Source of the DNA: a virus
Reading direction: 5' to 3' (one strand)
IMG/VR virus record: IMGVR_UViG_3300044786_000023
Span: 1-64,000 of that record
Length of the DNA stretch: 64,000 bases
Shown here: positions 1 to 64,000 of the stretch, piece by piece
Numbering within the stretch: position 1 is the stretch's first letter
Layout: each line of letters starts with the position of its first letter
The notes under the pieces: model-generated
Databases searched by the model: none
What the model was told of the DNA's origin: nothing
What the model saw: the letters and a program-made list of their open reading frames with translations, nothing else
Program-made: the position numbers and the translations under genes

Positions 1-656
1 AATAAGGCAGAGATGGCAGCATTTACTTTTTGGGGTGTATCCATTCTATCCAAGCCTTCCCATTTAGAAGGATGCTCATGGGTATCCAGAATCAAGACAC
101 GATTGCCGGCCATTTTGCGCCGATGTGCTATCTGCCTTTCCAGGCTGGTTTTACCTAACCCAGTGCCACCGTAGATAAGTACATGCGGGTATGTGTCTAT
201 CAGAGTAAGTAGGTCTAATTCGCCCTGTAGAGGCATTGTAGTGACTTGTGAGGCGATTTGATGCGGCGCGTGTTCAATGATATGCGCTTGTGTCTCAAAT
301 GGCTCTGGTCGGCGCAGGTGGGAATTGACGCGCCATAGGGGTTTGCTTCGGTCGAGTAAGGCATACTCGATAGTTTTTTTACCGTTGCTATCCTTGACTT
401 CCTCCCGAATCCAGACATCGGCATGGATGATATTCGCATCTAATTCGGCGCGCCGACGTGATGCTTTTTTAGTTAGCAGAACTTCCTTAGCTAAAAGGCC
501 AGCTAATACTGCAAATACGATTAACGATATTGCCAAGATACCTAGCACAAGCCTGGCGAAAATAGTAAATTCGCTCTGCGTAGCCGGCAATATGCCAAAG
601 GATAGCAATAATAGCAATCCAAATATTGATATGTAAATCCTTGTCTGCCAACTCAT
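1..656 (-). CDS. FtsK/HerA-type P-loop NTPase with N-terminal transmembrane segments (C-terminus runs off window start; start codon uncertain)
   Basis: Absent from the ORF track because it is open at position 1. My minus-strand translation from ATG 656 reads MSWQTRIYISIFGLLLLSFGILPATQSEFTIFARLVLGILAISLIVFAVLAGLLAKEVLLTKKASRRR...TTMPLQGELDLLTLIDTYPHVLIYGGTGLGKTSLERQIAHRRKMAGNRVLILDTHEH... Walker A GGTGLGKT lies at 147-170. VLILD follows about 20 aa later, as in FtsK/TraB-like translocases. Alternative starts are GTG 548 and ATG 236. Confidence 0.6.
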   Translation of the reverse strand, partial: MSWQTRIYISIFGLLLLLSFGILPATQSEFTIFARLVLGILAISLIVFAVLAGLLAKEVLLTKKASRRRAELDANIIHADVWIREEVKDSNGKKTIEYALLDRSKPLWRVNSHLRRPEPFETQAHIIEHAPHQIASQVTTMPLQGELDLLTLIDTYPHVLIYGGTGLGKTSLERQIAHRRKMAGNRVLILDTHEHPSKWEGLDRMDTPQKVNAAISAL

Positions 657-954
657 CAGGATAGTTACCTTTTTCCCAATACGAGATGCGCTGCTTTCGT
701 TGCATGTAATCGAGTAGCACCATGCCGGGAAATGCGAATAGGAATATCACGGCTATATCGGCTATGACGTGCTGGGCCAGCATCGGCGTATCCCATCTTA
801 GCCATGCCTCAGCTAACCCTATCCACATTACTAATTGCTGGCCGATGAGACTCCATACCTGGAAGTACACGGGTAAGCGAATGATGACCAACGCCAGAAT
901 GATACTTGTTACTCCAAAGAAAACAGCGACATACAAAAGTGGTAAATCCAGCAT
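487..954 (-). CDS. multi-pass membrane protein (about 4 TM)
   Basis: Track ORF. A strong SD (GGGAGGATATT) precedes ATG 954. The sequence has four hydrophobic helices. Its 3' end overlaps the ATPase reading frame out of frame. Confidence 0.6.
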   Translation of the reverse strand: MLDLPLLYVAVFFGVTSIILALVIIRLPVYFQVWSLIGQQLVMWIGLAEAWLRWDTPMLAQHVIADIAVIFLFAFPGMVLLDYMQRKQRISYWEKGNYPDELADKDLHINIWIAIIAILWHIAGYAERIYYFRQACARYLGNIVNRICSISWPFS

Positions 955-1014
955 AATATCCTCCCAAATATTGATTGATAGCTTTACCTCCCTAGTTTAT
1001 ACTTGTACCTGGTT

Positions 1015-1254
1015 TTAATGCAACCCTAATCCCCATGCCAGTGAACTAATACGGATACCTAAAATCACACTGCCAAATTGATAAGCCTCAGTAACATCGT
1101 TTAACCATAGGAGCACGGGTGCTAACACGCGAAGTAGTACAAGTAACATTCCAACCATTATAATGAGCGATTGAATAAGCCGTATCAATTGCCCGGTATC
1201 ATCACTGACAATCATGCTGCCAACGAATCTAATTTCCTGTAGGAATGTTGTCAT
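1015..1254 (-). CDS. small membrane protein
   Basis: Track ORF with two hydrophobic segments. Packed in the leftward operon, and its start overlaps the upstream stop. Confidence 0.5.
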   Translation of the reverse strand: MTTFLQEIRFVGSMIVSDDTGQLIRLIQSLIIMVGMLLVLLRVLAPVLLWLNDVTEAYQFGSVILGIRISSLAWGLGLH

Positions 1255-1442
1255 ACCATTACCGATTCCCGTTCCCTAATAAACATAGCGCCGCGCTCCA
1301 GTGCGTCGGCTATTTCTTTGTATAGCGTAGCTCGTTCACGTTGCATGAACGTCGCCATTTTGCGCCGATCCTGCGCTAGTTGCTCTAGTAATAAAGCGCA
1401 TGCTTCTCGTTCCTGAATAACTGCTAACTCAACTTCGTTCAC
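1251..1442 (-). CDS. hypothetical protein
   Basis: Track ORF in the operon, with helical charged composition. Confidence 0.5.
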   Translation of the reverse strand: MNEVELAVIQEREACALLLEQLAQDRRKMATFMQRERATLYKEIADALERGAMFIRERESVMV

Positions 1443-1647
1443 CTTTCTTTTCCATTTCTACGCCGGTAACTTCCCCAAGTTCACATGGCAACTCCACTTT
1501 AGCTATACCCCCATAAATCAGACTCCCCAAATTGTAACGCTGTAACTTGTCCAGACGTGGAATAATGATTGTGATACCTTCGACTTCGATTACCAAGTCT
1601 GGATTACTGCCCCGTTTAGCGTTCATTGATATTTTGGCTATTTGCAT
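1429..1647 (-). CDS. hypothetical protein
   Basis: The track ORF is 1429..1677. The internal ATG at 1647 (MQIAKISM...) is preceded by SD GAGGGAG, so I prefer it as the start. Confidence 0.5.
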   Translation of the reverse strand: MQIAKISMNAKRGSNPDLVIEVEGITIIIPRLDKLQRYNLGSLIYGGIAKVELPCELGEVTGVEMEKKGERS

Positions 1648-1654
1648 ATCTCCC

Positions 1655-1735
1655 TCACTCAAACGGAATATTATCAAGTATCACGGTGATACTCAGCATG
1701 ATGATTGCAACTAGGATGAAGGCGAGGCTAAACAT
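1655..1735 (-). CDS. 26-aa hydrophobic peptide (MFSLAFILVAIIMLSITVILDNIPFE)
   Basis: Not in the track. Its ATG overlaps the upstream stop as TAATG at 1733-1737, and it ends just before the SD of the next gene. It has a single TM segment. Confidence 0.3.
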   Translation of the reverse strand: MFSLAFILVAIIMLSITVILDNIPFE

Positions 1736-2322
1736 TAGTGTTTACCATTATTCAGTGCCTTTATATCACTTCTAACAGTTGAAATGCTAACGCCTAACTC
1801 ACCGGCTATTGCCTTTTGTGTATGCGACTCTAGCATCCCTGCTACTTGCTGACGACGGGTAGTTATCGGATCATCAATAGTTTCTTGCAGAGTAGTTACC
1901 TGTTGTGTTAAGTTCTGTACTTTGTGGTTACGGGTGACGCTATTTTTAAGCTGCATCATTAACACTTCGAATGATAGGAGTAGTGATAGAGGGGGTACAC
2001 AAGTAACAATGATTCTGGTAGTGAGTGGTAATAGCAGTTGTGGGTATGCGTGAATGATGTTGAATAGCATGGTTGCTATTACATACCCGGCAACCATTGA
2101 CCATAATTGCCATGTGGATTCGCTATGCAGGTATGCGACAATGGCGCATAGGCTAAAAACTACTAATGGGAAGTCAACTAGCAGCGGCCAGATATAGGCC
2201 AATTGTATACCATTAGATAGTGCTACCTGATATAGTGCATTATAGCTCAGGATAAATGAGCCAAGCGCAACAAGGAATACTAGCAAGGCAGTTAGCCAGG
2301 CTATGAGTTTAGTTAGATTCAT
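1735..2322 (-). CDS. DUF2637-like membrane domain fused to a C-terminal HTH
   Basis: The N-terminal 4-TM region (LIAWLTALLVFLVALGSFILSYNALYQVA...) resembles DUF2637 from memory. The C-terminus QKAIAGELGVSISTVRSDIKALN is a sigma70-region-4/LuxR-like HTH. SD GAAGGAAG lies upstream. Confidence 0.6.
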   Translation of the reverse strand: MNLTKLIAWLTALLVFLVALGSFILSYNALYQVALSNGIQLAYIWPLLVDFPLVVFSLCAIVAYLHSESTWQLWSMVAGYVIATMLFNIIHAYPQLLLPLTTRIIVTCVPPLSLLLSFEVLMMQLKNSVTRNHKVQNLTQQVTTLQETIDDPITTRRQQVAGMLESHTQKAIAGELGVSISTVRSDIKALNNGKH

Positions 2323-2330
2323 TATGCTTC

Positions 2331-2486
2331 TCAGCTTCCTTCATAGTAGTCACCATCTGGCACTGTACCCACGCCGGCGCACACTAAACACATTCCTGTC
2401 TGCAAGCACTCTTTACATCCCTTACCTCTACAGCGTGGACATTTACCTTTACCGCTACAATTAGGACAAACTTTGGTTACGTTCAT
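2331..2486 (-). CDS. 51-aa Cys-rich zinc-finger protein (DnaJ-type CxxCxGxG repeats)
   Basis: Not in the track. My translation reads MNVTKVCPNCSGKGKCPRCRGKGCKECLQTGMCLVCAGVGTVPDGDYYEGS, with four CxxC pairs. It fills the gap between two operon genes. Confidence 0.45.
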   Translation of the reverse strand: MNVTKVCPNCSGKGKCPRCRGKGCKECLQTGMCLVCAGVGTVPDGDYYEGS

Positions 2487-2658
2487 CTCGCTTCTTTCGT
2501 CCTTCCTCTGCTACCCTCTCTGAGATGACTTGCAGGATAGTTAGAGCGCCGTGTGTTTTACATAGATAGCCGGTGGGAGTCGGTAAAACTGGCTCAAAAC
2601 AAATCGGACAATGTAATTGAGGGACTCTTATTTCTTCATCATGTGTGAGGTTAGTCAT
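2461..2658 (-). CDS. small zinc-ribbon-like protein
   Basis: Track ORF. Carries CPICFE...CKTHG. Confidence 0.5.
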   Translation of the reverse strand: MTNLTHDEEIRVPQLHCPICFEPVLPTPTGYLCKTHGALTILQVISERVAEEGRKKRDERNQSLS

Positions 2659-2888
2659 CTGTCATCCTTAACTAACTGAATCTCAACTCGATAGCCAAAG
2701 TAACTGGCTATCTTTGCGATTGTCCTTATAGTAGTCGATTCAGGTATGCCCGTTTCTCTAACAACTTTGTAAAGTGTATTGCGTGGCATACCTATTTTAT
2801 CAGCTATCCGATATGGCGGTTCGCCGTTTAACAACTCTCTAATGGGATTCATCAAAGGTATCTTACCATGTCTCATAAGATTTTGCAA
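2655..2888 (-). CDS. Cro/XRE-like HTH regulator (likely start ATG 2852)
   Basis: The segment YRIADKIGMPRNTLYKVVRETG is an HTH. It is a paralog of 11429..11638 (shared ...ASYFGYRVEIQL / ...ASHFGYRVKVTL). Position 2888 is a TTG. Alignment to the paralog favours MNPIRELL at 2852. Confidence 0.65.
   Translation of the reverse strand: MQNLMRHGKIPLMNPIRELLNGEPPYRIADKIGMPRNTLYKVVRETGIPESTTIRTIAKIASYFGYRVEIQLVKDDR
2860..2888 (-). promoter_or_regulatory. sigma70-like promoter TTGCAA-17-TAAGAT, predicted leaderless for ATG 2852
   Basis: -35 at 2883-2888 and -10 at 2860-2865 (minus strand), with a 17-nt spacer. The ATG lies 7 nt after the -10. Confidence 0.3.
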
Positions 2889-3275
2889 TATACTTTTACA
2901 CTTTTTAATGTAAACTGACTAGCTAACCGTGTAGTATTTAATTATGAATGATGGTACACTAGAATGTATGATAAGACAGCCGTGTAAATCTATCTACGCT
3001 TATCACAGGGCGCAATATCCGGGTAGAGGACATGGCAGGATATAAGCGACTTGAGAGACAGTTTATGCAACGGATAGCTTAGTTAGCTGGCTTATTCGTG
3101 ACAAAAATTGCAGACCGATGCTAGTACAAGCCGGATATGCTAGTGAGCGAGACAGTCCACTTAGATAAATGTTTCTAAGCCTCGTTAAACGTAGGACCTG
3201 CTAACTTACGAGCCAATGTATGAATCTAGCTTGACGGTAAGCCAGCTAGTAAACTCTAACGAAAGGAGAATCAAC

Positions 3276-3356
3276 ATGGACTACTTAATTGACCCGCTGC
3301 CGGATGGCCCGGATGGTGACGAGGATGAAGGCGACGACGGCGGAAGCGAAGGGTAG
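3276..3356 (+). CDS. 26-aa highly acidic micro-ORF (MDYLIDPLPDGPDGDEDEGDDGGSEG)
   Basis: SD GAAAGGAGAA lies 6 nt upstream of the ATG. The stop is followed within 10 nt by an intrinsic terminator. Confidence 0.35.
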   Translation: MDYLIDPLPDGPDGDEDEGDDGGSEG

Positions 3357-3365
3357 TAAAATTAA

Positions 3366-3389
3366 GAGGCAGGATAACTGCCTCTTTTT
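3366..3389. terminator. bidirectional rho-independent terminator
   Basis: GAGGCAG-gataa-CTGCCTC is followed by TTTTT on the plus strand and preceded by an A/T-rich run usable on the minus strand. Confidence 0.55.
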
Positions 3390-3549
3390 GATTCCCATGC
3401 TATTGTTGCCAGTCTCCAGGCCAAACCGGGGCTAAAAATATACACATCTTGAACCGGCCATTGTAAAGCATAACAATAATAAAAGAACAAATATAAACGT
3501 TTCATTTTACCTTTACCTGCACTCGGCGCGTAGCGCCGACAGACTCTTA

Positions 3550-3933
3550 TTAATCATGATTCATGTGCTTCGCACTCAACCACACCTCAAAATATTCTAA
3601 TGCATCGTCATCCTCAAATTCATCGTGCCAAAATTCGCCATATACTTTACGCATGTAGGTTCTTGCCGCTACCATTTTGCGTCGTTCTTCATCGGCTATC
3701 GGGTGGCACGTGACACAGAGTACCTGCAAGTCGGCAAGCTTCTCTTTGCCAAGTGAATCATAGTGCAAGTGGTGTACTTCTAGCTGGCGCACCGATCCGC
3801 ATAACTCACACTTACGACCCACTTGTTTGAATTTGCGTTGGCGCTTGCGCCGCCAGGTGTCGGATAAAAGATAGGCGAGGTACTCAGGGGTATGGCTAAA
3901 GTTCATGTTTTTAGTATATTTTTGGGGACACAT
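3550..3933 (-). CDS. HNH endonuclease
   Basis: Carries CELCGS...LEVHHLHY...LQVLCVTCH. The first ATG (3933) lies inside an iteron, so ATG 3906 is an alternative start. Confidence 0.8.
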   Translation of the reverse strand: MCPQKYTKNMNFSHTPEYLAYLLSDTWRRKRQRKFKQVGRKCELCGSVRQLEVHHLHYDSLGKEKLADLQVLCVTCHPIADEERRKMVAARTYMRKVYGEFWHDEFEDDDALEYFEVWLSAKHMNHD

Positions 3934-4265
3934 ATTGTCAATTTTGGGGACACTGGGGACACATTTACATTGTTAAAGTTATATCCTTCACAAAGTTGGG
4001 TAGTTTTTGGTTATGCGAATAATGGATTTTGGGGACACATTTTGGATTTTGGGGACACATTTGGGGACACATTTATTATGCGAAGTTTACAATAACTCTT
4101 GACTGAATTAGTATTTGGGGACACAAGAGACACTAGAGACATACATTTTATAAAATACTCATGTATATCGTTTTTTACTGTAAGCGTTAAGTAAAAAGTG
4201 CCATTTTTTATATATAGTGTTTGCAGGGTCAAATTAGTGTCTCTTGTGTCCCGGATGTCTCCAAA
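3922..4265. repeat. iteron array plus AT-rich segment; putative replication origin
   Basis: TTGGGGACAC(AT) occurs at 3922, 3944, 3954, 4029, 4049, 4061 and 4115. Degenerate GAGACAC/GAGACAT copies span 4125-4142. Inverted copies lie at 4237-4252 (reverse complement of 4118-4133) and 4255-4265. They flank an AT-rich stretch at about 4141-4236. Confidence 0.6.
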
Positions 4266-5690
4266 TTAAAACTTAGCTTGTTTTGGCTGGTTCGGGTCAT
4301 ACTTGGACAACTTACTTGGAGCAAGTTTCAATCTCTTGATAATCCTAATCGTTCTGGTAGCTTTATCTTTTCCATAATAAAACTTAAGTGCTTCCATTTC
4401 TGACTTGAAGCTGCGATTAGACATCGGCTTGTATCCGTTTAGCATTGCCCATTGTTTATATCTATTGTAAACCTCTGCTGATGACTCCTCTAATCCTTCA
4501 ATTATCTTTGGATCAATACCATCTGGCGCGTTCATCCAAGTCATTTCGGCTTCATCTTCGATGAACAGCCGGATCGTGTTAGATTCTAGTTGTAATCCTT
4601 CTTTCATCCTCTCAACTTGCTTGCAGCAGCTAAACTTCTGATTACTTCTAAGCCGGTGCAGACCAATTAAGCACCAGTTAAAAATGCCGCTTAACTCTTT
4701 AGTGAGTTTCTCTTTTAGGTCAGCTATACGGTTGCCGTCATCAAATGTCCGGTTAAACGGAATCGGCTTCATGCTGCGCCAAAAGCCATGTGACGTATCC
4801 GTAATAGTCGGCAGTCGATTCATACTCCACCATAACTTTGCTTGTGGATAAAGAACAAACGGTTCACGTCGAATCTGGCGCACCGGAGTCGGATCGCCAT
4901 GTACCAGCGCTTTTATAACTCCGTCCTCCACCATGTTATCATGCGTGTTCGCTTCGCTGCACATAGCAATACGTTTACCTAGCAAGCCGGCAAGTTGGTA
5001 CTTCTCTCTCTTTAATATATTAAGGTCGATATAGGTAGCAGCAGCGCCACCAAGCTGAGTAAGAATATGAAAGAGTACCCCTTTGCCATTCTCGCCTTCG
5101 CCAATGCACCAAAACATCACCTGATAACTTACATCGGTAGTGAGTGAGTAGCCGATAACCTCTTGGATGAAGTACAAAAGCTCTTGGTCCGTTGTTTTAC
5201 CGGTTAGGTCGGTAAACGTTGTTTGGATGTACAGATTCCAAAAGTCGCAGGTAGCATGCTCATCATATTCAAATGGCAATTGCGAGGTAAGTAGCAGCGC
5301 AGGGTCATGGGGAATCAAAGAATTAGAATCTAAATTATAAATGCCGTTTTTAAGATTGATTAGATTCGGATAGTTGTCTAGCTTCTCCTCTGAGATGCTT
5401 ATCGAAGCGCGGATAAAAGACATGATACTGCGGCGTGCGCTATCTGTGGGATCAAATATCCAGTCTGGCATTGTCTCAAATTGTTCCATAATGCGCCAGA
5501 CTTCCATTTCAATTTCAAAGTCTGGCACCGGGGACCAGACGCCATCGGCATATCTATGCCAGTATCCGCGTGAATACAGTGTGTTTTTCTGGTATCTACT
5601 TAAGTATACTCTACCTAGTTCGGTGTGAGTTACTTTTGGCGGCTTAACTGTGGCTTGCTTTTTAGCTGGCTGTGGATTAGTGGTTGGCAT
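4266..5690 (-). CDS. P4/D5-family primase-helicase (SF3 NTPase)
   Basis: Walker A WCIGEGENGKGVLF is typical of the phage/plasmid primase P4-family C-terminal domain. Size is 474 aa, adjacent to the iterons. Confidence 0.8.
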   Translation of the reverse strand: MPTTNPQPAKKQATVKPPKVTHTELGRVYLSRYQKNTLYSRGYWHRYADGVWSPVPDFEIEMEVWRIMEQFETMPDWIFDPTDSARRSIMSFIRASISISEEKLDNYPNLINLKNGIYNLDSNSLIPHDPALLLTSQLPFEYDEHATCDFWNLYIQTTFTDLTGKTTDQELLYFIQEVIGYSLTTDVSYQVMFWCIGEGENGKGVLFHILTQLGGAAATYIDLNILKREKYQLAGLLGKRIAMCSEANTHDNMVEDGVIKALVHGDPTPVRQIRREPFVLYPQAKLWWSMNRLPTITDTSHGFWRSMKPIPFNRTFDDGNRIADLKEKLTKELSGIFNWCLIGLHRLRSNQKFSCCKQVERMKEGLQLESNTIRLFIEDEAEMTWMNAPDGIDPKIIEGLEESSAEVYNRYKQWAMLNGYKPMSNRSFKSEMEALKFYYGKDKATRTIRIIKRLKLAPSKLSKYDPNQPKQAKF

Positions 5691-6247
5691 TAGGACTCCT
5701 TTCGGAGAGTTAGTTCATACGATACTTTGGGACTCTTGTCTTTTCTAAACTCGTAATAAGATCGAAGGGAGATATTTAATTTAACTAATCTTTCAATCCA
5801 TTTTCTATCCTCTGCCTCTTCTGCCCAATCTTTGATATGCTTTTTGAGCAGATTCAAGTCGCAATCAAAAATATCGGTCTTGCCCCAAACCTTCGCTTTT
5901 TCTGGCTTTCCCTTTTCTTTATACCAGACAACGATAATAGTGAAATCCTCTTTTTTGGATAGGGCATCAAACATAATTGTTTGTCCTTCAGGTACAAAGT
6001 ACGATTCCCGTTCTACTATTGTCGTTTTTCCGTTGACCGTTTTTAGTTCAACTTTGGTTTCTATCCGCTTAGTTTCAAGAATGAAGATACTGCCATTCCT
6101 TTCGATAATGCCATCTAAATCAGAGAATTTAATCTTACCGGGTAAACAGTCGTTAAAAATGTCGTAAGGCCATAGAGTACTGACAAAAACTTCCAGGTTT
6201 CTGATATTGCCAAGTTTTTCATTTAATGGACACTCAGGACAAATCAT
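5690..6247 (-). CDS. hypothetical protein with possible PD-(D/E)xK nuclease motif
   Basis: Track ORF. SDLDGIIERNGSIFILETK fits D...ExK. The function is tentative. Confidence 0.5.
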   Translation of the reverse strand: MICPECPLNEKLGNIRNLEVFVSTLWPYDIFNDCLPGKIKFSDLDGIIERNGSIFILETKRIETKVELKTVNGKTTIVERESYFVPEGQTIMFDALSKKEDFTIIVVWYKEKGKPEKAKVWGKTDIFDCDLNLLKKHIKDWAEEAEDRKWIERLVKLNISLRSYYEFRKDKSPKVSYELTLRKES

Positions 6248-7172
6248 CTATTGCCTTCACAATCCGGCCAAACTGCCTAAAATTTCTAACAAAGGATTCG
6301 ACATTTTTACCGAAGTAGACAAAGACACTACCATGTGTTGACCCTTTGGCTACGCTGTGAGAAGTAACAAAGTTTATGCGGTGATTAGTAAAGCAGAGGA
6401 TGTAATTCCAGCATGGTGCAAACCATGCCGTTTCAGTTGAATTGCTATTGACCAAAAGAATTGCCTCGGTCGTGATTCCGTTTTCGTATTGCTGGACAAG
6501 TCTAGCAACAAAATCACGGGCTATACCACCATAGGGGGGATTCAGCCAAACTCTACCAGGCCAATTGTACTCAAGGCCATTATTTTTCTTAGTGTAGAAA
6601 ATATTAGCTTGCACAGTCTCATTAGCTAATTCACTGCTGGCCGGGTCTATATCTATCTGGCCTAAAACAGCGCGGGCGGATTCGATATATTCTTTTGGAG
6701 TCCACCATTCATTAGTAGACTTTGAGGATATGCGTTCAATGTCTTTAGCGTCACCTGAGTTATAACGAAGCAAGCCGATAATAGTTAATTCGCCATCGAG
6801 TGATGCATTAACAAGATATAAAAATTCTTGTAAGATGTCTTCGGGAACGGCTAAAAGTTTACGGCACCGATGAATCTCTGAAGGGTCAAATTCAAAATCA
6901 GCAGATTTCAAGTTTGCATCATGCAAACTTGATTTTCTATTCCCTCCATGTCCATTTAATTCCCCTCTGTCTTGCATTTCGTTATAGACTTCAGCCAACC
7001 GCTGGTCACAGCGAATACAACCCAAAGCACCTTGATTCTGTATTTCTCTGTTCCCCTGGCGTCTACCGTAAACCTCTATGGCGGCGGCCTTACCTCGCAA
7101 TTCTTTTATTTCATCGGGTGAATTTACTTTAGCTAATGCTTGCTTGATGTTATCAATTATCGCCAGTTCCAT
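6234..7172 (-). CDS. dam: phage Dam-type DNA N6-adenine methyltransferase
   Basis: Carries WWTPKEYIESAR...IDPASS...WLNPPYGG (NPPY motif). The track start 7211 is a TTG. ATG 7172 (MELAIID) has SD AAAGGA upstream. Confidence 0.8.
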   Translation of the reverse strand: MELAIIDNIKQALAKVNSPDEIKELRGKAAAIEVYGRRQGNREIQNQGALGCIRCDQRLAEVYNEMQDRGELNGHGGNRKSSLHDANLKSADFEFDPSEIHRCRKLLAVPEDILQEFLYLVNASLDGELTIIGLLRYNSGDAKDIERISSKSTNEWWTPKEYIESARAVLGQIDIDPASSELANETVQANIFYTKKNNGLEYNWPGRVWLNPPYGGIARDFVARLVQQYENGITTEAILLVNSNSTETAWFAPCWNYILCFTNHRINFVTSHSVAKGSTHGSVFVYFGKNVESFVRNFRQFGRIVKAIDDLS

Positions 7173-7224
7173 TTGTAGTCCTTTCTGCAAAACAAAAAAG
7201 GTAGCACGCAACGAAGCGCCTACC

Positions 7225-7253
7225 TTGACATATTACTTAAAAAATGTTATGAT
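7225..7253 (+). promoter_or_regulatory. near-consensus sigma70 promoter TTGACA-17-TATGAT, antisense to the surrounding operon
   Basis: -35 at 7225-7230, 17-nt spacer, -10 at 7248-7253. Confidence 0.4.
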
Positions 7254-7259
7254 ATTTGT

Positions 7260-7335
7260 GAAGTGGGGCACTTTAAGACTCCTTTGACTTGAGACGAAGA
7301 ACCGACCGGGCCAGCTAAACTCAGTCGGTTTTTTG
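7260..7335 (+). ncRNA. candidate ~75-nt small RNA (promoter to terminator)
   Basis: Lies between the promoter at 7225-7253 and the hairpin AACCGAC(7300-7306)/GTCGGTT(7324-7330) plus T-run 7329-7334. Contains CTCCTTT (anti-SD-like). There is no plus-strand ORF here. Confidence 0.25.
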
Positions 7336-7361
7336 TTACCTCTATCTTACCACGATACGAG

Positions 7362-15681: not shown

Positions 15682-15730
15682 GTTTTTAACCTTTGTTGAT
15701 TTATCTTAAGTCTGATATACTGTCTCTAAT

Positions 15731-16252
15731 GTGCCAGCCAAACAAGATGACCTGATTAACAAGCTTATAGCTACTGTCTCCGATTTAGTCAGGCAGGTAT
15801 CCAGGTATCTGCCTATCTCGCTAAATGCGCTGGAGAGACATAATCGTGCGTATGAAGAGCTTGACGCAATACGATTAGCCTTAGAGGAGCAACGTGAATT
15901 AGTTAAAGAGTTGATAATAGAATCATCCCGCCATGCTGATGGTACTAACAAGCGACTGGATCGCGTTGAGGAGTATACGATTCTAGTCGGTATGGGTAAG
16001 GTTGATAGTCGTAAAGCCGGTGAGATAACCCAGGAGGTATCCGACGAGCATGTTGAACGTAACCTAAGCGAGCGGCTAGTAGAACAGCAAAGGCTACTTC
16101 TCACTTACCAGGATAACTTAGCGCGTGTCAAGCAGAATGTAGCTGAAATGGGATATGAATCAGTAGAGAACTCAAACAAGGTTAAAGACTACCAGAACAA
16201 GATAAACAAGATTACCGAAGTAATTGACAGAATCAGACAGGCGCTAGTATAA
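15731..16252 (+). CDS. coiled-coil hypothetical protein
   Basis: Track ORF with a GTG start and charged heptad-like composition. Confidence 0.5.
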   Translation: MPAKQDDLINKLIATVSDLVRQVSRYLPISLNALERHNRAYEELDAIRLALEEQRELVKELIIESSRHADGTNKRLDRVEEYTILVGMGKVDSRKAGEITQEVSDEHVERNLSERLVEQQRLLLTYQDNLARVKQNVAEMGYESVENSNKVKDYQNKINKITEVIDRIRQALV

Positions 16253-16261
16253 GGAACTAGA

Positions 16262-16315
16262 ATGAACAAACAGGTAAAGGCGAAACTGAAGCGCATCAGA
16301 GAACAGTTACCATGA
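16262..16315 (+). pseudogene. 17-codon remnant duplicating the 5' end of gene 16511..16915
   Basis: MNKQVKAKLKRIREQLP compares with MNKQIKTRLKRIALDF. The first 12 nt are identical. SD AAGGAA lies upstream. Confidence 0.4.
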
Positions 16316-16491
16316 ATAGTCTAAAAAGAATCCTTGCCAGATTCATTGAATGGCAATGGTTCAAAATGTCAAAAGTGGATAGACAGGCGTCACTCCTTCT
16401 GTACGAACTTCATGCCTTTAATGTCACTCAATGGAAAAAGATGTCACTTCTATCAGCCAAACTTATTAGCAAACTAACAAAAAGAAACTAG
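16312..16491 (+). CDS. 59-aa hypothetical protein
   Basis: Not in the track. ATGA overlap with the remnant ORF. Confidence 0.35.
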   Translation: MNSLKRILARFIEWQWFKMSKVDRQASLLLYELHAFNVTQWKKMSLLSAKLISKLTKRN

Positions 16492-16510
16492 AGGCTACGT
16501 ATCAGATAAC

Positions 16511-16915
16511 ATGAACAAACAGATAAAAACCAGACTAAAACGAATTGCACTTGATTTTGATGGGGCGATAGAAGTGCTGTACGACATTATTCTACCAGTT
16601 ATCGAAAAGGAAGTTAATAGCGATGCTTACGCCGCCAGGTTAGCAGAGGAATTGCGACTCTACCTGGAACGTGGTAAAGCAGAAAAGGAGGTTATACTTG
16701 GCGCGATCAAAGAAGATGAGGCCATGCTGCGAACCGTTAAGTATCAGCTTGAGAACACCAGCTTGTTCGTAGAGGAAATGACGCTGGCTAAAATGCTAGC
16801 CGGTGCCAGTAGAGATGACATCAAGCAAGCGGTTATTCATGCGGTTATGGTGGGGGATAGGGAGCGGGTATTAGAGGGACTCAGGGAGGGGATAGAGCAG
16901 GTGGAATCTAAATGA
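16511..16915 (+). CDS. hypothetical protein
   Basis: Track ORF. Confidence 0.55.
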   Translation: MNKQIKTRLKRIALDFDGAIEVLYDIILPVIEKEVNSDAYAARLAEELRLYLERGKAEKEVILGAIKEDEAMLRTVKYQLENTSLFVEEMTLAKMLAGASRDDIKQAVIHAVMVGDRERVLEGLREGIEQVESK

Positions 16916-17262
16916 TAAACGAAGCTATGATAACTTATTTCGACCAACCTGCCAAGGTCAACTGTGACCGTAACTGTGGAAAGGCGTGGGGTATAAATGG
17001 CCGTCCAAAGATTCAATTATCAGATGATGATGACTACGCTTTCTTAGCCGATGATGAATTAGGCACCGCGCCTATTGACCCCGGCACATATGAAGGTGGC
17101 GTAGCCAAGCCACTTGCACCGGCTGAGTTCCCTACCAAATGGTGCGTAAGGGAATGTGAGCGATGTAATATGTCCAAGCCGGGTGAGTGGAATCAGCCGT
17201 TAGATGTCAGCGATTTTAGCCAGCGCCGATTTAATATGAGTTGGAGGGAGGGAATGAGTTGA
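16912..17262 (+). CDS. hypothetical protein (Cys-containing)
   Basis: Track ORF with ATGA coupling. Confidence 0.55.
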   Translation: MINEAMITYFDQPAKVNCDRNCGKAWGINGRPKIQLSDDDDYAFLADDELGTAPIDPGTYEGGVAKPLAPAEFPTKWCVRECERCNMSKPGEWNQPLDVSDFSQRRFNMSWREGMS

Positions 17263-17272
17263 ATCCAACTAA

Positions 17273-17407
17273 ATGCCTAAAAAACGTCTTGCTCTTCTAT
17301 TTGCCATTCTTTGCATCCAGTGTTTTATGATGGGCATAACTGGACTACTACCTGCTATAACCTTCCTGTGGCTGGCTGTCTCTATTGTCAGGTGTAGATC
17401 TGTTTGA
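17273..17407 (+). CDS. 44-aa signal/anchor-like peptide (MPKKRLALLFAILCIQCFMMGITGLLPAITFLWLAVSIVRCRSV)
   Basis: Not in the track. Hydrophobic. It may be the N-terminus of the next ORF (see findings). Confidence 0.3.
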   Translation: MPKKRLALLFAILCIQCFMMGITGLLPAITFLWLAVSIVRCRSV

Positions 17408-17687
17408 GCTTTACTTAATCCTAAGTGGCACGCTCGCACCGTCAAACGCACTAGAGGATGTGGCCCGCGTTCGTGCTGCTAATTTCCAGCAAGTGCAACA
17501 TTGGCGAGATTTTGAGGTTTTAGTTGCTGTGGAGAATTGCGCCTTGTTAGGTAGGAGTGGCTGGCTGATAACGGATAAAGTGCGAAATGCGATAGTTGTA
17601 GACTGTTCGCAACCAGTACACGATATGAACGGTATTATGGCTGATGTCTCTACAGGTGAGGGGCAAGGCTGGCTAGTGCTGAGATAA
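17385..17687 (+). CDS. hypothetical protein (possible 3D/DPBB-like fold)
   Basis: Track ORF with a TTG start and no SD. VLVAVENCALLGRSGWLITDKVRNAIVVDCSQPVHDMNGIMADVS is vaguely 3D-domain-like. Confidence 0.4.
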   Translation: MSGVDLFELYLILSGTLAPSNALEDVARVRAANFQQVQHWRDFEVLVAVENCALLGRSGWLITDKVRNAIVVDCSQPVHDMNGIMADVSTGEGQGWLVLR

Positions 17688-17888
17688 TTACCAGTCGCCG
17701 CCGTCATTTTCTATCTTAATATAGTCAATAATGAAATCGTCATTATCTACAATTCGTTTACCGTCAGCATCTTTTTTCATTACGTACAGAGTACCACTTG
17801 CTGAGTATAACCAAAGTGACTCCGGCCAATGTCTGGCAGCTTTCTTTAATAATTCGATTGCTCGTTCTTCTTGTTTAGTTAGTTCCAT
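17688..17888 (-). CDS. hypothetical protein
   Basis: Track ORF with protein-like composition. It is the last gene of the leftward block. Confidence 0.55.
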   Translation of the reverse strand: MELTKQEERAIELLKKAARHWPESLWLYSASGTLYVMKKDADGKRIVDNDDFIIDYIKIENDGGDW

Positions 17889-17897
17889 GTCATACCT

Positions 17898-18002
17898 TTA
17901 CGCGCCATTAGTGCGTGGCGTGTCTATCTTAACAATGTGGATATTGGAAAATTGCGAATTGTAAATCCTGATAAGCTGTGATATACTTAGCACGTGGCTC
18001 AT
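17898..18002 (-). CDS. 34-aa hypothetical peptide
   Basis: Not in the track. SD AAAGGAGAAC lies 5 nt before ATG 18002. Confidence 0.3.
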   Translation of the reverse strand: MSHVLSISQLIRIYNSQFSNIHIVKIDTPRTNGA

Positions 18003-18022
18003 TTTTGTTCTCCTTTGTGAGG

Positions 18023-18055
18023 AAGGCCTGACTAGCGTTGGGCCTTTTTCATTTT
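18023..18055 (+). terminator. plus-strand intrinsic terminator
   Basis: AAGGCC (18023-18028) pairs with GGCCTT (18041-18046) and is followed by TTTTTCATTTT. It probably ends read-through of the rightward block. Confidence 0.4.
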
Positions 18056-18122
18056 ACGCTTAAGTAGGTGGTAAGGCTTAGCAGCGTCACCTGCTACGCA
18101 AGCGCAATGTTCCCACCTATCA

Positions 18123-18314
18123 TCACCTCTCTAAGTTGTCAAATTCCATGCCCATTGCCTTTAGTTCTTTTTTGGCTTGCTCTGCTACTTCACGCCGAAT
18201 CGCAATCATAACTAGCGTTTCCAGCTTGGTACTGCGTTTCTTACCGTATCTATCTGCCAGGTAACATTGTACGGCACGAGCGTCGTTATCGCGGAACTTT
18301 AATTCAATTCTCAT
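18123..18314 (-). CDS. hypothetical protein
   Basis: Track ORF. Confidence 0.5.
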   Translation of the reverse strand: MRIELKFRDNDARAVQCYLADRYGKKRSTKLETLVMIAIRREVAEQAKKELKAMGMEFDNLER

Positions 18315-18685
18315 AACTCCCTCACTCTCTCCCTTTTAACATCCCTAATCTCTCTCCAATGTTTCCACTCGACAATTACTTCCAATTCAGGTTTGCCCTT
18401 GCAAGCTGGACACGGTTTATACTGTCCATACCGCTTACCTGCCTTCACCTGTCCAGATGCATTGCAATTTGAACAGTACTGGGCAATCTTAAAGTCCTGA
18501 ATCTCATAGCTTAACTGATTAGCATAGTAATCGAGGTAAAAATCTAGTTCCTTTTGCGTGTCTTGTAGCGTGTCACGGCCAAAGCCTACGCCTGATGTCT
18601 GGCGAATGGTAGTACCTTCATAGCAAGAATTATTCCAGTAATTTAACCAGCCGCCGAAATATGAGGGGATTTGTTTTGTAGTCAT
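18311..18685 (-). CDS. hypothetical protein with DnaJ-type zinc-finger motif
   Basis: Carries CSNCNASGQV...CPACKGKP. Confidence 0.5.
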   Translation of the reverse strand: MTTKQIPSYFGGWLNYWNNSCYEGTTIRQTSGVGFGRDTLQDTQKELDFYLDYYANQLSYEIQDFKIAQYCSNCNASGQVKAGKRYGQYKPCPACKGKPELEVIVEWKHWREIRDVKRERVREL

Positions 18686-18885
18686 TCTGCTTCCTTCGTT
18701 ACTACATGAACCATATTGCTATGGATGTGATATAACTTGAATTGGATTCCCTCAAACGCTTGCTCCAATGCCATCTCAACTTCCATCTGACTAACTGGCC
18801 GCTTGAGTGAGACTAGCACACCCGTTTGAGTGATGCGAGTGGTAAAGCCTAAGTTTGATAGTTCGATTGCTATGATGTTTTTCAT
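18682..18885 (-). CDS. hypothetical protein
   Basis: Track ORF. Confidence 0.5.
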   Translation of the reverse strand: MKNIIAIELSNLGFTTRITQTGVLVSLKRPVSQMEVEMALEQAFEGIQFKLYHIHSNMVHVVTKEAE

Positions 18886-18971
18886 AGTTTGTACTTCCTT
18901 TCAAATTCAGTATGTTCTAATTTCCGCGCATCTTGAATGATTGATTTTAGCCAGCGGATAAGGCGCTTCAT
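18882..18971 (-). CDS. 29-aa hypothetical peptide
   Basis: Not in the track. It has ATGA overlaps at both ends and bridges two operon genes exactly. Confidence 0.35.
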   Translation of the reverse strand: MKRLIRWLKSIIQDARKLEHTEFERKYKL

Positions 18972-19186
18972 TTTGTTACCTTCCTGCCAAAGTTAGGATT
19001 GCCACTCTTACGCGGTTTCGCTTGAAACTTCTCTAAATCCCGCGGTAAGATTTGCCACTGATTACCCACTCGTTTACCTAGCCGGCCCTGGCGACAATAG
19101 CGCCGTACTAGGGCAGCGGAGATACCAAGCATGCCGGCGGCTTCATCGGCGGTATAGAGATAGGATGTTACTTTTTCGATGGTCAT
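18968..19186 (-). CDS. excisionase/MerR-family HTH protein
   Basis: Carries YTADEAAGMLGISAALVRRYCRQGRL. Confidence 0.65.
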   Translation of the reverse strand: MTIEKVTSYLYTADEAAGMLGISAALVRRYCRQGRLGKRVGNQWQILPRDLEKFQAKPRKSGNPNFGRKVTK

Positions 19187-19420
19187 TTATTTACCCCTTC
19201 GTTTCAGTACTTGCTTAATAGCCCATTGAGTATCGGCTACTGCATCGGTATCATTGTTTTGAATGTAGAATTTTAATCTGAGGTTAAGTAAGGATTGAGC
19301 ACGCTGGCTAGTGGTTGGATATTGCGCCCATGCCTTTTGGGAATTGTCGCTATTAGTATTAGCAGCTAAGTCTAAAATGTTGTTTAGATAATCTTGGCGA
19401 GATACCGAATTGCTTGTCAT
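19187..19420 (-). CDS. hypothetical protein
   Basis: Track ORF, first gene of the leftward unit. Confidence 0.5.
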   Translation of the reverse strand: MTSNSVSRQDYLNNILDLAANTNSDNSQKAWAQYPTTSQRAQSLLNLRLKFYIQNNDTDAVADTQWAIKQVLKRRGK

Positions 19421-19452
19421 TTTTCGTAACTCCTAAGTGATTTAATCTTAGT

Positions 19453-19535
19453 GCTATTGTATCACGGATATGCAAACAGAACAATAGGCAATTATGCCTA
19501 TCTTTAGAACAATAGCAAGCCAAACTCGCTATTGT
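19453..19535. promoter_or_regulatory. operator-like repeats (GCTATTGT x4, alternating orientation) and palindrome ATAGGCA-atta-TGCCTAT
   Basis: Copies lie at 19453-19460 (+), 19481-19488 (-), 19509-19516 (-) and 19528-19535 (+). The palindrome spans 19484-19501. Confidence 0.35.
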
Positions 19536-19559
19536 CATAATCGCAAAACGTGGTATACT
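19532..19559 (+). promoter_or_regulatory. promoter TTGTCA-16-TATACT (TG-extended), predicted leaderless for ATG 19567
   Basis: -35 at 19532-19537 and -10 at 19554-19559. The ATG lies 7 nt downstream with no SD. Confidence 0.4.
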
Positions 19560-19566
19560 AGCAATT

Positions 19567-19812
19567 ATGTACGGTTTATTGAATTATAACCCTTACGGTC
19601 CGCATGCGCCGCCGCAACCTGATGAAGTACCCGAATCCCAATTCAAAGCTGCGCAGCGTGTCAATGCCACGCACTTGAGCACTGATGGACTGCGGGCTTA
19701 CTGTACGCGCTATGGACAAACGCTTGTGGCTAAATGGGATAAATGGGATGGATTCGGCGCGTGGGAGGAATGTACTGAGATGCCGGCTGATGCAGTGGTG
19801 ATAGATGGCTAA
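19567..19812 (+). CDS. hypothetical protein
   Basis: Track ORF, first gene of the late block. Confidence 0.5.
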   Translation: MYGLLNYNPYGPHAPPQPDEVPESQFKAAQRVNATHLSTDGLRAYCTRYGQTLVAKWDKWDGFGAWEECTEMPADAVVIDG

Positions 19813-20212
19813 CACCTACTCGCAAGAGACAAAAGCAGCGGTCATGGCCGCGCTTCTTACTGGCCAGTCTATTCGCTATGTCGCTAAAGAGTTTGGGATT
19901 CCAGTTGGTACAATTAAGGCCTGGAAATCATACCGCGCTAATGGTCACAATGTGGCTTTAGTTACAACCGAAAAAAAACAAGCCATTGGTGACTTAATTT
20001 TAATTTATCTCAATGAGCTATTTACAACTCTTCATGTGCAAATGAAAGTCTTTGCTGATGAAACATGGCTTAAACAGCAATCCGCCGGTGAAGCTGCGAT
20101 ACTTCACGGGGTCATTGCCGATAAAGGGATTCGCCTTCTCGAAGCCCTCGCCGATAGAGGGGAAAACGACAACCCCATTATCTACGAATCTGATAGAGTG
20201 GATTCAATCTGA
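19805..20212 (+). CDS. terS: terminase small subunit
   Basis: N-terminal HTH (LTGQSIRYVAKEFGIPVGTIKAWKS), immediately upstream of TerL. Confidence 0.65.
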   Translation: MANTYSQETKAAVMAALLTGQSIRYVAKEFGIPVGTIKAWKSYRANGHNVALVTTEKKQAIGDLILIYLNELFTTLHVQMKVFADETWLKQQSAGEAAILHGVIADKGIRLLEALADRGENDNPIIYESDRVDSI

Positions 20213-21581
20213 GTTTTACATACCCGAACTAAACGGGCCAATTGAGTTATACCCCTATCAGATAGCCGCCCTACGTGAATCGCAAGCCAAAGATGACAGT
20301 GGCAATTTCAAGTATAACTTGGTGGTATGGGGTGATATTAAAAAAAGCGCAAAGTCCTCGGTCGCTGCTGCCATTGCTCTTTATCGCGCTTTCCATACCA
20401 AGTGGGGCAGCGTCAAAATCATAGCTAATGACTTAAAGCAAGCCGACTCCCGTGTGGCTTTCTACCTACGCAGGGCCATAGAGCTTAACCCACGTATGAC
20501 GAATATCAAGCAAGCTAACTACAAAACTACGCTGCCGAATCATACCACTATCGAAGCCATACCCATTGATCCGGCTGGCGAGGCAGGTGGCAATGATGAC
20601 TTTATCTGCTTCTCGGAGTTATGGGCTGCCAAGCACAAGGCGCTGGAATCCATGTGGAGTGAGATGACGCTTAGCCCCATGAAGTTTGGTAAGTCCCAAC
20701 GTTGGGTCGAAACTTACGCCGGCTTCAGCGGTGAATCACCCATCCTAGAACGGCTATATGAACGAGGTATAAAAGGCGAGAAGCTGGACTTAAGCTATAC
20801 AGATAGCGCCGGCGCATACCATGACTTAGCCGACTTAGAGGTCTACCGTGAAGGCGGTATGCTCATGCTGTGGAATACGGTGCCACGTTTGCCCTGGCAA
20901 ACTCAGGCGTACTATGCCGAAGAGGAATCCGTCCTCCTTCCTACTGAGTTTAGGCGTATCCATAAGAATGAGTGGATAGGTTCAACTTCTAAGTTTGTCG
21001 AAAAGGTATGGTGGCAGAACTGCTATGAACCACTACCTGCGCTCGATTCCCGTGAACCTTGCATTCTATCAGCTGACGCGGCAAAGGGAGGTGACTCCAC
21101 GTCGCCCGCCGACTGCTTTGCCCTGGTCATCGTTACCCGTCACCCTAACCGGCGTGATGATGTAGCGGTGCGATACTGTGGCGTATGGCAAGCCGAAAAG
21201 GGGCAGTTACTTGACTACGGCCCGATAGATGCTGAGATACGGTGGCTGCTCGCCACATTCGCCATAGTCGAATTCTGTTATGATCCTTATCAACTTCATT
21301 CACTCGCAATGGACTATCGGCGTGAAGGACTGGTAAAGACGTTTGAGTTTAAGCAAAATGAACCACGCTTAAAAGCCGATAAGCAGCTTAGGGACTTCAT
21401 CATAGCCAGACGGATAGCGCATGATGGGAATCCCACATTAACCGAACATATAGATAATGCTAATGTAGTGAATCACGGGGAAGATGGCATACGTATCGTC
21501 AAGCGGTCTGCTAACTTGAAGATAGATTTAGCAATTGCAGTTTCGCAGGGTACTGCAAGATGCCTTTACTATAATTTTTAA
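20052..21581 (+). CDS. terL: terminase large subunit (start uncertain)
   Basis: About 500 aa, with YPYQIAALRES and a P-loop-like WGDIKKSAKS. Position and size are typical. It has no in-frame start downstream of the TerS stop. Confidence 0.85.
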   Translation: MLMKHGLNSNPPVKLRYFTGSLPIKGFAFSKPSPIEGKTTTPLSTNLIEWIQSEFYIPELNGPIELYPYQIAALRESQAKDDSGNFKYNLVVWGDIKKSAKSSVAAAIALYRAFHTKWGSVKIIANDLKQADSRVAFYLRRAIELNPRMTNIKQANYKTTLPNHTTIEAIPIDPAGEAGGNDDFICFSELWAAKHKALESMWSEMTLSPMKFGKSQRWVETYAGFSGESPILERLYERGIKGEKLDLSYTDSAGAYHDLADLEVYREGGMLMLWNTVPRLPWQTQAYYAEEESVLLPTEFRRIHKNEWIGSTSKFVEKVWWQNCYEPLPALDSREPCILSADAAKGGDSTSPADCFALVIVTRHPNRRDDVAVRYCGVWQAEKGQLLDYGPIDAEIRWLLATFAIVEFCYDPYQLHSLAMDYRREGLVKTFEFKQNEPRLKADKQLRDFIIARRIAHDGNPTLTEHIDNANVVNHGEDGIRIVKRSANLKIDLAIAVSQGTARCLYYNF

Positions 21582-21596
21582 CTCAGAGGAGATGAA

Positions 21597-22067
21597 ATGA
21601 TTGATGGAGTCCAACTCAAGCAACTAACTACCCATGCCGACGAACATGGCTTCTTCCGCGAGGTGTTACGTGCCGATGATGAGATATTCAGTGAGGGATT
21701 CGGGCAGTGGTCGCACTCAGTTAAATATCACGGCGAGATTAAAGCGTGGCATATCCACGCTAAACAGGTGGATTGGTGGTATGTGCCTATTGGGGTGATG
21801 AAAGCAGTAGTATGTGATCTCAGAAACGTTCCCAAGGGTGCTGAAAAATATGGGTATCCTACATCGTTATTTGCTGAGTATCTCTTAGGCGATAACCAGC
21901 CCGCTCAAGTCCTACGCATCCCTCCCGGCGTAGCCCACGGCTTCAAAGTCCTACAAGGGCCAGCGCATTTGTTTTATGTTACCTCGCAGGTGTATAACCC
22001 GGAGGATGAAGGCAGGATACCGTATGATGCGTTGGGATATGATTGGTTCAAACAAGACATAAAATAG
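21597..22067 (+). CDS. dTDP-4-dehydrorhamnose 3,5-epimerase-like cupin (RmlC-like)
   Basis: Carries HADEHGFFREV...KAWHIH...QVDWWYVP...PPGVAHGFKVL...YVTSQVYNPEDEGRIPYD. Confidence 0.75.
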   Translation: MIDGVQLKQLTTHADEHGFFREVLRADDEIFSEGFGQWSHSVKYHGEIKAWHIHAKQVDWWYVPIGVMKAVVCDLRNVPKGAEKYGYPTSLFAEYLLGDNQPAQVLRIPPGVAHGFKVLQGPAHLFYVTSQVYNPEDEGRIPYDALGYDWFKQDIK

Positions 22068-22071
22068 GTTA

Positions 22072-22100
22072 TTGCAAAAAACGCAAATAGGATATACAAT
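22072..22100 (+). promoter_or_regulatory. promoter-like TTGCAA-17-TACAAT upstream of the portal gene
   Basis: -35 at 22072-22077 and -10 at 22095-22100. Confidence 0.35.
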
Positions 22101-22271
22101 GTTATTCATACCTAGAGACATCATCGAGAACATGCGCCGCGTTGTTATTCAGTTACTGAATCTACTCGATGACGCACTAGGTATACCGCGCACGATTCCA
22201 AGTAAGGAGGATCGGCGCAAGCTTAGAGATTTAATAAAGTAATCCTCACCTTTTCGGCTAAAAGCTTAGCG

Positions 22272-23786
22272 GTGTTAGATACACTGCTATTTTTTATGCC
22301 CGATACAATTGAACCTCATACTAATGGCACTAAAGCCATAGACCCAATAGCCGAGTTATCCCTACAGCGTCGCGCTGAAGAATCCGCTACCGGTGGCGTT
22401 TACTCATGGTGGTTTGCCAGATACGATGATGGCAGCGAAATTGCGCCCTGGTGGAGTCCCCAGCGCGACGCTGACCTGCGTCAATTCGTATGGCGTGAAG
22501 GTAATGACATTTTGCAGGGCGCTGTCGCCAGTATGGTGAAGTGGGGCAAGACGTTGGCGTGGGTATGCGAAGGGCCGGATAGGGTTGTAAATAGATACCA
22601 GAGCGTTCTAAGCGAATCCGAGTTCGGCGACGGCTGGGGTACGCTTGTCAGCAAAGCTCTTACTGATTACTACACTCAGGACAAAGGCGCGTCTATCGAA
22701 GTCATCGGCGCTGGTGACCCTAGCGGGCCGATACAAGGGCCGGTGCTCGGCCTAGCTCACCTCGATTCGCAATACGTGCAGCCCACTGGCGATGCCGTCT
22801 ACCCCATCCTTTTTCACAACGTCAAGAACGATACACTTCACAAAATCCATACTACCCGTGTTATTCGCATAGTGGATATGCCAAGCCCCAATGAGCAAAT
22901 GTTAGGTGTGGGCTTTTGTGCGTGTAGCCGTGTTATAGCTGCATCTCAAGTGTTACTTAAATTAGTACGCTATAAAAATGAAAAGCTGAGTGACATGCCG
23001 GAAGCTGGACTCCTTATCCTAAATAACATCATGCAGAAAGCATGGGAGGATGTACGCGCCAAACATCAGAGGGAGCGCCGCAAGTTAGGCCAAGAGATAT
23101 GGTCTAACATTATGACGCTGTTTAGCATTGACCCAGCGCGACCCGCAACGGCTAACTTAGTGTCCTTTGCTACATTGCCAGATGGCTTTAACGAAGAGGT
23201 GGCGCTTGATACCTACCTTAATATCGTAGCACTGGCGTTTGGCGTAGATAAGCGCGAGTTTTGGCCTGAATCCGCAAGCGGTTTGGGTGGCAACCGTGAA
23301 GCGGCTGTCATGGCGCAAAAAGCACGAGGCAAAGGCAAGGGCGACATCATAGCGGCTATCGAACGCGCTATTAACTGGAAAGTGTTACCGGCAAGTGTGA
23401 ACTTCCGCTTTGACTTCAGAGACGATGAAGAGGACAAGCTTAAGGCCGAGATAAACAGCATCAAAGTCGAGTCTATCATGGGTATGTGGGTTAAGCCTAG
23501 CGATAGAGGTGCGGGCTTATTCGAGTCACCTGTTAGCCGCCAGGAGATACGCCAGATTCTGGCCGACAACGTGCCGGACTATTTCAAACAAGAGTTCTTG
23601 GAATTTGACGTATCAGGTGAGGAAGAGCTGACGGATACCGAACGAGAAGATAAGGCGCTTGCTAGCATTGTAGCAATGGCTGAAAAGAATTATCACGACG
23701 GCAAGATAACTCTTGACGAACTTATTGAGTTTCGGTTAGGTACGGTGCTAGATGGGAGTTTATCGAATGAAAATCGTTTGTCTTAA
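22272..23786 (+). CDS. portal protein
   Basis: 504 aa, positioned after TerL, with an acidic C-terminus. Start is GTG 22272 or ATG 22299. Confidence 0.65.
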   Translation: MLDTLLFFMPDTIEPHTNGTKAIDPIAELSLQRRAEESATGGVYSWWFARYDDGSEIAPWWSPQRDADLRQFVWREGNDILQGAVASMVKWGKTLAWVCEGPDRVVNRYQSVLSESEFGDGWGTLVSKALTDYYTQDKGASIEVIGAGDPSGPIQGPVLGLAHLDSQYVQPTGDAVYPILFHNVKNDTLHKIHTTRVIRIVDMPSPNEQMLGVGFCACSRVIAASQVLLKLVRYKNEKLSDMPEAGLLILNNIMQKAWEDVRAKHQRERRKLGQEIWSNIMTLFSIDPARPATANLVSFATLPDGFNEEVALDTYLNIVALAFGVDKREFWPESASGLGGNREAAVMAQKARGKGKGDIIAAIERAINWKVLPASVNFRFDFRDDEEDKLKAEINSIKVESIMGMWVKPSDRGAGLFESPVSRQEIRQILADNVPDYFKQEFLEFDVSGEEELTDTEREDKALASIVAMAEKNYHDGKITLDELIEFRLGTVLDGSLSNENRLS

Positions 23787-23952
23787 GAATGGACCGTATC
23801 TGGTTACGGATGTTATCAATAAGGATGGTACAAAGGCCAGCCCTATTGCCCTATGCCGTTGTGGACATTCTGCTACCAAACCGTTTTGTGATGGCAAGCA
23901 TAAGATAGTAAATTTTGAAGCTGAACAAGTTGAGTTAGATGAGCATATCTAG
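23752..23952 (+). CDS. CDGSH-type iron-sulfur domain protein
   Basis: CRCGHSATKPFCDGKH (23854-23901) fits C-x-C-x2-S-x3-P-x-C-D-G-x-H. The likely start is ATG 23767. Confidence 0.75.
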   Translation: MGVYRMKIVCLKNGPYLVTDVINKDGTKASPIALCRCGHSATKPFCDGKHKIVNFEAEQVELDEHI

Positions 23953-24508
23953 TTATCAAGCTGGACTTCGTTCCGCCGTTCGTGGGCTTTACAACGGTGC
24001 CTTGAATCGTAGTCAGTTTACTGATGCGCTTAAGTCGGCTATCCGTAGAGGCTTAACACAGGCTTTCATCGAAGGTGCTAAAGACTGCGGCATTAAACAG
24101 GATGAATTGAGCGACAAAGAACTGGATACACTTACAGAGGCAATCGAAAGTGAGTATGAATACATCGGCAACTTTGGGGATGCAATTAAAGAGAGTGAGA
24201 AGTTAGCGGCACTCTATAGCCGCTTGGATAAGTGGACTAACAGATATACCGACATTGTGAATCGGGCCAAGGTTCTAGCTTGTGCGGATTCCAAGCTGGA
24301 ATGGGAACTTGGCGCAACTGAGAAACATTGCTCAACATGCCCCAGGCTACATGGCAAAGTCAAGCGCGGTAGTCAGTGGGAGAAGCTAGGTATTCATCCC
24401 CAGCGGCCTCCTAATGCCTGCCTTGAATGTGGGGGATGGGAATGTAAATGTCGGCTTAAGCGCACTGATAAAGTGGTTAGCCGTGGAAGTTTAGGAGTAA
24501 GCTGTTAA
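23939..24508 (+). CDS. minor head protein, SPP1 gp7/Mu F-like
   Basis: Positioned after the portal. The C-terminal Cys motif is CSTCPRLHG...PNACLECGGWECKCRL. Confidence 0.6.
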   Translation: MSISSYQAGLRSAVRGLYNGALNRSQFTDALKSAIRRGLTQAFIEGAKDCGIKQDELSDKELDTLTEAIESEYEYIGNFGDAIKESEKLAALYSRLDKWTNRYTDIVNRAKVLACADSKLEWELGATEKHCSTCPRLHGKVKRGSQWEKLGIHPQRPPNACLECGGWECKCRLKRTDKVVSRGSLGVSC

Positions 24509-24726
24509 TGGCAAGTAGCAATGTAAAGATGGAAGGTACTAAGCTAATAGAAGAAGCTACGTTGACAATCACCTTTCGTAAAGTAACGCGATGGCGACTG
24601 CTAATAGCAATATTGCTACTTAAGTTAGCCGATTATGTTGCACCTTTACAAATTGTTATGGGTAATGAAAGCGAGAAAAGTCGTAAGGTTACGCGAGCTA
24701 GACATCAGGACTTGATTGAACAATGA
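24508..24726 (+). CDS. hypothetical protein
   Basis: Track ORF. Confidence 0.4.
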   Translation: MASSNVKMEGTKLIEEATLTITFRKVTRWRLLIAILLLKLADYVAPLQIVMGNESEKSRKVTRARHQDLIEQ

Positions 24727-27143
24727 AATATCTTAATCTACCCAAACCGCATGGCTTTCTAATCTGGCGTGGCAAGCAGACGGCTATTGCCAGTCCTACC
24801 GCTTTAAGCATAGGTGAGAAGATGTTAATCATCAGTGACGGTGAGCCATATGGTGAAGCTATCTTATCGCAACCCGTAGCTGTGAATTTAAGCGGCCTGG
24901 AGGATATGCAAGACTCCCACTGCGTAAGGCCAGAGGATAGAAAACTCTACTGGCCCAATGCGGATAAGTTCTTTGTCTATAAGCTCAAAAGCTGGCAACC
25001 GTATGAGGACTTCATCGGCACTGGTAAGATGTACGATGGTGAGGAAGTTGTCAAACGCGTTCTGCCTCGCAAGGGAATTGAGATAAGCGGTGATGAGGCA
25101 GAGGTGCTCGACTTACCTGAGCCAACTAATGAACAGCAGAAGTTACTAGAACAGGTTGAACGCTTACCTAAAACGCTAATCCTGCTAGATGAAGCTGTAA
25201 GGCTAGAGGATGGTAAGGCTGTATATTGCAGCGGGGTAGACTGTAGCAAGCTTGACCCGGTACTAGCCGCTACGCTAGACGGCATTAAGTCGGCTGACTC
25301 CTTGCCATTGTACCAGTTAGCACTTGTGCGGATTCCACGGTTAGCGTTTAAAGAAAAAAAAAGTAATGAAAGTGAGAAGGCTATGCCATACAAGATTGTT
25401 AATAACCATCCCGATTGCGATGATGATAAACTTTATGCGGTAGTCAATACCGAAACTGACGAATCTAAAGGATGTAGTGCAAGCGAGGACATGGCTAAAG
25501 AACATATGGCCGCGTTGATGGCTAACGAAGGTAAAAGCATTAAAGAGTTAATCGTCGAAGCGCGGAAATGCTATAACGAAGGCATGCCCATGCCGATGAT
25601 GATGTACGGCCCTGTTACTTTCGCTGAATTGCAAGCTATTGAGGAAGCAAAGGAACAGGCGCAAGAGGCGCACGAACTTACCTATCAATTTCAAATGCTA
25701 TCCTCAAATATTCTCAGTTCTGATATAGAGGATAAGGCAGCAGCATTAGCGGCGCTGGCTAGTGAGTATGGCGGTCTGGTGAGTGAGGCTGTTAAGGGCA
25801 GTGAGGTAGCAGAGGATAACAAAGCTGGTGAAGGTTATCTTGTATCCGGCGAAGAGGGGGATCACTTACCTACCCGCAAGAATGGCAAGCTAGATCACAG
25901 GCTTATGGGTGCAGCATGGGCGGCGCTTCATTCGGGCTATCGTGGTAACAAATACGAAGGGCTGGGTAAAGTGCAAGCTATAGCCAAGCTTAAAAAGCTG
26001 TACGAATCTGAAGGTATGGATACGCCAAACGAAAAGGGAGATACCGAAGTACTCGAAGATGAGAAAGTCGGTAAGCGGATCCGGCAAAGTATGAAGGATC
26101 GTCTTAAGCAAGCATGGGAAACGATTAAAGAAGTCATGGACTGGGCCGAGCCAACCGATGATATGGATATGATGTCTAAGAGTCTGGACTTTAGCACTGG
26201 TTATGGTGCATCGGCGGTTAAGCAATCAGATGGTGAGTACTGGCACTTTGCATGGTCAACTAATGCCTTTGAGGATAGGGAAAGAGAAATATTCTCTACC
26301 AAGTCGCTTGAACAATACGTAGATGAGGCTCAGCAAAAAGGCGATATGGGATTCTTTAATCTGTGGCATATCGGCACAAAAGAGAATCCCGGCCTAACTG
26401 ACTTTGCCGAGATTAAATGGCAGGGCGTAGTGGGGCGAATCTTAGTTGAGGCTGGCCCATACCTAAACGATGAAAAGGGGCAAGCGGCTAAGGCATACTT
26501 TACACAATACCCTGATGGCGATTCTGACATAGCGCCGGAAGGGTGGGGATCATCTCCTGAATATAGATACTTGCCAGAAGAGCGCAAAACAGGTGTATAT
26601 CATAATATCTGGAAAACTCGCACGTCAACCCTTCCAAGATTGGCGGCGGCTAACATTTGGACGAAAGGAACTACAATGGCTTTATCAGATCAGCAAAAGG
26701 CAGCGGCTGTTAAAATCTTCGGAGAGGAATTGACGGCCAAAATTGTTAAAGGGGCAGAGGATGCAACAAAGGAACTAGAGGAAGCGGGAGTCGCTCATAA
26801 GGAAGTTACGGCAACAGAGGAAGTTCCCAAAGCCGAAGTATCCGTAGCCGAAATTGCCGATGAAGTTGTCAAGAGAATCGACCTGGCTTCTATCGGCGAG
26901 GCGCTTACCGTATTAGGCCAAGGCTTGGCAGAGTTACAAGGTGAAATGAAGGCGTTAAAGAAAACAGAGGATATTAAAACGAATGAAGAAACCCCGCGCT
27001 TTGTCTGGTCAATGGTACAACGTGCCAGCCAAGCCGAAGGAACTAAAGTTGCAGATGACGACGACTTAAAGAACAAGAAACCTGTGGAAGTACAGGTAAC
27101 AGATAAGTCGGGCGCTGCGGCCTTCTTTCCAGCGCGAGGATAA
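24723..27143 (+). CDS. 806-aa fusion: ASCH/PUA-like N-terminus, prohead-protease-like middle, scaffold-like coiled-coil C-terminus (tentative)
   Basis: The N-terminus LIWRGKQTAIASP...GEAIL is ASCH-like. The middle FAWSTNAFEDREREIFSTKSL...NLWHIG is HK97-protease-like. The C-terminal region is Ala/Glu/Lys-rich and lies directly before the capsid gene. Confidence 0.45.
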   Translation: MKYLNLPKPHGFLIWRGKQTAIASPTALSIGEKMLIISDGEPYGEAILSQPVAVNLSGLEDMQDSHCVRPEDRKLYWPNADKFFVYKLKSWQPYEDFIGTGKMYDGEEVVKRVLPRKGIEISGDEAEVLDLPEPTNEQQKLLEQVERLPKTLILLDEAVRLEDGKAVYCSGVDCSKLDPVLAATLDGIKSADSLPLYQLALVRIPRLAFKEKKSNESEKAMPYKIVNNHPDCDDDKLYAVVNTETDESKGCSASEDMAKEHMAALMANEGKSIKELIVEARKCYNEGMPMPMMMYGPVTFAELQAIEEAKEQAQEAHELTYQFQMLSSNILSSDIEDKAAALAALASEYGGLVSEAVKGSEVAEDNKAGEGYLVSGEEGDHLPTRKNGKLDHRLMGAAWAALHSGYRGNKYEGLGKVQAIAKLKKLYESEGMDTPNEKGDTEVLEDEKVGKRIRQSMKDRLKQAWETIKEVMDWAEPTDDMDMMSKSLDFSTGYGASAVKQSDGEYWHFAWSTNAFEDREREIFSTKSLEQYVDEAQQKGDMGFFNLWHIGTKENPGLTDFAEIKWQGVVGRILVEAGPYLNDEKGQAAKAYFTQYPDGDSDIAPEGWGSSPEYRYLPEERKTGVYHNIWKTRTSTLPRLAAANIWTKGTTMALSDQQKAAAVKIFGEELTAKIVKGAEDATKELEEAGVAHKEVTATEEVPKAEVSVAEIADEVVKRIDLASIGEALTVLGQGLAELQGEMKALKKTEDIKTNEETPRFVWSMVQRASQAEGTKVADDDDLKNKKPVEVQVTDKSGAAAFFPARG

Positions 27144-27145
27144 CA

Positions 27146-28573
27146 ATGGATGAAACTAAGTTCGCTCAAGAAATGGCTAAAGCGTTAGCGCCGATTCTGG
27201 CTCAACAGAATGGCGGCTATGCTTATGGCAAGAAGGCTACAGGTGTACCTACCTTAGCTAACTATTTGTATGAAGAGGGTGGCTTGTTTGGCCGCTGCGA
27301 TGGGTCTAGCACACTCATTAACGCGCTAGTCGGCCCTATCGGTTATGAGAAAGTTCTTACCTGGGTTGGCACGGATACCGAACGTGAATTCGTGGATGCC
27401 TGGTCGGATATTGACATTACCACTGGCGAGCAGTCAACGGTTTGTGGTAACTGTCAAACGGCTTCGATGCGGGCCTGTGCGCAATTCTACTGCTTTGGTA
27501 GATTTTGTCGCCAGTCTCAGGAATTGCAGTTTGACCGCATCGGTCTACGCGCTAACAGCGGCGTGCCTATCAAAAATCTCTTTGGCTCAATTACCGGCCC
27601 TGATGGTGGTGTGCTTGTTCCGCAAGGCGCTGCGCTTACAGATGACTTCTACACTCAGACGGCGCTTGTCGGATATGCATTACGACTGAGAAATGCGCAA
27701 TTGCTATGGAGCGGGAATCCCATCAACAACGCTGGCGCATATGCAGAACATGCCGGTTTTCAACTGTTGGTAAACACGGGCAAGTTTGACGCCTATACTC
27801 AAATTGCCTGTAACGCACTGGACTCCTTCCTTCTCAACTTCGCCAATAATGCACCGGCTGCTGATGGCACATATGCAATCCGTACCTGGTTCGGACGTAT
27901 GATGAACCAGTTCAGAGTCCGCGCCGACAGAGCCGGATTAGATTGGGACACGGCAGTAATGGACATTGTTATGACTCCCAATTTGTGGGATTGTATATCG
28001 CGGGTATACGCCTGTGCAGGTCTTGACTTATGCACGCTGACCAATGCACAGAATAACACAGTCCAGAACGCAGACCAGGCGCAGAACCGCTATGAAAACT
28101 ATCTAAGCACGATGCAACTGCCGATTGATGGCAAGTTGTACCCTGTGGTACTTGATAGCCAGATTCCAGAGACAACGGGACAGGCTAACGGCATTTGTAG
28201 CGACATCTACTTCATCACGCGTGAAATTAGCGGAAGTACTATCACCTACGGCAACTATCAGGATTTTAATAAAACCTATGGCCGTACTCGCAATGAGATG
28301 GTATCCATGTTCGGTAGTGACGATATCGCCATTACCGATAATGGCCGTTTCGCTCTTGTGCGTGATAATGAACGTGGTTGCTTTGACATCCAGGCTTACA
28401 CCAAGCCGCGCATCGTTATGGAAATGCCGCAACTGAGCGGGCGTATCCGCAACGTGTGCTGTAACGTGTTAGGCCAGCCGTTCCCGGATCCAACGGGTAG
28501 TGGCCGCGTTTACGAGTTAGGTGGTGGTCGTACACTGACCCCAATTCCAGTTTTGTACTCAGACAACTGCTAG
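27146..28573 (+). CDS. major capsid protein (by position)
   Basis: 475 aa, immediately after the scaffold-like gene, and followed by a strong hairpin. Confidence 0.6.
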   Translation: MDETKFAQEMAKALAPILAQQNGGYAYGKKATGVPTLANYLYEEGGLFGRCDGSSTLINALVGPIGYEKVLTWVGTDTEREFVDAWSDIDITTGEQSTVCGNCQTASMRACAQFYCFGRFCRQSQELQFDRIGLRANSGVPIKNLFGSITGPDGGVLVPQGAALTDDFYTQTALVGYALRLRNAQLLWSGNPINNAGAYAEHAGFQLLVNTGKFDAYTQIACNALDSFLLNFANNAPAADGTYAIRTWFGRMMNQFRVRADRAGLDWDTAVMDIVMTPNLWDCISRVYACAGLDLCTLTNAQNNTVQNADQAQNRYENYLSTMQLPIDGKLYPVVLDSQIPETTGQANGICSDIYFITREISGSTITYGNYQDFNKTYGRTRNEMVSMFGSDDIAITDNGRFALVRDNERGCFDIQAYTKPRIVMEMPQLSGRIRNVCCNVLGQPFPDPTGSGRVYELGGGRTLTPIPVLYSDNC

Positions 28574-28599
28574 ACAAATAGCAGAGGTTGTGTTATACT
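28571..28599 (+). promoter_or_regulatory. promoter-like TAGACA-17-TATACT (same architecture as 48435-48463)
   Basis: -35 at 28571-28576 and -10 at 28594-28599, with TGT immediately upstream of the -10. Confidence 0.35.
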
Positions 28600-28629
28600 T
28601 TAAGTGGATTTGGATTGGACTTGAGGATA

Positions 28630-28661
28630 GGCTAGGGGTATCAACGGTGGTATCCCTAGCC
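28630..28661 (+). other. 13-bp stem-loop after the capsid gene
   Basis: GGCTAGGGGTATC (28630-28642) pairs with GGTATCCCTAGCC (28649-28661), including 2 G-U pairs. There is no T-run. Confidence 0.5.
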
Positions 28662-28683
28662 ACTCTCTAAAGCAGAGGACTAG

Positions 28684-29448
28684 ATGAGAGACTATACTGT
28701 TAATTCACTGACAATTCTACACTATGGCCGTGATTATCTTTCGGCGGCTTTACAAGCTGTCTATCCCTTAGTTGATAGGCAGCTAATTTTTTACGTTCCG
28801 CATCCCTCGCACGGACATAGAACCGACATTCCCCCTATTGAATCAAGAGATGAATTACTCGATAGCATCCCTGCTTATATGTGGGATAAGGTGCAATGGA
28901 TTGACACGGATTTTTGGAATGAGGGACAACAAAGGGATTATGCTTTGTCGGTTGCTTCACAGTCTTGTGACCTAGTGCTTACAATTGACTATGATGAGAT
29001 ACACCATGCCCATGTGTTAGATAAGATGCTTAATCACGTTTGGCAGATGAATGGGGCAAGGCGTTGGCTTGTGAATATGCTCCATTTTTGGCGTAGCTTT
29101 TCATTTGCTTGCTCTGATAATAACTGGCCCGTCCGCATTATAGATACACGTCATGACGGTGGCACGGGTTATGTCCCAAAAGAACTAGGTGATATTGCGC
29201 ATATGGGGTATGCTATTACCGATAAGGTTTGCAGATACAAAATTTCTATCCACGGCCATAAGGATGAATTGCGTCCTAACTGGTACGAGGAAAAGTGGCA
29301 AGCGTGGCCTCCCCCTGATGACTGTCACCCGACGAATGGTAAGAATGACGAGGGAGTCGGCTGGTGGAATCCGCAGCCGTTTGACAAGAGAGAGTTACCT
29401 TATGTTATGCATAGTCATCAATATTGGGATTTAGAAAGGATTGAATAA
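28684..29448 (+). CDS. putative glycosyltransferase (GT-A/GT2-like)
   Basis: Carries LTILHYGRDYLSAAL... and the DxD-like LTIDYDE. Confidence 0.45.
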   Translation: MRDYTVNSLTILHYGRDYLSAALQAVYPLVDRQLIFYVPHPSHGHRTDIPPIESRDELLDSIPAYMWDKVQWIDTDFWNEGQQRDYALSVASQSCDLVLTIDYDEIHHAHVLDKMLNHVWQMNGARRWLVNMLHFWRSFSFACSDNNWPVRIIDTRHDGGTGYVPKELGDIAHMGYAITDKVCRYKISIHGHKDELRPNWYEEKWQAWPPPDDCHPTNGKNDEGVGWWNPQPFDKRELPYVMHSHQYWDLERIE

Positions 29449-29609
29449 TGACTGTACTATTGCCCTTACTTTTTGTTCTAATCGGTGGGTTAGCTTATCT
29501 GCTAGCGGCTAATCCAAAATACCAGCAGCTTGGCCTGGTTACTTTCGGCTGTGGTTTATTGGTTTTCCTGCTAACTGGCGGGCAGCAGGTAGTGAGCTTA
29601 TTTCAATGA
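29448..29609 (+). CDS. 53-aa two-TM membrane protein
   Basis: Not in the track. TAATG and ATGA overlaps lie at its two ends. Confidence 0.4.
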   Translation: MTVLLPLLFVLIGGLAYLLAANPKYQQLGLVTFGCGLLVFLLTGGQQVVSLFQ

Positions 29610-29827
29610 AGTTTGAACACAAAACAGTAAATTTGAAGGAAAGACAAGAAAAACATAGGTCATTGGACTTTGAGTATTTCTTAAATCAAGAGGGCGATAA
29701 GGAATGGGAGCTTGTCTCAGTTGATAACGGCATAGCCTACTTCAAGCGGCCCTTGCGCACCAAGTCGGAAGCCGAGATACTGGCGCATTTTGATTATCCG
29801 CGACTGGATAGAAGTTCAGAAGTATGA
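29606..29827 (+). CDS. hypothetical protein
   Basis: Track ORF. Confidence 0.5.
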   Translation: MKFEHKTVNLKERQEKHRSLDFEYFLNQEGDKEWELVSVDNGIAYFKRPLRTKSEAEILAHFDYPRLDRSSEV

Positions 29828-30660
29828 ACATAACGTTTGTCCGCACTCGCCACGTTTATGATAGCTATATTGATTTTATCCGCTTGGCCGAATTGTCTGA
29901 TTTCCCTCTTATCTACTCTGATGAAGTGGATACTAGCAAAGAAGGTGTTTACATATTCATAACCATGAATGGTGACGTGGAATCGCATCTTAAGAACGAG
30001 GTAAGCTCCGGCAAGGCGCGTTACGCTCACTTGATTCTTTGGAATCTAGAACGACCAAGCGGTTCGGCTGGCAGTGTAGGCAACTATGCCAAGCGTCATA
30101 GACAGCTTATGTATGATAGGATATTTGACGAGTGCTGGTGTTCGGATAGGCGCCTGGCCGAAGAGACTCAAATACGCTTTGTGGTACTTGGCAGTGATGA
30201 AGGACTCGGCAGTCCCGGTGATGAAAAGTTCTATGACTTTTGCCATATGTCCTATCTGATTCCACGTCGCTCCAATGTCTACAGCAAGTTCAATCCTGAA
30301 CGCATCGGCCCTAACTGCTGGCCGCCCGAACGTGATGAGGTGCTGAGGCAGTCCAGATTCGCGCTTAACATTCATCAGGATATACACCCGTTCCAGGAGC
30401 CGTTGCGCCTGGCCCTATTCGCTGCTTATGGCTTGCCCGTTATCAGCGAAACTATCTTTGACTCCTATCCATGGGATTCTGATGTGGCTATATTTAGTGG
30501 GTATGACAGCATTGTGTCCAAGCTTAGGCAGGTGCTAGATGAACCATACGAAGCTTATAAAGAGATGGGCTTAAGGGCAAGGGAGAGGATGACAAAGGAT
30601 TTTCAATTTGGCAAAGTTGTAAGGGAAGCTGTGGCGCAATCCGTGGATGGCTGGCGATGA
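29824..30660 (+). CDS. GT1-like (CgeB-type C-terminal domain) glycosyltransferase
   Basis: LRLALFAAYGLPVISE...KLRQVLDEPYEAYKEMGLRARERM parallels the C-terminus of 41904..43658. Confidence 0.5.
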   Translation: MNITFVRTRHVYDSYIDFIRLAELSDFPLIYSDEVDTSKEGVYIFITMNGDVESHLKNEVSSGKARYAHLILWNLERPSGSAGSVGNYAKRHRQLMYDRIFDECWCSDRRLAEETQIRFVVLGSDEGLGSPGDEKFYDFCHMSYLIPRRSNVYSKFNPERIGPNCWPPERDEVLRQSRFALNIHQDIHPFQEPLRLALFAAYGLPVISETIFDSYPWDSDVAIFSGYDSIVSKLRQVLDEPYEAYKEMGLRARERMTKDFQFGKVVREAVAQSVDGWR

Positions 30661-31193
30661 TTAGACGTAATCGCAATACTCCATTTGTAGCCTATGATTT
30701 ATTTGGTGGCTACATCTCCCTTGTTTTCGATGCTATGGATTGGATAGTAAGTTTCTGGATTGGCAAGCCTCCATATATTGTTGGAGGAATTAGAAAATCA
30801 TCTGAGTGTTTTGGCATATTCAACCTTTGGATTGGTGATAGACTAATTTTTGATAGTCAAGATAGGGGATATGGAAATATATCAAAAAGACAACCCACTA
30901 CACCGATTGAATATGTTGGCTGGATATATGGTAATGTCGAAGATGAATGGATACTAAGGGAACTTGGTGTTACAGGTAAAATGATTTGGAAGGCATCTGA
31001 TAACAGTAATCGCGTTCAGCCCACGGCTGATGAGAAATCTGGCATTTTTGAGTATTGTACCATCACAATGGAAGTAGCCAAGAGGTTACGCAATAACTAT
31101 TCTGCTTTTCCCCCGCAAACCTTCACTGGTATAGATAAGGATGGTAATCAAACTATCCATCAGCCACTTTGGAAAGGTATCTATGAAGATTAG
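30657..31193 (+). CDS. hypothetical protein
   Basis: Track ORF. Confidence 0.5.
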   Translation: MIRRNRNTPFVAYDLFGGYISLVFDAMDWIVSFWIGKPPYIVGGIRKSSECFGIFNLWIGDRLIFDSQDRGYGNISKRQPTTPIEYVGWIYGNVEDEWILRELGVTGKMIWKASDNSNRVQPTADEKSGIFEYCTITMEVAKRLRNNYSAFPPQTFTGIDKDGNQTIHQPLWKGIYED

Positions 31194-31242
31194 CGGCTTC
31201 ACTTTCAGATATAATGGAATTGAGTGTAGCAATGACTTTTGA
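31183..31242 (+). pseudogene. 19-codon remnant duplicating the 5' end of GT2 gene 31634..32365
   Basis: MKISGFTF is encoded at both 31183 and 31634 (24 nt, 3 synonymous differences). The sequences diverge after that. Confidence 0.45.
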
Positions 31243-31543
31243 AGAGTGGCTCAAAACTGTTTGGCAAGAGGATGAGAATAGGGTAATTCGTGGACGGCGG
31301 ATAAATGAACTTAGAGAACGAGTTAAAGCTAAGGTCGTTGAAGTTTTTGAGGGTGATTCAACTGGTTTTAGTGGTTGCATGTGCGATAATTGTGTTGCTG
31401 TGATTATTAGAAACATGGATGCTCCCCTCACGAATATGCTAATGTCTACCGCACTTGAATATCTACTAGGCGAGAACTTTAACGGCGCAGCGGCAGGTTA
31501 CTATTATAGTTATGTAAAAGGAAATAGAGATGACTCAGTTTGA
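31214..31543 (+). CDS. hypothetical protein
   Basis: Track ORF inside the segment bounded by the duplicated gene start. Confidence 0.45.
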   Translation: MELSVAMTFEEWLKTVWQEDENRVIRGRRINELRERVKAKVVEVFEGDSTGFSGCMCDNCVAVIIRNMDAPLTNMLMSTALEYLLGENFNGAAAGYYYSYVKGNRDDSV

Positions 31544-31637
31544 TTTTATTATACTTGATGTTGTTATTGTAATTGTTTTCTTCGTTGGCGCACTTCTTTT
31601 TAAGAAGTATGTGATAGGTTCACTAGAAGATAAATGA
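31530..31637 (+). CDS. 35-aa single-TM peptide
   Basis: Not in the track. ATGA overlap with 31634. Confidence 0.3.
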   Translation: MTQFDFIILDVVIVIVFFVGALLFKKYVIGSLEDK

Positions 31638-32365
31638 AGATTAGCGGTTTCACCTTTGCCCACAATGCGCTAGAAGGTGGTTATCCCGTAGTCGAATCCA
31701 TATCGGCTGTGCGTCCTTACGTTGACGAAATCATAGCCGTTGACATCGAATCTACCGATGGCACATTCAGAGTGCTTGACCTGCTATGTGACAGAGTACT
31801 TACCTCAACTTGGGATGGTAGAGATACCACGCCACGCGCATTTATGAAGCATACTGAATGCAAAGGCGACATAATCATCTTCTTTGAGGCCGATGAGGTA
31901 TATGACGATTCTTTGCTCAGCGAAGTGCTATGGGCAATCGAGCGCGGGTATCATCACATCGGCGTATGGAGGTTACAGATTGAACAGAATTTCCAACGAT
32001 GTAGAATGTATCCGATACCAGTACATCGTATCTTTCCTAAAGGGGAAGGTTCCTATCATATCCATCCAACAAATCTACCTGATAGACCCATCCATGTCCT
32101 GTCACCTGATGCCGGATATTTATGGGACTGCAGCAACTGTTTTAGAGACTCATGGTTCCAACGCAAGCAGAATCAATCCGAAATATGGGGAGAACCTAGA
32201 AGCTTGATGGTAGCTCAACATTTTGCGGAGCCTAATGAGATAAGTAGAATCGAGGAGGAGAATAGGTTAAATGAACCTCATTGGATGTGGACATCGAGTC
32301 CATTCCATTTGCCTGAGATTCTTTTGCCTCTAGTGGGCAAGACACGCTATGAAGTGAGTATATGA
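31634..32365 (+). CDS. family-2 glycosyltransferase
   Basis: Carries ISGFTFAHNALEGGYPVVESI...IIAVDIESTDGT...FFEADEV. Paralog of 36583..37503. Confidence 0.7.
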   Translation: MKISGFTFAHNALEGGYPVVESISAVRPYVDEIIAVDIESTDGTFRVLDLLCDRVLTSTWDGRDTTPRAFMKHTECKGDIIIFFEADEVYDDSLLSEVLWAIERGYHHIGVWRLQIEQNFQRCRMYPIPVHRIFPKGEGSYHIHPTNLPDRPIHVLSPDAGYLWDCSNCFRDSWFQRKQNQSEIWGEPRSLMVAQHFAEPNEISRIEEENRLNEPHWMWTSSPFHLPEILLPLVGKTRYEVSI

Positions 32366-32856
32366 ACACCTTTACCAGACGTTCATTTCTTAAAGGTGTT
32401 TTATCTCTTGCGGCTTCATTTGCTATTCCAGTTGAATTAGTTGAACAAGCAGCTAAACTAATCGAGACTATTCCCAATGAACCGATAACTCGTAAGAATC
32501 CGGCTGGCTATATCCGTATCAATGAATTGCTTGTACCTGTAGCAAGCTTGAATATTGATACGGTATATCCTGAACCTCGTTTTATGTTTGATGGTTGGAG
32601 TGGCAAGAGTTTTAGAATTGATAAGCGACATGACGAATCACATACCGATATACAGTTCACAACTTATCAAAAGTTGCCAAGATACCTACTTGAGTCATCT
32701 ATAAAGTTTGCCGTTACCAATGAATATCTACCCTTTGAAGTAGCTGGAACTGGCTTATTTACATCCTATTCATATGATAGTATCATGATTAGTGATGAGA
32801 ACTGGAATTATACCTATGATCTTAGTGTTAATTCATTGGACAGGGTAATAAGATGA
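32362..32856 (+). CDS. hypothetical protein with twin-arginine (Tat) signal
   Basis: The N-terminus is MNTFTRRSFLKGVLSLAASFAIP. Confidence 0.55.
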   Translation: MNTFTRRSFLKGVLSLAASFAIPVELVEQAAKLIETIPNEPITRKNPAGYIRINELLVPVASLNIDTVYPEPRFMFDGWSGKSFRIDKRHDESHTDIQFTTYQKLPRYLLESSIKFAVTNEYLPFEVAGTGLFTSYSYDSIMISDENWNYTYDLSVNSLDRVIR

Positions 32857-33188
32857 AATGGGGCGCTTACTATCGCCAGTCACCCAAAACCGTTCAATAT
32901 CGAATCGGCAAACGGCGTGCTGCTTCAGTTGGCTACTTCACACCTGAACAGTGGCAAATGCTGTGCGCTTTCTTTGACGGTAAATGTGCGAGATGTGGGA
33001 AGAAGGGGTACTTGTCACCGGATCATATCATGCCGGCCAGTCGAGGGGGCACGACTTGGATAGATAACATTCAGCCGCTTTGCCCTGGTTGCAATGTGCG
33101 CAAAAGTAACATTTATACTAACGACTATCGGCCTGAGAATGTGAAGGAGTGGGCAAGGCAGGAAATGGAGAGGATGGATCTTGAATGA
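32853..33188 (+). CDS. HNH endonuclease
   Basis: Carries CARCGKKGYLSPDHIMPASRGG...NIQPLCPGCNVRK. Confidence 0.8.
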   Translation: MKWGAYYRQSPKTVQYRIGKRRAASVGYFTPEQWQMLCAFFDGKCARCGKKGYLSPDHIMPASRGGTTWIDNIQPLCPGCNVRKSNIYTNDYRPENVKEWARQEMERMDLE

Positions 33189-33490
33189 CTACTACAAAAC
33201 AAACTACGCTAAAGTGTAATCACTGTAAAAAGGAAGCATCCTTTGTGGGAGAACGTCCAGAGTTACCCGGCCTATATCGCATTGAAGGGGTATCGCCACC
33301 TGAGTCACCAAGAAACTGGTACAGAATTGATCCAAGCTACATAAACAGTATTTGGATGTCAAGCGATTTTGTAATCGGTGGTGACTTCTGTTCACCTGAA
33401 TGTATGCGAGATTACATCATAGAGAAGATTGATGAGTATGATAATCCTAAGCCTATTATGTATGGTGGCTTGTTTTCTGAGGTTAAATGA
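33185..33490 (+). CDS. hypothetical protein
   Basis: Track ORF with Cys pairs. Confidence 0.5.
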   Translation: MTTTKQTTLKCNHCKKEASFVGERPELPGLYRIEGVSPPESPRNWYRIDPSYINSIWMSSDFVIGGDFCSPECMRDYIIEKIDEYDNPKPIMYGGLFSEVK

Positions 33491-34239
33491 GTATCTTTGT
33501 GGACTTCGCAACTTTTGCTTACGCCGGCGACGCGCACCGACTTCATGCGCCGGGTCAGCTAAAACTGCAAGTTGAATCTAATGGCTATCCATTTAATAGG
33601 GTTATTGTCATCCATCAACTATGTAATCCACTCGATTATGGGAGGTATCTACTATTTGAGGATTGCAGTTTTTGGATAGACAATTTTGTCATAGATGACC
33701 TAGATAAAGTACTGAGAACATTCAACGTTGATATAGATAAGCCTCAATACGTTAGCTCTACTGATAAGACGCACACCTGGAAGAATCACACTGCTAACCA
33801 CTTGGCGGCGGTTATGCGCTCTAGTGCTGATTACATCGTATTTGCCGATAACGACTGTTGGATGATTAAGCAGCCTGATAGTTGGGTAAACAAGGGAGTT
33901 GAAATTCTATCGGCTAACCCTGATGTGTTTATCGTTAGTCCTAATGATGGTGAGCCAGAGCGAAGGACACAGGTAATCTCTCAACAGATGTTTATGGCTA
34001 GAACGAATGAATTTAGAGAGGCAGACTTTAACCAGCCGGGATATAGTGGTAATCCGAGAGACTATCCAGAGATGCCCGAATATCACGCGATGGGAGAGGG
34101 CAGGATTCACTATCATTGTGTAGCAAGCGGCAAGTATCGCTATGTGTTACCCTCTGAGTATCGTTACTTTCATCACAATAGACTAAATGAAGATGGTACA
34201 TACAAGACGAACTATAGTGACTACGGGATAATAGTCTAA
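33487..34239 (+). CDS. hypothetical protein, possible GT-A fold
   Basis: Carries the DxD-like IVFADNDCW. Otherwise unrecognised. Confidence 0.4.
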   Translation: MSIFVDFATFAYAGDAHRLHAPGQLKLQVESNGYPFNRVIVIHQLCNPLDYGRYLLFEDCSFWIDNFVIDDLDKVLRTFNVDIDKPQYVSSTDKTHTWKNHTANHLAAVMRSSADYIVFADNDCWMIKQPDSWVNKGVEILSANPDVFIVSPNDGEPERRTQVISQQMFMARTNEFREADFNQPGYSGNPRDYPEMPEYHAMGEGRIHYHCVASGKYRYVLPSEYRYFHHNRLNEDGTYKTNYSDYGIIV

Positions 34240-34448
34240 TGGACATTCAAACCATTCCATTTAATTCTAATGAGAAGGGTATTATTGTATTGAGGGGTGT
34301 TTCTGATAAAGAGGCTCATGAAATAATCTCTAAACTTCGAGAGTGGGGAGAATCCAGTGAACCTAAGTTTATTATCTGGTCTCCCGATCCTGATATATCT
34401 ATTGAATTTGTCAGAGTAGGTCAAGTAGAGGATATAAAAGCAGAATGA
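34239..34448 (+). CDS. hypothetical protein
   Basis: Track ORF. Confidence 0.45.
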   Translation: MDIQTIPFNSNEKGIIVLRGVSDKEAHEIISKLREWGESSEPKFIIWSPDPDISIEFVRVGQVEDIKAE

Positions 34449-34636
34449 AAGTCGGCCAAGTATTCGACTTGCCCCCTGACATCCTTTACCCGCTAGGGCA
34501 TATCGGCAAGCTAAAGAACAAGGATGAGACTAAGCTAATGGGTAAATATGAAGTGGTGGAAGTCGAAGGTGAGCTAAAGGGACGGGTTATCGTGACGTAT
34601 GGAAATAGGAGGCGCAATGTGCCAGAACTGCGTTAA
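34445..34636 (+). CDS. hypothetical protein
   Basis: Track ORF. Confidence 0.45.
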   Translation: MKVGQVFDLPPDILYPLGHIGKLKNKDETKLMGKYEVVEVEGELKGRVIVTYGNRRRNVPELR

Positions 34637-34943
34637 TAGTGGCGTTCTATCACAAGAGACTTATGATAAGATTGAACAATTTTTGAAGGTACACCCTAGT
34701 GCTGAATGGGGACCGGCTCATATTGTTTTGAGTGATGATAACATACTAGACGCTCATATCAAGTGGTGTTTAGGATTGGCTAAGGCTGCACTGTCCAAGA
34801 ATCCCAATGACTTGTTTGATTTGCCAGGCGATATTGATATGATGAATCGACATGATTGGTACTCAGAGGATAATCCAAGTAGCCTACAGGCCACAGTCGC
34901 ATTTTTAGAGGAATTACTACAAATACCAGAGGATGTAAGATGA
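34599..34943 (+). CDS. hypothetical protein
   Basis: Track ORF. Confidence 0.45.
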   Translation: MEIGGAMCQNCVNSGVLSQETYDKIEQFLKVHPSAEWGPAHIVLSDDNILDAHIKWCLGLAKAALSKNPNDLFDLPGDIDMMNRHDWYSEDNPSSLQATVAFLEELLQIPEDVR

Positions 34944-35803
34944 GAGTACTTATCACGGGTGGTAGCTCACTTTTAGGCAAGACGTTATCGGAATCGCGTC
35001 CCGATAACATCATTCTAGATTCCACCTGGTACACAAACCATGTGCCTAGCTTAACTATGCACCACATGGACGTGTGCAATAAGTCACAGGTAACTTATGT
35101 TTTTGAACGCGCTAAGCCAGATGTTGTTATTCATTGCGCAGCGGTTGGTAGCGTGGACTATACCGAAGGACACTTCACTGAGACGCGCAATGTCAATGTG
35201 CTAGGTACTGAGAATGTGCTAAAAGCTGCGCAGGACTCAAAAGCATTATTCGTCTACATCTCGACTAATGCGGTATTCGATGGCAGTGCGCCGCCATATG
35301 ATGAGACGCATCACAGGCAGCCGGTAAACAGATATGGCAGTATCAAGCGTGAAGCTGAGAACATTGTTATGGCTTCACGTAACTGGCTTATTATTCGGCC
35401 CTTTATGCTTTACGGCTATCCGTATCCAGGGGGGCGCGGTAATTGGTTCACGGCTATTCTCTCTCTCTTAAGCGGAGGTGAGACAGCCAAGCTAGTTGAT
35501 GATACCTACTGGCAACCGTCACTGGCTTTAGACGTGGCACAAGCTATCTGGCGACTGATTGAGCTAGGTAAGCGAGATGAGATATACCATGTAGCTGGTG
35601 ATGAAAGATTAACGCTATTCTGGTTCGGTATGATGATTGCTAGATTATGGGGGTATAGTCCTGACTTGATTGTCCCTATTTCTAGTAGCAGCTTGAAGGG
35701 CATAGCACCACGGCCAAGAGATACCACGTTTAAGTTGGACAAGATACACGAATTAGGGATCAAGTTAAGAAATGTTGAGGAAGGGTTAAAGGTATTAAAG
35801 TGA
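34940..35803 (+). CDS. NAD(P)-dependent sugar epimerase/reductase, RmlD-like
   Basis: Carries MRVLITGGSSLLG (Rossmann) and YGSIKREAE (YxxxK). Confidence 0.75.
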   Translation: MRVLITGGSSLLGKTLSESRPDNIILDSTWYTNHVPSLTMHHMDVCNKSQVTYVFERAKPDVVIHCAAVGSVDYTEGHFTETRNVNVLGTENVLKAAQDSKALFVYISTNAVFDGSAPPYDETHHRQPVNRYGSIKREAENIVMASRNWLIIRPFMLYGYPYPGGRGNWFTAILSLLSGGETAKLVDDTYWQPSLALDVAQAIWRLIELGKRDEIYHVAGDERLTLFWFGMMIARLWGYSPDLIVPISSSSLKGIAPRPRDTTFKLDKIHELGIKLRNVEEGLKVLK

Positions 35804-36270
35804 TAGATGAAGTAATTCCCTTAGTCAAGATAATTCAACATATCAGCAAGGTATCATCACTGCTAAAAAGAGTAGCCAGAACGTTAGAATCAAGAGCCGA
35901 TACTCACGACGTAACCAAATTTGAGCCTGATGAGTTTAGCGGCTTCTGTCAATTAGATTCATATCGGCTTCACGGTAAAGAGGAATACGGCTCTAAAGCT
36001 TACGAAGCTGGTATGAATATCGATGCTGTTAAGCTACATCTATCTCGTAACTCTCACCATATCGAATATTGGCCTAATGGTTTAGCCGGCATGTCTTTTG
36101 CTGATGTTATCGAGATGTTAGCTGATTGGGAGGTAGCAAGACAACAACGAGATACCGAGCAAGATATTAACAAGACTTGGTTAACTAGACAAGAAAGATT
36201 TAAGCTAAGTGATTTTGAGATAACTTTTCTCAGGACAATATGGGAAAAGATTGAAAAGGACTTAAAATGA
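35800..36270 (+). CDS. hypothetical protein (His-rich motifs HDVTK ... SHHIEYW)
   Basis: Track ORF. Confidence 0.5.
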   Translation: MIDEVIPLVKIIQHISKVSSLLKRVARTLESRADTHDVTKFEPDEFSGFCQLDSYRLHGKEEYGSKAYEAGMNIDAVKLHLSRNSHHIEYWPNGLAGMSFADVIEMLADWEVARQQRDTEQDINKTWLTRQERFKLSDFEITFLRTIWEKIEKDLK

Positions 36271-36317
36271 GTTATCCCATGAGAAGTGTAGAGGAAGGAC
36301 TAAGGGCATTGAAGTAG

Positions 36318-36590
36318 ATGCAAGGTAAAATTTCAGAACTCAATACTTTTGCTAATATGGTTATCCCGAAAGAACTTGATGACCGCGCCAGACTATGGGC
36401 AGCTAAACTTAAAACGACTAGATCAAAGCTAACAGCTATAGCTTTATGTGAATATATTGACAAATTGGACAAGGGAGATAATCAGGTTATAACAAGAACA
36501 CAGCAAAGGTTGAGAGAATCCAGGCAAAGAATGAGTGATGCTGCTAAGTCAAGAGAAGCTAAAAAAAGAGGGATAGAATCAAGTGAGTGA
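36318..36590 (+). CDS. hypothetical protein, possibly ribbon-helix-helix
   Basis: Carries RARLWAAKLKTTRSKLTAIALCEYIDKL. Confidence 0.4.
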   Translation: MQGKISELNTFANMVIPKELDDRARLWAAKLKTTRSKLTAIALCEYIDKLDKGDNQVITRTQQRLRESRQRMSDAAKSREAKKRGIESSE

Positions 36591-37503
36591 GTATCCCATT
36601 TCGGCTTGCTGCTTTATCCGCAATAACTCTGTAGGATTCTGCCTCTACGAATCACTTGCAAGCTTGCTACCACTTTGCAGTGAAGCTATCATTATGGATC
36701 TCGGAAGTGATGATGGTACACTCGAAATCTTACGCGACATCTCCCAAGGTAATCCCAAAGTAAATGTCATTTCAATGGGCAGTTTCCCCTTTACCGACGC
36801 CAATGTATTTGCCACGCTTGCTAACGACTTAATAGCTATGTGTCATAATGACAATGTGCTATACTGGCAAGCCGATGAGATATGGCATGAAGACTTGCTT
36901 AAACTAATGGCCCAACGCTTTGAACGTGGTGAGTTCGATTTATCCTTTTGGCGTATTCAGTATGCTAATAACTTTCAGTACGTTAAATGGTTCCCCCAGC
37001 TAGTGCATCGCGTGGGTATACGTGGCAGCAATATGAATGTAGGTAAAAACAACTTTGAGTTTGACGGTGATGGCATGAACACTACCCGCATGTGGGATGC
37101 CAAAATATGTAGCACTTACGGCGGTGAATACTTCCCTAAATGGGGGAGCATGGGGCAAGATGGTATTAAGCCTTACGTCAATGAGATGATTACCGATGTT
37201 TCACTACTTGGTGGTTTTAGGGATAACATACCCGAACGCCGGCGCATGCATGCCCCATTCTGGCATGAGGAACCGGACATACCTTACTTCGACAAGGTAA
37301 CTAAACAGCAGCCGCGCATGTCATCCTCAGAATGGATGACGGCAGCATTAGTGGATAGTGACTGGACTAAGCTGGAATCACCTTATAACTTGCCGGCGAT
37401 TCTAAAGTGGCACGTTGGCAGGACGCACTATGAATTGCGTCCTGAATTACTACAAGCGTTGAAAGAGGATAGGAATTTTGTCCAAGAAATCACCTCTACC
37501 TAA
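36583..37503 (+). CDS. family-2 glycosyltransferase
   Basis: Carries ISACCFIRNN...IIMDLGSDDGT...YWQADEIW. It shares the C-terminal motif PYNLPAILKWHVGRTHYEL with 31634 (PFHLPEILLPLVGKTRYEV). Confidence 0.7.
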   Translation: MSEYPISACCFIRNNSVGFCLYESLASLLPLCSEAIIMDLGSDDGTLEILRDISQGNPKVNVISMGSFPFTDANVFATLANDLIAMCHNDNVLYWQADEIWHEDLLKLMAQRFERGEFDLSFWRIQYANNFQYVKWFPQLVHRVGIRGSNMNVGKNNFEFDGDGMNTTRMWDAKICSTYGGEYFPKWGSMGQDGIKPYVNEMITDVSLLGGFRDNIPERRRMHAPFWHEEPDIPYFDKVTKQQPRMSSSEWMTAALVDSDWTKLESPYNLPAILKWHVGRTHYELRPELLQALKEDRNFVQEITST

Positions 37504-37669
37504 ACTAGTTATGTTGCCGATAAACGGTGAGTACAAAATCATACCTCTGCCTAAAAAGCAAAATTTGCTTGAATCTATCCTCAGCTTTGCAGTCGTTTGG
37601 ATAACTCTAATTCTTTGCGGCTCATTTTGTTTTCATATTATCTATGTTACTCAATCACGACTACCTTAG
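37478..37669 (+). CDS. small membrane protein
   Basis: Track ORF with one TM segment. Confidence 0.4.
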   Translation: MSKKSPLPKLVMLPINGEYKIIPLPKKQNLLESILSFAVVWITLILCGSFCFHIIYVTQSRLP

Positions 37670-38030
37670 ACTCATCCTGGCTATCCTTACCTGCTATCGC
37701 CTAAGCCGCATGCTTGCGCTAGACGACGGGCCGCTATTCGTATTCAAGCGGGTAAGATATTGGGTAAAGGATAAGGCATGGCTAGAAGCTACTGTAGCTA
37801 ATGAGATTTATTATAGTTCAAACGATGTCAATGGTGAGATTGGTGAGAGATGGTTTGGCAAATGGCATAATCTAGCCGAAGGTATTACCTGCCCCTATTG
37901 CGTTGGCGTGTGGCTATCCTTGCCACTATTTGCTATGCTGGTATGGCCTACGTATGGTGGCGACTTGTTTTTACTACTCATGGCTATTAGTGGGGGGCAA
38001 GCGTTTTTGCAGAGTTTGGATAAAGATTAA
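37644..38030 (+). CDS. membrane protein (DUF1360-like)
   Basis: Carries LILAILTCYRLSRMLALDDGP...CPYCVGVWLSLPLFA. Confidence 0.5.
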   Translation: MLLNHDYLRLILAILTCYRLSRMLALDDGPLFVFKRVRYWVKDKAWLEATVANEIYYSSNDVNGEIGERWFGKWHNLAEGITCPYCVGVWLSLPLFAMLVWPTYGGDLFLLLMAISGGQAFLQSLDKD

Positions 38031-38224
38031 TGAACCAAGATATAAAAGTAATTATTATTGCTAATATAGTAGCCAGGGCAGATGAACCTAATAAGCTATG
38101 GATGTATAATTATCTCTCTAAAAATATTGATGACATTGTAGAGAGTGTCAACCAGCACAACCCATTAAAGCACGGCTTTAGGGGTTTAGAAGTCCAAGAT
38201 GAAATGAGGCGACTCGGTGAATAA
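38030..38224 (+). CDS. hypothetical protein
   Basis: Track ORF. Confidence 0.45.
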   Translation: MNQDIKVIIIANIVARADEPNKLWMYNYLSKNIDDIVESVNQHNPLKHGFRGLEVQDEMRRLGE

Positions 38225-38921
38225 TTTTACCCTATCCGACATTCACAAGTTAACCACCGAATCCCTCCTTGAAATCCCAACCGGCAATCCCTGGCTAGAT
38301 GCTAGATACGATGAACAGGTTGGTATTATTGGTCATACGAATCCGTATTATCGCTTATTCTACCGCATAGCGCAGCAGCTTAAACCTGAGTTTGTGGTAG
38401 AGTTGGGTTCGTGGCGCGGCGATGCATCGGCTCATTTTGCGCTTGGCAATCCTGAATGCGCCGTGATTGCCGTGGACATCCATAAGGATAATGACATAGC
38501 GGGTATGGCAAAGTTGCAAGAAGCAGTGAATTTACTGCCTAATATGACATGGGTACAAGCATGGTCATGGGATGCGGTAGAGACGGTTAAGGCAGTGGAC
38601 AAGCCGATTTCGATTCTCTTCATTGACGCCTGGCACGACTATAAATACGCCAAACTAGAATGGGACTTATACTCACCTTTACTTGCCAGTCCCTCACTTG
38701 TTATCTGTGATGACATAACGGCGGGGTACAACTTTGAGGGTATGCTAAACTTTTGGAATGAGTTACCGGGTGAGAAATTCCTGGATAACTTCATTCATGT
38801 TGGCGTGCCCATGGGTTTTGTAAAATATGTGGCAAAAGATAGAACACCTGATTCAACAGAGTCAACGCAGGATACGCAACCTGCCCCTAGAAAGCGTGGC
38901 CGTAAACCCCGAACGGCGTAA
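38217..38921 (+). CDS. class I SAM-dependent methyltransferase (CmcI/TylF-like), paralog A
   Basis: Carries NPYYRLFYRI...VVELGSWRGDAS...ILFIDAWHDY...LVICDDI...FWNELPGEKF. The C-terminal tail is basic (PRKRGRKPR). Confidence 0.7.
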   Translation: MNNFTLSDIHKLTTESLLEIPTGNPWLDARYDEQVGIIGHTNPYYRLFYRIAQQLKPEFVVELGSWRGDASAHFALGNPECAVIAVDIHKDNDIAGMAKLQEAVNLLPNMTWVQAWSWDAVETVKAVDKPISILFIDAWHDYKYAKLEWDLYSPLLASPSLVICDDITAGYNFEGMLNFWNELPGEKFLDNFIHVGVPMGFVKYVAKDRTPDSTESTQDTQPAPRKRGRKPRTA

Positions 38922-39408
38922 CTACTACCGCTTTCTGTACCGGCTAGTTAAGATGTTCAAATCTAAGCTATGCCTTGAAATTGGCATACAAACCGGCATG
39001 GCCTCTGCTTATATGTGTGCGGCTGGCAGTCAAGTTATCGGCATAGATATACTTGTACCGGGGATGGTAATGCCTGATAGTTTTCACTTCATTCATGGGG
39101 ATTCAACTGACATGCTTACCTACGCTAAAGTAATGGAGCTGGTATCACGGTATGGCAAACTCGGCTTAGTTTTCCAGGACTCAAGTCACCACTATCTACC
39201 TAGTAAAAAGGAATGGGAATTGTATTCAGCATTATTAGCACCTAACGCTATTTGGATATGTGATGACATAACGGTGGCATTTTACAATACCGAGACTGAC
39301 CCGTTGGGTAAAGGTATGGTTCAATACTTCGATGAATTACCAGGGGAGAAGCGGCTATATCAGGATGTGCTGCATCGTGGTAACTGTCAAGGAATCGTGT
39401 TGACTTGA
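38827..39408 (+). CDS. class I SAM-dependent methyltransferase, paralog B (start probably GTG ~38895)
   Basis: Carries NYYRFLYRLV...LEIGIQTGMAS...LVFQDSSHHY...IWICDDI...YFDELPGEKR. Confidence 0.7.
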   Translation: MWQKIEHLIQQSQRRIRNLPLESVAVNPERRNYYRFLYRLVKMFKSKLCLEIGIQTGMASAYMCAAGSQVIGIDILVPGMVMPDSFHFIHGDSTDMLTYAKVMELVSRYGKLGLVFQDSSHHYLPSKKEWELYSALLAPNAIWICDDITVAFYNTETDPLGKGMVQYFDELPGEKRLYQDVLHRGNCQGIVLT

Positions 39409-39950
39409 ATCTAAAGCGTCTAGTCAATAAAGCTATTAAATCTCCTCCCCTCCCTTCCCTATCCTGGCTATATGGTGACTACTACTCACCTTATTACACG
39501 CTGATGTATCTACTAGCTGGTACGATTCAAAATGGCTTGCTAGTTGAGCTTGGCGTTGAACAAGGTAGAGGCTTAGTTTCTATGGCGGTGGCAAGTAACA
39601 CTAATCGGGTTATCGGTTTTGATTCTCATTTGCATCCTGAGTTAAGCAGGAATCTGAAAGTGTATTCTAATGTATTATTTTTTAACTTACCTTCATTGCC
39701 TGTACCTCGTATAATCACAAGTAAGCCGATAAGTCTTTTGCACATTGACACTGAACATAGCTACTCTATGGCTAAGGCTGAATTTGAGGCATATCAACCT
39801 TACCTGGCTAAAGGTGCTTATGTCCTATTTGATGATCTACATGCTATTGAGGATGAGGTGCTGACTTACTTTAACGAGTTACCTTATGAGAAAATACAGG
39901 ATGATAGGCTGCATCCTAGTTGCGGGTATGGGGTGATGATTTATGAGTAG
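39405..39950 (+). CDS. class I SAM-dependent methyltransferase, paralog C
   Basis: Carries SPYYTLMYLL...LVELGVEQGRG...LLHIDTEHSY...YVLFDDL...YFNELPYEKI. Confidence 0.7.
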   Translation: MNLKRLVNKAIKSPPLPSLSWLYGDYYSPYYTLMYLLAGTIQNGLLVELGVEQGRGLVSMAVASNTNRVIGFDSHLHPELSRNLKVYSNVLFFNLPSLPVPRIITSKPISLLHIDTEHSYSMAKAEFEAYQPYLAKGAYVLFDDLHAIEDEVLTYFNELPYEKIQDDRLHPSCGYGVMIYE

Positions 39951-40188
39951 TGAAGAATGGCAAAAAGCAATAAACAATATAACTGACGGATGGACAACGA
40001 GTCCATTTGGCTCTTTTGCTGAGACAGTAAGCGAGTTAAAGCTAGAGCCAGAGCCGCCAACCTGGAAAGATAGAATCAGTAAAATTCCTTACTTAATAGC
40101 TTATTACACTAGCTATCCATTCATCTGGCTTATCTGTGAATTGTGGCATGGCGTAAAAGATGCATGGGAATCGGTATTCGATGAGTAG
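39943..40188 (+). CDS. hypothetical protein
   Basis: Track ORF. Confidence 0.45.
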   Translation: MSSEEWQKAINNITDGWTTSPFGSFAETVSELKLEPEPPTWKDRISKIPYLIAYYTSYPFIWLICELWHGVKDAWESVFDE

Positions 40189-40765
40189 CCCCTGGCTCCC
40201 CTATCTCATGACTGACTACATAAAACAGCTTAAACCGCAACGAGTATTTGAGTGGGGTAGTGGGGAGAGTACCTTATTCTTTATCGAGCTAGACACTAAG
40301 TGTTTAGCTTCTATTGAACATAACAAAGAGTGGTTTGACAAGATAAATCAGGGACTCATTGATAAGAATGTTCTCCACGCTGGTTATAACTACGTACCTT
40401 ATGAGGATAGTACAATTGGCTCTAATCCTGCTAATCCCGTTCACTACAAATCAGCATCTACTGAATTGGGTGAGGTAAACTTTAAGCAATATGCCTCAAT
40501 TATAGATAGGTATGGTGATAGGAAATTTGACCTCATCCTCATTGACGGCATGGCTCGTGCTTCCTGTTTGTACCACGCTGCCAGTCACGTCGCTGAAGGT
40601 GGCTGTATAGTGCTGGATAACGCCGAACGTGACTACTATATGCAAAATGTCTCATTCTTATTTGAGGGATGGGAACGGATACTATTTGAGGGATACGGGC
40701 CGATACTGGATTACCAATGGAAAACGCTGGTACTGATAAATAAACGGAAACGACATTATGAATGA
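40160..40765 (+). CDS. SAM methyltransferase-fold protein resembling the DUF579/glucuronoxylan O-methyltransferase type
   Basis: Carries VFEWGSGESTLFF...ASIEHNKEW...YNYVPY...DLILIDGMARASC...VLDNAERD. The likely start is MSSPWLP at 40181. Confidence 0.55.
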   Translation: MHGNRYSMSSPWLPYLMTDYIKQLKPQRVFEWGSGESTLFFIELDTKCLASIEHNKEWFDKINQGLIDKNVLHAGYNYVPYEDSTIGSNPANPVHYKSASTELGEVNFKQYASIIDRYGDRKFDLILIDGMARASCLYHAASHVAEGGCIVLDNAERDYYMQNVSFLFEGWERILFEGYGPILDYQWKTLVLINKRKRHYE

Positions 40766-40964
40766 TAAAGGTTACACTTTAACGACATCTATCGAGTTAT
40801 GGAAACGACTAATGGATAGAACTGGCAATCCATACAGCAAGTGCTATGGTGTACCTCAGCAGTGCTTCTTTTGCGATGCTGGCTATCCAGCGCATAGCCC
40901 CGGTTGCATATGGCCTATTGCAGTAGAACTTGTCAGATTGGATGAAAAAGGCGAACTGAGTTAA
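40758..40964 (+). CDS. hypothetical protein
   Basis: Track ORF. Confidence 0.45.
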   Translation: MNDKGYTLTTSIELWKRLMDRTGNPYSKCYGVPQQCFFCDAGYPAHSPGCIWPIAVELVRLDEKGELS

Positions 40965-41651
40965 GTGAGTACCTGTTTATCTCACCTATGGATTGAACGC
41001 GGCCCAATGATCTCCGGTTCCGATGAACCAGGAATAGAATTGAGCCAGCAATTAGAACAGTTGTGGCTGGAATCGACAAGAGGAAATATTATGAATAAGT
41101 CTATCTTACACGCCTTAGCCCAACAAGCCTTAACCGATTCTATCTACCCCTCTCCCCTATTCCCGCCGTCGCCTTATTATCGCTTTCTTAAACGGCTGTC
41201 CGAACATCTACAGCCACGCGTATCCGTTGTACTTGGAGTCTGCGGTGGCGGCTGTTGCTTACATCTGGCACTAGGGAATCCACAAGGCAGAGTCGTTGGT
41301 GTTGACTTTGCTTACGATCACGACGAACAGATAAAGCATATCTATAAGGCGTGTCCAAACTTTATATTTTGGCATGGCGATTCGGTTTTCGATGTAGGCC
41401 AAATAGTAAGTGACTTTGGTCAGCCTCAAATTGTGTTTGTGGACACGACACATACTTATCATCAAACTATGACAGAGTTTAATACGTGGCGCGATTATCT
41501 GGCCGATAACTGGATTATGTGCTTTGATGACCTATTCCGGCCTGGAATGGAACAGGCGTGGAATGAGTTACCAGAGCCAAAGGTGCGCTTAGATGCATTG
41601 CATACAGGCGCAGAAGAGGGCGGCGGATTCGGGGTAGTGTGGCAGGGATAG
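40965..41651 (+). CDS. class I SAM-dependent methyltransferase, paralog D
   Basis: Carries SPYYRFLKRL...VVLGVCGGGC...IVFVDTTHTY...IMCFDDL...AWNELPEPKV. GTG start, with internal ATGs possible. Confidence 0.65.
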   Translation: MSTCLSHLWIERGPMISGSDEPGIELSQQLEQLWLESTRGNIMNKSILHALAQQALTDSIYPSPLFPPSPYYRFLKRLSEHLQPRVSVVLGVCGGGCCLHLALGNPQGRVVGVDFAYDHDEQIKHIYKACPNFIFWHGDSVFDVGQIVSDFGQPQIVFVDTTHTYHQTMTEFNTWRDYLADNWIMCFDDLFRPGMEQAWNELPEPKVRLDALHTGAEEGGGFGVVWQG

Positions 41652-41848
41652 AGATGGTATCAATTCTCAGAGATTTAGGCGAACTTATACTAGAAAGTTT
41701 AATGCGGATTCTAGTAGTATTCGTCTCTTCTATCTTGGGTACATTGGCGCTTGTCTTGTTTACTGTAGCCTTTTTCGGCGGCATATTTATCGTCTTCTAC
41801 CTTATTAGTTGGTTAGTTTTCGGCATTAACTTAATGTTTGGATTATAA
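41639..41848 (+). CDS. small membrane protein
   Basis: Track ORF with two TM segments. Confidence 0.45.
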   Translation: MAGIEMVSILRDLGELILESLMRILVVFVSSILGTLALVLFTVAFFGGIFIVFYLISWLVFGINLMFGL

Positions 41849-41903
41849 TAATGATTAGCCCTTTCGGTATTATACCTAGCGGCGTAGCTTACACTATGCT
41901 GTT

Positions 41904-43658
41904 ATGGATATATCAATAGTAACCGGTACTTACAACCGACTCCATTCCCTGCAACGCATGGTTAACTCTGCTAGACGTTCGTTTATCGGTTTGCACGGCC
42001 TCGCTTATCAAGCGGTGATAGTTGATGGTGGTTCACAAGACGGTACTCAGGAATGGTGTTTATCTCAACCTGACATCCTACTCATCGAACACGGCAAACT
42101 GCTAGGCGCTGTCAAGGCATTTAACGATGGTGCGCTTGCTGCAACTGGCAATTATGTTATTATGGGCAATGATGATATTGAGTATGTCGGCGATTCTGTT
42201 TTAACCGCTTATGTCTATATGCAAAGTAACTCAGATTGCGGCATTGGGTGCTTTTACCAAAATCGCAATGGTCGGGACTGGCATGTTGAGGAAATGCCGT
42301 GCATAGATAATGAGCAACAAGTATCACGGCCATATGGTCAGGTGTGCATTGTCCCAAAGTGGCTTGGTGATTATGTCGGCTGGTGGGGGGATTACCTTCA
42401 TACCTATGGTGGGGATAATGAGTTATCATCCAGGGTGTATGAGTTGGGATTCAAAGTATCGCCCGTACCTATGGCAAGAATCGCAGATCATGAAGTTGAT
42501 GACGATCTGCGTAAGATTAACAATATCACGGGTGGTAAAGACCCTCGCGCCGTTAAAGGTCATCACCCCGACTCATGGGCCTGGGGTAGACGCTGGAAAC
42601 ACATGGATATGTCACCTCAGTATGTTGGCCCTATCATTCGTCACTTCCCCATAATGGAGAATCCTACACCTAAAAAACACCGGGTAGTTTATCTGCCTAT
42701 CTATGAGCAGGGATATCCCGTTCAAAAAGAACAGAAGCGCGGTTTACGCGAGGCACTAGCTAAAGTTGCTGTAGTAGCTGAGTATGATTATGTTACGCGC
42801 CATGCCGAAGTAGGTAAAGATAAAGTGATTTTTGAGCTAAGGGCGCTTATCGAGAGGTTACAGCCGACTATCCTTTTAACTCAATTGCATAATGGCGCAC
42901 AAATAAATGATGTGGATATTCAAGGGATTGCTAATAACTGGCCTGGCACGAAACGGGTAAACTGGAATGGTGACTTCTGGCCGGATAACTTGCTATCCGA
43001 AGAAGGTATCAAACTGGCGAAAGCCTTTGATTTACAGCTAACGGTGAATCGGAGTGCGTTAGATGACTACAAAAAAATGGGTGTTAATGCTGAGTATTGG
43101 CAAATTGGCTATGAGCCTGATGGTATTTGTGATGAGAGTAACAATTCTTTTGACGTGGTCTTTCTTGCGTCTGGCTATAGCAAAGCGAGACAAGAACTTG
43201 TTAGAAAGTTACGTAGTCTCAATCTCAACTTTGGTCTCTATGGCAATGGCTGGCCTAAAGAGTGGAGTAGCGGACAAAGCATGTATGATTTCAAAACAGC
43301 TTGCCAGTCATACCGAGGTGCAAAAATAAGCATCGGTGACTCGCAATGGCCTGATACCGGCTTTGTGTCTAATCGCGTCTTTCAGGCGTTAGCTGCTGGC
43401 AGCGCGGCACTGGCACATCAGTACTTTCGCGATATGGACAAGTTAGGCTTGGTCGATGGCGAGACGTGTATTATCTGGCGTGACTTTGCGGAGTTGGAAA
43501 AGAAAATTAGGTATTACCTTTCACACGAAAAGGAGCGTAAAGCTATAGCCGATGCCGGTGAGAAGTTGGCACTTACGCGCCATTCGTTTGATGTGCGAGT
43601 ACAGGAATTACTAGGGATGTTGGATGGTGAGAAAGATGAGGGTGGTTGGCGATGGTAG
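41904..43658 (+). CDS. two-domain glycosyltransferase (N-terminal GT2, C-terminal GT1/CgeB-like)
   Basis: The N-terminus carries ISIVTGTYNR...VIVDGGSQDGT...MGNDDIEY. The C-terminus carries SNRVFQALAAGSAAL...ETCIIWRDFAELEKKIRYYLSHEKERKAIA. Confidence 0.7.
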   Translation: MDISIVTGTYNRLHSLQRMVNSARRSFIGLHGLAYQAVIVDGGSQDGTQEWCLSQPDILLIEHGKLLGAVKAFNDGALAATGNYVIMGNDDIEYVGDSVLTAYVYMQSNSDCGIGCFYQNRNGRDWHVEEMPCIDNEQQVSRPYGQVCIVPKWLGDYVGWWGDYLHTYGGDNELSSRVYELGFKVSPVPMARIADHEVDDDLRKINNITGGKDPRAVKGHHPDSWAWGRRWKHMDMSPQYVGPIIRHFPIMENPTPKKHRVVYLPIYEQGYPVQKEQKRGLREALAKVAVVAEYDYVTRHAEVGKDKVIFELRALIERLQPTILLTQLHNGAQINDVDIQGIANNWPGTKRVNWNGDFWPDNLLSEEGIKLAKAFDLQLTVNRSALDDYKKMGVNAEYWQIGYEPDGICDESNNSFDVVFLASGYSKARQELVRKLRSLNLNFGLYGNGWPKEWSSGQSMYDFKTACQSYRGAKISIGDSQWPDTGFVSNRVFQALAAGSAALAHQYFRDMDKLGLVDGETCIIWRDFAELEKKIRYYLSHEKERKAIADAGEKLALTRHSFDVRVQELLGMLDGEKDEGGWRW

Positions 43659-43894
43659 AAAAACAGGTCACCAAGCTCATTAGATGTGATATGTGTAATG
43701 AGACTATTCAAGATGAAAAGGTAGATAGAATTAGAGTTCGTGGCTATGAATGGGACTTGTGCCATTATTGCCATCGTTACTTGCAGCAATCACTTACATT
43801 CCTTACTATCAAGGTTGGCTTGTCTATCGAGTATTCCTGGAGCGTAGTGGATTATGAGGTTTTAATAGATGGTAAGGAAGTTGATAAGAGATAA
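43646..43894 (+). CDS. zinc-finger-like small protein
   Basis: Carries CDMCNE...CHYCH. Confidence 0.45.
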   Translation: MAMVEKQVTKLIRCDMCNETIQDEKVDRIRVRGYEWDLCHYCHRYLQQSLTFLTIKVGLSIEYSWSVVDYEVLIDGKEVDKR

Positions 43895-44043
43895 GCGTAA
43901 ACTGAAAAAGATGAAATGTCGGTATTATTTCTGTAGTATCTATAGGCCATTTAGCTTACAATTTGCGATATGGCTATCTGGGCTTAGTCGTGAACCTACC
44001 CAGGCCGAATTAGTTAGACTGGATTCATTACAGTAGAGGATGG

Positions 44044-44226
44044 TTGGCGGTGGTAATCGCTTTATGTATATCTCTATTCATTGCTATTGGATACCTTCAT
44101 CTTTTTACAGATGACTTGGATATTATTCAGGATAAATTCAAGATAGAGATTTATAGAGCCGGGATTGCCCTAGTAATAATACGTGGTACATTATTTCTGA
44201 TTAGGGATTTATTACAATTATGGTAA
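44044..44226 (+). CDS. small membrane protein
   Basis: Track ORF with a non-ATG start. Confidence 0.35.
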   Translation: MAVVIALCISLFIAIGYLHLFTDDLDIIQDKFKIEIYRAGIALVIIRGTLFLIRDLLQLW

Positions 44227-44657
44227 TTCCTAATGAGAGATACTACCGAATCCTGGAGTGCATCCCTATTGCTTGCGTAGACGTTGCCATTATTGCCAGA
44301 GGCAGTGTCCTTCTAGTCAAGCGCAATGACCTCCCCGCTAAAGACGAATGGTGGCTGCCAGGTGGCAGGGTTTACAAAGGTGAGTTAATGAAGCAAACGG
44401 CTAAACGCAAAGCACTAGAGGAAGTGGGAATCGAGTGCCACATCGGGCCGATTATTCACACGGCTGAAACAATATTCCCTGATGGGCCAAATGGGATTCC
44501 TGTTCACAGCATTAACTCGTGCTTTATGCTTTATCCAGTGGGTGACTTTATAGTTAAGCTAGACAGTCATCACGATTCGTATGAATGGGCTAACCATATC
44601 TATGAAGGACTACATCCTTACGTGGTTAAATGTTTGTTGGGTGCGGGTATAGAATAA
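44220..44657 (+). CDS. Nudix hydrolase
   Basis: The Nudix box is GGRVYKGELMKQTAKRKALEEVGI. Confidence 0.8.
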   Translation: MVIPNERYYRILECIPIACVDVAIIARGSVLLVKRNDLPAKDEWWLPGGRVYKGELMKQTAKRKALEEVGIECHIGPIIHTAETIFPDGPNGIPVHSINSCFMLYPVGDFIVKLDSHHDSYEWANHIYEGLHPYVVKCLLGAGIE

Positions 44658-44707
44658 ATTTGGAATTTGTGGTAGAATAGATAGAGGCCTTTTCGCTTTT
44701 CAAAGCC

Positions 44708-44745
44708 AGCGGCGTTTCCCTTTGTAGGATTCGCCGCTTTTTTAT
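44708..44745 (+). terminator. intrinsic terminator
   Basis: AGCGGCG (44708-44714) pairs with CGCCGCT (44732-44738) and is followed by TTTTTTATTT. Confidence 0.5.
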
Positions 44746-44762
44746 TTATCAGAGGAATCAAT

Positions 44763-45170
44763 ATGAAAATAGGACTCGACTATGGTGGTGTTATCTCCTT
44801 TGCACTTGATGGATGGGCCAATACTCTCACTATAGCTAAAGGTAGGGGACATCAAATTTACCTTATCTCACATGCTCAAAAGGGCGAAGATTTACAATTG
44901 AGGCGCGACTATGCCAACTTGTTAGGTATAATAGATTTATCCTTCGCTGACTTACAGTCAGGTAGTCAAGAATCTGAGATAGCTAGACGTAAGGCCGAAC
45001 TGTGTCAAGAGCATGGAATCGAAATATTCATAGACGATGATCTACACAGAGTTGAAGCAGTCGGTAGAATGTGTAACAGATGTGCTGCTTTGTACATCCC
45101 TCAGAATCTGTGGCAGGTTGGACAAAGGCTAATAGAAGGACTGAATAGTGATCAAAACAACTATTCATAA
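44763..45170 (+). CDS. hypothetical protein (possibly HAD-like)
   Basis: Carries MKIGLDYGGV. The resemblance is weak. Confidence 0.45.
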   Translation: MKIGLDYGGVISFALDGWANTLTIAKGRGHQIYLISHAQKGEDLQLRRDYANLLGIIDLSFADLQSGSQESEIARRKAELCQEHGIEIFIDDDLHRVEAVGRMCNRCAALYIPQNLWQVGQRLIEGLNSDQNNYS

Positions 45171-45324
45171 TTGTGCTAGATGTGGACAGAACCATGAGGA
45201 TTTAGAGTTTTTACTATTTGAGAATCCAATAGAGGATACCGATGGCACAGTATGGAATTATTGGTCTGTATGTCCTACCAACAATGAGCCAATACTGCTA
45301 AAGGTAAAACAGATTGATGATTAG
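45148..45324 (+). CDS. 58-aa zinc-ribbon-like protein
   Basis: Not in the track. GTG start. Carries CARCGQ...CPTNNE. Confidence 0.3.
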   Translation: MIKTTIHNCARCGQNHEDLEFLLFENPIEDTDGTVWNYWSVCPTNNEPILLKVKQIDD

Positions 45325-46441
45325 CATCATAACCCCGGCCTACATAGATACTATTGAAAAACTTGAATGGCTTAACGAGATGTTAGCCTCTGTCCGCACT
45401 CAGACTCTAGCTGAATGGGAAGTCATCATTATGGATGACGCATCACCCATGCCGATAAACCTACATGACTACGATCCGCGAGTTCGCACCTTGCGAATGG
45501 TGAATCGTAGCGGCCCAGCCTTATGTCGAAATACGGCCGTAGCCTTAGCCAGATACCAGGCCATCCTGCCCATTGACGCCGATGACGTGCTGCCTTCACC
45601 TGATATTCTAAACAAGCTTTATCAAGCGTGGCTAGAGGATAAGACAAAGATAATTTATGGTGACTTGCAACGACTAGAGGTATTCGAGGGTGAGTGGAAG
45701 AGGGGCAGAGTACACGAACTACCTGAGTATAAATTCACCCGGCCCGACTTTGGTATCAATGGCACGGTTCTTGATCCGGCTGGCACAATACCTGTAAGCG
45801 GCTTGCACTCAATTGAAACTCATCACAAGGCGGGCGGCTGGAAAGCCGAATTAGATGCTGGCTTGGAGGATGTAGAATACTGGGTAGCAGCGGGTAAAGC
45901 TGGTTGTTGTGGTAAGCACATTAGTGAGATTGTTTTGCTTTATCGCAGGCACGATGAAAGCCGTAGCTCTCTTTTGAGACGAAATAAACAAGAAACGAAC
46001 ATGCGGAATCGAATCCGCCAAATGCACCAAGATGTATACGAAGGGAGATACCCCATGGGATGTTGCGGAGGTGGTGCGGCTTATGTGCCACCAGAAACTT
46101 ACAATCAAGCAAGCGTGTCAGCGCCACTTACTCTGGATAAATATCCGGCTAGTGAAAAGGTGTGGGTTGAATATACCGGACAGAGACAGGGGAGTTTTGG
46201 CGTGGTAGGCCAGTTCACTAATTATCCTTACACGGTAGACGGCCCTAGCCACAAGATAGAAGTTCATGTTAACGACTTGCCAAAGTTCCGGCATTCAGGA
46301 CGCGGCGTTGATTTCAGAATAGGTGTACCAGCGCCAAACGGCTATGCGCCTCCGGTGGTGACGGGGCCGCAACCGTTTGAGGCACAAGCGCCGGAACTGG
46401 CACAGATTCTACAGTTAGACGAGGTGGCACTTGCTGCTTGA
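45314..46441 (+). CDS. family-2 glycosyltransferase with an unrecognised C-terminal domain
   Basis: Carries ISIITPAY...VIIMDDASP...PIDADDV. Confidence 0.7.
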   Translation: MMISIITPAYIDTIEKLEWLNEMLASVRTQTLAEWEVIIMDDASPMPINLHDYDPRVRTLRMVNRSGPALCRNTAVALARYQAILPIDADDVLPSPDILNKLYQAWLEDKTKIIYGDLQRLEVFEGEWKRGRVHELPEYKFTRPDFGINGTVLDPAGTIPVSGLHSIETHHKAGGWKAELDAGLEDVEYWVAAGKAGCCGKHISEIVLLYRRHDESRSSLLRRNKQETNMRNRIRQMHQDVYEGRYPMGCCGGGAAYVPPETYNQASVSAPLTLDKYPASEKVWVEYTGQRQGSFGVVGQFTNYPYTVDGPSHKIEVHVNDLPKFRHSGRGVDFRIGVPAPNGYAPPVVTGPQPFEAQAPELAQILQLDEVALAA

Positions 46442-46781
46442 TGCCAGGGCAATAGGAGGAGTTGGGGGAGGAGCGGTGGTACTGGATAGCGATTGGGCAT
46501 TAGGAGCGATTAGCCTCAATGATGTGCCTATTGGGACGGCTATCGAGTTTACGTATACCGTGACAAGCACGGCCGATGGGCAGCCGCTAGAAGGGGTGCG
46601 TGTGGTTATTACCAGTGATTCAGCGGGTCTAGTTCCGGTGTGGGCAGGAAACACAGATACATTTGGCGTGGCGAGGGATGACAATGGGAACAAGCCGAGA
46701 CTGGATGCTGGAACTTACTTCTTTTTTAGAAATCGTCCGGGGTATACTTTTCAGGACCCTGACGTAGAATCTGTGGGATAG
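46431..46781 (+). CDS. Ig-like/carboxypeptidase-regulatory-like beta-sandwich protein
   Basis: Carries PLEGVRVVITSDSAG...GNTDTFGVA...DAGTYFFFRNRPGY. Confidence 0.45.
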   Translation: MLLDARAIGGVGGGAVVLDSDWALGAISLNDVPIGTAIEFTYTVTSTADGQPLEGVRVVITSDSAGLVPVWAGNTDTFGVARDDNGNKPRLDAGTYFFFRNRPGYTFQDPDVESVG

Positions 46782-46783
46782 TC

Positions 46784-48058
46784 ATGACAACTAGCGGAAC
46801 TGGAACCGGCACTCCTATCTCGACTGCTCCTGCATTAGCACCTGTTAGTGCTACTCGCATTACCGAAACTACCCTTTTACCCCTGGCTAGATATGCAGAG
46901 ATTATGCAAATTCATTTACCCCACTTCCAGCAAATGCAAGGTGTTAAAGCACCGATGCGAAGTGGCTGTGATGAGGTATGGGATCAGGACGCGCGGGACT
47001 TGTTAGCCTGGACTATGCAGCAGGCAGAGGAGTTAATAGCGACCGAATTGGGATTCTGGCCTGCGCCGAAGTTCATCACTAATGAGGTAATACCATTCGC
47101 TTTAACTGGAGTCAGAAGCGATTGGCAGAATGCAGAGATAGAAACACAGTGGGGTTATGTCCAAGCTTATGGCACTGAATTGCTAACGCTCAAACAGGAT
47201 AATGCCACGGTTGAATACCTAGATTTGGATAATGACCCGAATGATAGAGAGGAAACGGCGGAGATTGGCAATGCTATCTATGATGATTTAACAGGTTGTT
47301 CTGACCCATGTGACGTAGCTGTATTTTTTAAGGTGTCAGATGGTGCGGAGGATGCGGCTGACGCAAGGTATGAGATTAGGCCACTTAAAATTGACATAGA
47401 TGGCAGTACCATGCGGATACGCGGGGAGAGTAGCCTGTTCATTCGGCCTAGCTTGTGGAATCTAACTAAAATGGATTGCATCGGTGCGAATGATGCGCTG
47501 GCAGATGAGAATAGGTGGAAGTATGATTTTGCCCTAACTAACCTGGTTTCTCAAGTTGATGTTTACTGTCGCACAGTTAAAACGCAAACACCGGTCACGT
47601 TGCAATGGAGTGGCGTTTGTACCTGTACTTCTACCTGCGCACATACTACACAGACGGCATGTGCCTATGATACTGATATGAAGCATGGTTTCTTTATCCC
47701 AAAAGCCGCTAATTGGGATAACACAACTAATGTTTATACTGCCCCAAATTACTGGCATCCTCCCGAATCTGTTATCGTGAATTACCGCGCTGGTTATCCA
47801 ACTGACCCTAAGACTTGTCGTATGAATTCTAACTTTGAACGCGCTATCGTTAAACTTACCAATGTCCTGCTACCCGAACCGCCATGCGCTTTCTGTGATG
47901 CGGCACAAGTGCGATGGGACAAGGACAGAAAATTCATTGATCCGTTAACACCCGAAGCGGCCTCTATGCCCTGGGACTTATACGCACAAGGCGCGTTGGA
48001 AGCGTGGCGCATTGTTAAGCGGTTTGCAATGGGTAGAGGGGGAAAGTTAGGCAGATAG
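46784..48058 (+). CDS. hypothetical virion protein
   Basis: Track ORF in the late operon. Confidence 0.5.
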   Translation: MTTSGTGTGTPISTAPALAPVSATRITETTLLPLARYAEIMQIHLPHFQQMQGVKAPMRSGCDEVWDQDARDLLAWTMQQAEELIATELGFWPAPKFITNEVIPFALTGVRSDWQNAEIETQWGYVQAYGTELLTLKQDNATVEYLDLDNDPNDREETAEIGNAIYDDLTGCSDPCDVAVFFKVSDGAEDAADARYEIRPLKIDIDGSTMRIRGESSLFIRPSLWNLTKMDCIGANDALADENRWKYDFALTNLVSQVDVYCRTVKTQTPVTLQWSGVCTCTSTCAHTTQTACAYDTDMKHGFFIPKAANWDNTTNVYTAPNYWHPPESVIVNYRAGYPTDPKTCRMNSNFERAIVKLTNVLLPEPPCAFCDAAQVRWDKDRKFIDPLTPEAASMPWDLYAQGALEAWRIVKRFAMGRGGKLGR

Positions 48059-48352
48059 CTAGAAGGTATTGTATATTTTTTTGTAGGGCCAAACTTGCTT
48101 ACCATTTTCAAGAGTGAGACGGCCATGATTATCACAATCAATTACTCTCTCGAATGGCTTGCCATTCCACTTGTGAGGAACAATTACAACTTCGCCACCT
48201 TTTTCTTTGGCTTCTTTCAAGAAGCGTTGAATGGTAATGGTACGAATATAGCCGTCGCTATATGGAATAGATTCCACATTGTTACCAATTTCGCCCTGTC
48301 TAGCTGATGGGGTTAAAAGTGATATTCGTTTCATTTTGCTTATTCCTTTCAT
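48059..48352 (-). CDS. opposite-strand moron, hypothetical protein (likely start ATG 48334)
   Basis: The only leftward ORF in the late block. It has its own consensus promoter. SD AAGGA precedes the second ATG (MKRISLL). Confidence 0.6.
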   Translation of the reverse strand: MKGISKMKRISLLTPSARQGEIGNNVESIPYSDGYIRTITIQRFLKEAKEKGGEVVIVPHKWNGKPFERVIDCDNHGRLTLENGKQVWPYKKIYNTF

Positions 48353-48368
48353 TTATACTATTTGCTCT

Positions 48369-48397
48369 ATTATACTCTTATTCATTATAATTGTCAA
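48369..48397 (-). promoter_or_regulatory. perfect-consensus sigma70 promoter TTGACA-17-TATAAT
   Basis: On the minus strand, -35 at 48392-48397 and -10 at 48369-48374. Confidence 0.6.
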
Positions 48398-48434
48398 TTA
48401 GAAATTGATTAGAGTTTGACTAGAATCAAGTAGA

Positions 48435-48463
48435 TAGACAAGTAAGCAATTTTATGTTATACT
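48435..48463 (+). promoter_or_regulatory. promoter-like TAGACA-17-TATACT
   Basis: -35 at 48435-48440 and -10 at 48458-48463, with TGT upstream of the -10. It matches 28571-28599. Confidence 0.35.
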
Positions 48464-48582
48464 ATTATTGGTCGAGACTAGGTAAAGCTGTACTAAGTGT
48501 GACACCCACTAGTTGGGTACAGCCGAAATGACCTCACTAAACCTAGCCGTAGTAAATTAAATAACAAGCCTTTTCGTCAAAA

Positions 48583-49152
48583 GTGACTAGCGGCGCGATT
48601 CAATTGAATCCGTCGCTATTTTTTATGCCTATCCTACTTAGAAACATCAATTCAAAGAAACGCAAAGCACAAATACTAGACCTTAACAACATTGCGCGTA
48701 AGGCAATTGAGGCAGAATTAAAAAGCAAGGTATCACCTGCGCTTGTCAAGTCTCATAACCTGGTAGTGGCTGATTGGAAAAATAAGCCGACGTTTGAGAC
48801 GCGGATAGCCGTTCGTCCTGACAAGATAAGTATGACCGTCTTTCCGGCAGGTGACGCAGCCGGTATTTATGAGATAGTAGACCAGGGAAGCCCGCCACAT
48901 ATTATCAAGCCCGTGAAAGCTGAGTTTCTGGTATTCAGAACTGGCTATCAATCCAAAACCCTGGCACGACCAGCCAGAACGGTATCAGGTGGGGGCAAGG
49001 CTACAGGTGACATAGTACGCGCTAAACTGGTGCATCATCCCGGCAGTGAAGGCCGGTTTTTCTCTAAGCAAATTGCAGAGGACATTAAACCAGATTTCAA
49101 ACGAATAATCGAAAATACATTTAAGAAAGTGTCTAGGCAATTAGAGGAGTAA
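48583..49152 (+). CDS. hypothetical virion protein (start GTG 48583 or ATG 48625)
   Basis: Track ORF. Confidence 0.5.
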   Translation: MTSGAIQLNPSLFFMPILLRNINSKKRKAQILDLNNIARKAIEAELKSKVSPALVKSHNLVVADWKNKPTFETRIAVRPDKISMTVFPAGDAAGIYEIVDQGSPPHIIKPVKAEFLVFRTGYQSKTLARPARTVSGGGKATGDIVRAKLVHHPGSEGRFFSKQIAEDIKPDFKRIIENTFKKVSRQLEE

Positions 49153-49155
49153 GCA

Positions 49156-50664
49156 ATGGCTGATGAACTATTACTAAAACGCGGACAGGGCAACGTGGAT
49201 GTCCAAATAGGAGGGCCCGGCAATAACTGGCAGTACCTTTCAAGCTGTGCGGCTATGACTGGCCCCGAAGTACCCTTTGGTGACACTGAAACGCGCTGGT
49301 GTCAAGACCCTAAAGTGGCTGGCGCTTTTCGGCGCTCTACCAAAATCCGTACTGCTCCAGATTTAATCACTTTTGATCTAACAACCAAGCTGAATAAGAT
49401 CAATCATCTTAAGCGGCTCAACTGTCCGTTCTCGCAGCGCGCCCGCTATGCCATCTGCGGTGAGCGTGAGGATGTGGCGAATTACGATCCGCTCATGCTG
49501 AATTATTGCAGCGTTGAGTTGAACTCTAAGTCTTACGAGGACTTGGTCATTACCGATCCTGGCAATGAAGATGAGATTATCATCACAGCCTCAGCCAGTG
49601 CGGATTATGAGTACATAACTGAGAAGATTACACCGGCTCGCACTGGCTCAGCAGCTACACTTGGCGACCAGCCGATTAACGATATTGAGTTTTGCGACTC
49701 ACCCGATTGTGGCGGGTACTGTGGCGATCCTAGCGATGGTTGTACGATTCAATTCGGTGTAACTGATGCGGATACCGGCCCATATGCCGCACCAAATTTG
49801 GTCAAAGGCGTCAAGAATCTAAACACAGGTGCTATTACTTGGAGCAATCTTCCTATTCTTGGCATAAATGGTAATGTCGAGAATATCGAGTGTGCGGGCA
49901 AGCGCATCGGTGTTACCTCCTCTACCGATGCTGTCTTTGCGTATAATGACGACCCGAATCAGGATCAGGATGAATGGAACGTCGTCGCCTTAACTCGCAC
50001 GCCTAGCACGAACCATAACGCGCTATTTGCACGAACTAGCCGGGAATGGTGGTTAGCTTGTAATGGTGGATATATCCTTAAATCGGTAGACGGCGGTATA
50101 AGCTGGAATGAGGTTCACTCAGCAACTATCACCACGCAGAACATTCTCAGCGTTTACGCTTATGACAAAGACTTAATTGTTGCCGGCGGCGCTGTTGGCG
50201 TGATGCTAATTTCCAAAGATGGTGGGCAGACGTGGGCTGATATTAGCGAGGTTGCTACCACAGCAGCCAGTATCCTTGACATCGTTATTCCTCCCAACCG
50301 AACGAAAGAAATTTACGTCGGTACGAATAATGGGCGTATCTTCCGAAGCACGAATCAAGGCGATACATTTAGCCGTGTCTCATTTGATGGTGACAGTGTG
50401 GGCACCGTAGATGACATCGACTTTTGCGGGCCATGCGCCGGTGATGTGATGTTCATTCTACATAATGACGCTGGGCCACGTGCGCGTATTCTGCGTGATT
50501 TAAGCGGCGGCGCGGGCGGTAGTGACATCGAAATCATAATGGACTACACGCAAGTTATTGGCGGCGGGATTGACCTAAATGCGATGGCTTGCTGTGGCGA
50601 GAATGAGTTAATTGCGGCTGGTGAGAATCAAGGTGGATTCCCAGTGGTGGTTAGAGTATCGTAA
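49156..50664 (+). CDS. probable major tail protein with C-terminal BNR/Asp-box beta-propeller
   Basis: Positioned before the chaperone pair. The Asp-boxes are SVDGGISW, SKDGGQTW (50212-50235) and STNQGDTF. Confidence 0.55.
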   Translation: MADELLLKRGQGNVDVQIGGPGNNWQYLSSCAAMTGPEVPFGDTETRWCQDPKVAGAFRRSTKIRTAPDLITFDLTTKLNKINHLKRLNCPFSQRARYAICGEREDVANYDPLMLNYCSVELNSKSYEDLVITDPGNEDEIIITASASADYEYITEKITPARTGSAATLGDQPINDIEFCDSPDCGGYCGDPSDGCTIQFGVTDADTGPYAAPNLVKGVKNLNTGAITWSNLPILGINGNVENIECAGKRIGVTSSTDAVFAYNDDPNQDQDEWNVVALTRTPSTNHNALFARTSREWWLACNGGYILKSVDGGISWNEVHSATITTQNILSVYAYDKDLIVAGGAVGVMLISKDGGQTWADISEVATTAASILDIVIPPNRTKEIYVGTNNGRIFRSTNQGDTFSRVSFDGDSVGTVDDIDFCGPCAGDVMFILHNDAGPRARILRDLSGGAGGSDIEIIMDYTQVIGGGIDLNAMACCGENELIAAGENQGGFPVVVRVS

Positions 50665-50672
50665 GGAGTTAA

Positions 50673-51245
50673 ATGGCAAAAGCTAGAGAAGCACAAAAGT
50701 TTATCGGTGAATCTAAAACCTTATCCAGTGGGGTGACAGTTACAGTTATCCCGTTCCCCCCTGGCTTGCTACAGCGCATTAACTCAGATCATCCTGACCC
50801 TAAGCCGCCAAAGCGAATAATTGAGGTACTTGGCGGTACTGAGGAAGTGGATGATCTGAAAGATGAAAGTTACGTACTTGAAAAGGAAGTTGTTACCACG
50901 CAACGTAACTCATTGTTAGGTGAAGCGGTTATCGAATTATGCGTTGAGCTTGATCTTGCCAAGTACGCCAAAGAGATCAAGAAACTTGAAAAGTTCACGT
51001 CACCTTATTCTGATGATACCGATGAACGACGCATGCGCTTTCTGCAAGAGTACGCACTACGTACCCGTGGCGACTATGAAGTCGTTATCACCTCCGCCAT
51101 AACTCAGATTGCCATAAGTGATGAGGAGGTACAGGAGCGGATAGCCACGTTTCAAACCGACATGGCACGGGGTAGCACTAACGGACATAAAGCATCCGGC
51201 ACTAATGAAGTCCAGCGGGTGGCAGTGGAACAGCCGCAAGCGTGA
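50673..51245 (+). CDS. tail assembly chaperone (G-like)
   Basis: Positioned directly upstream of the tape measure. Overlaps a second ORF in another frame. Confidence 0.6.
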   Translation: MAKAREAQKFIGESKTLSSGVTVTVIPFPPGLLQRINSDHPDPKPPKRIIEVLGGTEEVDDLKDESYVLEKEVVTTQRNSLLGEAVIELCVELDLAKYAKEIKKLEKFTSPYSDDTDERRMRFLQEYALRTRGDYEVVITSAITQIAISDEEVQERIATFQTDMARGSTNGHKASGTNEVQRVAVEQPQA

Positions 51246-51423
51246 TGGTGATGTGGCGCGATGGTGGAATTATCGGACGTTGAGTGAGTTTGAGGCATTG
51301 CCAAAAGAGGATAAGCTAGACATAATTGCGCTATATGAAATAGACTGGAAAATGCAAGCAATCAACTCATACGAAGCGAACGAAGAAATGAAAAGGAATG
51401 CTAAGAAGCCTAGAAGAAAGTAA
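51145..51423 (+). CDS. T-like extension ORF of the tail assembly chaperone (probably reached by frameshift)
   Basis: The +1 frame is open from 51145. Track ORF 51205..51423 has no SD. It ends just before the tape measure. Confidence 0.45.
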   Translation, partial: PRFKPTWHGVALTDIKHPALMKSSGWQWNSRKRDGDVARWWNYRTLSEFEALPKEDKLDIIALYEIDWKMQAINSYEANEEMKRNAKKPRRK

Positions 51424-51453
51424 GTTCTAGGCTCTCTTTTTGAGGTATAAATT

Positions 51454-54400
51454 TTGGCCCTTCCGACTGTCGGCTTGGAAGCCGTTATCGCCAACTTACC
51501 CAAATTTGAACAGGGCGCTAAAACCATCACGCAAGCCTATGATGGTATCAATACTAAGGCTGATGCTGTCGGTAAAGTTACTGAGCGCATGGGACTTAAG
51601 TTTGATGAGGCTTCTAATCGTTGGCGTACAGCATCGGGTAAGTTTGCCTCAAATGCTGAAATAGCAGCAGCGGGTATTAACAAAGCTAAAGATGCGGCTG
51701 ACAAAACGGGCAAGAGTTTTGTTGACTTGGGTAGTATAGCTGGCAAAGCTGGCGGTCAGTTAGTTGGCTTGGGCAGTCACCTACTTAGCCTGGGTGCTAT
51801 TGCTGGTGGCGCAGCCTTAGCTGGCGTCACTGCGCTAGGCGCTGGCTTAGCTACGTTTGCCGTGGCAGGTATCAATAAAGCCATTGATTTAGACGCGCAA
51901 ATGGCGACGATTGCCGCTACGATGAATACCACCAAAGAGGCAGTCGGGCCACTTAAGGATTTAATCTTAGACCTCGCCCTTGACCCTAATCTCACGGTAA
52001 ACACAACTCAGGCGGCTGATGCGATTCAGTTATTAGCACAGAACGGCGTGACGGCAGCAGAGATCATGGATGGTGCTGCGGCGGCAACCGTGGCTTTAGC
52101 TAACGCAACAGGGGCACAATTCAGCACAGCGGCGGATGTCGCATCAGGTGTTATGAAGGTATTCAACATTAGAGCAGAGGACATGGGAACGGCTATTGAC
52201 GGCATAACTGGCGTGGTCAATACGAGTAAGTTTACCATAGATGACTTTAGTCAAGCGTTTGCGGCAGCGGGTGGCGTAGCTGCTGAAATAGGCATCTCAT
52301 TTGAGGACTTCAGCGCGGTTATAGCAGGGACAGCGACTAGCTTTAATAGTGGCTCGGATGCAGGTACTAGCTTTAAGACGTTATTGCAACGTCTTTCTAA
52401 TCCAACAGATGAGAATAAGGATTTAATGGAACAATATGGTATATCCCTATTCGATGCTGAAGGTAAAATGAAGCCATTTGCAGAGGTAGTAGAATCCCTG
52501 AACGCTGCTTTTACTGGTTTAACCGACGCACAAAAAGCACAATTGGCGGCGCAGATAGGCGGCGCTGATGCGGCCAGAGAAGTATTAGCTTTAGCCGGTA
52601 TGACCAAAGATGAGTTTGAGAAGTTATCAGGTAATGTTAATGACAGTGGGCAAGCTTTTAGAAGCGCGGCAACTCGCGTTGATTCTGTCAAGGGTGCTTT
52701 TGAGATATTCAGAGGGATAGTTGAGGCTGTCCAGATTCAGGTAGGTGATAAATTCCTGCCGATTCTTAGGGGGGTGACGGTGGGATTCACTGACCTAGCA
52801 AGCAAAGCAGGGCCGGTGGTAGTAGATTTCTTTGGCAGGATAGCTGCCAAGATAGCTGACTTGACTAAACTCTTTGACGAGAGAGGGCTGGCAGGGGTAT
52901 TGGCCCGATTTGGCTTTACGGGTTCTCTCAAATTCTTTAGGGAATTAAGTGGACTCTTTAGCGACATAACTGGCAAAGTACCATCACTGGAAGGTATTGG
53001 AGTTATCTTTAAAGATTTGGCTAAACAGGTGTTCCCTTTTCTGACAAAGGGAGTGATTTTCATTCGTGATTTTATCGCAACCGTAACCGATTTATTTACC
53101 ACGTTTCAATCAGGTGGTTTATTTGGTTCTCGCTCTGGCTCATTTGGCAGTGTGGGACTATTGGCAGCGTTGGGTATATCACCTGATATTATAACAACAA
53201 TTCAAACTATCTTCGATTCCATTACTGAAGCCGCAAATGCTTTTATGTCAGGCGGCTTATTTGGCAGTGTAGGGCTAGCGGGTGGTGATGTCAGTCAAAC
53301 AGGCGGCATACTGGAAATGTTAGGATTATCCGATGAAGCTGTTATAGGAATCCAAAACATATTTTTAGGGATAGTCGCAGCGGTTACAAACTTTGGCACA
53401 ACCTGGCAAGCTATCTGGCCTACTATATCCGCATCGGCACAAACAGCATGGATTCTTTTACAGGGTATTTTTAATGGCATAGTTGCAACTTTAACTCCTA
53501 CTATTGAACAGCTTAAAGTCTCGTTTGCTGGTGTAGGTGAGACATTTGCCAATTTGGGTATTACATGGGCAACCGTAGGGCCAGCATTGCTTCAGTCAAC
53601 AGGTATTGTTTTTGCAGCGATTGGGGCAATTATACTAGGTGTTATCTCGGTAGTTGTCTCATTAGTTGCGGCGATAGGCGCTGGCGTAGCCTCTATGATT
53701 ACTGTATGGAACGAACTTGTACCCAGTGTCATTACTGCTGTTAGTAGTCTAATGGTATTCCTAACGGGTGTGACAGAGATATTTAGTGGCATTATTACGG
53801 GTGACTGGACTCAAATATCTCAGGGATTCCAAATAGCATGGGAAGGAATCGCAGCAGGATTACCTGCTATAATTGCATCTATTGTTACTATATTCACTGG
53901 ACTGGTAACAACGATTAGTAAAACCATTAGTGGCTTCGTTACGGCCATGATTGGATTCTGGACGGGCTTATCTGAGACTCTTATCGGGCATTCAATCATA
54001 CCCGATTTAATCAATGGAATACTGGACTTATTTACCAAAACAAAATGGCTTGATATTGGCAAGGGTATCATTGATGGCATTATTAAGGGAATTAAGGAGA
54101 ATTCGGCTAAGGTTCTTGAATTGATTAAATCCCTTATGGGAGACCTTCTGTCAACGGCTGCTACCGCTATTGGCTACGGCTCACCTGCCGCTGAGTTTAT
54201 CCCACTTGGCGCAAGTATAGCGGAAGGCTTGACAGCCGGTATCAATTCAGGTGCGGGTGGCGTTATGGCTGCAATGGGTAATATCACTCAAGCGACTTTA
54301 GATTCACTACTTGGTGTTACTCGTGGCCTGGCCTCGACTAATAATGCTATCGGCGCGGCGGCTGATGATGTTGAGAAATTTCTTGATAGTATTGGATTAA

Positions 54401-55335
54401 AGGGGTCGAAGGGCGATGCTACATTAAAGATACTCAAAGATACTTTCAGAGCAAATGCTGATGAGATTCTAGGCGCTACTGATAGGGCAGAGAAGTTCAA
54501 AGAGGTGCTTGCTCGTACCGGTGTCAATTGGGAAAGGATTTTTGTCGGTGGTAGTGTTAACCCATTCGCTGGCAAGGGCGGCGGCATACTCTCCTTTTTT
54601 ATCAATGCTTTTGATGAGCGCAAAACTGAACTAGAAAAAGCTCAACAGCGGATGTTTATTCAAGCTGGCAAAACCGCACTCAGCATTGGTAACAAATTAA
54701 ATGACATTGTACAGGGTAGTATTGACATACTTGATACCAGGGTCGAGACGTTGCAAGAGTTAGTTGATTCCGGTTTAGAGAGTGTTAATTTCGAGGGGAT
54801 GATTATCAGCGCGGTGCAAGCACAGGATTTACTCAATGCTGCGCTACAGGAACAAGCCGATATTCAAGATGACATTTTGCAACTTAAGCAGAATGAACAG
54901 AAGTTAAGCTTCCTTGAAAAGCAGCTTTCTTTAGTTGAGACGCTTAACGCTGCTGGCTTGAATGTACAGGATATTTTGGGTGGCATCTCGCTCGGTCTGG
55001 ATGCCAGTATACCGGACATGATAGAAGCCACAAACCGCTTGGTTATGGCGCTGATAAATCAAGTCAATGAGGATTTGCAACTTGGCTCACCTTCTAAACT
55101 TATGGCGAAAAAGGGCATGCAAACCGGACAGGGTTTTGTTGAAGGACTTATGGCGCAAATACCCAATATAACAAATGCAATGAAGCAAGCTATAGTAGGG
55201 CCAGTTAGTGGGCCGGTGCTGAGTGGTGGGAGTAGTTCACGAGTAGTTAATAACAACTTTAACATGGCAGTGAATACGGGCGCGAGTCCGCAAAATGTCA
55301 TGGCGCAATTTGAAATTGCAAGGGCAATGGCCTAA
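51454..55335 (+). CDS. tail tape measure protein
   Basis: 1293 aa, Ala/Gly-rich helical. TP901-type core motifs are present (TTQAADAIQLLAQNGVTAAEI). TTG start with SD GAGG. Confidence 0.9.
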   Translation: MALPTVGLEAVIANLPKFEQGAKTITQAYDGINTKADAVGKVTERMGLKFDEASNRWRTASGKFASNAEIAAAGINKAKDAADKTGKSFVDLGSIAGKAGGQLVGLGSHLLSLGAIAGGAALAGVTALGAGLATFAVAGINKAIDLDAQMATIAATMNTTKEAVGPLKDLILDLALDPNLTVNTTQAADAIQLLAQNGVTAAEIMDGAAAATVALANATGAQFSTAADVASGVMKVFNIRAEDMGTAIDGITGVVNTSKFTIDDFSQAFAAAGGVAAEIGISFEDFSAVIAGTATSFNSGSDAGTSFKTLLQRLSNPTDENKDLMEQYGISLFDAEGKMKPFAEVVESLNAAFTGLTDAQKAQLAAQIGGADAAREVLALAGMTKDEFEKLSGNVNDSGQAFRSAATRVDSVKGAFEIFRGIVEAVQIQVGDKFLPILRGVTVGFTDLASKAGPVVVDFFGRIAAKIADLTKLFDERGLAGVLARFGFTGSLKFFRELSGLFSDITGKVPSLEGIGVIFKDLAKQVFPFLTKGVIFIRDFIATVTDLFTTFQSGGLFGSRSGSFGSVGLLAALGISPDIITTIQTIFDSITEAANAFMSGGLFGSVGLAGGDVSQTGGILEMLGLSDEAVIGIQNIFLGIVAAVTNFGTTWQAIWPTISASAQTAWILLQGIFNGIVATLTPTIEQLKVSFAGVGETFANLGITWATVGPALLQSTGIVFAAIGAIILGVISVVVSLVAAIGAGVASMITVWNELVPSVITAVSSLMVFLTGVTEIFSGIITGDWTQISQGFQIAWEGIAAGLPAIIASIVTIFTGLVTTISKTISGFVTAMIGFWTGLSETLIGHSIIPDLINGILDLFTKTKWLDIGKGIIDGIIKGIKENSAKVLELIKSLMGDLLSTAATAIGYGSPAAEFIPLGASIAEGLTAGINSGAGGVMAAMGNITQATLDSLLGVTRGLASTNNAIGAAADDVEKFLDSIGLKGSKGDATLKILKDTFRANADEILGATDRAEKFKEVLARTGVNWERIFVGGSVNPFAGKGGGILSFFINAFDERKTELEKAQQRMFIQAGKTALSIGNKLNDIVQGSIDILDTRVETLQELVDSGLESVNFEGMIISAVQAQDLLNAALQEQADIQDDILQLKQNEQKLSFLEKQLSLVETLNAAGLNVQDILGGISLGLDASIPDMIEATNRLVMALINQVNEDLQLGSPSKLMAKKGMQTGQGFVEGLMAQIPNITNAMKQAIVGPVSGPVLSGGSSSRVVNNNFNMAVNTGASPQNVMAQFEIARAMA

Positions 55336-55350
55336 TGAAAGCAGAGGACA

Positions 55351-57936
55351 ATGCGAAAGTTACTAGCAGTTATTCTGTTTTTGATTCTAGTCTCTACCAG
55401 CTATGCACAAGAACCGCATAAAGTATATTTACCAATTATCATGAGACTTAAAGAAGATATAAAAAACTCGTGGCAGATAGTTAAGCCGATTAGCACAGTT
55501 AATAGCGTGCTTAACCCTTCCGCCGAATTAACCGGTAATTTTGCGGCTGTCGGTAGTGCTACTATCACCCGTGTTACTACCTATCAAAAGTACGGTCTCA
55601 ATTCCTACCGTGTGCAAACCACCGCCACTAATACGGGGCTATCGCTAACTACTGGCACGCTGACAAATGCCACTCATTGGATGACGGCGCGGATACGTGG
55701 CAGATTACCCCGCGAGTTACGCTTCTCAATTGGCCCTGATTCCAAGAAAGCCATCTTACTTGAAAAGATAGATGATGCCTGGGCTTTGTATGGTGCGCTG
55801 TTTGGTGCATCGGAATCGAATGGCAGGACAGCGGCAAGCATCACTCAGTTCGGCACAGGCAGTGGTGACTTTTATGTTGATGGGATTCAAGTCGAAGCAC
55901 AGCCAGACTGGACTACTTATGTTGACGGTACGCAAGAGGGATGCGCCTGGGATGGTGTGGATCACGCCAGCACCTCTAGCCGTAGTGGTGAAAGTAGCGC
56001 GGGCGGTATACCGCAGGACTTGTATCAAGAGTACAAGTTCTTTGTGACCAAGATAGTTGGCGCGGGTGCATCTACGCAAGAGTTAAACGTAGACTCCTAC
56101 GCACTTCTACCCGGTGGTGAGATGAACAGCTTAAAGGTTCAGTCTCGCCAGTTTACGCTTATCGGCAAGTTCATCACCGATACTGAACTTGAGTTACACG
56201 ATAACCGGCAAGAACTTATCAAGCTGCTAAAAACTAGCACGCCAGACCAACCGCTACGGTTGCGCTTTAACAATGCACGAGTAGAGAAAGAAATAAGCGT
56301 CTTTTATCAGGGCGGCTTAGAAGGTGACTTAGCCGCGTTCTATGGCAGTTTTGAGTCGATTGAGGATAATCAGTGGGGTGAGACAAAAGAGTTTGTAGAG
56401 AAAGCCGCGATTCAATTCTTAGCACCTGACCCGTATTGGTATGAGGTGGGGGAGAGTGCGGCGAGTCTGAATAATGCGTCAAGTAATGACTTATACACTG
56501 AACCGGATACAATTGATACTGCCACGTTTAGACTAGTGGCAGGTAGGTTAAGAAGCACCGGGCAATGGGATGCGTTAGGGCCGCCGAATGTGGCAGGAAC
56601 GTACTTCGCAGTTAATGCTATTGCTGAAGATGCTACTTATGTTTATATAGGTGGCAATTTCCAGAATTTCGATAATATAGCCAATGCTGATTATATTATT
56701 CGGTATAATAAACAGACAGGAGTTTATTCGGCTTTAAGCACGGGAATGGACGGCCCTGTTAATACTTTGGCTATTGGCCCGAACGGAATATTATATGCCG
56801 GAGGTAGCTTTACCTCCGCCGGAGGAGTAGCGAATACACTCCGTATTGCTTCTTGGGATGGTGTGACTTGGGCCGCTTTGGGTACAGGAGCAAATAATGT
56901 TGTTCGTGCTTTGGTTGTTGGTCAAAATGGGCTACTCTTCGCCGGAGGCAGCTTCACTACTATTGGCGGCGTTGCGGCTAATAGGATTGCTTCCTGGGAT
57001 GGTATAATATGGACTGCTTTGAGCACAGGAATGAATCAGCCTGTTTTTGCCCTGACCATTGCAGTAGATGGAATATTATATGCTGGAGGTAGCTTCACTA
57101 CCGTTGGGGGAGTAGCAACTAACTATATTACTTCCTGGAATGGTTCAGCCTTTTCATCATTGGGTAGTGGTATGAATAATACAGTCACTTCCCTAGCTGC
57201 CAATCCATCAGGAATTTTATACGCTGGAGGGATATTTACTTCTGCAGGGGGTAATGCGGCAGCACGTGTTGCCTCCTGGAATGGTACAGCATGGTTGGCA
57301 TTGGGAAGTGGGGCAGACGATGAGGTTCAGGCCCTAGCTATTGGTCAGGATGCAATGTTATATGCGGGAGGTCAGTTTACAACGGCAGGTGGTATTAATT
57401 TAGCTGACAGGGTAGCGCGTTGGAATGGCTATTCCTGGGCACACCTGGATCTCGACTTACCTGGGTCGCCTATTGTGACTGCTATTTTAGCTAGTAAGTA
57501 TGTTGACCCAGTTATCAAGCAAAAGTACAACTTATTCTTAGGATTCGATACCACTGGCACGGGCTATTTTGGTGGTAAATTTACCGTTACCAACAGTGGC
57601 AATGTGCCTGCTTTCCCCTTAATAATTTACTTCCGTTCAGGTGGTACATTCGCTATTGTTGAGACGCTGAAGAACGAACGAACGGGTAAAGAACTGCTGT
57701 TTGATTACTCTCTGTTGAGTGGCGAGACGCTAGGCATTGATTTAACACCGACTAACAAGACTATTATATCTAGCTTTTTCGGGCCTTCGTTGCGGGCGAT
57801 TCTGGCAAACTCGGACTTTGGCTCATGGGCTTTGCTACCGGGTGATAATGATGTGACAACGTTTGTCAGTGTAAGTGGTGGGCCGACGCTGACCGCATAT
57901 TTGCTGTGGCGAGATACCTATGACAGTTGGGATTAA
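55351..57936 (+). CDS. distal tail protein (Dit) with CBM-like domain and inserted six-blade beta-propeller
   Basis: Positioned after the TMP. The C-terminal Dit-like motif is TNSGNVPAFPLIIYF...LKNERTGKELLF. Six ~47-aa repeats of the form LYAGGSFTxxGGVxxxxIASWxGxxWxxLGxG span about 56650-57450. Confidence 0.65.
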   Translation: MRKLLAVILFLILVSTSYAQEPHKVYLPIIMRLKEDIKNSWQIVKPISTVNSVLNPSAELTGNFAAVGSATITRVTTYQKYGLNSYRVQTTATNTGLSLTTGTLTNATHWMTARIRGRLPRELRFSIGPDSKKAILLEKIDDAWALYGALFGASESNGRTAASITQFGTGSGDFYVDGIQVEAQPDWTTYVDGTQEGCAWDGVDHASTSSRSGESSAGGIPQDLYQEYKFFVTKIVGAGASTQELNVDSYALLPGGEMNSLKVQSRQFTLIGKFITDTELELHDNRQELIKLLKTSTPDQPLRLRFNNARVEKEISVFYQGGLEGDLAAFYGSFESIEDNQWGETKEFVEKAAIQFLAPDPYWYEVGESAASLNNASSNDLYTEPDTIDTATFRLVAGRLRSTGQWDALGPPNVAGTYFAVNAIAEDATYVYIGGNFQNFDNIANADYIIRYNKQTGVYSALSTGMDGPVNTLAIGPNGILYAGGSFTSAGGVANTLRIASWDGVTWAALGTGANNVVRALVVGQNGLLFAGGSFTTIGGVAANRIASWDGIIWTALSTGMNQPVFALTIAVDGILYAGGSFTTVGGVATNYITSWNGSAFSSLGSGMNNTVTSLAANPSGILYAGGIFTSAGGNAAARVASWNGTAWLALGSGADDEVQALAIGQDAMLYAGGQFTTAGGINLADRVARWNGYSWAHLDLDLPGSPIVTAILASKYVDPVIKQKYNLFLGFDTTGTGYFGGKFTVTNSGNVPAFPLIIYFRSGGTFAIVETLKNERTGKELLFDYSLLSGETLGIDLTPTNKTIISSFFGPSLRAILANSDFGSWALLPGDNDVTTFVSVSGGPTLTAYLLWRDTYDSWD

Positions 57937-58800
57937 ATGTCAAAGTTAAGTGTGATTATCCCAAGTAGAAATGAAAAGTTTCTACCCCAAACTATAGATG
58001 ACATATTCAAGAAGGCTACAGACCCTATCGAAGTCATCTGTGTACTTGATGGGTACTGGCCCAATCCTCCCCTGAAGGAATACCCGAATCTAATCACCAT
58101 TCACCGCTCAACGCCTCAAGGCATGAGAGCGGGTATCAATGCGGCGGCGGCTATTGCTAAGGGGAAGTACTTGATGAAATGCGACGCTCATTGCCTATTC
58201 GCTGAAGGTTTTGATGAAGTATTAAAAGCCGACTGTGCCGACAACTGGATTATCATTCCGCGTCGGTACAGCCTTGACGCTGAAAATTGGCAGCGATGTG
58301 AGGATAAAGAACCAATTGACGCGATGCATTATTTTTGGCCGTATGAACATCCCGACGATTTGGGATTGCACGGTAGACCTTGGATGGAGCGCAGCAGGGA
58401 GCGCAAGCATATCCCAATTGATGAGGATGTAACGTTTCAGGGTAGCTGTTGGCTTATGCACGCTGAACATTTTTATAAACGACTAGGGGGATTAAGCGAA
58501 GTTGGATTCCGTACTTTTATGGCAGAGCCGCAAGAGATCGGGCTAAAAACTCAGCTTGGGCATTGGGAAGGTAAAGTAATGCGGAACAAGAAAACTTGGT
58601 ACAGTCACCTCCATAAAGGCAAGACTTATGGGCGTATGTATTTTATGAGTTCGTCTGAACGCACAGAAGGCAATGCTTTTTCATTTGATTTCTTTTGGCG
58701 GAATCGATGGACAGAGCGGGCGCATGATCTCGAATGGTTAATTGATAAATTTCCACTTCAACCCGGTTGGCCTGAAAACTGGCGGGACTATGCTCATTAG
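57937..58800 (+). CDS. family-2-fold glycosyltransferase with DxH motif (ppGalNAc-T-like)
   Basis: Carries LSVIIPSRNE...VICVLDG...YLMKCDAHCLFAEGF. Confidence 0.75.
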   Translation: MSKLSVIIPSRNEKFLPQTIDDIFKKATDPIEVICVLDGYWPNPPLKEYPNLITIHRSTPQGMRAGINAAAAIAKGKYLMKCDAHCLFAEGFDEVLKADCADNWIIIPRRYSLDAENWQRCEDKEPIDAMHYFWPYEHPDDLGLHGRPWMERSRERKHIPIDEDVTFQGSCWLMHAEHFYKRLGGLSEVGFRTFMAEPQEIGLKTQLGHWEGKVMRNKKTWYSHLHKGKTYGRMYFMSSSERTEGNAFSFDFFWRNRWTERAHDLEWLIDKFPLQPGWPENWRDYAH

Positions 58801-59449
58801 CTTCTGTGTCCCCATTCATAACCGACTTCACGACCTAAAGATAACAATACCTTACCTCATTACGGCGGCCCAAGCCTCGCCCCCTATTGAGATTGTCGTT
58901 TTAGACTATGGCTCAACTGATGGTTTGGCAGACTACGCAAAAGGGCTAGATTGTGTCACTTATCACAGATACGAAAGTGATTATTTCCACAAAGCCCACG
59001 CCTTTAACTTGGTGATTCTAGTCTCAAAAGGCAAGTACTTTGTCCTTCTAGGCGCTGACGCTTACCCGCATAGAGATTACATAAAGACTATTCGTGAACT
59101 AATCACACAGGGTTGCATTTGGATGCGAGCCAGTGAGCTATGCGGGATTTTCGCTTGCCAGCACGGGGAATTTATTAACGCTGGCGGTTATGATGAACGG
59201 TTTGAATTTTACGGGCCGGAGGATAGGGATTTAGATTTACGCTTGCAACGGCGTGGTAGTGAGTTTGGATTAGTTCCTAACGGGTTAATGAGCGTCATTC
59301 CAACGTCCGATGAGGACAAAGTAAAAAACTTTCGTCTGAAATTATCCAAGCAAGGGATGGGCAGGTTAATGCGGCCTATCTTTGAAGAGAATATCGCCAA
59401 TGGCGTTTTAGTGGCTAATCAGGGGAGAGAGTGGGGGCAGTGGATCTAA
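58790..59449 (+). CDS. family-2 glycosyltransferase
   Basis: The track ORF starts at 58742. ATG 58790 gives MLISFCVPIHNR...IVVLDYGSTDG...LGADAYP...YGPEDRDLDLRL. Confidence 0.7.
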   Translation: MLISFCVPIHNRLHDLKITIPYLITAAQASPPIEIVVLDYGSTDGLADYAKGLDCVTYHRYESDYFHKAHAFNLVILVSKGKYFVLLGADAYPHRDYIKTIRELITQGCIWMRASELCGIFACQHGEFINAGGYDERFEFYGPEDRDLDLRLQRRGSEFGLVPNGLMSVIPTSDEDKVKNFRLKLSKQGMGRLMRPIFEENIANGVLVANQGREWGQWI

Positions 59450-61041
59450 GCGTACTTATCCCTAGCAGGAATGAGGAGTTCTTACTTAATACCGTTAATG
59501 ACGTGTTAGCCAACATTCAGGCTGATACTGAGATTATTTGCGTACTTGACGGAAGCTGGCCTATTGAACCAATCCCAGATAGCCCTCGCATAACCCTAAT
59601 TCATCACCCTACATCCATCGGCCAGCGTGCAGCAATCAATGAAGCGGCGCGGGTATCTACTGCCAAGTATGTAATGAAATTTGATGCTCATTGTGCTGTT
59701 GCCCCTGGTTTTGATAAGGTACTGCTAGAAGATATGCAACCCGATTGGACACAAGTACCCATCATGCGAAACTTACACGTATTCGACTGGGTATGTGATT
59801 GTGGGCATCGAATGTACCAGAGGCCAACGCCGGAGTCATGTCCAAATTGCAATGGACAAATGACAAAAGAGATAGTCTGGATTGCCAAGACTAATCCTCA
59901 AAGTAAAGCATATTGCTTTGATTCTACCCCTCACTTTCAGTACTTTGGAGAGTTTAGCAAGCGGCCTGAAGGCAAAGGCGACTTAACGGAGTCCATGAGC
60001 TTGCAAGGTTCATGCTTTATGATGACCAGAGAGAGATACCTAGAGTTGGAGGTATGCGACGAATCTATTGGCAGTTGGGGCAGTCAAGGAATCGAAGTCG
60101 CCTGTAAGACGTGGCTATCGGGTGGTAGGGTGATAGTCAATCATCGAACATGGTACGCACATCTGTTTAGGAAGTATGGCGATTTCGGCTTTCCGTATCC
60201 GTTAAGCGGTAAGGAAACGGAATATGCTAAAGAACAAGTTAGAGAGTTATTCTTTGAGAATAGATGGCCTAAGCAAATTAAGCCACTATCCTGGCTGGTT
60301 GAAAAGTTTTGGCCCGTACCAGGATGGACTGATGAGGACCTGAAACGAATAGCGCCAAGTAAAGCAGCAATTTATTATACCGACAATCGGCTCGATTCTA
60401 ACATAATGCAAGTTTGCCAGAATCAACTTAAGCAAAGCTTAAACGGTCACAAGCTGGTATCCGTCTCACTCAAACCACTAGACCTTGGCGAGAACATCAC
60501 ACTAGATTTAGAGCGCGGGTATCTAACTATGTTCAAGCAGATTCTGGCTGGCTTAGAGGCTTGCATGGCTGATGTCGTTTTCTTATGCGAGCATGACGTT
60601 TTGTACCACCCTTCACACTTTGATTTTACCCCACCTGATAGAACCAAGATTTATTACAACGCAAATGTATGGCACTTAAGAGTATCGGACGGTCACGCCG
60701 TTTATTACACGGCTAAAAGGACAAGCCAACTATGCGCCTATCGAGATGTACTAATCAGACATTATCGCAAACGTGTGGCCTTAGTTGAGCAAGACGGCTT
60801 CAGTCGCAAGATGGGTTTTGAGCCTGGAAGTCATAACCGCACTGAGCGAGTGGACGATCTGAAGTCTGATACTTGGCAGAGTGAGCATCCCAATGTGGAC
60901 ATAAAGCATGACCAAAATTTGACACCGGCTCGGTGGAAACAAGAGGCTTTTAGAGATAAAAGAAATTGCCAGAATTGGCAAGAGTCCGATGAGATACCCT
61001 ATTGGGGGGTAACTAAAAATATATTTATGGAGGTGATTTGA
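59431..61041 (+). CDS. family-2-fold glycosyltransferase with DxH motif plus a C-terminal domain; paralog of 57937
   Basis: Carries LSVLIPSRNE...IICVLDG...YVMKFDAHCAVAPGF. A Cys4 insertion (CDCGH...CPNC) is present. Confidence 0.75.
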   Translation: MGAVDLSVLIPSRNEEFLLNTVNDVLANIQADTEIICVLDGSWPIEPIPDSPRITLIHHPTSIGQRAAINEAARVSTAKYVMKFDAHCAVAPGFDKVLLEDMQPDWTQVPIMRNLHVFDWVCDCGHRMYQRPTPESCPNCNGQMTKEIVWIAKTNPQSKAYCFDSTPHFQYFGEFSKRPEGKGDLTESMSLQGSCFMMTRERYLELEVCDESIGSWGSQGIEVACKTWLSGGRVIVNHRTWYAHLFRKYGDFGFPYPLSGKETEYAKEQVRELFFENRWPKQIKPLSWLVEKFWPVPGWTDEDLKRIAPSKAAIYYTDNRLDSNIMQVCQNQLKQSLNGHKLVSVSLKPLDLGENITLDLERGYLTMFKQILAGLEACMADVVFLCEHDVLYHPSHFDFTPPDRTKIYYNANVWHLRVSDGHAVYYTAKRTSQLCAYRDVLIRHYRKRVALVEQDGFSRKMGFEPGSHNRTERVDDLKSDTWQSEHPNVDIKHDQNLTPARWKQEAFRDKRNCQNWQESDEIPYWGVTKNIFMEVI

Positions 61042-61042
61042 A

Positions 61043-61300
61043 ATGGCAGTTTTACAGGATGTTGATAGATTTGATGTTTGGGCTGAAGCGATGCGTGAAT
61101 GGAGTAGGGAAGCGCAGACGGTTGGGGTAAATAAAGCCGATCTCAGGGTGGCAGTAAATGCTATCGACGATTGGGTAAATATAAACGCTTCCGCCTTCAA
61201 TGCGGCCATTCCGCAGCCGGCACGTGCTGCACTAACCGCACCACAAAAAGCATTGCTGCTCATGTACGTCATTCAAAAACGATCTGCGAAGGGGAACTAA
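61043..61300 (+). CDS. hypothetical protein
   Basis: Track ORF. Confidence 0.5.
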   Translation: MAVLQDVDRFDVWAEAMREWSREAQTVGVNKADLRVAVNAIDDWVNINASAFNAAIPQPARAALTAPQKALLLMYVIQKRSAKGN

Positions 61301-61303
61301 CTG

Positions 61304-61798
61304 ATGACTACTACCCGATGTATAGGAACGCCCTATTCTGCTGAATTTCCAGCAGCTAATTTTCCGCAATTGCAACTGGTCAACCGTCGTCCAGTTTTAT
61401 CTTTTGATGCGGCCACAGATGAAACGACTTACTGGACCTTCGTCGCTTGGCAGGGGCTAACCGGCACAATGACTCTTATTATTAGTTACATGATGGCTTC
61501 TGCTGTAGCTGACGAAGTTGGCTTTCAGGCTCAAATTGAGGCCGTTACCGATGGAGACGCGACCGACCTTGACGCAACAACCTCATTTGATAGCGTCAAT
61601 AATTCAGCCTCTGTCACCGTACCGGCTACAGCCGGCTATATTGACCAAATTTCAATCACTATGACTAATCAAGACAGTATCGCAGTGGGGGATTATTTCC
61701 GACTTTCGGTGAATCGTGATGCGGATGGATCGGCCATCACCGATGATGCGACGGGGGACTGTCACATACTCGCAGTTGAATTGAGGGACGCAGCATAA
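61304..61798 (+). CDS. hypothetical virion protein
   Basis: Track ORF. Confidence 0.5.
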   Translation: MTTTRCIGTPYSAEFPAANFPQLQLVNRRPVLSFDAATDETTYWTFVAWQGLTGTMTLIISYMMASAVADEVGFQAQIEAVTDGDATDLDATTSFDSVNNSASVTVPATAGYIDQISITMTNQDSIAVGDYFRLSVNRDADGSAITDDATGDCHILAVELRDAA

Positions 61799-64000
61799 AT
61801 GGCAGTTCGCTTCAATGCGTCAGGTGAATACCTACAATTGACAAGCGGGGTATTCAATAATAATACCGCCTATTCGTACTGTTTTTGGTTTTTCTATCCG
61901 ACAACTTGGACCGCAAACAGGGTTGTGGTATCTGTTGATGCGGGTGTATATGATGCCAATTTTGATTTTGTCTTTACTCGCCCTGATGGATTTCTGGCTA
62001 TCCATGATAGTATTGGTGGATACGGTGAAAGCTCAAGCGCGTTCGCGGTAAACACTTGGTATCATTTGGCCGTTGTTCGCTCATCGGCCACAAATATAAA
62101 GTTGTATATCAATGGTGTTCTTGAAGCAACAGATACGGGGGATGTTTCGGCCCGGCCTGTGGCTACTCGGTTCACATTAGGCAGTCAAAGTGCCAGTCCA
62201 TACGACTCGTGGGATGGCCGGATGGCTTATTGTAAAGCCTGGACCGCAGAACTGACCGCTGCCGAAGTTTTACAGGAAATCTATGTAATCAGACCGGTCA
62301 AATTCGATAATCTTTATGGATTTTGGCCGCTCTTTCCTGGCGCGGCGGAACGACTGATTGATTACTCAGGCAACGGGCGCAATCTGACGGCTGGCGGCAC
62401 GCTAACCGATGAAGACCCGCCGCCGGTCAGCTGGGGAGCGGGTCTATCTTATTCTCAATTCGTAGCAGGTGGTAGCCCCAGTGCCTCAGTATCTCCCAGC
62501 GTTTCCCCTTCAGCCAGCGTCAGCCCGTCCGTTTCGCCTTCGGTCAGTCCCTCCGTCAGTGTTAGTCCGTCTGCCAGCGTAAGTCCGAGCGCTTCGATTT
62601 CGCCATCGGCATCCATCAGTCCAAGCGCATCTGTTAGCCCTAGTGTTAGCCCATCAATATCACCAAGCGCATCGGTTTCGCCCTCCGCTTCTGTCTCACC
62701 TTCAGTTAGTCCATCAATTTCTCCTTCTGCTTCAGTTAGTCCAAGTGCGTCGCTTTCGCCATCAGCATCCCTGAGTCCGAGTGCCAGTGTTAGTCCTTCG
62801 ATATCGCCTTCGGTATCTCCCAGTGCCAGTGTATCGCCGAGTGCCTCAGTAAGTCCGAGTGCTAGTGTCTCACCTAGTGTCTCGCCTAGTGTAAGTCCTT
62901 CTGCCAGTGTTAGCCCGTCAGCATCGGTATCTCCTTCAATCTCGCCATCGGCTTCGGTTTCGCCATCGGCGTCGGTTAGCCCGTCCGTTTCGCCATCCGC
63001 CTCAATCAGTCCTTCAGCCAGTGTTTCGCCTAGTGCTAGTGTTTCGCCATCTGTTAGCCCATCTGCCAGTATATCCCCCTCTGCCTCGGTTAGCCCGTCG
63101 GTTTCACCATCTGCTAGCGTGAGTCCATCTACTAGCGTCTCACCAAGTGTTAGCCCCAGTGCTAGCGTTTCGCCATCGGCGTCGGTATCGCCTTCAGCCA
63201 GTGTTTCACCTAGTGCTAGTTCACCTTCAGCCTCAATTAGTCCTTCTGCTAGTGTTTCCCCCAGTGCCAGTGTAAGCCCATCGGCTAGTGTCTCGCCTTC
63301 AGTTAGTCCATCTGCTAGCGCCTCGGCGTCGGTTAGTCCGAGTCCCAGTCCAGGGCCAGCCGGGACTGCTATTCGTATTTCTCCTGTTAGTAGAGTTGGT
63401 GCAGGTTCCTATGAGATATGGCTGACAAGTGACACGGGTTCACGGTTGGCACATCTGACTACTATCACGGCCCTTACCGCTTCACGGGTAGTCAATGGCG
63501 TAGGCTGGTTTGCGTTGAAAATGCCGCTGTCATTCAACATTAACATGATAGCTGTAGATAGGATGATTCAAATATGGCGACAACCACGCGGTGGGGTGAT
63601 GTCGCTGTGGCGGCCTTACTTTTTGCGCAAATGGGTATTTTCGACCGAGGGGAGTAAAGAAATTGTGACGATGGAGGGACCATGCGTAAACGATGTGCTG
63701 CGGCGTAGAATCATAGCGGCTTATAGTGGTTCAGCGCAAGCCAGTAAAACAGATTTTGCCGATGATATGATGAAGGAAGTTGTAACTCAGAGTATAGCCG
63801 ATGGAGTTGCACCTGTGCCAGCAGCAGGTACGCGGGTATGGAGTAATTTCAGCATACAAACTGATGCAAGCGCCGGGCCGACAATTACCAAGTCGTTTCC
63901 ATTTGATACGCTTCTAAGTGGCTCAGGCAACGGTGTACTACCCGTATTAGCGCAGGCAGCGCGCGAGGCTGGTACTGAGGTGTTTTTTAGTGTTGAACCT
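61799..64000 (+). CDS. LamG/ConA-like lectin domain, ~293-aa Ser/Pro repeat, Tal-like tail protein (3' end beyond window)
   Basis: Not in the track (no stop in the window). I translated it in frame from ATG 61799 to 64000 without a stop. WYHLAVVRSSATNIKLYINGVL is LamG-like. Residues encoded at 62474-63352 are SPS[AVI]S[VIL]/SPSV repeats. The C-terminal part (YEIWLTSDTGSRLAHL...VDRMIQIWRQP...) resembles siphovirus Tal/Gp37-like N-termini. Confidence 0.75.
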   Translation, partial: MAVRFNASGEYLQLTSGVFNNNTAYSYCFWFFYPTTWTANRVVVSVDAGVYDANFDFVFTRPDGFLAIHDSIGGYGESSSAFAVNTWYHLAVVRSSATNIKLYINGVLEATDTGDVSARPVATRFTLGSQSASPYDSWDGRMAYCKAWTAELTAAEVLQEIYVIRPVKFDNLYGFWPLFPGAAERLIDYSGNGRNLTAGGTLTDEDPPPVSWGAGLSYSQFVAGGSPSASVSPSVSPSASVSPSVSPSVSPSVSVSPSASVSPSASISPSASISPSASVSPSVSPSISPSASVSPSASVSPSVSPSISPSASVSPSASLSPSASLSPSASVSPSISPSVSPSASVSPSASVSPSASVSPSVSPSVSPSASVSPSASVSPSISPSASVSPSASVSPSVSPSASISPSASVSPSASVSPSVSPSASISPSASVSPSVSPSASVSPSTSVSPSVSPSASVSPSASVSPSASVSPSASSPSASISPSASVSPSASVSPSASVSPSVSPSASASASVSPSPSPGPAGTAIRISPVSRVGAGSYEIWLTSDTGSRLAHLTTITALTASRVVNGVGWFALKMPLSFNINMIAVDRMIQIWRQPRGGVMSLWRPYFLRKWVFSTEGSKEIVTMEGPCVNDVLRRRIIAAYSGSAQASKTDFADDMMKEVVTQSIADGVAPVPAAGTRVWSNFSIQTDASAGPTITKSFPFDTLLSGSGNGVLPVLAQAAREAGTEVFFSVEP
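62474..63352 (+). repeat. degenerate 12/18-nt coding tandem repeat (Ser-Pro-Ser-x-Ser-x)
   Basis: Read directly from the sequence. All six Ser codons are interleaved, so the protein repeat is far more regular than the DNA repeat. Confidence 0.8.

Follow-up and report, generated by a model that had tools for sequence, protein, structure and literature searches.

Probable phage-encoded glycosylation of virion proteins

The mycobacteriophages Che8, Corndog and Myrna carry glycans on the C-termini of their capsid and tail-tube proteins (Freeman et al. 2023, as related in PMC12363180 and PMC12619734). Corndog encodes one methyltransferase (MT) and three glycosyltransferases (GTs) in 2.75 kb directly upstream of its capsid gene, and Che8 encodes three GTs. 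The DNA analysed here is a 64,000-nt stretch (hereafter the window; IMG/VR record IMGVR_UViG_3300044786_000023) from the ~71.3-kb genome of an uncultured tailed phage, about one quarter of which is devoted to sugar-building enzymes sited among the particle genes. The first-pass annotation had proposed a glycan-synthesis island on a scale far beyond that of the mycobacteriophages, and the comparison bears this out: the island encodes seven GT proteins (eight domains), four firm and one probable CmcI-type MTs, an RmlD-family reductase and a Nudix hydrolase. The locus suggests a much larger form of mycobacteriophage-type virion glycosylation, shown so far only in a few mycobacteriophages and there on a far smaller scale. 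On balance, the island is probably a phage-encoded cytoplasmic glycosylation system that is expressed together with the virion genes, and we infer that virion proteins are its target.

A glycan-synthesis island between the capsid and tail genes

The island occupies window positions 28684-46441, with the capsid gene preceding it and the tail genes following. ORF calls with a threshold of at least 50 aa gave 37 tightly packed, co-oriented ORFs on the + strand and no credible genes on the - strand, so that the co-orientation described at first pass holds, with a count of 37 in place of about 40. Glycan-related genes cover 63% of the island bases. The flanking features are as follows:

27146..28573, + strand: major capsid protein, HK97 fold, Cys-rich (AlphaFold model, Foldseek against PDB)
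28630..28662, + strand: GC-rich hairpin within the 110-nt spacer that separates the capsid gene from the first GT gene (read from the sequence)
46784..48058, + strand: conserved Cys-rich protein, presumed virion protein (51-77% identity in relatives)
51454-55335, + strand: tape measure protein (PhageMin_Tail 1.2e-41)
55351-57936, + strand: Dit-like distal tail protein (weak SPP1_Dit and Sipho_tail matches)

The virion flanks proposed earlier are upheld for the capsid gene, by structure, and for the tape measure and Dit genes, while the genes directly downstream of the island (46431, 46784 and 48583) have no assignment. Searches of Pfam, PHROG and PDB with the 46784 protein gave no match; in all relatives, its gene forms the right-hand limit of the island. 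The late operon is single, continuous and co-oriented, promoter- or terminator-like sites are not enriched in it, and the hairpin is not followed by a T-run.

Glycosyltransferases of the island

28684..29448, + strand: GT-A fold GT, first island gene (AlphaFold/AF2 model, Foldseek, invariant motif)
29824..30660, + strand: Glyco_trans_1_2 GT, CgeB-type, GT-B-like (Pfam 1.8e-8, above cut-off)
31634..32365, + strand: GT2 (Pfam Glycos_transf_2 1e-7)
33487..34239, + strand: probable GT-A GT, weak (GT2 3e-4, below cut-off)
36583..37503, + strand: GT2 (Pfam Glycos_transf_2 1.1e-7)
41904..43658, + strand: two-domain GT, N-terminal GT2 and C-terminal Glyco_trans_1_2 (Pfam 2.7e-15 and 2.9e-21)
45314..46441, + strand: GT2, last island gene (Pfam Glycos_transf_2 4e-18)

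Pfam agrees with the first-pass annotation on the three GT2s, the GT2-GT1 enzyme and the CgeB-like gene. The genes at 36583 and 45314 are present in all five full islands, and 29824 has a homologue in nine of the eleven relatives whose loci extend downstream beyond the capsid gene. The 584-aa protein of 41904 is 54-81% identical to its counterparts, and 31634 and 36583 are distant paralogues (22.5% identity).

The two GT-A candidates that had been called weaker now differ in standing. The AF2 model of 28684 (pLDDT 93.4, pTM 0.90), which has no Pfam match, shows a clear GT-A fold with 136 PDB matches at E<=1e-3 in Foldseek, headed by SpsA (1.5e-6), AvpGT, SunS/ThuS and GalNAc-T; its best BFVD matches are Fringe-like and GT17-like (TM 0.66-0.68). 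The family (191 homologues) is lineage-specific and kept in all relatives, with D102-x-D104-E105 invariant. The assignment of 33487 remains weak: a PDB search gave no match, while GT2 is matched by five of its seven homologues, with F-x-D-x-D invariant.

Methyltransferases and sugar-nucleotide enzymes

21597..22067, + strand: RmlC-like dTDP-sugar epimerase/isomerase (Pfam dTDP_sugar_isom 1.2e-15)
32853..33188, + strand: HNH endonuclease (Pfam HNH 7.8e-12)
34940..35803, + strand: RmlD-family NDP-4-keto-6-deoxyhexose reductase (Pfam RmlD_sub_bind 3.1e-49)
35800..36270, + strand: DUF5662 protein (Pfam 6.7e-23)
37644..38030, + strand: DUF1360 small membrane protein (Pfam 8e-9; phrog_781; hydrophobic segment)
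38217-38921, + strand: class I SAM MT (Methyltransf_24/RMNT_CmcI above gathering score)
38827-39408, + strand: class I SAM MT (the same families, above gathering score)
39405-39950, + strand: class I SAM MT (the same families, above gathering score)
40160-40765, + strand: probable class I SAM MT (Pfam weak, 6.6e-3)
40965-41651, + strand: class I SAM MT (Methyltransf_24/RMNT_CmcI above gathering score)
44220..44657, + strand: Nudix hydrolase (Pfam NUDIX 4.5e-14)

Four of the five MTs annotated in 38217-41651 are firm, and 40160 is only probable; its family profile matches the methyltransferase-like structure 3cvo at 1.2e-6. Small ORFs are interspersed in this block, and four of the five MTs are old paralogues (25-33% identity). 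The RmlD-like, Nudix and RmlC-like assignments are all matched by Pfam, and the HNH, DUF5662 and DUF1360 assignments are additions to the first-pass annotation. The RmlC-like gene, 51-66% identical in relatives, is flanked by the large terminase gene and a putative portal gene, and one relative (L010) has the homologue within its island. Among the best 120 of 613 RmlD homologues, all are metagenomic (51-89% identity) and several share long contigs with capsid homologues. These assignments, from Pfam, NCBIfam and a structure model, back the earlier prediction that the late operon directs synthesis of an O-methylated glycan containing a 6-deoxyhexose. The exact sugar is not certain, because the phage lacks RmlA and RmlB and its RmlD reaches 158.6 bits against NCBIfam rmlD, under the equivalog cut-off of 224.

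A DNA target, with transferases decorating modified bases as in T4 and related phages, has a precedent: some phage GTs assemble di- and tri-saccharides on DNA carrying 5-hydroxymethylcytosine (Pyle et al. 2024, as related in PMC12619734). The argument raised against it at first pass extends to the whole 71.3-kb genome, which encodes no thymidylate-synthase-like base hydroxymethylase or other base-modifying pathway, only a Dam-type methyltransferase; the island also lies in the virion operon instead of the replication module. We know of no role in DNA glycosylation for CmcI-type MTs or RmlC/RmlD, and hold DNA hypermodification to be highly improbable.

Membrane segments and the host envelope

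No transmembrane segment was found in any of the GTs. Among the MTs, only 40965 has a marginal hydrophobic window, a single one at its SAM-binding domain, and the Nudix protein has one as well. The small membrane proteins noticed at first pass correspond to hydrophobic small ORFs at 29448, 37478, 37644, 41639 and 44044. The DUF1360 protein is kept in four of five islands, and together with the other small hydrophobic ORFs it could serve a membrane-linked step.

These ORFs also favour remodelling of the host envelope, in which auxiliary metabolic genes would change the O-antigen, exopolysaccharide, S-layer or wall glycan of the infected host, possibly blocking superinfection, keeping progeny off debris or causing aggregation. 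In metagenomic studies, viral rml and GT genes are usually read as altering host-surface glycans (PMC9723712), and several GT2s find their best NCBIfam matches, far below cut-off, among exopolysaccharide and teichuronic-acid enzymes. We nevertheless regard envelope remodelling as unlikely. Besides the lack of membrane segments in every GT, the whole 71.3-kb genome has no priming phosphoglycosyltransferase, flippase, polymerase or exporter, including the ABC type, and the searches revealed neither a ligase nor a Gtr-type membrane GT. An integrase is likewise missing from the genome, and 185,579 species genomes yielded no prophage relative; lysogenic conversion is therefore without basis.

The island in relatives

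Every relative examined, down to a capsid identity of 59%, carries an island in this slot, with sizes of 10.7, 17.9, 18.2, 24.6 and 26.6 kb. The possibility of a recent insertion, entertained at first pass, was therefore rejected; on comparative sequence evidence, the island is ancestral to a large lineage of uncultured siphophages. All five full islands, whose capsids are 59-64% identical, share seven GT genes and one or more MTs in conserved order, and four of the five also have RmlD. This fixed place within the virion operon also weighs against the host envelope as the target. Among close relatives, 33487 identity falls to 37% vs 96% for the capsid, and such sharp divergence of single GT genes, which would fit envelope remodelling too, is as expected for an exposed glycan.

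The slot might instead be a permissive hotspot for accessory genes, with GTs and MTs serving several unrelated targets (host proteins, small molecules, lipids). Its range of sizes, its many non-conserved small ORFs and the HNH endonuclease fit this account, as do the genes for an ADP-ribosyltransferase, a B12-radical SAM enzyme, and phosphonate-binding and permease components of an ABC importer in the slot of relatives. Since the ADP-ribosyltransferase and the importer parts are unrelated cargo, not all slot genes serve one product, and the HNH endonuclease at 32853, located elsewhere in the relative L016, is a mobile passenger outside the glycan pathway. Against the hotspot account, which we consider quite improbable, stands the conserved order of the GTs and MTs; moreover, the smallest island is almost purely seven GTs, RmlD, two MTs and DUF1360, and the extra cargo of larger islands is mostly sugar tailoring (C-methyltransferase, nucleotidyltransferase, extra epimerase/dehydratase).

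The ADP-ribosyltransferase shows that host-protein modifiers can occupy the slot, and the peptide-modifying SunS and ThuS are structural neighbours of 28684. With GTs that are soluble and cytoplasmic, these observations fit a target in the infected cell other than the virion, through host-protein inactivation or a glycosylated small molecule. We give this little credence: host take-over genes are normally early and the island belongs to the late structural operon, the searches turned up no core biosynthesis genes for a small-molecule aglycone, and eight transferase domains with five MTs are more than the inactivation of a host protein would require.

A candidate capsid acceptor

The capsid protein gave no match in Pfam, PHROG or isolate phages, and has at least 168 homologues in metagenomes. 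All 243 Foldseek PDB matches of its model at E<=1e-3 are capsids or encapsulins. Its C-terminal tail (residues 449-475) is disordered and conserved.

For virion glycosylation, the preferred reading, the enzymes suggest the following steps. RmlC and RmlD would convert host-made dTDP-4-keto-6-deoxyglucose to dTDP-L-rhamnose or a related 6-deoxyhexose. The GTs would then build an oligosaccharide stepwise and directly on virion proteins, during or after particle assembly, with the capsid protein and its C-terminal tail as leading candidate acceptor, and the MTs would cap hydroxyl groups. The product is likely a protective and adhesive coat, whose structure diversifies between relatives. The MT at 39405 shares homology with Corndog gp35 and with the C-terminal part of Che8 gp108. 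Two comparisons count against the preferred reading: the GTs have no detectable sequence homology to the Che8 and Corndog transferases, and the capsid, unlike those of Che8 and Corndog, has no terminal Gly-Ser or Asp-Ser.

A second GT module adjoins a Ser/Pro-repeat tail protein

57937-58800, + strand: GT2, gene 1 of the second module (Pfam GT2 2.4e-14)
58742-59449, + strand: GT2, gene 2 (Pfam GT2 7.4e-12, Glyco_transf_7C 1.8e-6)
59431-61041, + strand: GT2, gene 3, polypeptide-GalNAc-transferase-like, extra C-terminal domain (Pfam 1.7e-15)
61799..64000, continuing past the window end, + strand: Ser/Pro-repeat tail protein (translation; identity to Logan and JGI contigs)

Neither these three GT2 genes nor the tail protein figured in the first-pass annotation. 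Polypeptide GalNAc-transferases start mucin glycosylation. The 59431 family profile matches GalNAc-T1 best among PDB structures (1.8e-12), and also T2, T4, T7, T9, T10 and T12. Directly after the GT2 trio comes the tail protein (909 aa in full), in which a 294-residue (S-P-S-x-S-V)n repeat (window 62471-63352) is preceded by a Laminin_G_3 domain and followed by a Sipho_Gp37 domain, both from precomputed Pfam matches. The repeat region contains 148 Ser and 57 Pro in 306 residues.

The trio and the repeat co-occur in the window and in the relative L031, and in none of the 19 other relatives. In viral contigs of other lineages, 59431 homologues adjoin one to four Ser-rich-repeat ORFs in 16-17 of 25 cases, compared with about one weak case in ~650 kb of control loci without such an enzyme. 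The repeat is a candidate O-glycosylation acceptor. Specifically, two polypeptide-GalNAc-transferase-like GT2s and one beta4GalT-like GT2 may O-glycosylate it, giving a mucin-like stalk that bears a lectin-fold head. Since most relatives lack the repeat, it is not the acceptor for the conserved main island.

The second module ties GTs to a phage protein rather than to the host, again at odds with envelope remodelling. Its co-occurrence with the mucin-like repeat, the solubility of the enzymes, and the absence of lysogeny and export genes lend indirect support to virion proteins as the target. If correct, this suggests a phage that dresses both its capsid and a mucin-like tail fibre in complex sugars. 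The window and L031 tail proteins have unrelated distal domains, and the codons of the repeat are scrambled, with a longest exact DNA repeat of 20 nt.

Genome and lineage of the phage

A 71,300-bp circularly permuted contig from run SRR35361832 contains the window with 100% identity, and parts of the window were also present in two JGI metagenomes and in two additional runs; the source samples are SRR35361832 and JGI 3300044467 and 3300044499. Gene calls in the window show a phage-like gene packing. The early region encodes a D5-type primase-helicase, a Dam methylase, a DnaJ-domain protein, an ERCC4 nuclease and a Prim-Pol, while the late operon is a single long + strand run from the large terminase gene (20052) to the tail genes; here and below, genes are named by their start coordinates in the window. 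Searches of the genome detected no tRNA gene and no match to an Rfam family, and a promoter and terminator scan gave no excess of sites over shuffled sequences.

The lineage is remote from cultured phages. Megablast against 50,697 deposited phage genomes returned no match, and neither did tblastn against deposited phage genomes with the capsid protein and the glycosyltransferases 28684, 41904 and 59431. The terminase shares only ~23% identity with those of Streptomyces phages. The capsid protein has at least 168 metagenomic relatives, each at least 57% identical, and full-text literature searches retrieved no account of this phage lineage. The best 120 of 613 homologues of the RmlD protein (34940) are metagenomic, and the single organism name among them is a Planctomycetota genome bin. 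Short contigs of the phage lineage (carrying proteins P0064, P0230, P0237 and P0372) have been binned as Nitrospiria, Hodarchaeales and Planctomycetota, names that conflict with one another and thus make binning unreliable as host evidence.

The main island encodes a set of glycan-synthesis enzymes

The region between the capsid gene (27146) and the tail genes, 28684–46441, had been described in the first-pass annotation as a block of about 40 co-oriented ORFs. Gene calls confirm the co-orientation and give a slightly lower number, 37 ORFs of at least 50 amino acids. Pfam searches bear out nearly all of the assignments that had been proposed from the sequence; a Serglycin match was discarded as an artefact of Gly-Ser linkers in the query. 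In particular, the GT1/CgeB-like gene 29824 matches Glyco_trans_1_2, the genes 31634, 36583 and 45314 encode GT2-type glycosyltransferases, the two-domain enzyme 41904 is a fusion of GT2 and Glyco_trans_1_2, and the RmlD gene (34940), the Nudix gene (44220) and the RmlC-like gene outside the island (21597) were all recovered. Four of the five predicted methyltransferases (38217, 38827, 39405 and 40965) are of the Methyltransf_24/CmcI type according to Pfam, whereas the assignment of the fifth, 40160, comes from its family profile, which matches a methyltransferase-like structure at 1.2e-6. The four to five CmcI-type methyltransferases are diverged, with 25–33% identity among themselves.

Two further genes, 28684 and 33487, had been listed as weaker GT-A candidates. 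The protein encoded by 28684 has no Pfam match. Its structural model, built with an alignment of 38 lineage homologues, is confident (pLDDT 93.4) and adopts a GT-A fold in which a D-x-D-E motif is invariant. The nearest solved structures are SpsA, AvpGT, the peptide S-glycosyltransferases SunS and ThuS, and GalNAc-transferases, and its structural neighbours in BFVD include giant-virus GT-A proteins. The product of 33487 is still only probably a glycosyltransferase. Profile-PDB searches with 41904 and 33487 gave no clue to acceptor or donor, and the NCBIfam names of the GT2 proteins, all far under cut-off, did not reveal sugar specificity.

Altogether, glycan-related genes cover 63% of the island bases, and we are highly confident that the main island is a glycan-synthesis gene set. 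The remaining content comprises an HNH endonuclease, a DUF5662 protein, a DUF1360 membrane protein and small ORFs mostly without conservation; a PHROGs search with 10 ORFs of this island lacking an assignment added nothing. The HNH endonuclease gene lies within the island in the window (32853–33188) and beyond the right-border gene in a relative (L016:11873–12205), and behaves as a mobile homing-type element. The small DUF1360 membrane protein (37644–38030) is kept in four of five islands amid otherwise soluble enzymes.

The RmlC-like and RmlD genes both score above Pfam cut-offs. RmlD stays below the curated equivalog cut-off, at 158.6 bits against 224, and the sugar made may be either rhamnose or a different 6-deoxyhexose. 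Searches of the genome gave no NTP_transferase or dehydratase gene, which leaves it without the RmlA thymidylyltransferase and the RmlB 4,6-dehydratase, and those steps would have to come from the host. The RmlC-like gene (21597–22067) sits between the terminase gene and the putative portal gene in the window and inside the island in one relative (L010:18573–19064), the latter position tying it functionally to the island.

The island is ancestral, with a conserved core and a variable part

The first-pass annotation had raised the question whether the island is an insertion between capsid and connector genes. Synteny does not support an insertion: the same slot is occupied in relatives, and the island is ancestral. 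Wherever a related contig extends downstream of the capsid gene, homologues of 28684 follow that gene, and in most such contigs homologues of 29824, 31634, 33487, RmlD and 36583 are also present in unchanged order. The whole slot, measured from the capsid gene to the homologue of the right-border gene 46784, is readable in five genomes and spans 10.7, 17.9, 18.2 (window), 24.6 and 26.6 kb. All five full islands contain seven glycosyltransferase genes and at least one methyltransferase gene, and four of the five contain RmlD and DUF1360. The 10.7-kb island consists almost solely of these core genes, while the larger islands add a sugar C-methyltransferase, a nucleotidyltransferase, a further epimerase/dehydratase and a B12-radical SAM enzyme, together with unrelated cargo (an ADP-ribosyltransferase, and a phosphonate-binding protein with two permeases). 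The slot could accordingly be read as a hotspot for mixed cargo, which is partly true for its variable part but leaves the conserved core unexplained.

Comparison of the window with its closest relative reveals 96% identity for the capsid protein, 68% for 28684 and 37% for 33487. Such steep divergence of single glycosyltransferase genes is typical of surface-glycan loci subject to diversifying selection.

Two of the larger islands carry unusual genes. The island of IMGVR_UViG_3300009499_000114 (L025:2304–9411) encodes the phosphonate-binding protein, two ABC permeases, a MobA-like nucleotidyltransferase and a TylCIII-type sugar C-methyltransferase; its phosphonate genes possibly point to a phosphonate-decorated glycan, or else may be unrelated cargo. 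The largest island (26.6 kb), that of IMGVR_UViG_3300009506_000084, encodes the ADP-ribosyltransferase (ADPrib_exo_Tox, 3.9e-35) and the B12-binding radical SAM enzyme (L026:6730–9269).

A second module adjoins a Ser/Pro-repeat tail protein

Three GT2 genes, 57937, 58742 and 59431, lie directly after the Dit gene, outside the coordinates of the island in the first-pass annotation. They are followed by two small ORFs and by a tail-protein ORF that starts at 61799 and runs off the window, and was for this reason missed by the ORF list; in the full contig, the complete gene (L021:10496–13225) encodes 909 amino acids. The protein is composed of three parts.

Parts of the tail protein encoded from 61799
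Part 1: Laminin_G_3 domain
Part 2: 62471–63352 (+), (S-P-S-x-S-V)n repeat of 294 residues; of 306 residues counted, 148 are Ser and 57 are Pro
Part 3: Sipho_Gp37 tail domain

This protein accounts for the rise in GC to 0.53–0.56 at the window end. The repeat is identical in three independent assemblies, uses all six Ser and all four Pro codons, and has a longest exact DNA repeat of at most 20 nt, indicating that it is real.

We compared 21 related loci carrying the tail protein for the repeat and for the GT2 trio. One locus, L031, is the only one with a Ser/Pro repeat and also the only one with the trio (86–88% identical), and the distal domains of its tail protein and that of the window are unrelated to each other. 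In 19 loci, Dit directly precedes the tail protein, neither repeat nor trio is present, and a Pro/Thr linker of ~15 residues joins the domains. The second module thus shows, in this phage, a tie between glycosyltransferase genes and a particle protein. The repeat was also considered as the acceptor of the main island and was rejected: it is missing in 19 of 21 relatives, all of which keep the island, and hence cannot be the acceptor of these conserved enzymes.

The 59431 protein yields only a GT2 match in Pfam, and its region 310–535 is a separate module that is found alone in metagenomes too. Against the PDB, the 59431 family profile matches GalNAc-T1 best (1.8e-12), along with six other isoforms (T2, T4, T7, T9, T10 and T12), over query positions 161–275. 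A search of 1.84 billion representatives at E ≤ 1e-30 gave 389 clusters of this family, and none of the 50,697 deposited phage genomes searched encodes a member.

Homologues of 59431 are encoded on 25 viral contigs from other lineages, which have no virion genes otherwise in common with this phage, and most of these contigs also carry a homologue of 57937. Ser-rich-repeat ORFs (1–4 per contig, with repeats of 89–1240 residues) are encoded on the same strand in 17 of the 25 contigs, convincingly in 16, in counts that ignore shared ancestry, and most of them lie within 600 nt of one of the two glycosyltransferase genes. The contigs without a Ser-rich ORF are mostly short or edge-truncated. A control of ~650 kb of loci without a 59431-type enzyme, mostly this phage's own relatives, yielded one weak case. 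The Ser-rich proteins follow a common plan: the N-terminal domain is globular, the Ser-rich stalk behind it is enormous, and a short peptide forms the C-terminus. We infer that the second module O-glycosylates the Ser-rich stalk, the co-occurrence being observed and the chemistry predicted. Full-text searches of the literature retrieved no account of phage Ser-rich repeat proteins paired with GalNAc-transferase-like enzymes.

In other phage lineages (loci L054, L057, L060, L068, L070 and others), the longest Ser-rich protein has 1476 amino acids and the longest repeat 1240 residues, and as many as four such proteins are encoded in succession. Some of the phage repeats read SASESASESASE, and some read SASESASE, like those of bacterial serine-rich repeat adhesins.

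Target of the main-island enzymes and proposed mechanism

None of the glycosyltransferases has a transmembrane segment; among the other glycan enzymes, single hydrophobic windows occur in the 40965 methyltransferase and in the Nudix protein. The genome encodes no priming phosphoglycosyltransferase, flippase, polymerase, exporter or Gtr-type enzyme. These observations bear on the main alternative, remodelling of the host envelope, which is the customary reading of viral rml and glycosyltransferase genes (PMC9723712). Serotype conversion of the Gtr or Wzx/Wzy type is at odds with the soluble glycosyltransferases, with a search across the genome that found no integrase, and with a capsid-profile scan of 185,579 species genomes that found no prophage relatives. 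We regard envelope remodelling as fairly improbable. Glycosylation of DNA, as in T4-type systems based on hmC or hmU, is unlikely: consistent with the first-pass annotation, which had noted no hydroxymethyl-pyrimidine pathway, the complete genome contains no dNMP hydroxymethylase or other base-modifying pathway. Taken together, the absence of envelope-export, integrase and hydroxymethylase genes and of prophage relatives weakens lysogenic conversion, envelope polysaccharide synthesis and DNA glycosylation. A cytoplasmic target other than the virion is a possible alternative. The place of the island genes within the late operon also speaks for the particle. On balance, our confidence in the particle itself as the target of island glycosylation is moderate.

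The enzyme families, the gene order and its conservation, the solubility of the enzymes and the co-occurrence of glycosyltransferase and Ser-repeat genes are directly established, and the following mechanism is proposed for glycosylation of the particle. From the absence of RmlA and RmlB, we infer that the host would supply dTDP-4-keto-6-deoxyglucose, which phage RmlC and RmlD would convert to dTDP-L-rhamnose or a related 6-deoxyhexose. In the cytoplasm, the seven transferases would build up the glycan on a conserved virion protein one sugar at a time, the methyltransferases, four to five diverged enzymes of the CmcI type, would O-methylate the added sugars, and the Nudix enzyme may act in trimming the pools of nucleotide sugars. 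The second module would make a mucin-like fibre.

Comparison with known glycosylation systems

To our knowledge, glycosylation of phage particles was first demonstrated in 2023 and is thought to be limited to a few actinobacteriophages, with 1–4 genes. The one precedent with experimental support is virion glycosylation of the mycobacteriophages Che8, Corndog and Myrna, for which O-linked glycans are reported on capsid and tail-tube subunits (Freeman et al. 2023, Cell Host Microbe, as summarised in PMC12363180 and PMC12619734). Corndog gp35–38 comprise one methyltransferase and three glycosyltransferases in 2.75 kb, directly upstream of the Corndog capsid gene, and Che8 (gp108–110) has three glycosyltransferases. 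Like these cassettes, the window combines soluble phage glycosyltransferases and a methyltransferase linked to virion genes, with no lipid-carrier or export genes. The methyltransferases belong to the same family, 39405 matching Corndog gp35 at 3.8e-9 and the C-terminus of Che8 gp108 at 2.2e-5, while four glycosyltransferase family profiles tested against the mycobacteriophage glycosyltransferases gave no match at E ≤ 1. The first-pass annotation had judged the scale here to be far larger, and this holds: 10 glycosyltransferase proteins (11 domains), five methyltransferases, RmlC/RmlD and a Nudix enzyme in ~21 kb, versus three glycosyltransferases with or without one methyltransferase in less than 3 kb. 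Unlike the mycobacteriophage cassettes, the window phage encodes its own nucleotide-sugar tailoring enzymes and has an extra, putatively mucin-like acceptor module; its lineage is uncultured and unrelated to actinobacteriophages. Full-text searches of the literature found no phage island of this size described. Relative to known phage virion glycosylation, the system is ~7-fold larger, without detectable sequence relationship save for the methyltransferase, conserved across a large uncultured lineage, and accompanied by a mobile, putatively mucin-type module.

Autonomous viral glycosylation is known from giant viruses, which infect eukaryotes and have genomes of 330 kb to more than 1 Mb; examples are the capsid glycans of chlorovirus PBCV-1, with A064R, and the fibril glycan gene clusters of mimivirus. 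The window shares with them virus-encoded cytoplasmic glycosyltransferases, 6-deoxyhexose synthesis enzymes, methyltransferase activity on rhamnose and capsid or fibril decoration by multi-gene clusters (both predicted here), and variation of the clusters between related viruses, but its genome is that of a 71-kb siphophage. Flagellin glycosylation islands, such as the 14-gene island for a rhamnose-linked glycan in a-type Pseudomonas aeruginosa, are bacterial rather than viral, and are similar in lying within the gene cluster of a self-assembling structure beside the gene for its polymerising subunit, in cytoplasmic O-glycosylation (predicted here) and in strain-variable content.

Mucin-type O-glycosylation is initiated by polypeptide GalNAc-transferases (CAZy GT27), which act on Ser/Thr/Pro tandem repeats. 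The second module resembles it in that the 59431 profile fits the GT-A catalytic domain of the GalNAc-transferases, in the Gal/GalNAc-T motif region, 58742 carries a beta4GalT-type domain, and a neighbouring protein contains a Ser/Pro tandem repeat. It differs in having, instead of a ricin-type lectin domain, a different C-terminal domain of ~225 residues in 59431, in being cytoplasmic rather than located in the Golgi, and in candidate acceptor repeats with nearly all Ser and little Thr. The serine-rich repeat adhesins of Gram-positive bacteria (GspB, Fap1 and SraP), whose cytoplasmic glycosylation is initiated by GtfA/GtfB, are comparable in their very long Ser-rich repeats, in several soluble glycosyltransferases encoded beside the (here putative) acceptor, and in a stalk, predicted here to be glycosylated, that presents a globular binding domain. 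Neither a GtfA/GtfB GT4 pair nor an accessory Sec system (SecA2/SecY2) is present in the second module or elsewhere in the genome, and the acceptor here would be a phage particle protein that is never exported.

We tentatively propose, with somewhat less assurance than for the particle as target, that environmental tailed phages beyond actinobacteriophages have autonomous multi-step protein glycosylation comparable to that of giant viruses. A conserved 10–27 kb island would coat the capsid with a methylated 6-deoxyhexose-containing oligosaccharide, and a separately mobile module (at least 25 viral contigs of several lineages; 389 protein clusters, none in 50,697 deposited phage genomes) would turn Ser-rich repeat proteins into mucin-like particle fibres ('phage mucins') by means of its polypeptide-GalNAc-transferase-like enzymes. 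If the island acts as its content predicts, complex protein glycosylation by virus-encoded enzymes would be ancient and conserved in a widespread lineage of uncultured phages, one with at least 168 capsid clusters, and the mobile second module would yield mucin-like glycosylated fibres in many unrelated environmental phages. This would revise views on how phage surfaces interact with hosts, particles, grazers and immune systems, make available new soluble enzymes that glycosylate proteins at defined peptide acceptors, and caution against default annotation of viral rml and glycosyltransferase genes as host O-antigen 'auxiliary metabolic genes'.

The capsid protein and other genes flanking the island

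The 27146 protein has no match in family libraries. Its structural model has the HK97 fold of capsid proteins, and a structure search gave 243 matches to capsids or encapsulins. The C-terminal tail is disordered yet conserved, with the pattern GGR[ST]x[ST]PxP[TV]LYG..C, and is put forward only as a candidate acceptor; unlike the Che8 and Corndog proteins, it does not end in Gly-Ser or Asp-Ser. The gene immediately before the capsid gene, 24723–27143, encodes an 806-aa protein that is 37–76% conserved in relatives, has no match in any library and is possibly a fusion of protease and scaffold. Behind the capsid gene, the 110-nt gap contains a 12-bp GC-rich hairpin without a T-run (28630–28662). 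As an attenuator or an RNA-stability element, this hairpin may set the ratio of capsid to enzyme expression.

On the right of the island, head-tail genes had been predicted. The tape measure and Dit genes are confirmed downstream, while no head-tail function is assignable to the first three genes (46431, 46784 and 48583); in 49156, a BNR propeller is the sole recognisable feature. Several particle-associated proteins are unusually Cys-rich, with 15, 12, 15 and 15 Cys encoded by 27146–28573, 46784–48058, 49156–50664 and 59431–61041, respectively. At least 14 of the capsid protein's Cys are conserved; among them are a C-x2-C...C-x4-C-x4-C cluster, located in the predicted E-loop, and a C-terminal C or C-x-D-C. 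The richness in Cys may reflect disulfide or metal cross-links. The gap between 46784 and 48583 holds the sole sizeable − strand ORF of the late operon (48059–48352, 97 aa).

Follow-up and report, generated by a model that had tools for sequence, protein, structure and literature searches.

Three adjacent genes in a phage tail operon, GT1, GT2, and GT3, are in our judgment fairly likely to form a phage protein O-glycosylation cassette that serves serine-repeat tail proteins. By this prediction, the phage probably coats a tail protein with sugars. The pairing of these glycosyltransferases (GTs) with a serine repeat as enzyme and substrate has strong comparative support, and the N-terminal domain of GT3 is closer to the polypeptide GalNAc-transferases (ppGalNAc-Ts) than to any other PDB entries.

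Organization of the glycosyltransferase genes

In the window, the 64-kb stretch of DNA that was analyzed, Dit, GT1, GT2, and GT3 follow one another on the plus strand, and neighboring genes overlap or abut up to the tail-tip gene. The cassette is bounded upstream by Dit (55351..57936, + strand), a distal tail protein with an inserted beta-propeller-like domain, which was identified by PHROG (phrog_33, E 5.8e-10) and also has weak Pfam matches to SPP1_Dit, Sipho_tail, and the Rax2 propeller; a tape-measure ORF (51454..55335, 1293 aa) precedes it. Dit stops at 57936 and GT1 (57937..58800, + strand, 287 aa) starts at 57937. GT1 overlaps GT2 (58790..59449, + strand, 219 aa) by 11 nt, and GT2 overlaps GT3 (59431..61041, + strand, 536 aa, GTG start) by 19 nt. 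The ATG at 58790 was used as the GT2 start, the mechanical ORF list beginning at TTG 58742. An identical contig from JGI carries public gene calls that agree on the 219-aa and 536-aa products and also include an 85-aa product downstream. Promoter-like and terminator-like sites in the region were no more frequent than expected by chance.

The preliminary description had reported three GT2-fold genes between Dit and a tail-tip protein, and all three exceed the 23.3-bit cut-off of the Pfam GT2 family model PF00535 (Glycos_transf_2), with 54 bits for GT1, 46.2 for GT2, and 57.8 for GT3. Its count of three glycosyltransferases holds for genes but not for domains, which are predicted to number four, GT3 having two. 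Likewise, the GTs do lie upstream of the tip gene on its strand, but not directly so: two small ORFs with no role assigned intervene, one of 85 aa (61043..61300, + strand) found both by ORF calling and in the public gene calls, and one of 164 aa (61304..61798, + strand) directly 5' of the tip gene. Neither has a family match in Pfam or PHROG. In the relatives L001 and L002, the tip gene begins at the GT3 stop, and no ORF corresponding to 61043..61300 is present. The order of tape measure, Dit, GT1, (GT2), GT3, and tip is kept in the close relatives L001, L002, and L005.

A hydropathy scan found no hydrophobic or transmembrane segment in GT1, GT2, or GT3, the maximum Kyte-Doolittle 19-residue mean being 0.66 for GT1 and 1.44 for GT3. 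Accordingly, the partners they encounter would be cytoplasmic phage proteins and not lipid-linked acceptors at the membrane. Further upstream, at about 29.8-46.4 kb, lie at least six more GT-like genes, four CmcI-like methyltransferase genes, and an RmlD homolog, bringing the window to about ten GT-like genes in total.

GT3 and GT1 resemble polypeptide GalNAc-transferases

The ppGalNAc-Ts (CAZy family GT27) are the eukaryotic enzymes that start mucin-type O-glycosylation. Among PDB entries, the GT3 N-domain (residues 1-310, 59431..60360, + strand) is closest to these enzymes by sequence, profile, and predicted structure. A phmmer search matched GT3 to 16 PDB entries. The top match is a named ppGalNAc-T, as are 14 of the 16 overall (E 1.3e-5 downward); the remaining two are GalNAc-T7 and Toxoplasma GalNAc-T3 (TgGalNAc-T3), the second of these deposited under the name "Glycosyl transferase." With a profile of 45 GT3 family sequences, the best 12 PDB matches were all ppGalNAc-Ts (E 6.3e-11 to 5e-7), as were the top 33 Foldseek PDB matches (E 2.5e-15 to 9e-14) of the GT3 AlphaFold model (pLDDT 90.9), with 16-19% identity in the structural alignments. 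The choice between GT27 and lipid-carrier GT2 enzymes had been set beforehand as a check, and for GT3 the best matches of all three kinds fall to the ppGalNAc-Ts.

Four elements of the ppGalNAc-Ts can be aligned with GT3. The DAHC motif of GT3 (59683-59694, + strand) stands opposite LDAHCE, and GalNAc-T1 and TgGalNAc-T3 carry DAHC themselves. At the Gal/GalNAc-T motif, WGSQGIE...W.SGG of GT3 stands opposite WGGENLE...W.CGG, where WGSQGIEVACKTWLSGG aligns with WGGENLEISFRIWQCGG. The distal histidine, H244 (60160-60162, + strand), lies in WYAHLFR opposite VGHVFR, and at the C-terminal end of the N-domain, PLSWLVEKFWP stands opposite PFSWYLENIYP. The resemblance of DAHC to the ppGalNAc-T manganese motif, originally noted by eye, is thus borne out by alignment and accompanied by further GT27 motifs. 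Within the GT3 family, D85, H87, H244, C122, C137, and C140 are invariant, and the N-domain contains a four-cysteine zinc-ribbon insertion (59794-59850, + strand).

GT1 was described as a paralog of GT3, which agrees with its 34% identity to GT3 residues 1-310 and cross-matches of E about 1e-44. As claimed, MKCDAHC in GT1 and MKFDAHC in GT3 replace the DxD motif. Alignment to ppGalNAc-Ts suggests D83 and H85 in the D-A-H-C motif (58183-58194, + strand) and H224 (58606-58608, + strand) as the Mn2+ ligands of GT1, and D83, H85, C86, and H224 are invariant across 32 members of the GT1 family. Both paralog families retain the distal histidine and the DAHC residues D, H, and C without exception. 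In GT1 and GT3 alike, D-x-H and the distal histidine are the predicted Mn2+ ligands. GT1 DAHC aligns with that of TgGalNAc-T3, although its direct PDB match is weak (E 0.13). At the position of the Gal/GalNAc-T motif, GT1 has the diverged EPQEIGLKTQLG, which retains only the Glu plus a few further positions, and the protein terminates right after the catalytic domain. From its sequence, GT1 appears to be a soluble GT-A glycosyltransferase of the GT27-like DxH type; about 1960 homologs were found in metagenomes.

Like the ppGalNAc-Ts, then, the phage enzymes combine a GT-A catalytic domain with D-x-H-C in place of DxD and a distal histidine, and the GT3 N-domain shares both a recognizable Gal/GalNAc-T motif and the PxSW(Y/L)(L/V)E..(Y/W)P motif. 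Unlike them, the phage enzymes have no membrane anchor or stem, are presumed to be cytoplasmic, and lack the ricin-type lectin domain; no Pfam match to a ricin-type (CBM13) or other lectin domain was found in the GTs. GT3 further differs in its zinc-ribbon insertion and its second GT-A domain.

The GT3 C-domain and GT2

The GT3 C-domain (residues 311-536, 60361..61041, + strand) has no Pfam match. Its stand-alone model (pLDDT 94.8) matched heparosan synthase 2, ppGalNAc-T1/T2, and SpsA in the PDB by Foldseek (E 1e-6 to 1e-4), and the motif E387-H-D389 (60589-60597, + strand) is invariant. Relatives of this domain occur in many loci as a separate ORF, often duplicated, and at least 1477 homologs were found, none of them with a recorded Pfam domain or an informative source name. 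The predicted structure indicates that the C-domain represents an unannotated GT-A family, which would give the three genes their four GT-A domains.

For GT2, the beta-4-GalT-like motif that had been reported, FYGPEDRDLDLRL, is located at 59207-59245, and residues 118-164 score 28.0 bits against PF02709 (Glyco_transf_7C; cut-off 23). GT2 also matches PF10111 (33.2 bits). The matches to PF00535 and to K4 chondroitin polymerase (K4CP) lie in its N-terminal half, K4CP being its PDB match together with the 7C-type motif of TgGalNAc-T3. Membership in GT7 (beta-1,4-galactosyltransferases) was considered and rejected, as there was no match to the GT7 N-domain model; GT2 is an enzyme of the GT2 type that carries a 7C-type motif. 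The gene is found in the relatives L002, L003, L005, L011, and L012 and is missing in L001. We regard it as accessory to the cassette, with chain extension as its probable role.

The tandem GT-A pair of GT3 recalls the two-domain GT-A polymerases, E. coli K4CP and Pasteurella heparosan synthase 2 (PmHS2). The GT3 model aligns with K4CP over 560-573 columns, GT2 matches K4CP in sequence as well, and PmHS2 is the best structural match of the GT3 C-domain. However, identity to these enzymes is only 8-12%, there is no sign of polysaccharide polymerization, and the GT3 N-domain is clearly closer to the ppGalNAc-Ts.

The tail-tip protein and its serine repeat

The tip ORF starts at 61799 on the plus strand and continues past the window end. 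It begins with a Laminin_G_3 (concanavalin-like) domain (61799..62269, + strand; PF13385, E 8.9e-19, residues 8-157), presumably distal or receptor-binding. This end is variable, with unrelated N-domains in L001 and L002. An alternating-serine repeat of SPSASV, SPSV, and SPSASI units follows (62471-63358, + strand). Previously put at about 290 aa, it measures 300 aa and contains 147 Ser (49%) in strict alternation and only two Thr. The Ser residues draw on all six codons and Tandem Repeats Finder detects almost no repeat in the DNA, so it is in the protein that the periodicity is maintained. Partial matches to the repeat come from the NCBIfam models for serine-rich protein and Clf/Sdr. Apart from this internal repeat, no comparable Ser/Thr-rich or alternating-Ser segment was found in the 64-kb window.

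The conserved C-terminal part is a Sipho_Gp37-like domain (63401..64000, running off the window end, + strand; phrog_538, minor tail protein). It matches the tip proteins of L001, L002, and L005 with phmmer E-values of about 1e-100, and the full-length ortholog in L001 matches PF14594 (Sipho_Gp37, E 1.3e-17). These three proteins have the Ser repeat in common, but their N-domains and repeat lengths vary, the repeat being about 82-102 aa. We propose the repeat at 62471-63358 as the O-glycosylation acceptor. Being rich in Ser and Pro, it would resemble a mucin domain, although it differs from the acceptors of ppGalNAc-Ts in being almost purely Ser.

GT3 homologs are often encoded near serine-repeat proteins

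Two collection scans yielded 111 loci with a GT3 homolog of 46-88% identity. Alternating-Ser repeat proteins were encoded in 73 of these, against none of 134 random IMG/VR loci (1.18 Mb; Fisher p = 2e-34, a value that overstates independence since the loci are phylogenetically related). The GT3 loci contain 97 repeat ORFs, every one on the same strand as the GT and 83 of them downstream, with a median gap of 484 bp between the GT and the nearest downstream repeat ORF. Among the loci that extend 3 kb or more downstream, 55 of 70 were positive, or 58 when upstream repeat ORFs are included; the other 12 encode no repeat protein within the DNA covered. When GT3 homologs were clustered at 70% identity, 26 of 34 clusters were positive for the repeat. 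The non-repeat parts of the repeat proteins fall into 85 BLAST clusters, including Gp37-like, DUF2460, and Laminin_G_3 domains, and given this diversity the link between GT and repeat does not reflect inherited synteny with one gene family. Searching in the opposite direction, with the repeat as the starting point, recovered just two loci (L133 and L134), and in neither is there a GT1 or GT3 homolog within 10 kb; such repeats can therefore be present where no GT of this family is adjacent.

Of the 80 genome-derived loci, 45 are binned with Patescibacteria. One homologous locus, L089, is an integrated prophage.

Comparison with known glycosylation systems

Mycobacteriophages glycosylate their virion proteins with their own glycosyltransferases, as PMC12363180 and PMC12619734 state with reference to Freeman et al. 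2023, and the acceptors in this characterized phage system are given in PMC12619734 (citing the same work) as the C-termini of capsid and tail-tube subunits. The cassette is proposed to work in the same manner as the system of Che8 (gp108-110), Corndog, and Myrna, in that a phage's own GTs act on its own structural proteins. Virion glycosylation in mycobacteriophages is, to our knowledge, the sole established precedent for this general mechanism. The two differ in that the Che8 GT genes lie at the right genome end rather than in a tail operon, and that the Che8 acceptor subunits end in ...KTGS and ...SDGS, whereas here the candidate acceptor is a long internal repeat of a tip protein. Nor do the enzymes have detectable sequence homology: hhalign comparisons to Che8 gp108-110 gave probabilities of 0.2-1.8%. 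Searches of 50,697 GenBank phage records by tblastn returned nothing for full-length GT3 at E <= 1e-5, and at E <= 0.1 one short marginal match each for GT1 and the GT3 N-domain, in unannotated fecal phages.

[quoted passage not shown] The repeat is carried here by a tail protein of the virion and not by a bacterial adhesin, and since such a protein is assembled in the cytoplasm, accessory SecA2/SecY2 export and cell-wall anchoring would not be expected. In other respects, the SRRPs (GspB, Fap1, SraP, and PsrP, with GtfA/GtfB) and the SD-repeat proteins are similar, with long repeats that have Ser at every second position and GTs encoded beside the substrate gene. Loci related to the cassette even have SESASESAS units. 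As described in PMC6973325, streptococcal and staphylococcal SRRPs are O-glycosylated on their repeats, and PMC3794999 describes the modification of staphylococcal SD repeats by the glycosyltransferases SdgA and SdgB. Both sources describe the glycosylated repeat as a stalk on which a binding domain is displayed, the role we propose for the phage repeat.

Proposed mechanism and alternative explanations

In the mechanism that we envisage, GT1, GT2, and GT3 would be made late in infection alongside the tail proteins as soluble, cytoplasmic enzymes. GT1, the GT3 N-domain, or both would act as the initiating ppGalNAc-T-type GT-A enzyme, with Mn2+ held by D-x-H and the distal histidine, and would transfer a first sugar from a nucleotide-sugar to serine hydroxyls of the tip (SPSxSV)n repeat before virion assembly. 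The glycan could then be extended by GT2, through its Glyco_transf_7C-type motif, and by the GT3 C-domain with its EHD motif, and the GT/RmlD/CmcI-like methyltransferase island at 29.8-46.4 kb may contribute more sugars and O-methyl groups. The outcome would be a mucin-like or SRRP-like glycosylated stalk joining the variable lectin-fold N-terminus to the conserved Gp37-like domain, and such a stalk would be stiffer, longer, and protected from proteases.

Another reading, which we consider unlikely, is that the GTs act on the virion but that their main acceptors are other structural proteins (capsid, tail tube, or the Dit and BNR proteins with their propellers), while the serine repeat, widespread in this phage group, serves mostly as a flexible linker that is left unmodified. 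The only characterized phage system modifies capsid and tail-tube C-termini, as stated in PMC12619734 (citing Freeman et al. 2023), and repeat-bearing fiber proteins without adjoining GT1 or GT3 are known. If the repeat were irrelevant, however, the tight and directional adjacency of GT3 and repeat over 85 carrier-domain clusters would be hard to explain, and the window holds no second segment comparable in Ser/Thr content. About ten GT-like genes seem too many for a single acceptor, so targets other than the tip repeat probably exist.

Somewhat less likely still, the GTs may be host-directed auxiliary or conversion genes that alter an envelope glycan or surface protein of the host, perhaps as a means of blocking superinfection or changing attachment, and do not act on the virion. 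Many phage GT2-family genes have such roles, as in Gtr-type O-antigen conversion; another GT in the window weakly matches the "GtrB-like" phrog_841; sugar-biosynthesis genes of Patescibacteria phages have been read as auxiliary metabolic genes (PMC12911398); and the L089 locus is a prophage. Against this, GT1, GT2, and GT3 have no membrane segment, the best matches are to polypeptide transferases rather than lipid-carrier GT2 enzymes, and the genes are inside the tail operon and linked to repeat-bearing tail proteins. It is improbable that the co-occurrence is a lineage artefact of one large phage clade, possibly infecting Patescibacteria, with the GTs acting on unrelated substrates such as DNA bases or small molecules: every positive locus was found through GT3 homology and is thus non-independent, Patescibacteria bins make up over half of the genome-derived loci, and the random controls were drawn from all kinds of phages, but strand, order, and proximity are kept while GT3 identity falls to 42-50% and neighbors mostly lack detectable homology, a retention of adjacency without conservation of neighbor families that is typical of functional coupling, and the fold match is to polypeptide transferases.

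With glycosylation of the serine repeat as the preferred reading, a broader proposal can be made only tentatively, and we lean against it at present: that a large clade of GT27-like polypeptide GTs of tailed phages, lacking any informative annotation, together with the unannotated GT-A family, builds mucin-like glycan brushes on alternating-serine tail-tip and fiber stalks and comprises the closest non-eukaryotic relatives of the enzymes that start mucin-type O-glycosylation. If true, this clade would bear on the origin of mucin-type O-glycosylation. Homologs number in the thousands in metagenomes, and many are binned with Patescibacteria/CPR.

Glycosyltransferase genes in the tail module

Towards its 3' end the window carries, on the + strand, a siphovirus-type tail module in which a 1293-aa tape-measure ORF (51454..55335) is followed by an 861-aa Dit-like protein (55351..57936) that matches the PHROG Dit family (E 5.8e-10), shows weak Pfam Dit and RIFT matches, and has a propeller insert. 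Immediately downstream on the same strand are GT1 (287 aa, 57937..58800), GT2 (219 aa counted from the ATG, 58790..59449) and GT3 (536 aa, 59431..61041), then two small ORFs (61043..61300 and 61304..61798) and the large tail-tip ORF, which begins at 61799 and continues past the window end. The three glycosyltransferase genes abut or overlap one another and the flanking genes in what looks like one late operon; a promoter and terminator scan found such sites no commoner than in shuffled sequence. The same gene calls are present on an identical JGI contig. The preliminary description had placed three glycosyltransferase genes with distinctive motifs in this module, and the ORFs, a passing Pfam GT2 model for each, and the motif positions were all recovered: DAHC, a D-x-H type motif in place of DxD, at 58183-58194 in GT1 and 59683-59694 in GT3, and FYGPEDRDLDLRL at 59207-59245 in GT2.

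The start of the Dit-like ORF (55351-55410) encodes a hydrophobic, signal-peptide-like stretch (MRKLLAVILFLILVSTSYA, Kyte-Doolittle mean 1.72). Distal tail proteins do not usually begin this way; either translation really starts further along the ORF or this end of the protein plays a special part. Beta-propeller-type domains were found in two tail-module proteins, one of 502 aa encoded upstream of the tape-measure gene (49156-50664; BNR, Sortilin and PSII_BNR models) and the Dit-like protein (55351-57936; Rax2 and Reg_prop), and may be carbohydrate-binding decorations.

GT1 and the N-terminal domain of GT3

GT1 and the N-domain of GT3 (residues 1-310) are paralogs, 34% identical. Residues invariant in family alignments of 32 and 45 members include D, H and C of the DAHC motif as well as a distal His (H224 in GT1, H244 in GT3). 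It had been proposed that these DxH enzymes resemble polypeptide GalNAc-transferases (ppGalNAc-Ts, CAZy GT27), with lipid-carrier GT2 enzymes as the best matches that would speak against it; ppGalNAc-Ts ranked first for GT3 by sequence, by profile and by structure. All 16 PDB matches of the single GT3 sequence were ppGalNAc-Ts (from E 1.3e-5), two of them deposited under different names (GalNAc-T7, and TgGalNAc-T3 as 'Glycosyl transferase'), and the top 12 matches of the family profile were likewise ppGalNAc-Ts (E 6.3e-11 to 5e-7). Four elements align in the profile comparison: DAHC itself; WGSQGIE...W.SGG in GT3 vs WGGENLE...W.CGG in ppGalNAc-Ts; WYAHLFR vs VGHVFR; and, at the C-terminus of the GT3 N-domain, PLSWLVEKFWP vs PFSWYLENIYP. 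An AlphaFold model of GT3 built from the 45-sequence alignment (mean pLDDT 90.9) retrieved ppGalNAc-Ts as its top 33 Foldseek matches in the PDB (E 2.5e-15 onward), followed by the two-domain K4 chondroitin polymerase, to which both GT3 halves aligned. Against a viral structure library, the best matches were uncharacterised proteins of uncultured tailed phages.

By sequence and model, eukaryotic ppGalNAc-Ts are the nearest known likeness of the GT3 catalytic domain, a GT-A domain predicted to work in the same way. Two defining features of ppGalNAc-Ts, the lectin domain and the membrane anchor, are missing from the phage proteins; for this reason, and because their chemistry is a prediction, we file the latter as GT27-like and not as GT27 members. 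No hydrophobic segment was found in GT1, GT2 or GT3, and all three are therefore predicted to be soluble cytoplasmic enzymes. A lipid-carrier GT2 identity (GtrB/DPM1-like) was rejected for all three, as membrane segments are absent and all NCBIfam matches fell far below cut-off.

Within the GT27-like domain of GT3 lies a zinc-ribbon-like four-Cys insertion (CDCGH...CPNC, window 59794-59850). It is kept across the GT3 family (C122, C137 and C140 invariant) and missing from GT1, and no counterpart was seen in HMMER alignments to ppGalNAc-Ts.

GT2 and the C-terminal domain of GT3

The third gene had been credited with a beta-4-GalT-like motif, and GT2 indeed passes the Glyco_transf_7C model; it also has a match in K4 chondroitin polymerase. 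No Pfam family matches residues 311-536 of GT3, the C-domain (window 60361-61041). A separate model of this domain (pLDDT 94.8) predicts with high confidence a GT-A fold of only remote likeness to known enzymes (best E 1e-6), and an E-H-D motif is invariant in the domain. At least 1477 homologs were found, none with a recorded Pfam domain and none informatively named by its source. The domain is frequently a separate ORF, duplicated two to four times per locus. Stand-alone ORFs of this family, about 230 aa long, occur in the comparison loci L007, L012, L013, L015, L022, L024 and L026.

The tip protein and its serine repeat

The tip protein, encoded on the + strand, consists of a Laminin_G_3 domain (residues 8-157, E 8.9e-19), an alternating-serine repeat (62471-63358) and a C-terminal domain that is conserved and, in a full-length ortholog, matches Sipho_Gp37 (E 1.3e-17). 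The Ser-rich repeat protein expected downstream of the glycosyltransferases is thus present in the ORF from 61799, with a repeat segment of 300 residues, 147 of them Ser, in SPSASV, SPSV and SPSASI units. All six Ser codons are used, well intermixed, and Tandem Repeats Finder reported only three short arrays; DNA slippage was accordingly rejected as the origin of the repeat, whose periodicity is kept at the protein level. In three close relatives (L001, L002 and L005) the repeat type and C-domain are kept, the N-terminal domain differs, and the repeat spans only about 82-102 residues.

A longer example was found at 14259-19208 of locus L132, where a + strand ORF of 1650 aa, with 1140 residues of alternating-Ser repeat, is uncalled in the public annotation, which instead places genes antisense to it. 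Mis-annotation or under-annotation of such serine-repeat proteins is probably systematic, gene callers erring on the reverse strand of repeat regions.

Association of GT3 with serine-repeat proteins

A search with GT3 gave 6113 matches at E <= 0.001 among 8000 candidates scored, the best 120 being 46-100% identical and mostly full-length; GT1 gave about 1960. The set assembled for comparison comprised 111 loci that encode a GT3 homolog (IMG/VR supplied 25, species-representative genomes 80 and contig look-ups 6), and in nearly all with sufficient flank, GT1-type and GT3N-type genes occur together. Repeats were scored as Ser at >= 12 of 15 alternate positions per 30-residue window, with at least 30 residues so covered. 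Controls were 134 loci (1.18 Mb) drawn from IMG/VR in two random-oligonucleotide samplings; they replaced a terminase-based control of only 7 loci. A repeat protein was present in 73 of the 111 GT3 loci vs 0 of the 134 random loci (Fisher p = 2e-34, the GT3 loci being non-independent because all were found through GT3), which gives comparative support to the enzyme/substrate cassette proposed in the preliminary description. All 97 repeat ORFs lie on the glycosyltransferase strand and 83 are downstream of GT3, the nearest at a median gap of 484 bp. Where at least 3 kb of downstream flank was available, 55 of 70 loci have a downstream repeat ORF, rising to 58 when upstream ORFs are included; no repeat protein was seen in the other 12 of these well-flanked loci. 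Positive loci occur in 26 of 34 GT3 clusters (70% identity). The non-repeat segments of the carriers (n=148) fall into 85 BLAST clusters, with domains that include Gp37-like, DUF2460 and Laminin_G_3, and the repeat units differ (SPSASV, SPSISP, SESASE, SSSPSS), Ser at alternate positions being the constant feature. Adjacency, order and strand are thus kept while the neighbour's family varies, the pattern expected of an enzyme and its substrate motif.

We consider it rather probable that the serine repeat of the tip protein is O-glycosylated by GT1/GT3 and the glycan extended by GT2 and the GT3 C-domain, giving a mucin-like stalk. In the cytoplasm, GT1 and/or the GT3 N-domain would start O-glycosylation on the repeat; extension of the glycan would fall to GT2 and the GT3 C-domain, and the end product would be a stiff, protease-resistant stalk bearing the variable lectin-fold domain. 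The data show folds, motifs, the ranking of homologs, the structure of the operon and co-occurrence, while catalysis, donor, order of action and acceptor are inferred. The interpretation first offered for this region, taken as a whole, passed every test that could be run in silico.

Of the other accounts, all unlikely, the best is that the real acceptors are other virion proteins. Slightly less likely again is modification of the host envelope by these enzymes, which are predicted to be soluble and are encoded within the tail module. The least likely is that co-occurrence is a lineage artefact and the substrate unrelated; the shared route by which the loci were found speaks for it, the spread of positive loci over the GT3 clusters against it.

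In the reverse direction, a search of IMG/VR from the repeat gave at least 599 pattern matches, and two loci passed tblastn confirmation under a low-complexity filter. One (L133, 7076-13957) is an alternating-Ser protein in a myovirus fragment, where a tail sheath and a Peptidase_S74 chaperone domain also occur; the other (L134, 7031-11275) lies amid metabolic genes of an 87-kb phage. No GT1/GT3 homolog was found within 10 kb of either, so alternating-serine linkers occur without an adjacent enzyme of this family, and the association from repeat to GT1/GT3 may not be obligatory.

Comparison with known glycosylation systems

Phages that glycosylate their own virions are known from mycobacteriophages, as outlined in PMC12363180 and PMC12619734, which both cite Freeman et al. 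2023. The mycobacteriophage enzymes are unrelated to GT1/GT3 and their genes lie at the genome end, not in a tail operon; the reported acceptors are at short subunit C-termini, whereas here the candidate is a long internal serine repeat. Membership in the Che8 gp108-110 system, the glycosyltransferases of mycobacteriophage virion glycosylation, was rejected, as the generic GT-A fold was all that hhalign found in common with the GT1/GT3N profile. Among GenBank phages, neither megablast of window 40000-64000 nor tblastn with full-length GT3 gave a match; at tblastn E <= 0.1, GT1 and the GT3 N-domain each had one short marginal match, neither to an annotated relative. The substrate resembles the Gram-positive SRRP and SD-repeat proteins (PMC6973325, PMC3794999), but the enzymes here differ in fold and the carrier is a virion protein. 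Searches of the literature for GT27 enzymes or polypeptide GalNAc-transferases in phages, and for tail fibres that are serine-rich or O-glycosylated, returned no description of the cassette.

Overall, we predict a form of phage virion glycosylation in which both the enzyme family and the acceptor type are new and which is spread very widely among uncultivated phages. To our knowledge, the mycobacteriophage work of Freeman et al. 2023 is the sole demonstration of virion glycosylation by phage-encoded enzymes, and it concerns unrelated enzymes and short C-terminal acceptors. If the cassette works as proposed, virion glycosylation would extend to a very abundant, uncultivated phage group and to long serine-repeat stalks of tail tips and fibres as acceptors, and two large protein families now labelled only 'GT2' or 'hypothetical protein' would gain a function. 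The ppGalNAc-T type of catalytic domain, usually regarded as eukaryotic, would then have close phage relatives, and cytoplasmic, soluble polypeptide O-glycosyltransferases could be of use in glycoengineering.

Sugar genes, genome extent and host

A run of sugar-related genes of roughly 17 kb (29824-46441) lies inside the structural region. It includes GT-like genes at 29824, 31634, 33487, 36583, 41904 (GT2 plus Glyco_trans_1_2) and 45314, an RmlD homolog (34940), DUF5662 (35800), four CmcI-like, rhamnosyl O-methyltransferase-type methyltransferases (38217, 38827, 39405 and 40965) and a NUDIX gene (44220), and suggests a complex, possibly methylated deoxy-sugar glycan. Similar sets occur in the distant GT3-homolog loci L004, L131 and L132.

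The large terminase gene (20052) is 91-95% identical to that of a close relative, the 74,128-bp contig IMGVR_UViG_3300018063_000001 (L113/L114), where the match is split over both ends. A split of this kind points to a genome that is complete, circularly permuted and about 74 kb long, and the window accordingly covers most of such a genome.

Among the 80 genome-derived loci, 45 were binned with Patescibacteria/CPR and 24 with 'uncultured Gammaproteobacteria/Pseudomonadales'. A 568-kb Saccharibacteria MAG contig (CAZXUH010000001.1, L089) carries the GT1/GT3 cassette beside two serine-repeat proteins, one with Laminin_G_3, flanked by tail-fibre genes on one side and by an endolysin and a tyrosine integrase on the other. 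This integrated prophage of a CPR genome provides a clue to the host of this phage group.

Follow-up and report, generated by a model that had tools for sequence, protein, structure and literature searches.

Organization of the tail-tip locus

The window, i.e., the whole 64,000-nucleotide stretch that we analyzed (positions 1 to 64,000 of the IMG/VR virus record IMGVR_UViG_3300044786_000023), ends within a tail module with the gene order tape measure protein, distal tail protein (Dit), five inserted genes, and tail-tip hub protein (Tal), all on the + strand. The tape measure protein (51454..55335; 1293 aa) matches PF10145 with an E value of 1.2e-41 and phrog_1533. Dit (55351..57936) is an 861-residue protein with a beta-propeller-like insertion, recognized by PF22768, PF05709, and PF12768 as well as phrog_33 and phrog_202. 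In most of about 60 related loci, Tal lies less than 100 nt 3' of Dit.

The first three of the five inserted genes (57937-61041) all carry the glycosyltransferase (GT) domain PF00535, which bears out the first-pass annotation, made from the sequence without database searches, in its reading of a GT trio beside a repeat. The other two, p85 (61043..61300) and p164 (61304..61798), have no assigned function. p85 travels with p164 and the LamG module that opens the Tal gene, and p164 lies directly 5' of LamG and is translationally coupled to it, the ATG at 61799 overlapping the TAA of this 164-residue gene (ATAAATG). Counterparts of p164 were found in contigs L231 (71% identity) and L232 (63% identity), in both cases followed by a stand-alone LamG gene, and L232 has a gene with 51% identity to p85 at the same position. 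The p85-p164-LamG group is a conserved module.

A megablast search of positions 55351-64000 against GenBank phages gave no match, and the closest relatives embedded in a genome are contigs of Chloroflexota metagenome-assembled genomes (MAGs), so that Chloroflexota/Anaerolineales are the first host candidates. No tRNA genes were found. The window contains two further GT genes (41904-43658 and 45314-46441) unrelated to the trio, so the phage may glycosylate other targets too.

A LamG module and a serine-rich repeat precede the Tal hub

The frame opening at 61799 runs for 734 codons without a stop and is truncated by the window end at position 64000. The full-length protein of 909 residues was recovered, identical and uninterrupted, from three independent assemblies of different samples by different assemblers, namely, L001 (10496-13225; Logan SRR35361832), L002 (1265-3994; JGI 3300044499), and L003 (2027-4756; Logan SRR35362068). 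The single uninterrupted open reading frame (ORF) proposed earlier is therefore present at full length, and a stop codon or frameshift separating the LamG and repeat part from the Tal part was looked for and is absent from all three assemblies. An assembly artefact or frameshift was rejected on the basis of this identity. The JGI gene caller recognized no more than the last 335 residues of Tal and placed spurious antisense ORFs inside the repeat; miscalling of this type would account for the absence of the long ORF from the gene track supplied with the window. The antisense ORFs were rejected as real genes because the sense frame links two conserved domains. An internal start giving a hub-only protein was likewise rejected, as there is no in-frame ATG, GTG, or TTG just 5' of the hub. 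The ORF encodes the Tal protein of an uncultivated siphovirus-type phage, built in the order LamG, Ser/Pro repeat, and hub.

The N-terminal module (aa 1-225; 61799..62473) had been described as ConA/LamG-like, and the assignment is supported by a match to PF13385 over residues 8-157 (68.6 bits against a gathering threshold of 27.6; E value of 8.9e-19). It ends in the conserved motif DYSGNGRNLT..GTLTDEDPPPVSWG. Nearly all of its 57 homologues are stand-alone proteins of about 245 residues. A sequence search of the PDB with this module gave nothing significant, and tblastn searches with the Tal core and LamG against phages gave only marginal matches, which are to the minor tail protein of Curtobacterium phage Teagster (28.6%) and to two unannotated gut contigs. 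From family membership alone, the LamG module is predicted to bind carbohydrate.

The hub domain starts at residue 538, and its N-terminal part (aa 538-734; 63410..64000) lies in the window, the domain running on to residue 909 past the window end. It matches PF14594 (Sipho_Gp37) with an E value of 5.5e-21, covering 362 of 370 profile positions, and the minor tail protein family phrog_538. More than 430 relatives were found, mostly hub-only proteins of 372-380 residues, and several also match PF06605. The AlphaFold model of the 86%-identical relative P0003 is of moderate confidence (pLDDT 76.6) and yielded 21 PDB matches with a Foldseek probability of 1.0 at low TM-scores of about 0.3, among them Mu gp44, 80alpha Tal, Listeria gp18, VgrG, and the Bxb1 tail tip. 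The Tal-like identity claimed at first is upheld by the profile and the fold search, but its reading as a Tal N terminus is not, for a complete hub domain sits at the C-terminus. The lectin and the stalk are an unusual N-terminal extension of the Tal hub.

The two domains are joined by an alternating-serine repeat of 293 residues (aa 226-518; 62474..63352), exactly the length that had been estimated, which we delimited by composition, unit parsing, codon diversity, and TRF. It comprises 56 units of the SPSASV/SPSV type (SPSASV, 25; SPSV, 13; SPSASI, 5; SPSI, 4; and a few others) and contains 147 Ser, 56 Pro, 42 Val, 36 Ala, and a single Thr. One alternating phase has Ser at 125 of 147 positions, in line with the earlier statement that every second residue is Ser. 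The serines are encoded by all six Ser codons, no exact DNA repeat exceeds 20 nt, and TRF reports only two-copy patches. The mixed codons and the lack of long DNA repeats indicate that the periodicity is held at the protein level, and on the same grounds a recent DNA expansion was rejected as the source of the repeat. A hypervariable tandem-repeat or contingency locus was also rejected, because long DNA repeats are absent and all copies are identical. The Tal repeat is the only S/T/P-rich tract within a real ORF of the window. Every Ser of the SPSASV and SPSV units has a Pro at position -1, +1, or +3. Polypeptide GalNAc-transferases (ppGalNAc-Ts) favor Pro at these positions, and the repeat is predicted to be an O-glycosylated tether.

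Glycosyltransferases resembling polypeptide GalNAc-transferases

By sequence comparison, and for GT_C also by its predicted structure, the closest solved relatives of GT_A and of the N-terminal half of GT_C are the polypeptide GalNAc-transferases of family GT27, the enzymes that start mucin O-glycosylation. GT_A (57937..58800) is a predicted soluble GT27-like enzyme with a CDAHC DxH motif. Over profile positions 3-231, its family profile aligns with PGANT9, GalNAc-T4, and others (E value of 1.8e-10); PGANT9 is the best match, although other GT2 enzymes match the N-terminal half of GT_A equally well. GT_C (59431..61041) consists of a GT27-like N-terminal domain (aa 1 to about 305), paralogous to GT_A, and a second C-terminal domain (aa about 310 to 536) with a conserved EHD motif. 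For GT_C, ppGalNAc-Ts are the only matches in a single-sequence search of the PDB, they account for all of the top 14 matches of the family profile (E value of 2.2e-13), and they make up the top 37 PDB Foldseek matches of the AlphaFold2 model (pLDDT 90.7; E value of 6.8e-16). The C-terminal domain gave no PDB match by sequence. In the search with the full GT_C model, the first match outside GT27 is the chondroitin polymerase K4CP, a protein of two GT-A domains, aligned over 580 columns.

In the motif alignment, FDAHC of GT_C and CDAHC of GT_A correspond to LDAHCE, WGSQGIE of GT_C corresponds to WGGENLE, and AHLFR (of WYAHLFR) corresponds to GHVFR. D85, H87, W216, G217, and H244 of GT_C are invariant in 28 homologues, as are D83, H85, and H224 in the GT_A family; overall, the 28 and 31 homologues show little or no variation at the Mn-binding D-x-H, the third His, or the WG..G.E motif. 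No transmembrane or hydrophobic segments were found in the GTs, which fits an action in the cytoplasm. GT_A stops after the catalytic domain, and both the ricin-type (CBM13) lectin domain and the N-terminal membrane anchor are absent, so we describe GT_A and GT_C as GT27-like and not as strict GT27 members. The identity to GT27 enzymes is only 17-20%, and therefore neither the donor sugar nor the acceptor type can be transferred from that family.

The middle gene, GT_B (58790..59449; PF00535, PF10111, PF02709), encodes a generic GT2 enzyme with a Glyco_transf_7C-like C-terminal part and matches the N-terminal half of chondroitin synthase (E value of 3e-6). It is a candidate elongating enzyme and optional in related cassettes, being present only in L013, L077, and L078.

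The GT_A/GT_C cassette has more than 6,000 metagenomic relatives, which are annotated only as "family 2." A tblastn search with GT_C (E value of at most 1e-5) against 50,697 GenBank phage records found none, and a fold search of BFVD returned only uncharacterized GTs of uncultured phages and giant viruses. Giant viruses glycosylate their own structural proteins with virus-encoded enzymes.

Co-occurrence of glycosyltransferase genes and serine-rich repeats

Among the Tal genes with an N-terminal extension, a Ser-rich linker is found in 3 of 3 with GT genes between Dit and Tal versus 0 of 9 without them (Fisher p = 0.0045, kinship ignored). The three GT-bearing cases are the window, L013, which has the same GT trio and another N-terminal domain, and L037, which combines a GT1-family gene and a GT2 gene with a CBM96 domain and a poly-Ser linker. 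The L037 enzymes are non-homologous to the window trio, and a PDB sequence search with its GT1-family protein gave nothing significant. The nine extended Tal genes without GT genes have short PT-type linkers. Near-neighbor Tal genes share 77-90% core identity, indicating that the cassette and the linker were gained or lost together recently.

The association extends beyond Tal. Among viral loci of at least 12 kb, alternating-Ser repeat ORFs occur in 21 of 26 loci picked by GT homology versus 1 of 33 control loci (p of about 1e-9, kinship ignored). In the reverse direction, 40 of 118 loci picked by the repeat peptide pattern alone carry the GT family (kinship again ignored), at a median distance of 1.3 kb from the repeat and on the same strand in 40 of 40 cases. 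The other 78 have no GT27-like gene within the short stretch examined, so the repeat may not always need a GT27-like enzyme. The carrier proteins vary, including Tal in the window, a DUF2460 protein, a double-LamG protein, and members of phrog_14065 and phrog_15511, while the repeat stays constant; Pfam and PHROGs searches with the repeat-bearing proteins and the head and tail genes mostly gave no match. The GT family and the alternating-Ser repeats thus predict each other in both directions across unrelated viral contigs.

A predicted glycosylated tether and its alternatives

The first-pass annotation had predicted a glycosylated, mucin-like stalk presenting a lectin domain at the tail tip. 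This prediction gains support from the homology to GT27, the linkage within the Tal lineage, and the co-occurrence across contigs, which together suggest that the linker is O-glycosylated by the adjoining GT cassette and that Tal carries its lectin on a mucin-like tether. From homology and gene neighborhood only, we put the probability of this reading at roughly 65%.

In the proposed mechanism, the hub domain would close off the tail tube beneath Dit. Tal proteins form trimers, and given the lack of a nearby in-frame start codon 5' of the hub, all three copies in a virion should bear a LamG module on a 293-residue linker. In the host cytoplasm, the GT cassette encoded just upstream would O-glycosylate the linker serines, with GT_A and the N-terminal domain of GT_C acting directly on polypeptide Ser as initiating enzymes and GT_B and the second domain of GT_C extending the glycan. 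Dense glycans would stiffen and protect the linker and turn it into a mucin-like tether of roughly 70-100 nm at 0.25-0.35 nm per residue; by comparison, the tail should measure about 190 nm if the 1293-residue tape measure protein contributes about 0.15 nm per residue. The lectin could then sample host surface glycans far from the tail tip and make a first, reversible attachment. The action of the GTs on the repeat, their division of labor, the sugar, the tether geometry, and the role in adsorption are all proposed in this sense.

The repeat might instead be an unmodified flexible spacer, an entropic tether comparable to the PT linkers of cellulases, with the GTs modifying host envelope glycans, other virion proteins, or DNA. 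Relatives do join N-terminal modules to the hub by short plain Pro/Thr linkers without GT genes, indicating that linker function in itself needs no sugars, and the two GT genes elsewhere in the phage and the 78 of 118 repeat-picked loci without a GT27-like gene in the stretch examined would also suit a plain spacer. Against this, the presence of GT genes is tightly tied to that of Ser-rich linkers whichever of the two is used to pick the loci, at a spacing of about 1.3 kb and on a shared strand, and both were gained jointly among closely related Tal genes (77-90% core identity). Moreover, the closest solved homologues of the GTs use polypeptide Ser/Thr and not lipids or DNA, and a strictly alternating content of 50% Ser, kept despite scrambled codons, is more than a spacer requires. 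We consider an unmodified spacer unlikely.

It is more doubtful still that the three repeat chains of a Tal trimer form an ordered fibre, such as a silk-like or beta-structured shaft with one all-Ser face, on which any glycans would be secondary. Such a shaft would fit the strict period of two residues, in which small hydrophobic residues (A, V, I, L) separate the serines, and a carrier that is trimeric by family, judging from the Tal fold, but the repeat is 19% Pro, with one Pro every 4-6 residues, which disfavors regular beta-sheets, units of 4 and 6 residues are mixed irregularly, and the same repeat type is found in many unrelated proteins and also at protein ends. That the long ORF is an artefact, i.e., a low-complexity misassembly or a fusion of two genes whose repeat is not translated within Tal, has little beyond the miss by the JGI gene caller in its favor and appears highly improbable given the identical 909-codon ORF in the three assemblies, the in-frame fusion of two conserved domains, the diverse codons without long DNA repeats to mislead an assembler, and the same architecture with a different N-terminal domain in L013.

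On the preferred reading of a glycosylated lectin tether, the locus of the window suggests a widespread, undescribed phage route to sugar-coated tail proteins. We see about an even chance that many uncultivated tailed phages encode a self-contained mucin-type O-glycosylation system, in which soluble GT27-like enzymes would be paired with alternating-Ser/Pro repeats of up to about 1,000 residues in diverse tail proteins, represented here by three lectin-tipped tethers. If so, a large unannotated enzyme family, now more than 6,000 relatives labeled as generic GT2, would obtain a predicted protein acceptor and a simple sequence signature, and enzymes deemed typical of eukaryotic mucin biosynthesis would have abundant relatives in viruses of prokaryotes, raising the evolutionary question of how the phage enzymes relate to eukaryotic GT27. 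It would also explain how siphophage tail tips could capture hosts at long range under the protection of glycans, and why gene callers and annotators overlook long low-complexity ORFs. Soluble, cytoplasm-active polypeptide O-glycosyltransferases with a minimal repeat acceptor would furthermore be attractive for bacterial glycoengineering.

Comparison with known systems

The repeat had been compared with the serine-rich repeat (SRR) adhesins of Gram-positive bacteria (GspB, Fap1, and PsrP, with GtfA/GtfB). The functional likeness stands: both have hundreds of residues with alternating Ser beside dedicated cytoplasmic GTs, and both show a binding domain on a glycosylated stalk, which in our case is predicted. 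Membership in the family was rejected, as its defining features are missing. The five GT genes found in the window do not include a GT4 pair of the GtfA/B type, the Tal N-terminus (MAVRFNASGEY) lacks signal peptide character, and the C-terminus is a hub without LPXTG. The units are SPSASV/SPSV and not SAS[TVE], with Pro every 4-6 residues, and the carrier is a virion tail protein. L037, with its GT1-family gene and poly-Ser linker, is somewhat closer to the SRR adhesins in enzyme class.

Eukaryotic mucin-type O-glycosylation is the closer enzymatic parallel. Like the metazoan and apicomplexan GT27 enzymes acting on mucin repeats, the phage enzymes have a GT-A fold with a D-x-H metal motif, a third His ligand, and a WG..G.E motif of the Gal/GalNAc-T kind; several presumed initiating paralogues share a locus, and their predicted acceptor is a long tandem repeat rich in Ser and Pro. 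Unlike them, the phage enzymes have no type II membrane anchor or ricin/CBM13 lectin, GT_C carries a different second domain, and the action would take place in the cytoplasm of a prokaryotic host. The predicted phage acceptor is nearly pure in Ser, its 293 residues including a single Thr, in contrast to the Thr-rich mucins.

The system had also been put forward as new for phages. Literature searches on phage GT27, serine-rich or mucin-like phage tail proteins, O-glycosylated tail fibres, and the peptide SPSASV returned nothing relevant, and the collections searched contain no cultured phage or publication with a LamG-repeat-Tal protein and a GT system. Virion glycosylation itself is not new: in mycobacteriophages (Freeman et al. 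2023, Cell Host Microbe 31:1216, as cited in PMC12619734 and PMC10877033), phage-encoded GTs are reported to act in the host cytoplasm on structural proteins of the phage itself and to modify the C-termini of capsid and tail-tube proteins. The novelty holds for the enzyme family, the acceptor type, and the location, since the predicted target here is a long internal tandem repeat of a tail-tip hub, and the role proposed for the mycobacteriophage glycans is immune shielding, compared with a lectin tether here. The search with GT_C in GenBank phage records, which we assume to include mycobacteriophages, indicates that the window's GTs are not detectably related to the mycobacteriophage enzymes.

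With respect to tail architecture, the nearest comparison is with Tal and "evolved" Dit proteins of lactococcal and streptococcal siphophages, which carry carbohydrate-binding modules. As in those phages, the hub of a TMP-Dit-Tal module is decorated with a putative lectin for host glycans, and Dit here also has its propeller-like insertion. The Tal extensions known to us are C-terminal and rigid, in contrast to the N-terminal module of the window on its 293-residue low-complexity repeat, and in the window the GT genes split the usually contiguous Dit-Tal pair.

A complete baseplate hub with N-terminal additions

The Tal ORF begins at position 61799, where its start codon and the stop codon of the preceding 164-aa gene overlap (ATAAATG), and its frame runs for 734 codons without a stop up to the window end. 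Other assemblies of the region, found by an exact-identity lookup of the upstream 164-aa protein (L001, a 71.3-kb Logan contig; L002 from JGI; L003 from Logan), extend the region and yield the complete ORF of 909 aa, which is identical and unbroken in all three, with no stop or frameshift between its parts. The single uninterrupted ORF described in the first-pass annotation is thereby confirmed. In L002 (1265-3994) and in L006, the JGI gene caller split this ORF, annotating the last 335 aa alone and placing small antisense ORFs, judged spurious, inside the repeat, which probably explains why the ORF was missing from the track supplied earlier. Under-annotation of such low-complexity proteins is probably a general problem.

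The C-terminal part (aa ~538-909) matches the Sipho_Gp37 domain (Pfam ID PF14594) over nearly the full profile length (E 5.5e-21), and the ORF is preceded, in this order, by the genes for the tape measure (51454-55335) and Dit (55351-57936), three glycosyltransferase (GT) genes, and two small genes. More than 430 relatives of the domain were found, most being 372-380 aa long and consisting of the domain alone, and in about 60 related loci the hub gene directly follows Dit. The AlphaFold model of a hub-only relative (86% identical, pLDDT 76.6) matches the HFTV1 tail, Mu gp44, 80alpha Tal, Listeria gp18, VgrG proteins, and also the Bxb1 and Douge tail tips, all with a Foldseek probability of 1.0. 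Profile match, gene order, and model matches together identify the ORF as the Tal/baseplate hub of the phage. The likeness to siphovirus Tal N-termini proposed earlier holds with regard to Tal, but the hub domain is complete, and the unusual trait of the protein is the additions at its N-terminus. No in-frame start codon was found just upstream of the hub, so every Tal copy would carry these additions.

Both additions had been recognized from the sequence. The ConA/LamG-like domain corresponds to a Laminin_G_3 match (Pfam ID PF13385) at aa 8-157 (E 8.9e-19), and the alternating-Ser repeat, estimated at about 293 aa, comprises exactly 293 residues (aa 226-518), with 25 SPSASV units, 13 SPSV units, and related units, amounting to 147 Ser and 56 Pro. 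It is the sole S/T/P-rich tract in any real ORF of the 64-kb window. The repeat DNA uses all six Ser codons, its longest exact repeat is 20 nt, and Tandem Repeats Finder detects two-copy patches only; the periodicity exists at the protein level only.

Almost all of the 57 LamG homologues are stand-alone proteins of ~245 aa, terminating just past a conserved DYSGNGRNWT..GTLTDEDPPPVSWG motif. In two unrelated viral contigs (L231:6682-7925 and L232:7268-8723), the stand-alone LamG gene is preceded by homologues (63-71% identity) of the 164-aa protein p164, and in L232 also by a homologue (51% identity) of p85, forming a conserved p85-p164-LamG module whose two small genes lie at 61043-61798 in the window. 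L232 has SU10-like portal and capsid genes. This conserved context indicates that two mobile units have entered the Dit-Tal interval of the window, namely the GT cassette and the p85-p164-LamG module, the latter with LamG fused to Tal through the repeat.

Sequence searches against GenBank phages found no close cultured phage. The closest relatives embedded in genomes lie in Anaerolineales and Chloroflexota MAG contigs, which give the sole hint to the host. The Dit ORF starts with a signal-peptide-like segment (55351-55420, MRKLLAVILFLILVSTSYAQEP), which is also present in L012, L013, L016, L025, L028, and L037, keeps its hydrophobic character in diverged relatives, and is unexpected in a tail protein, given its cytoplasmic assembly. 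A related phage (L027:5048-9994) has a tandem pair of Dit paralogues (800 and 842 aa) ahead of Tal. Just upstream of the tape-measure region, the window encodes a 502-aa protein with BNR/sortilin-like repeats (49156-50664).

Glycosyltransferases resembling polypeptide GalNAc-transferases

The GT trio noted beside the repeat consists of GT_A (57937-58800), GT_B (58790-59449), and GT_C (59431-61041), all on the plus strand and all matching PF00535. A single-sequence search of PDB sequences with GT_C returned only polypeptide GalNAc-transferases (ppGalNAc-Ts), via the Gal/GalNAc-T motif region, with the FDAHC motif of GT_C aligned to their DxH motif. GT_A is a paralogue of the N-terminal 305 aa of GT_C. 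Family profiles derived from 28 and 31 homologues match GalNAc-T1 (GT_C, E 2.2e-13) and PGANT9 (GT_A, E 1.8e-10), the latter over almost the whole catalytic domain, and the residues aligned with the GalNAc-T DxH, the His of the HVFR segment, and WG..G.E are invariant or nearly so among GT_A/GT_C homologues. For the GT_C model (pLDDT 90.7), the top 37 Foldseek matches are all ppGalNAc-T structures (E 6.8e-16). Rank 38 brings the first match of another kind, to the chondroitin polymerase K4CP, a two-domain enzyme whose alignment over 580 columns suggests that aa ~310-536 (60361-61041) form a second GT-A domain. This region has a conserved EHD motif (FxEHDVLYHPSHF) and gave no match among PDB sequences; many related cassettes encode it separately, in one or several genes of its own (for example, L078:4558-5711, L090:5396-7989, and L092:6-1204). 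GT_B is a GT2 of generic type whose C-terminal part resembles beta4GalT.

No hydrophobic segment was found in the three enzymes, which should therefore act in the cytoplasm. Since true members of the CAZy family GT27 have a lectin domain and a membrane anchor, both absent here, we term these enzymes GT27-like. The more than 6,100 metagenomic relatives of GT_C are named at most "glycosyltransferase family 2". Two further GT genes outside the GT27-like family lie upstream of the tape-measure gene (GT2 plus Glyco_trans_1_2 at 41904-43658; GT2 at 45314-46441), with a NUDIX hydrolase gene between them (44220-44657), so that the phage encodes at least five GTs.

Association of the repeat with the glycosyltransferases

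A further 41 IMG/VR contigs encode homologues of GT_A/GT_C (41-60% identity), mostly as GT_A...GT_C cassettes. Among GT-homology loci of at least 12 kb, 21/26 have one to four alternating-Ser repeat ORFs (kinship ignored), mostly directly adjoining the cassette, versus 1/33 control Tal loci; three of the five repeat-negative loci end within ~1.5 kb downstream of the GT. The one control locus counted as repeat-positive, L052, has a 477-aa Ser/Thr-rich ORF (1677-3110) that precedes its tail genes and contains stretches such as SSSSSSSSSTTSSSTSSSS, with no GT of the GT27-like type, the type checked, within 12.8 kb. Altogether, 49 non-redundant repeat proteins contain 14,886 repeat residues (49.5% Ser, 13.9% Pro; median length 255 aa, maximum ~1,000 aa), and outside the repeats they fall into different families (DUF2460, double LamG, phrog_14065, and phrog_15511).

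In the reverse direction, viral stretches were picked by DNA pattern alone, encoding [ST]P[ST]A[ST]V[ST]P[ST]A[ST]V[ST]P[ST]. Among the matches listed, 40/118 stretches (kinship ignored) and 24/55 of those of at least 10 kb carry a GT27-like gene (E < 1e-10), at a median distance of 1.3 kb from the repeat and on the same strand in 40/40.

Among 65 Tal loci, a GT27-like gene was found in L013 only. Twelve distinct Tal relatives, including the window, have an N-terminal extension, and GT genes lie between Dit and Tal in three of them. The trio recurs in L013 (86-88% identity), where the N-terminal domain of Tal is a different one and the SPSxS linker is ~80 aa long. L037 (5118-11140) encodes Dit, a GT1-family gene and a GT2 gene unrelated to the GTs of the window, and a 938-aa Tal with a CBM96 domain in its N-terminal region and a poly-Ser linker of ~60 aa; its layout is an independent case of this design. 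The linkers are Ser-rich in all three, and 9/9 extended Tals without GTs have short VVPPTPTPTD-type linkers to the hub (Fisher p = 0.0045, kinship ignored). The hubs of several of these relatives are 77-90% identical to that of the window, indicating that cassette and linker are gained and lost together over short timescales. Given the two-way association, the varied carriers, and the non-homologous parts in L037, a functional link between repeat and GTs is the simplest reading of the sequence data.

Predicted glycosylation of the linker

In enzymatic terms, eukaryotic mucin-type O-glycosylation comes closest. The likeness to the Ser-rich repeat adhesins of Gram-positive bacteria, drawn earlier, holds as a functional analogy only. 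The closest phage precedent is the glycosylation of mycobacteriophage capsid and tail-tube proteins, as cited in PMC12619734; those enzymes are not detectably related, since GT_C has no match among 50,697 phage records (tblastn, GenBank phages). Literature searches found no description of GT27-like enzymes with Ser-repeat tail proteins, in line with the novelty suggested earlier.

The Tal protein is thus a hub with an N-terminal LamG domain and a 293-aa Ser/Pro linker, adjacent to genes for soluble GT27-like enzymes, in a conserved co-occurrence. The first-pass idea of a glycosylated, lectin-bearing stalk is supported and sharpened by the GT27-like homology and this co-occurrence, yet sugars on the repeat are still a prediction. 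In the host cytoplasm, the GTs would O-glycosylate linker Ser while the tail is being assembled or earlier, with GT_A and the GT_C N-domain initiating and GT_B and the GT_C C-domain extending the glycan. Three Tal copies per virion would make up to ~440 Ser available. A densely glycosylated Ser/Pro chain would be extended and protease-resistant, and the LamG module may act as a tethered lectin that first contacts glycans on the host surface. The linker could span ~70-100 nm, at 0.25-0.35 nm per residue. Tail length follows a rule of ~0.15 nm per tape-measure residue, which predicts, for comparison, a tail of ~190 nm.
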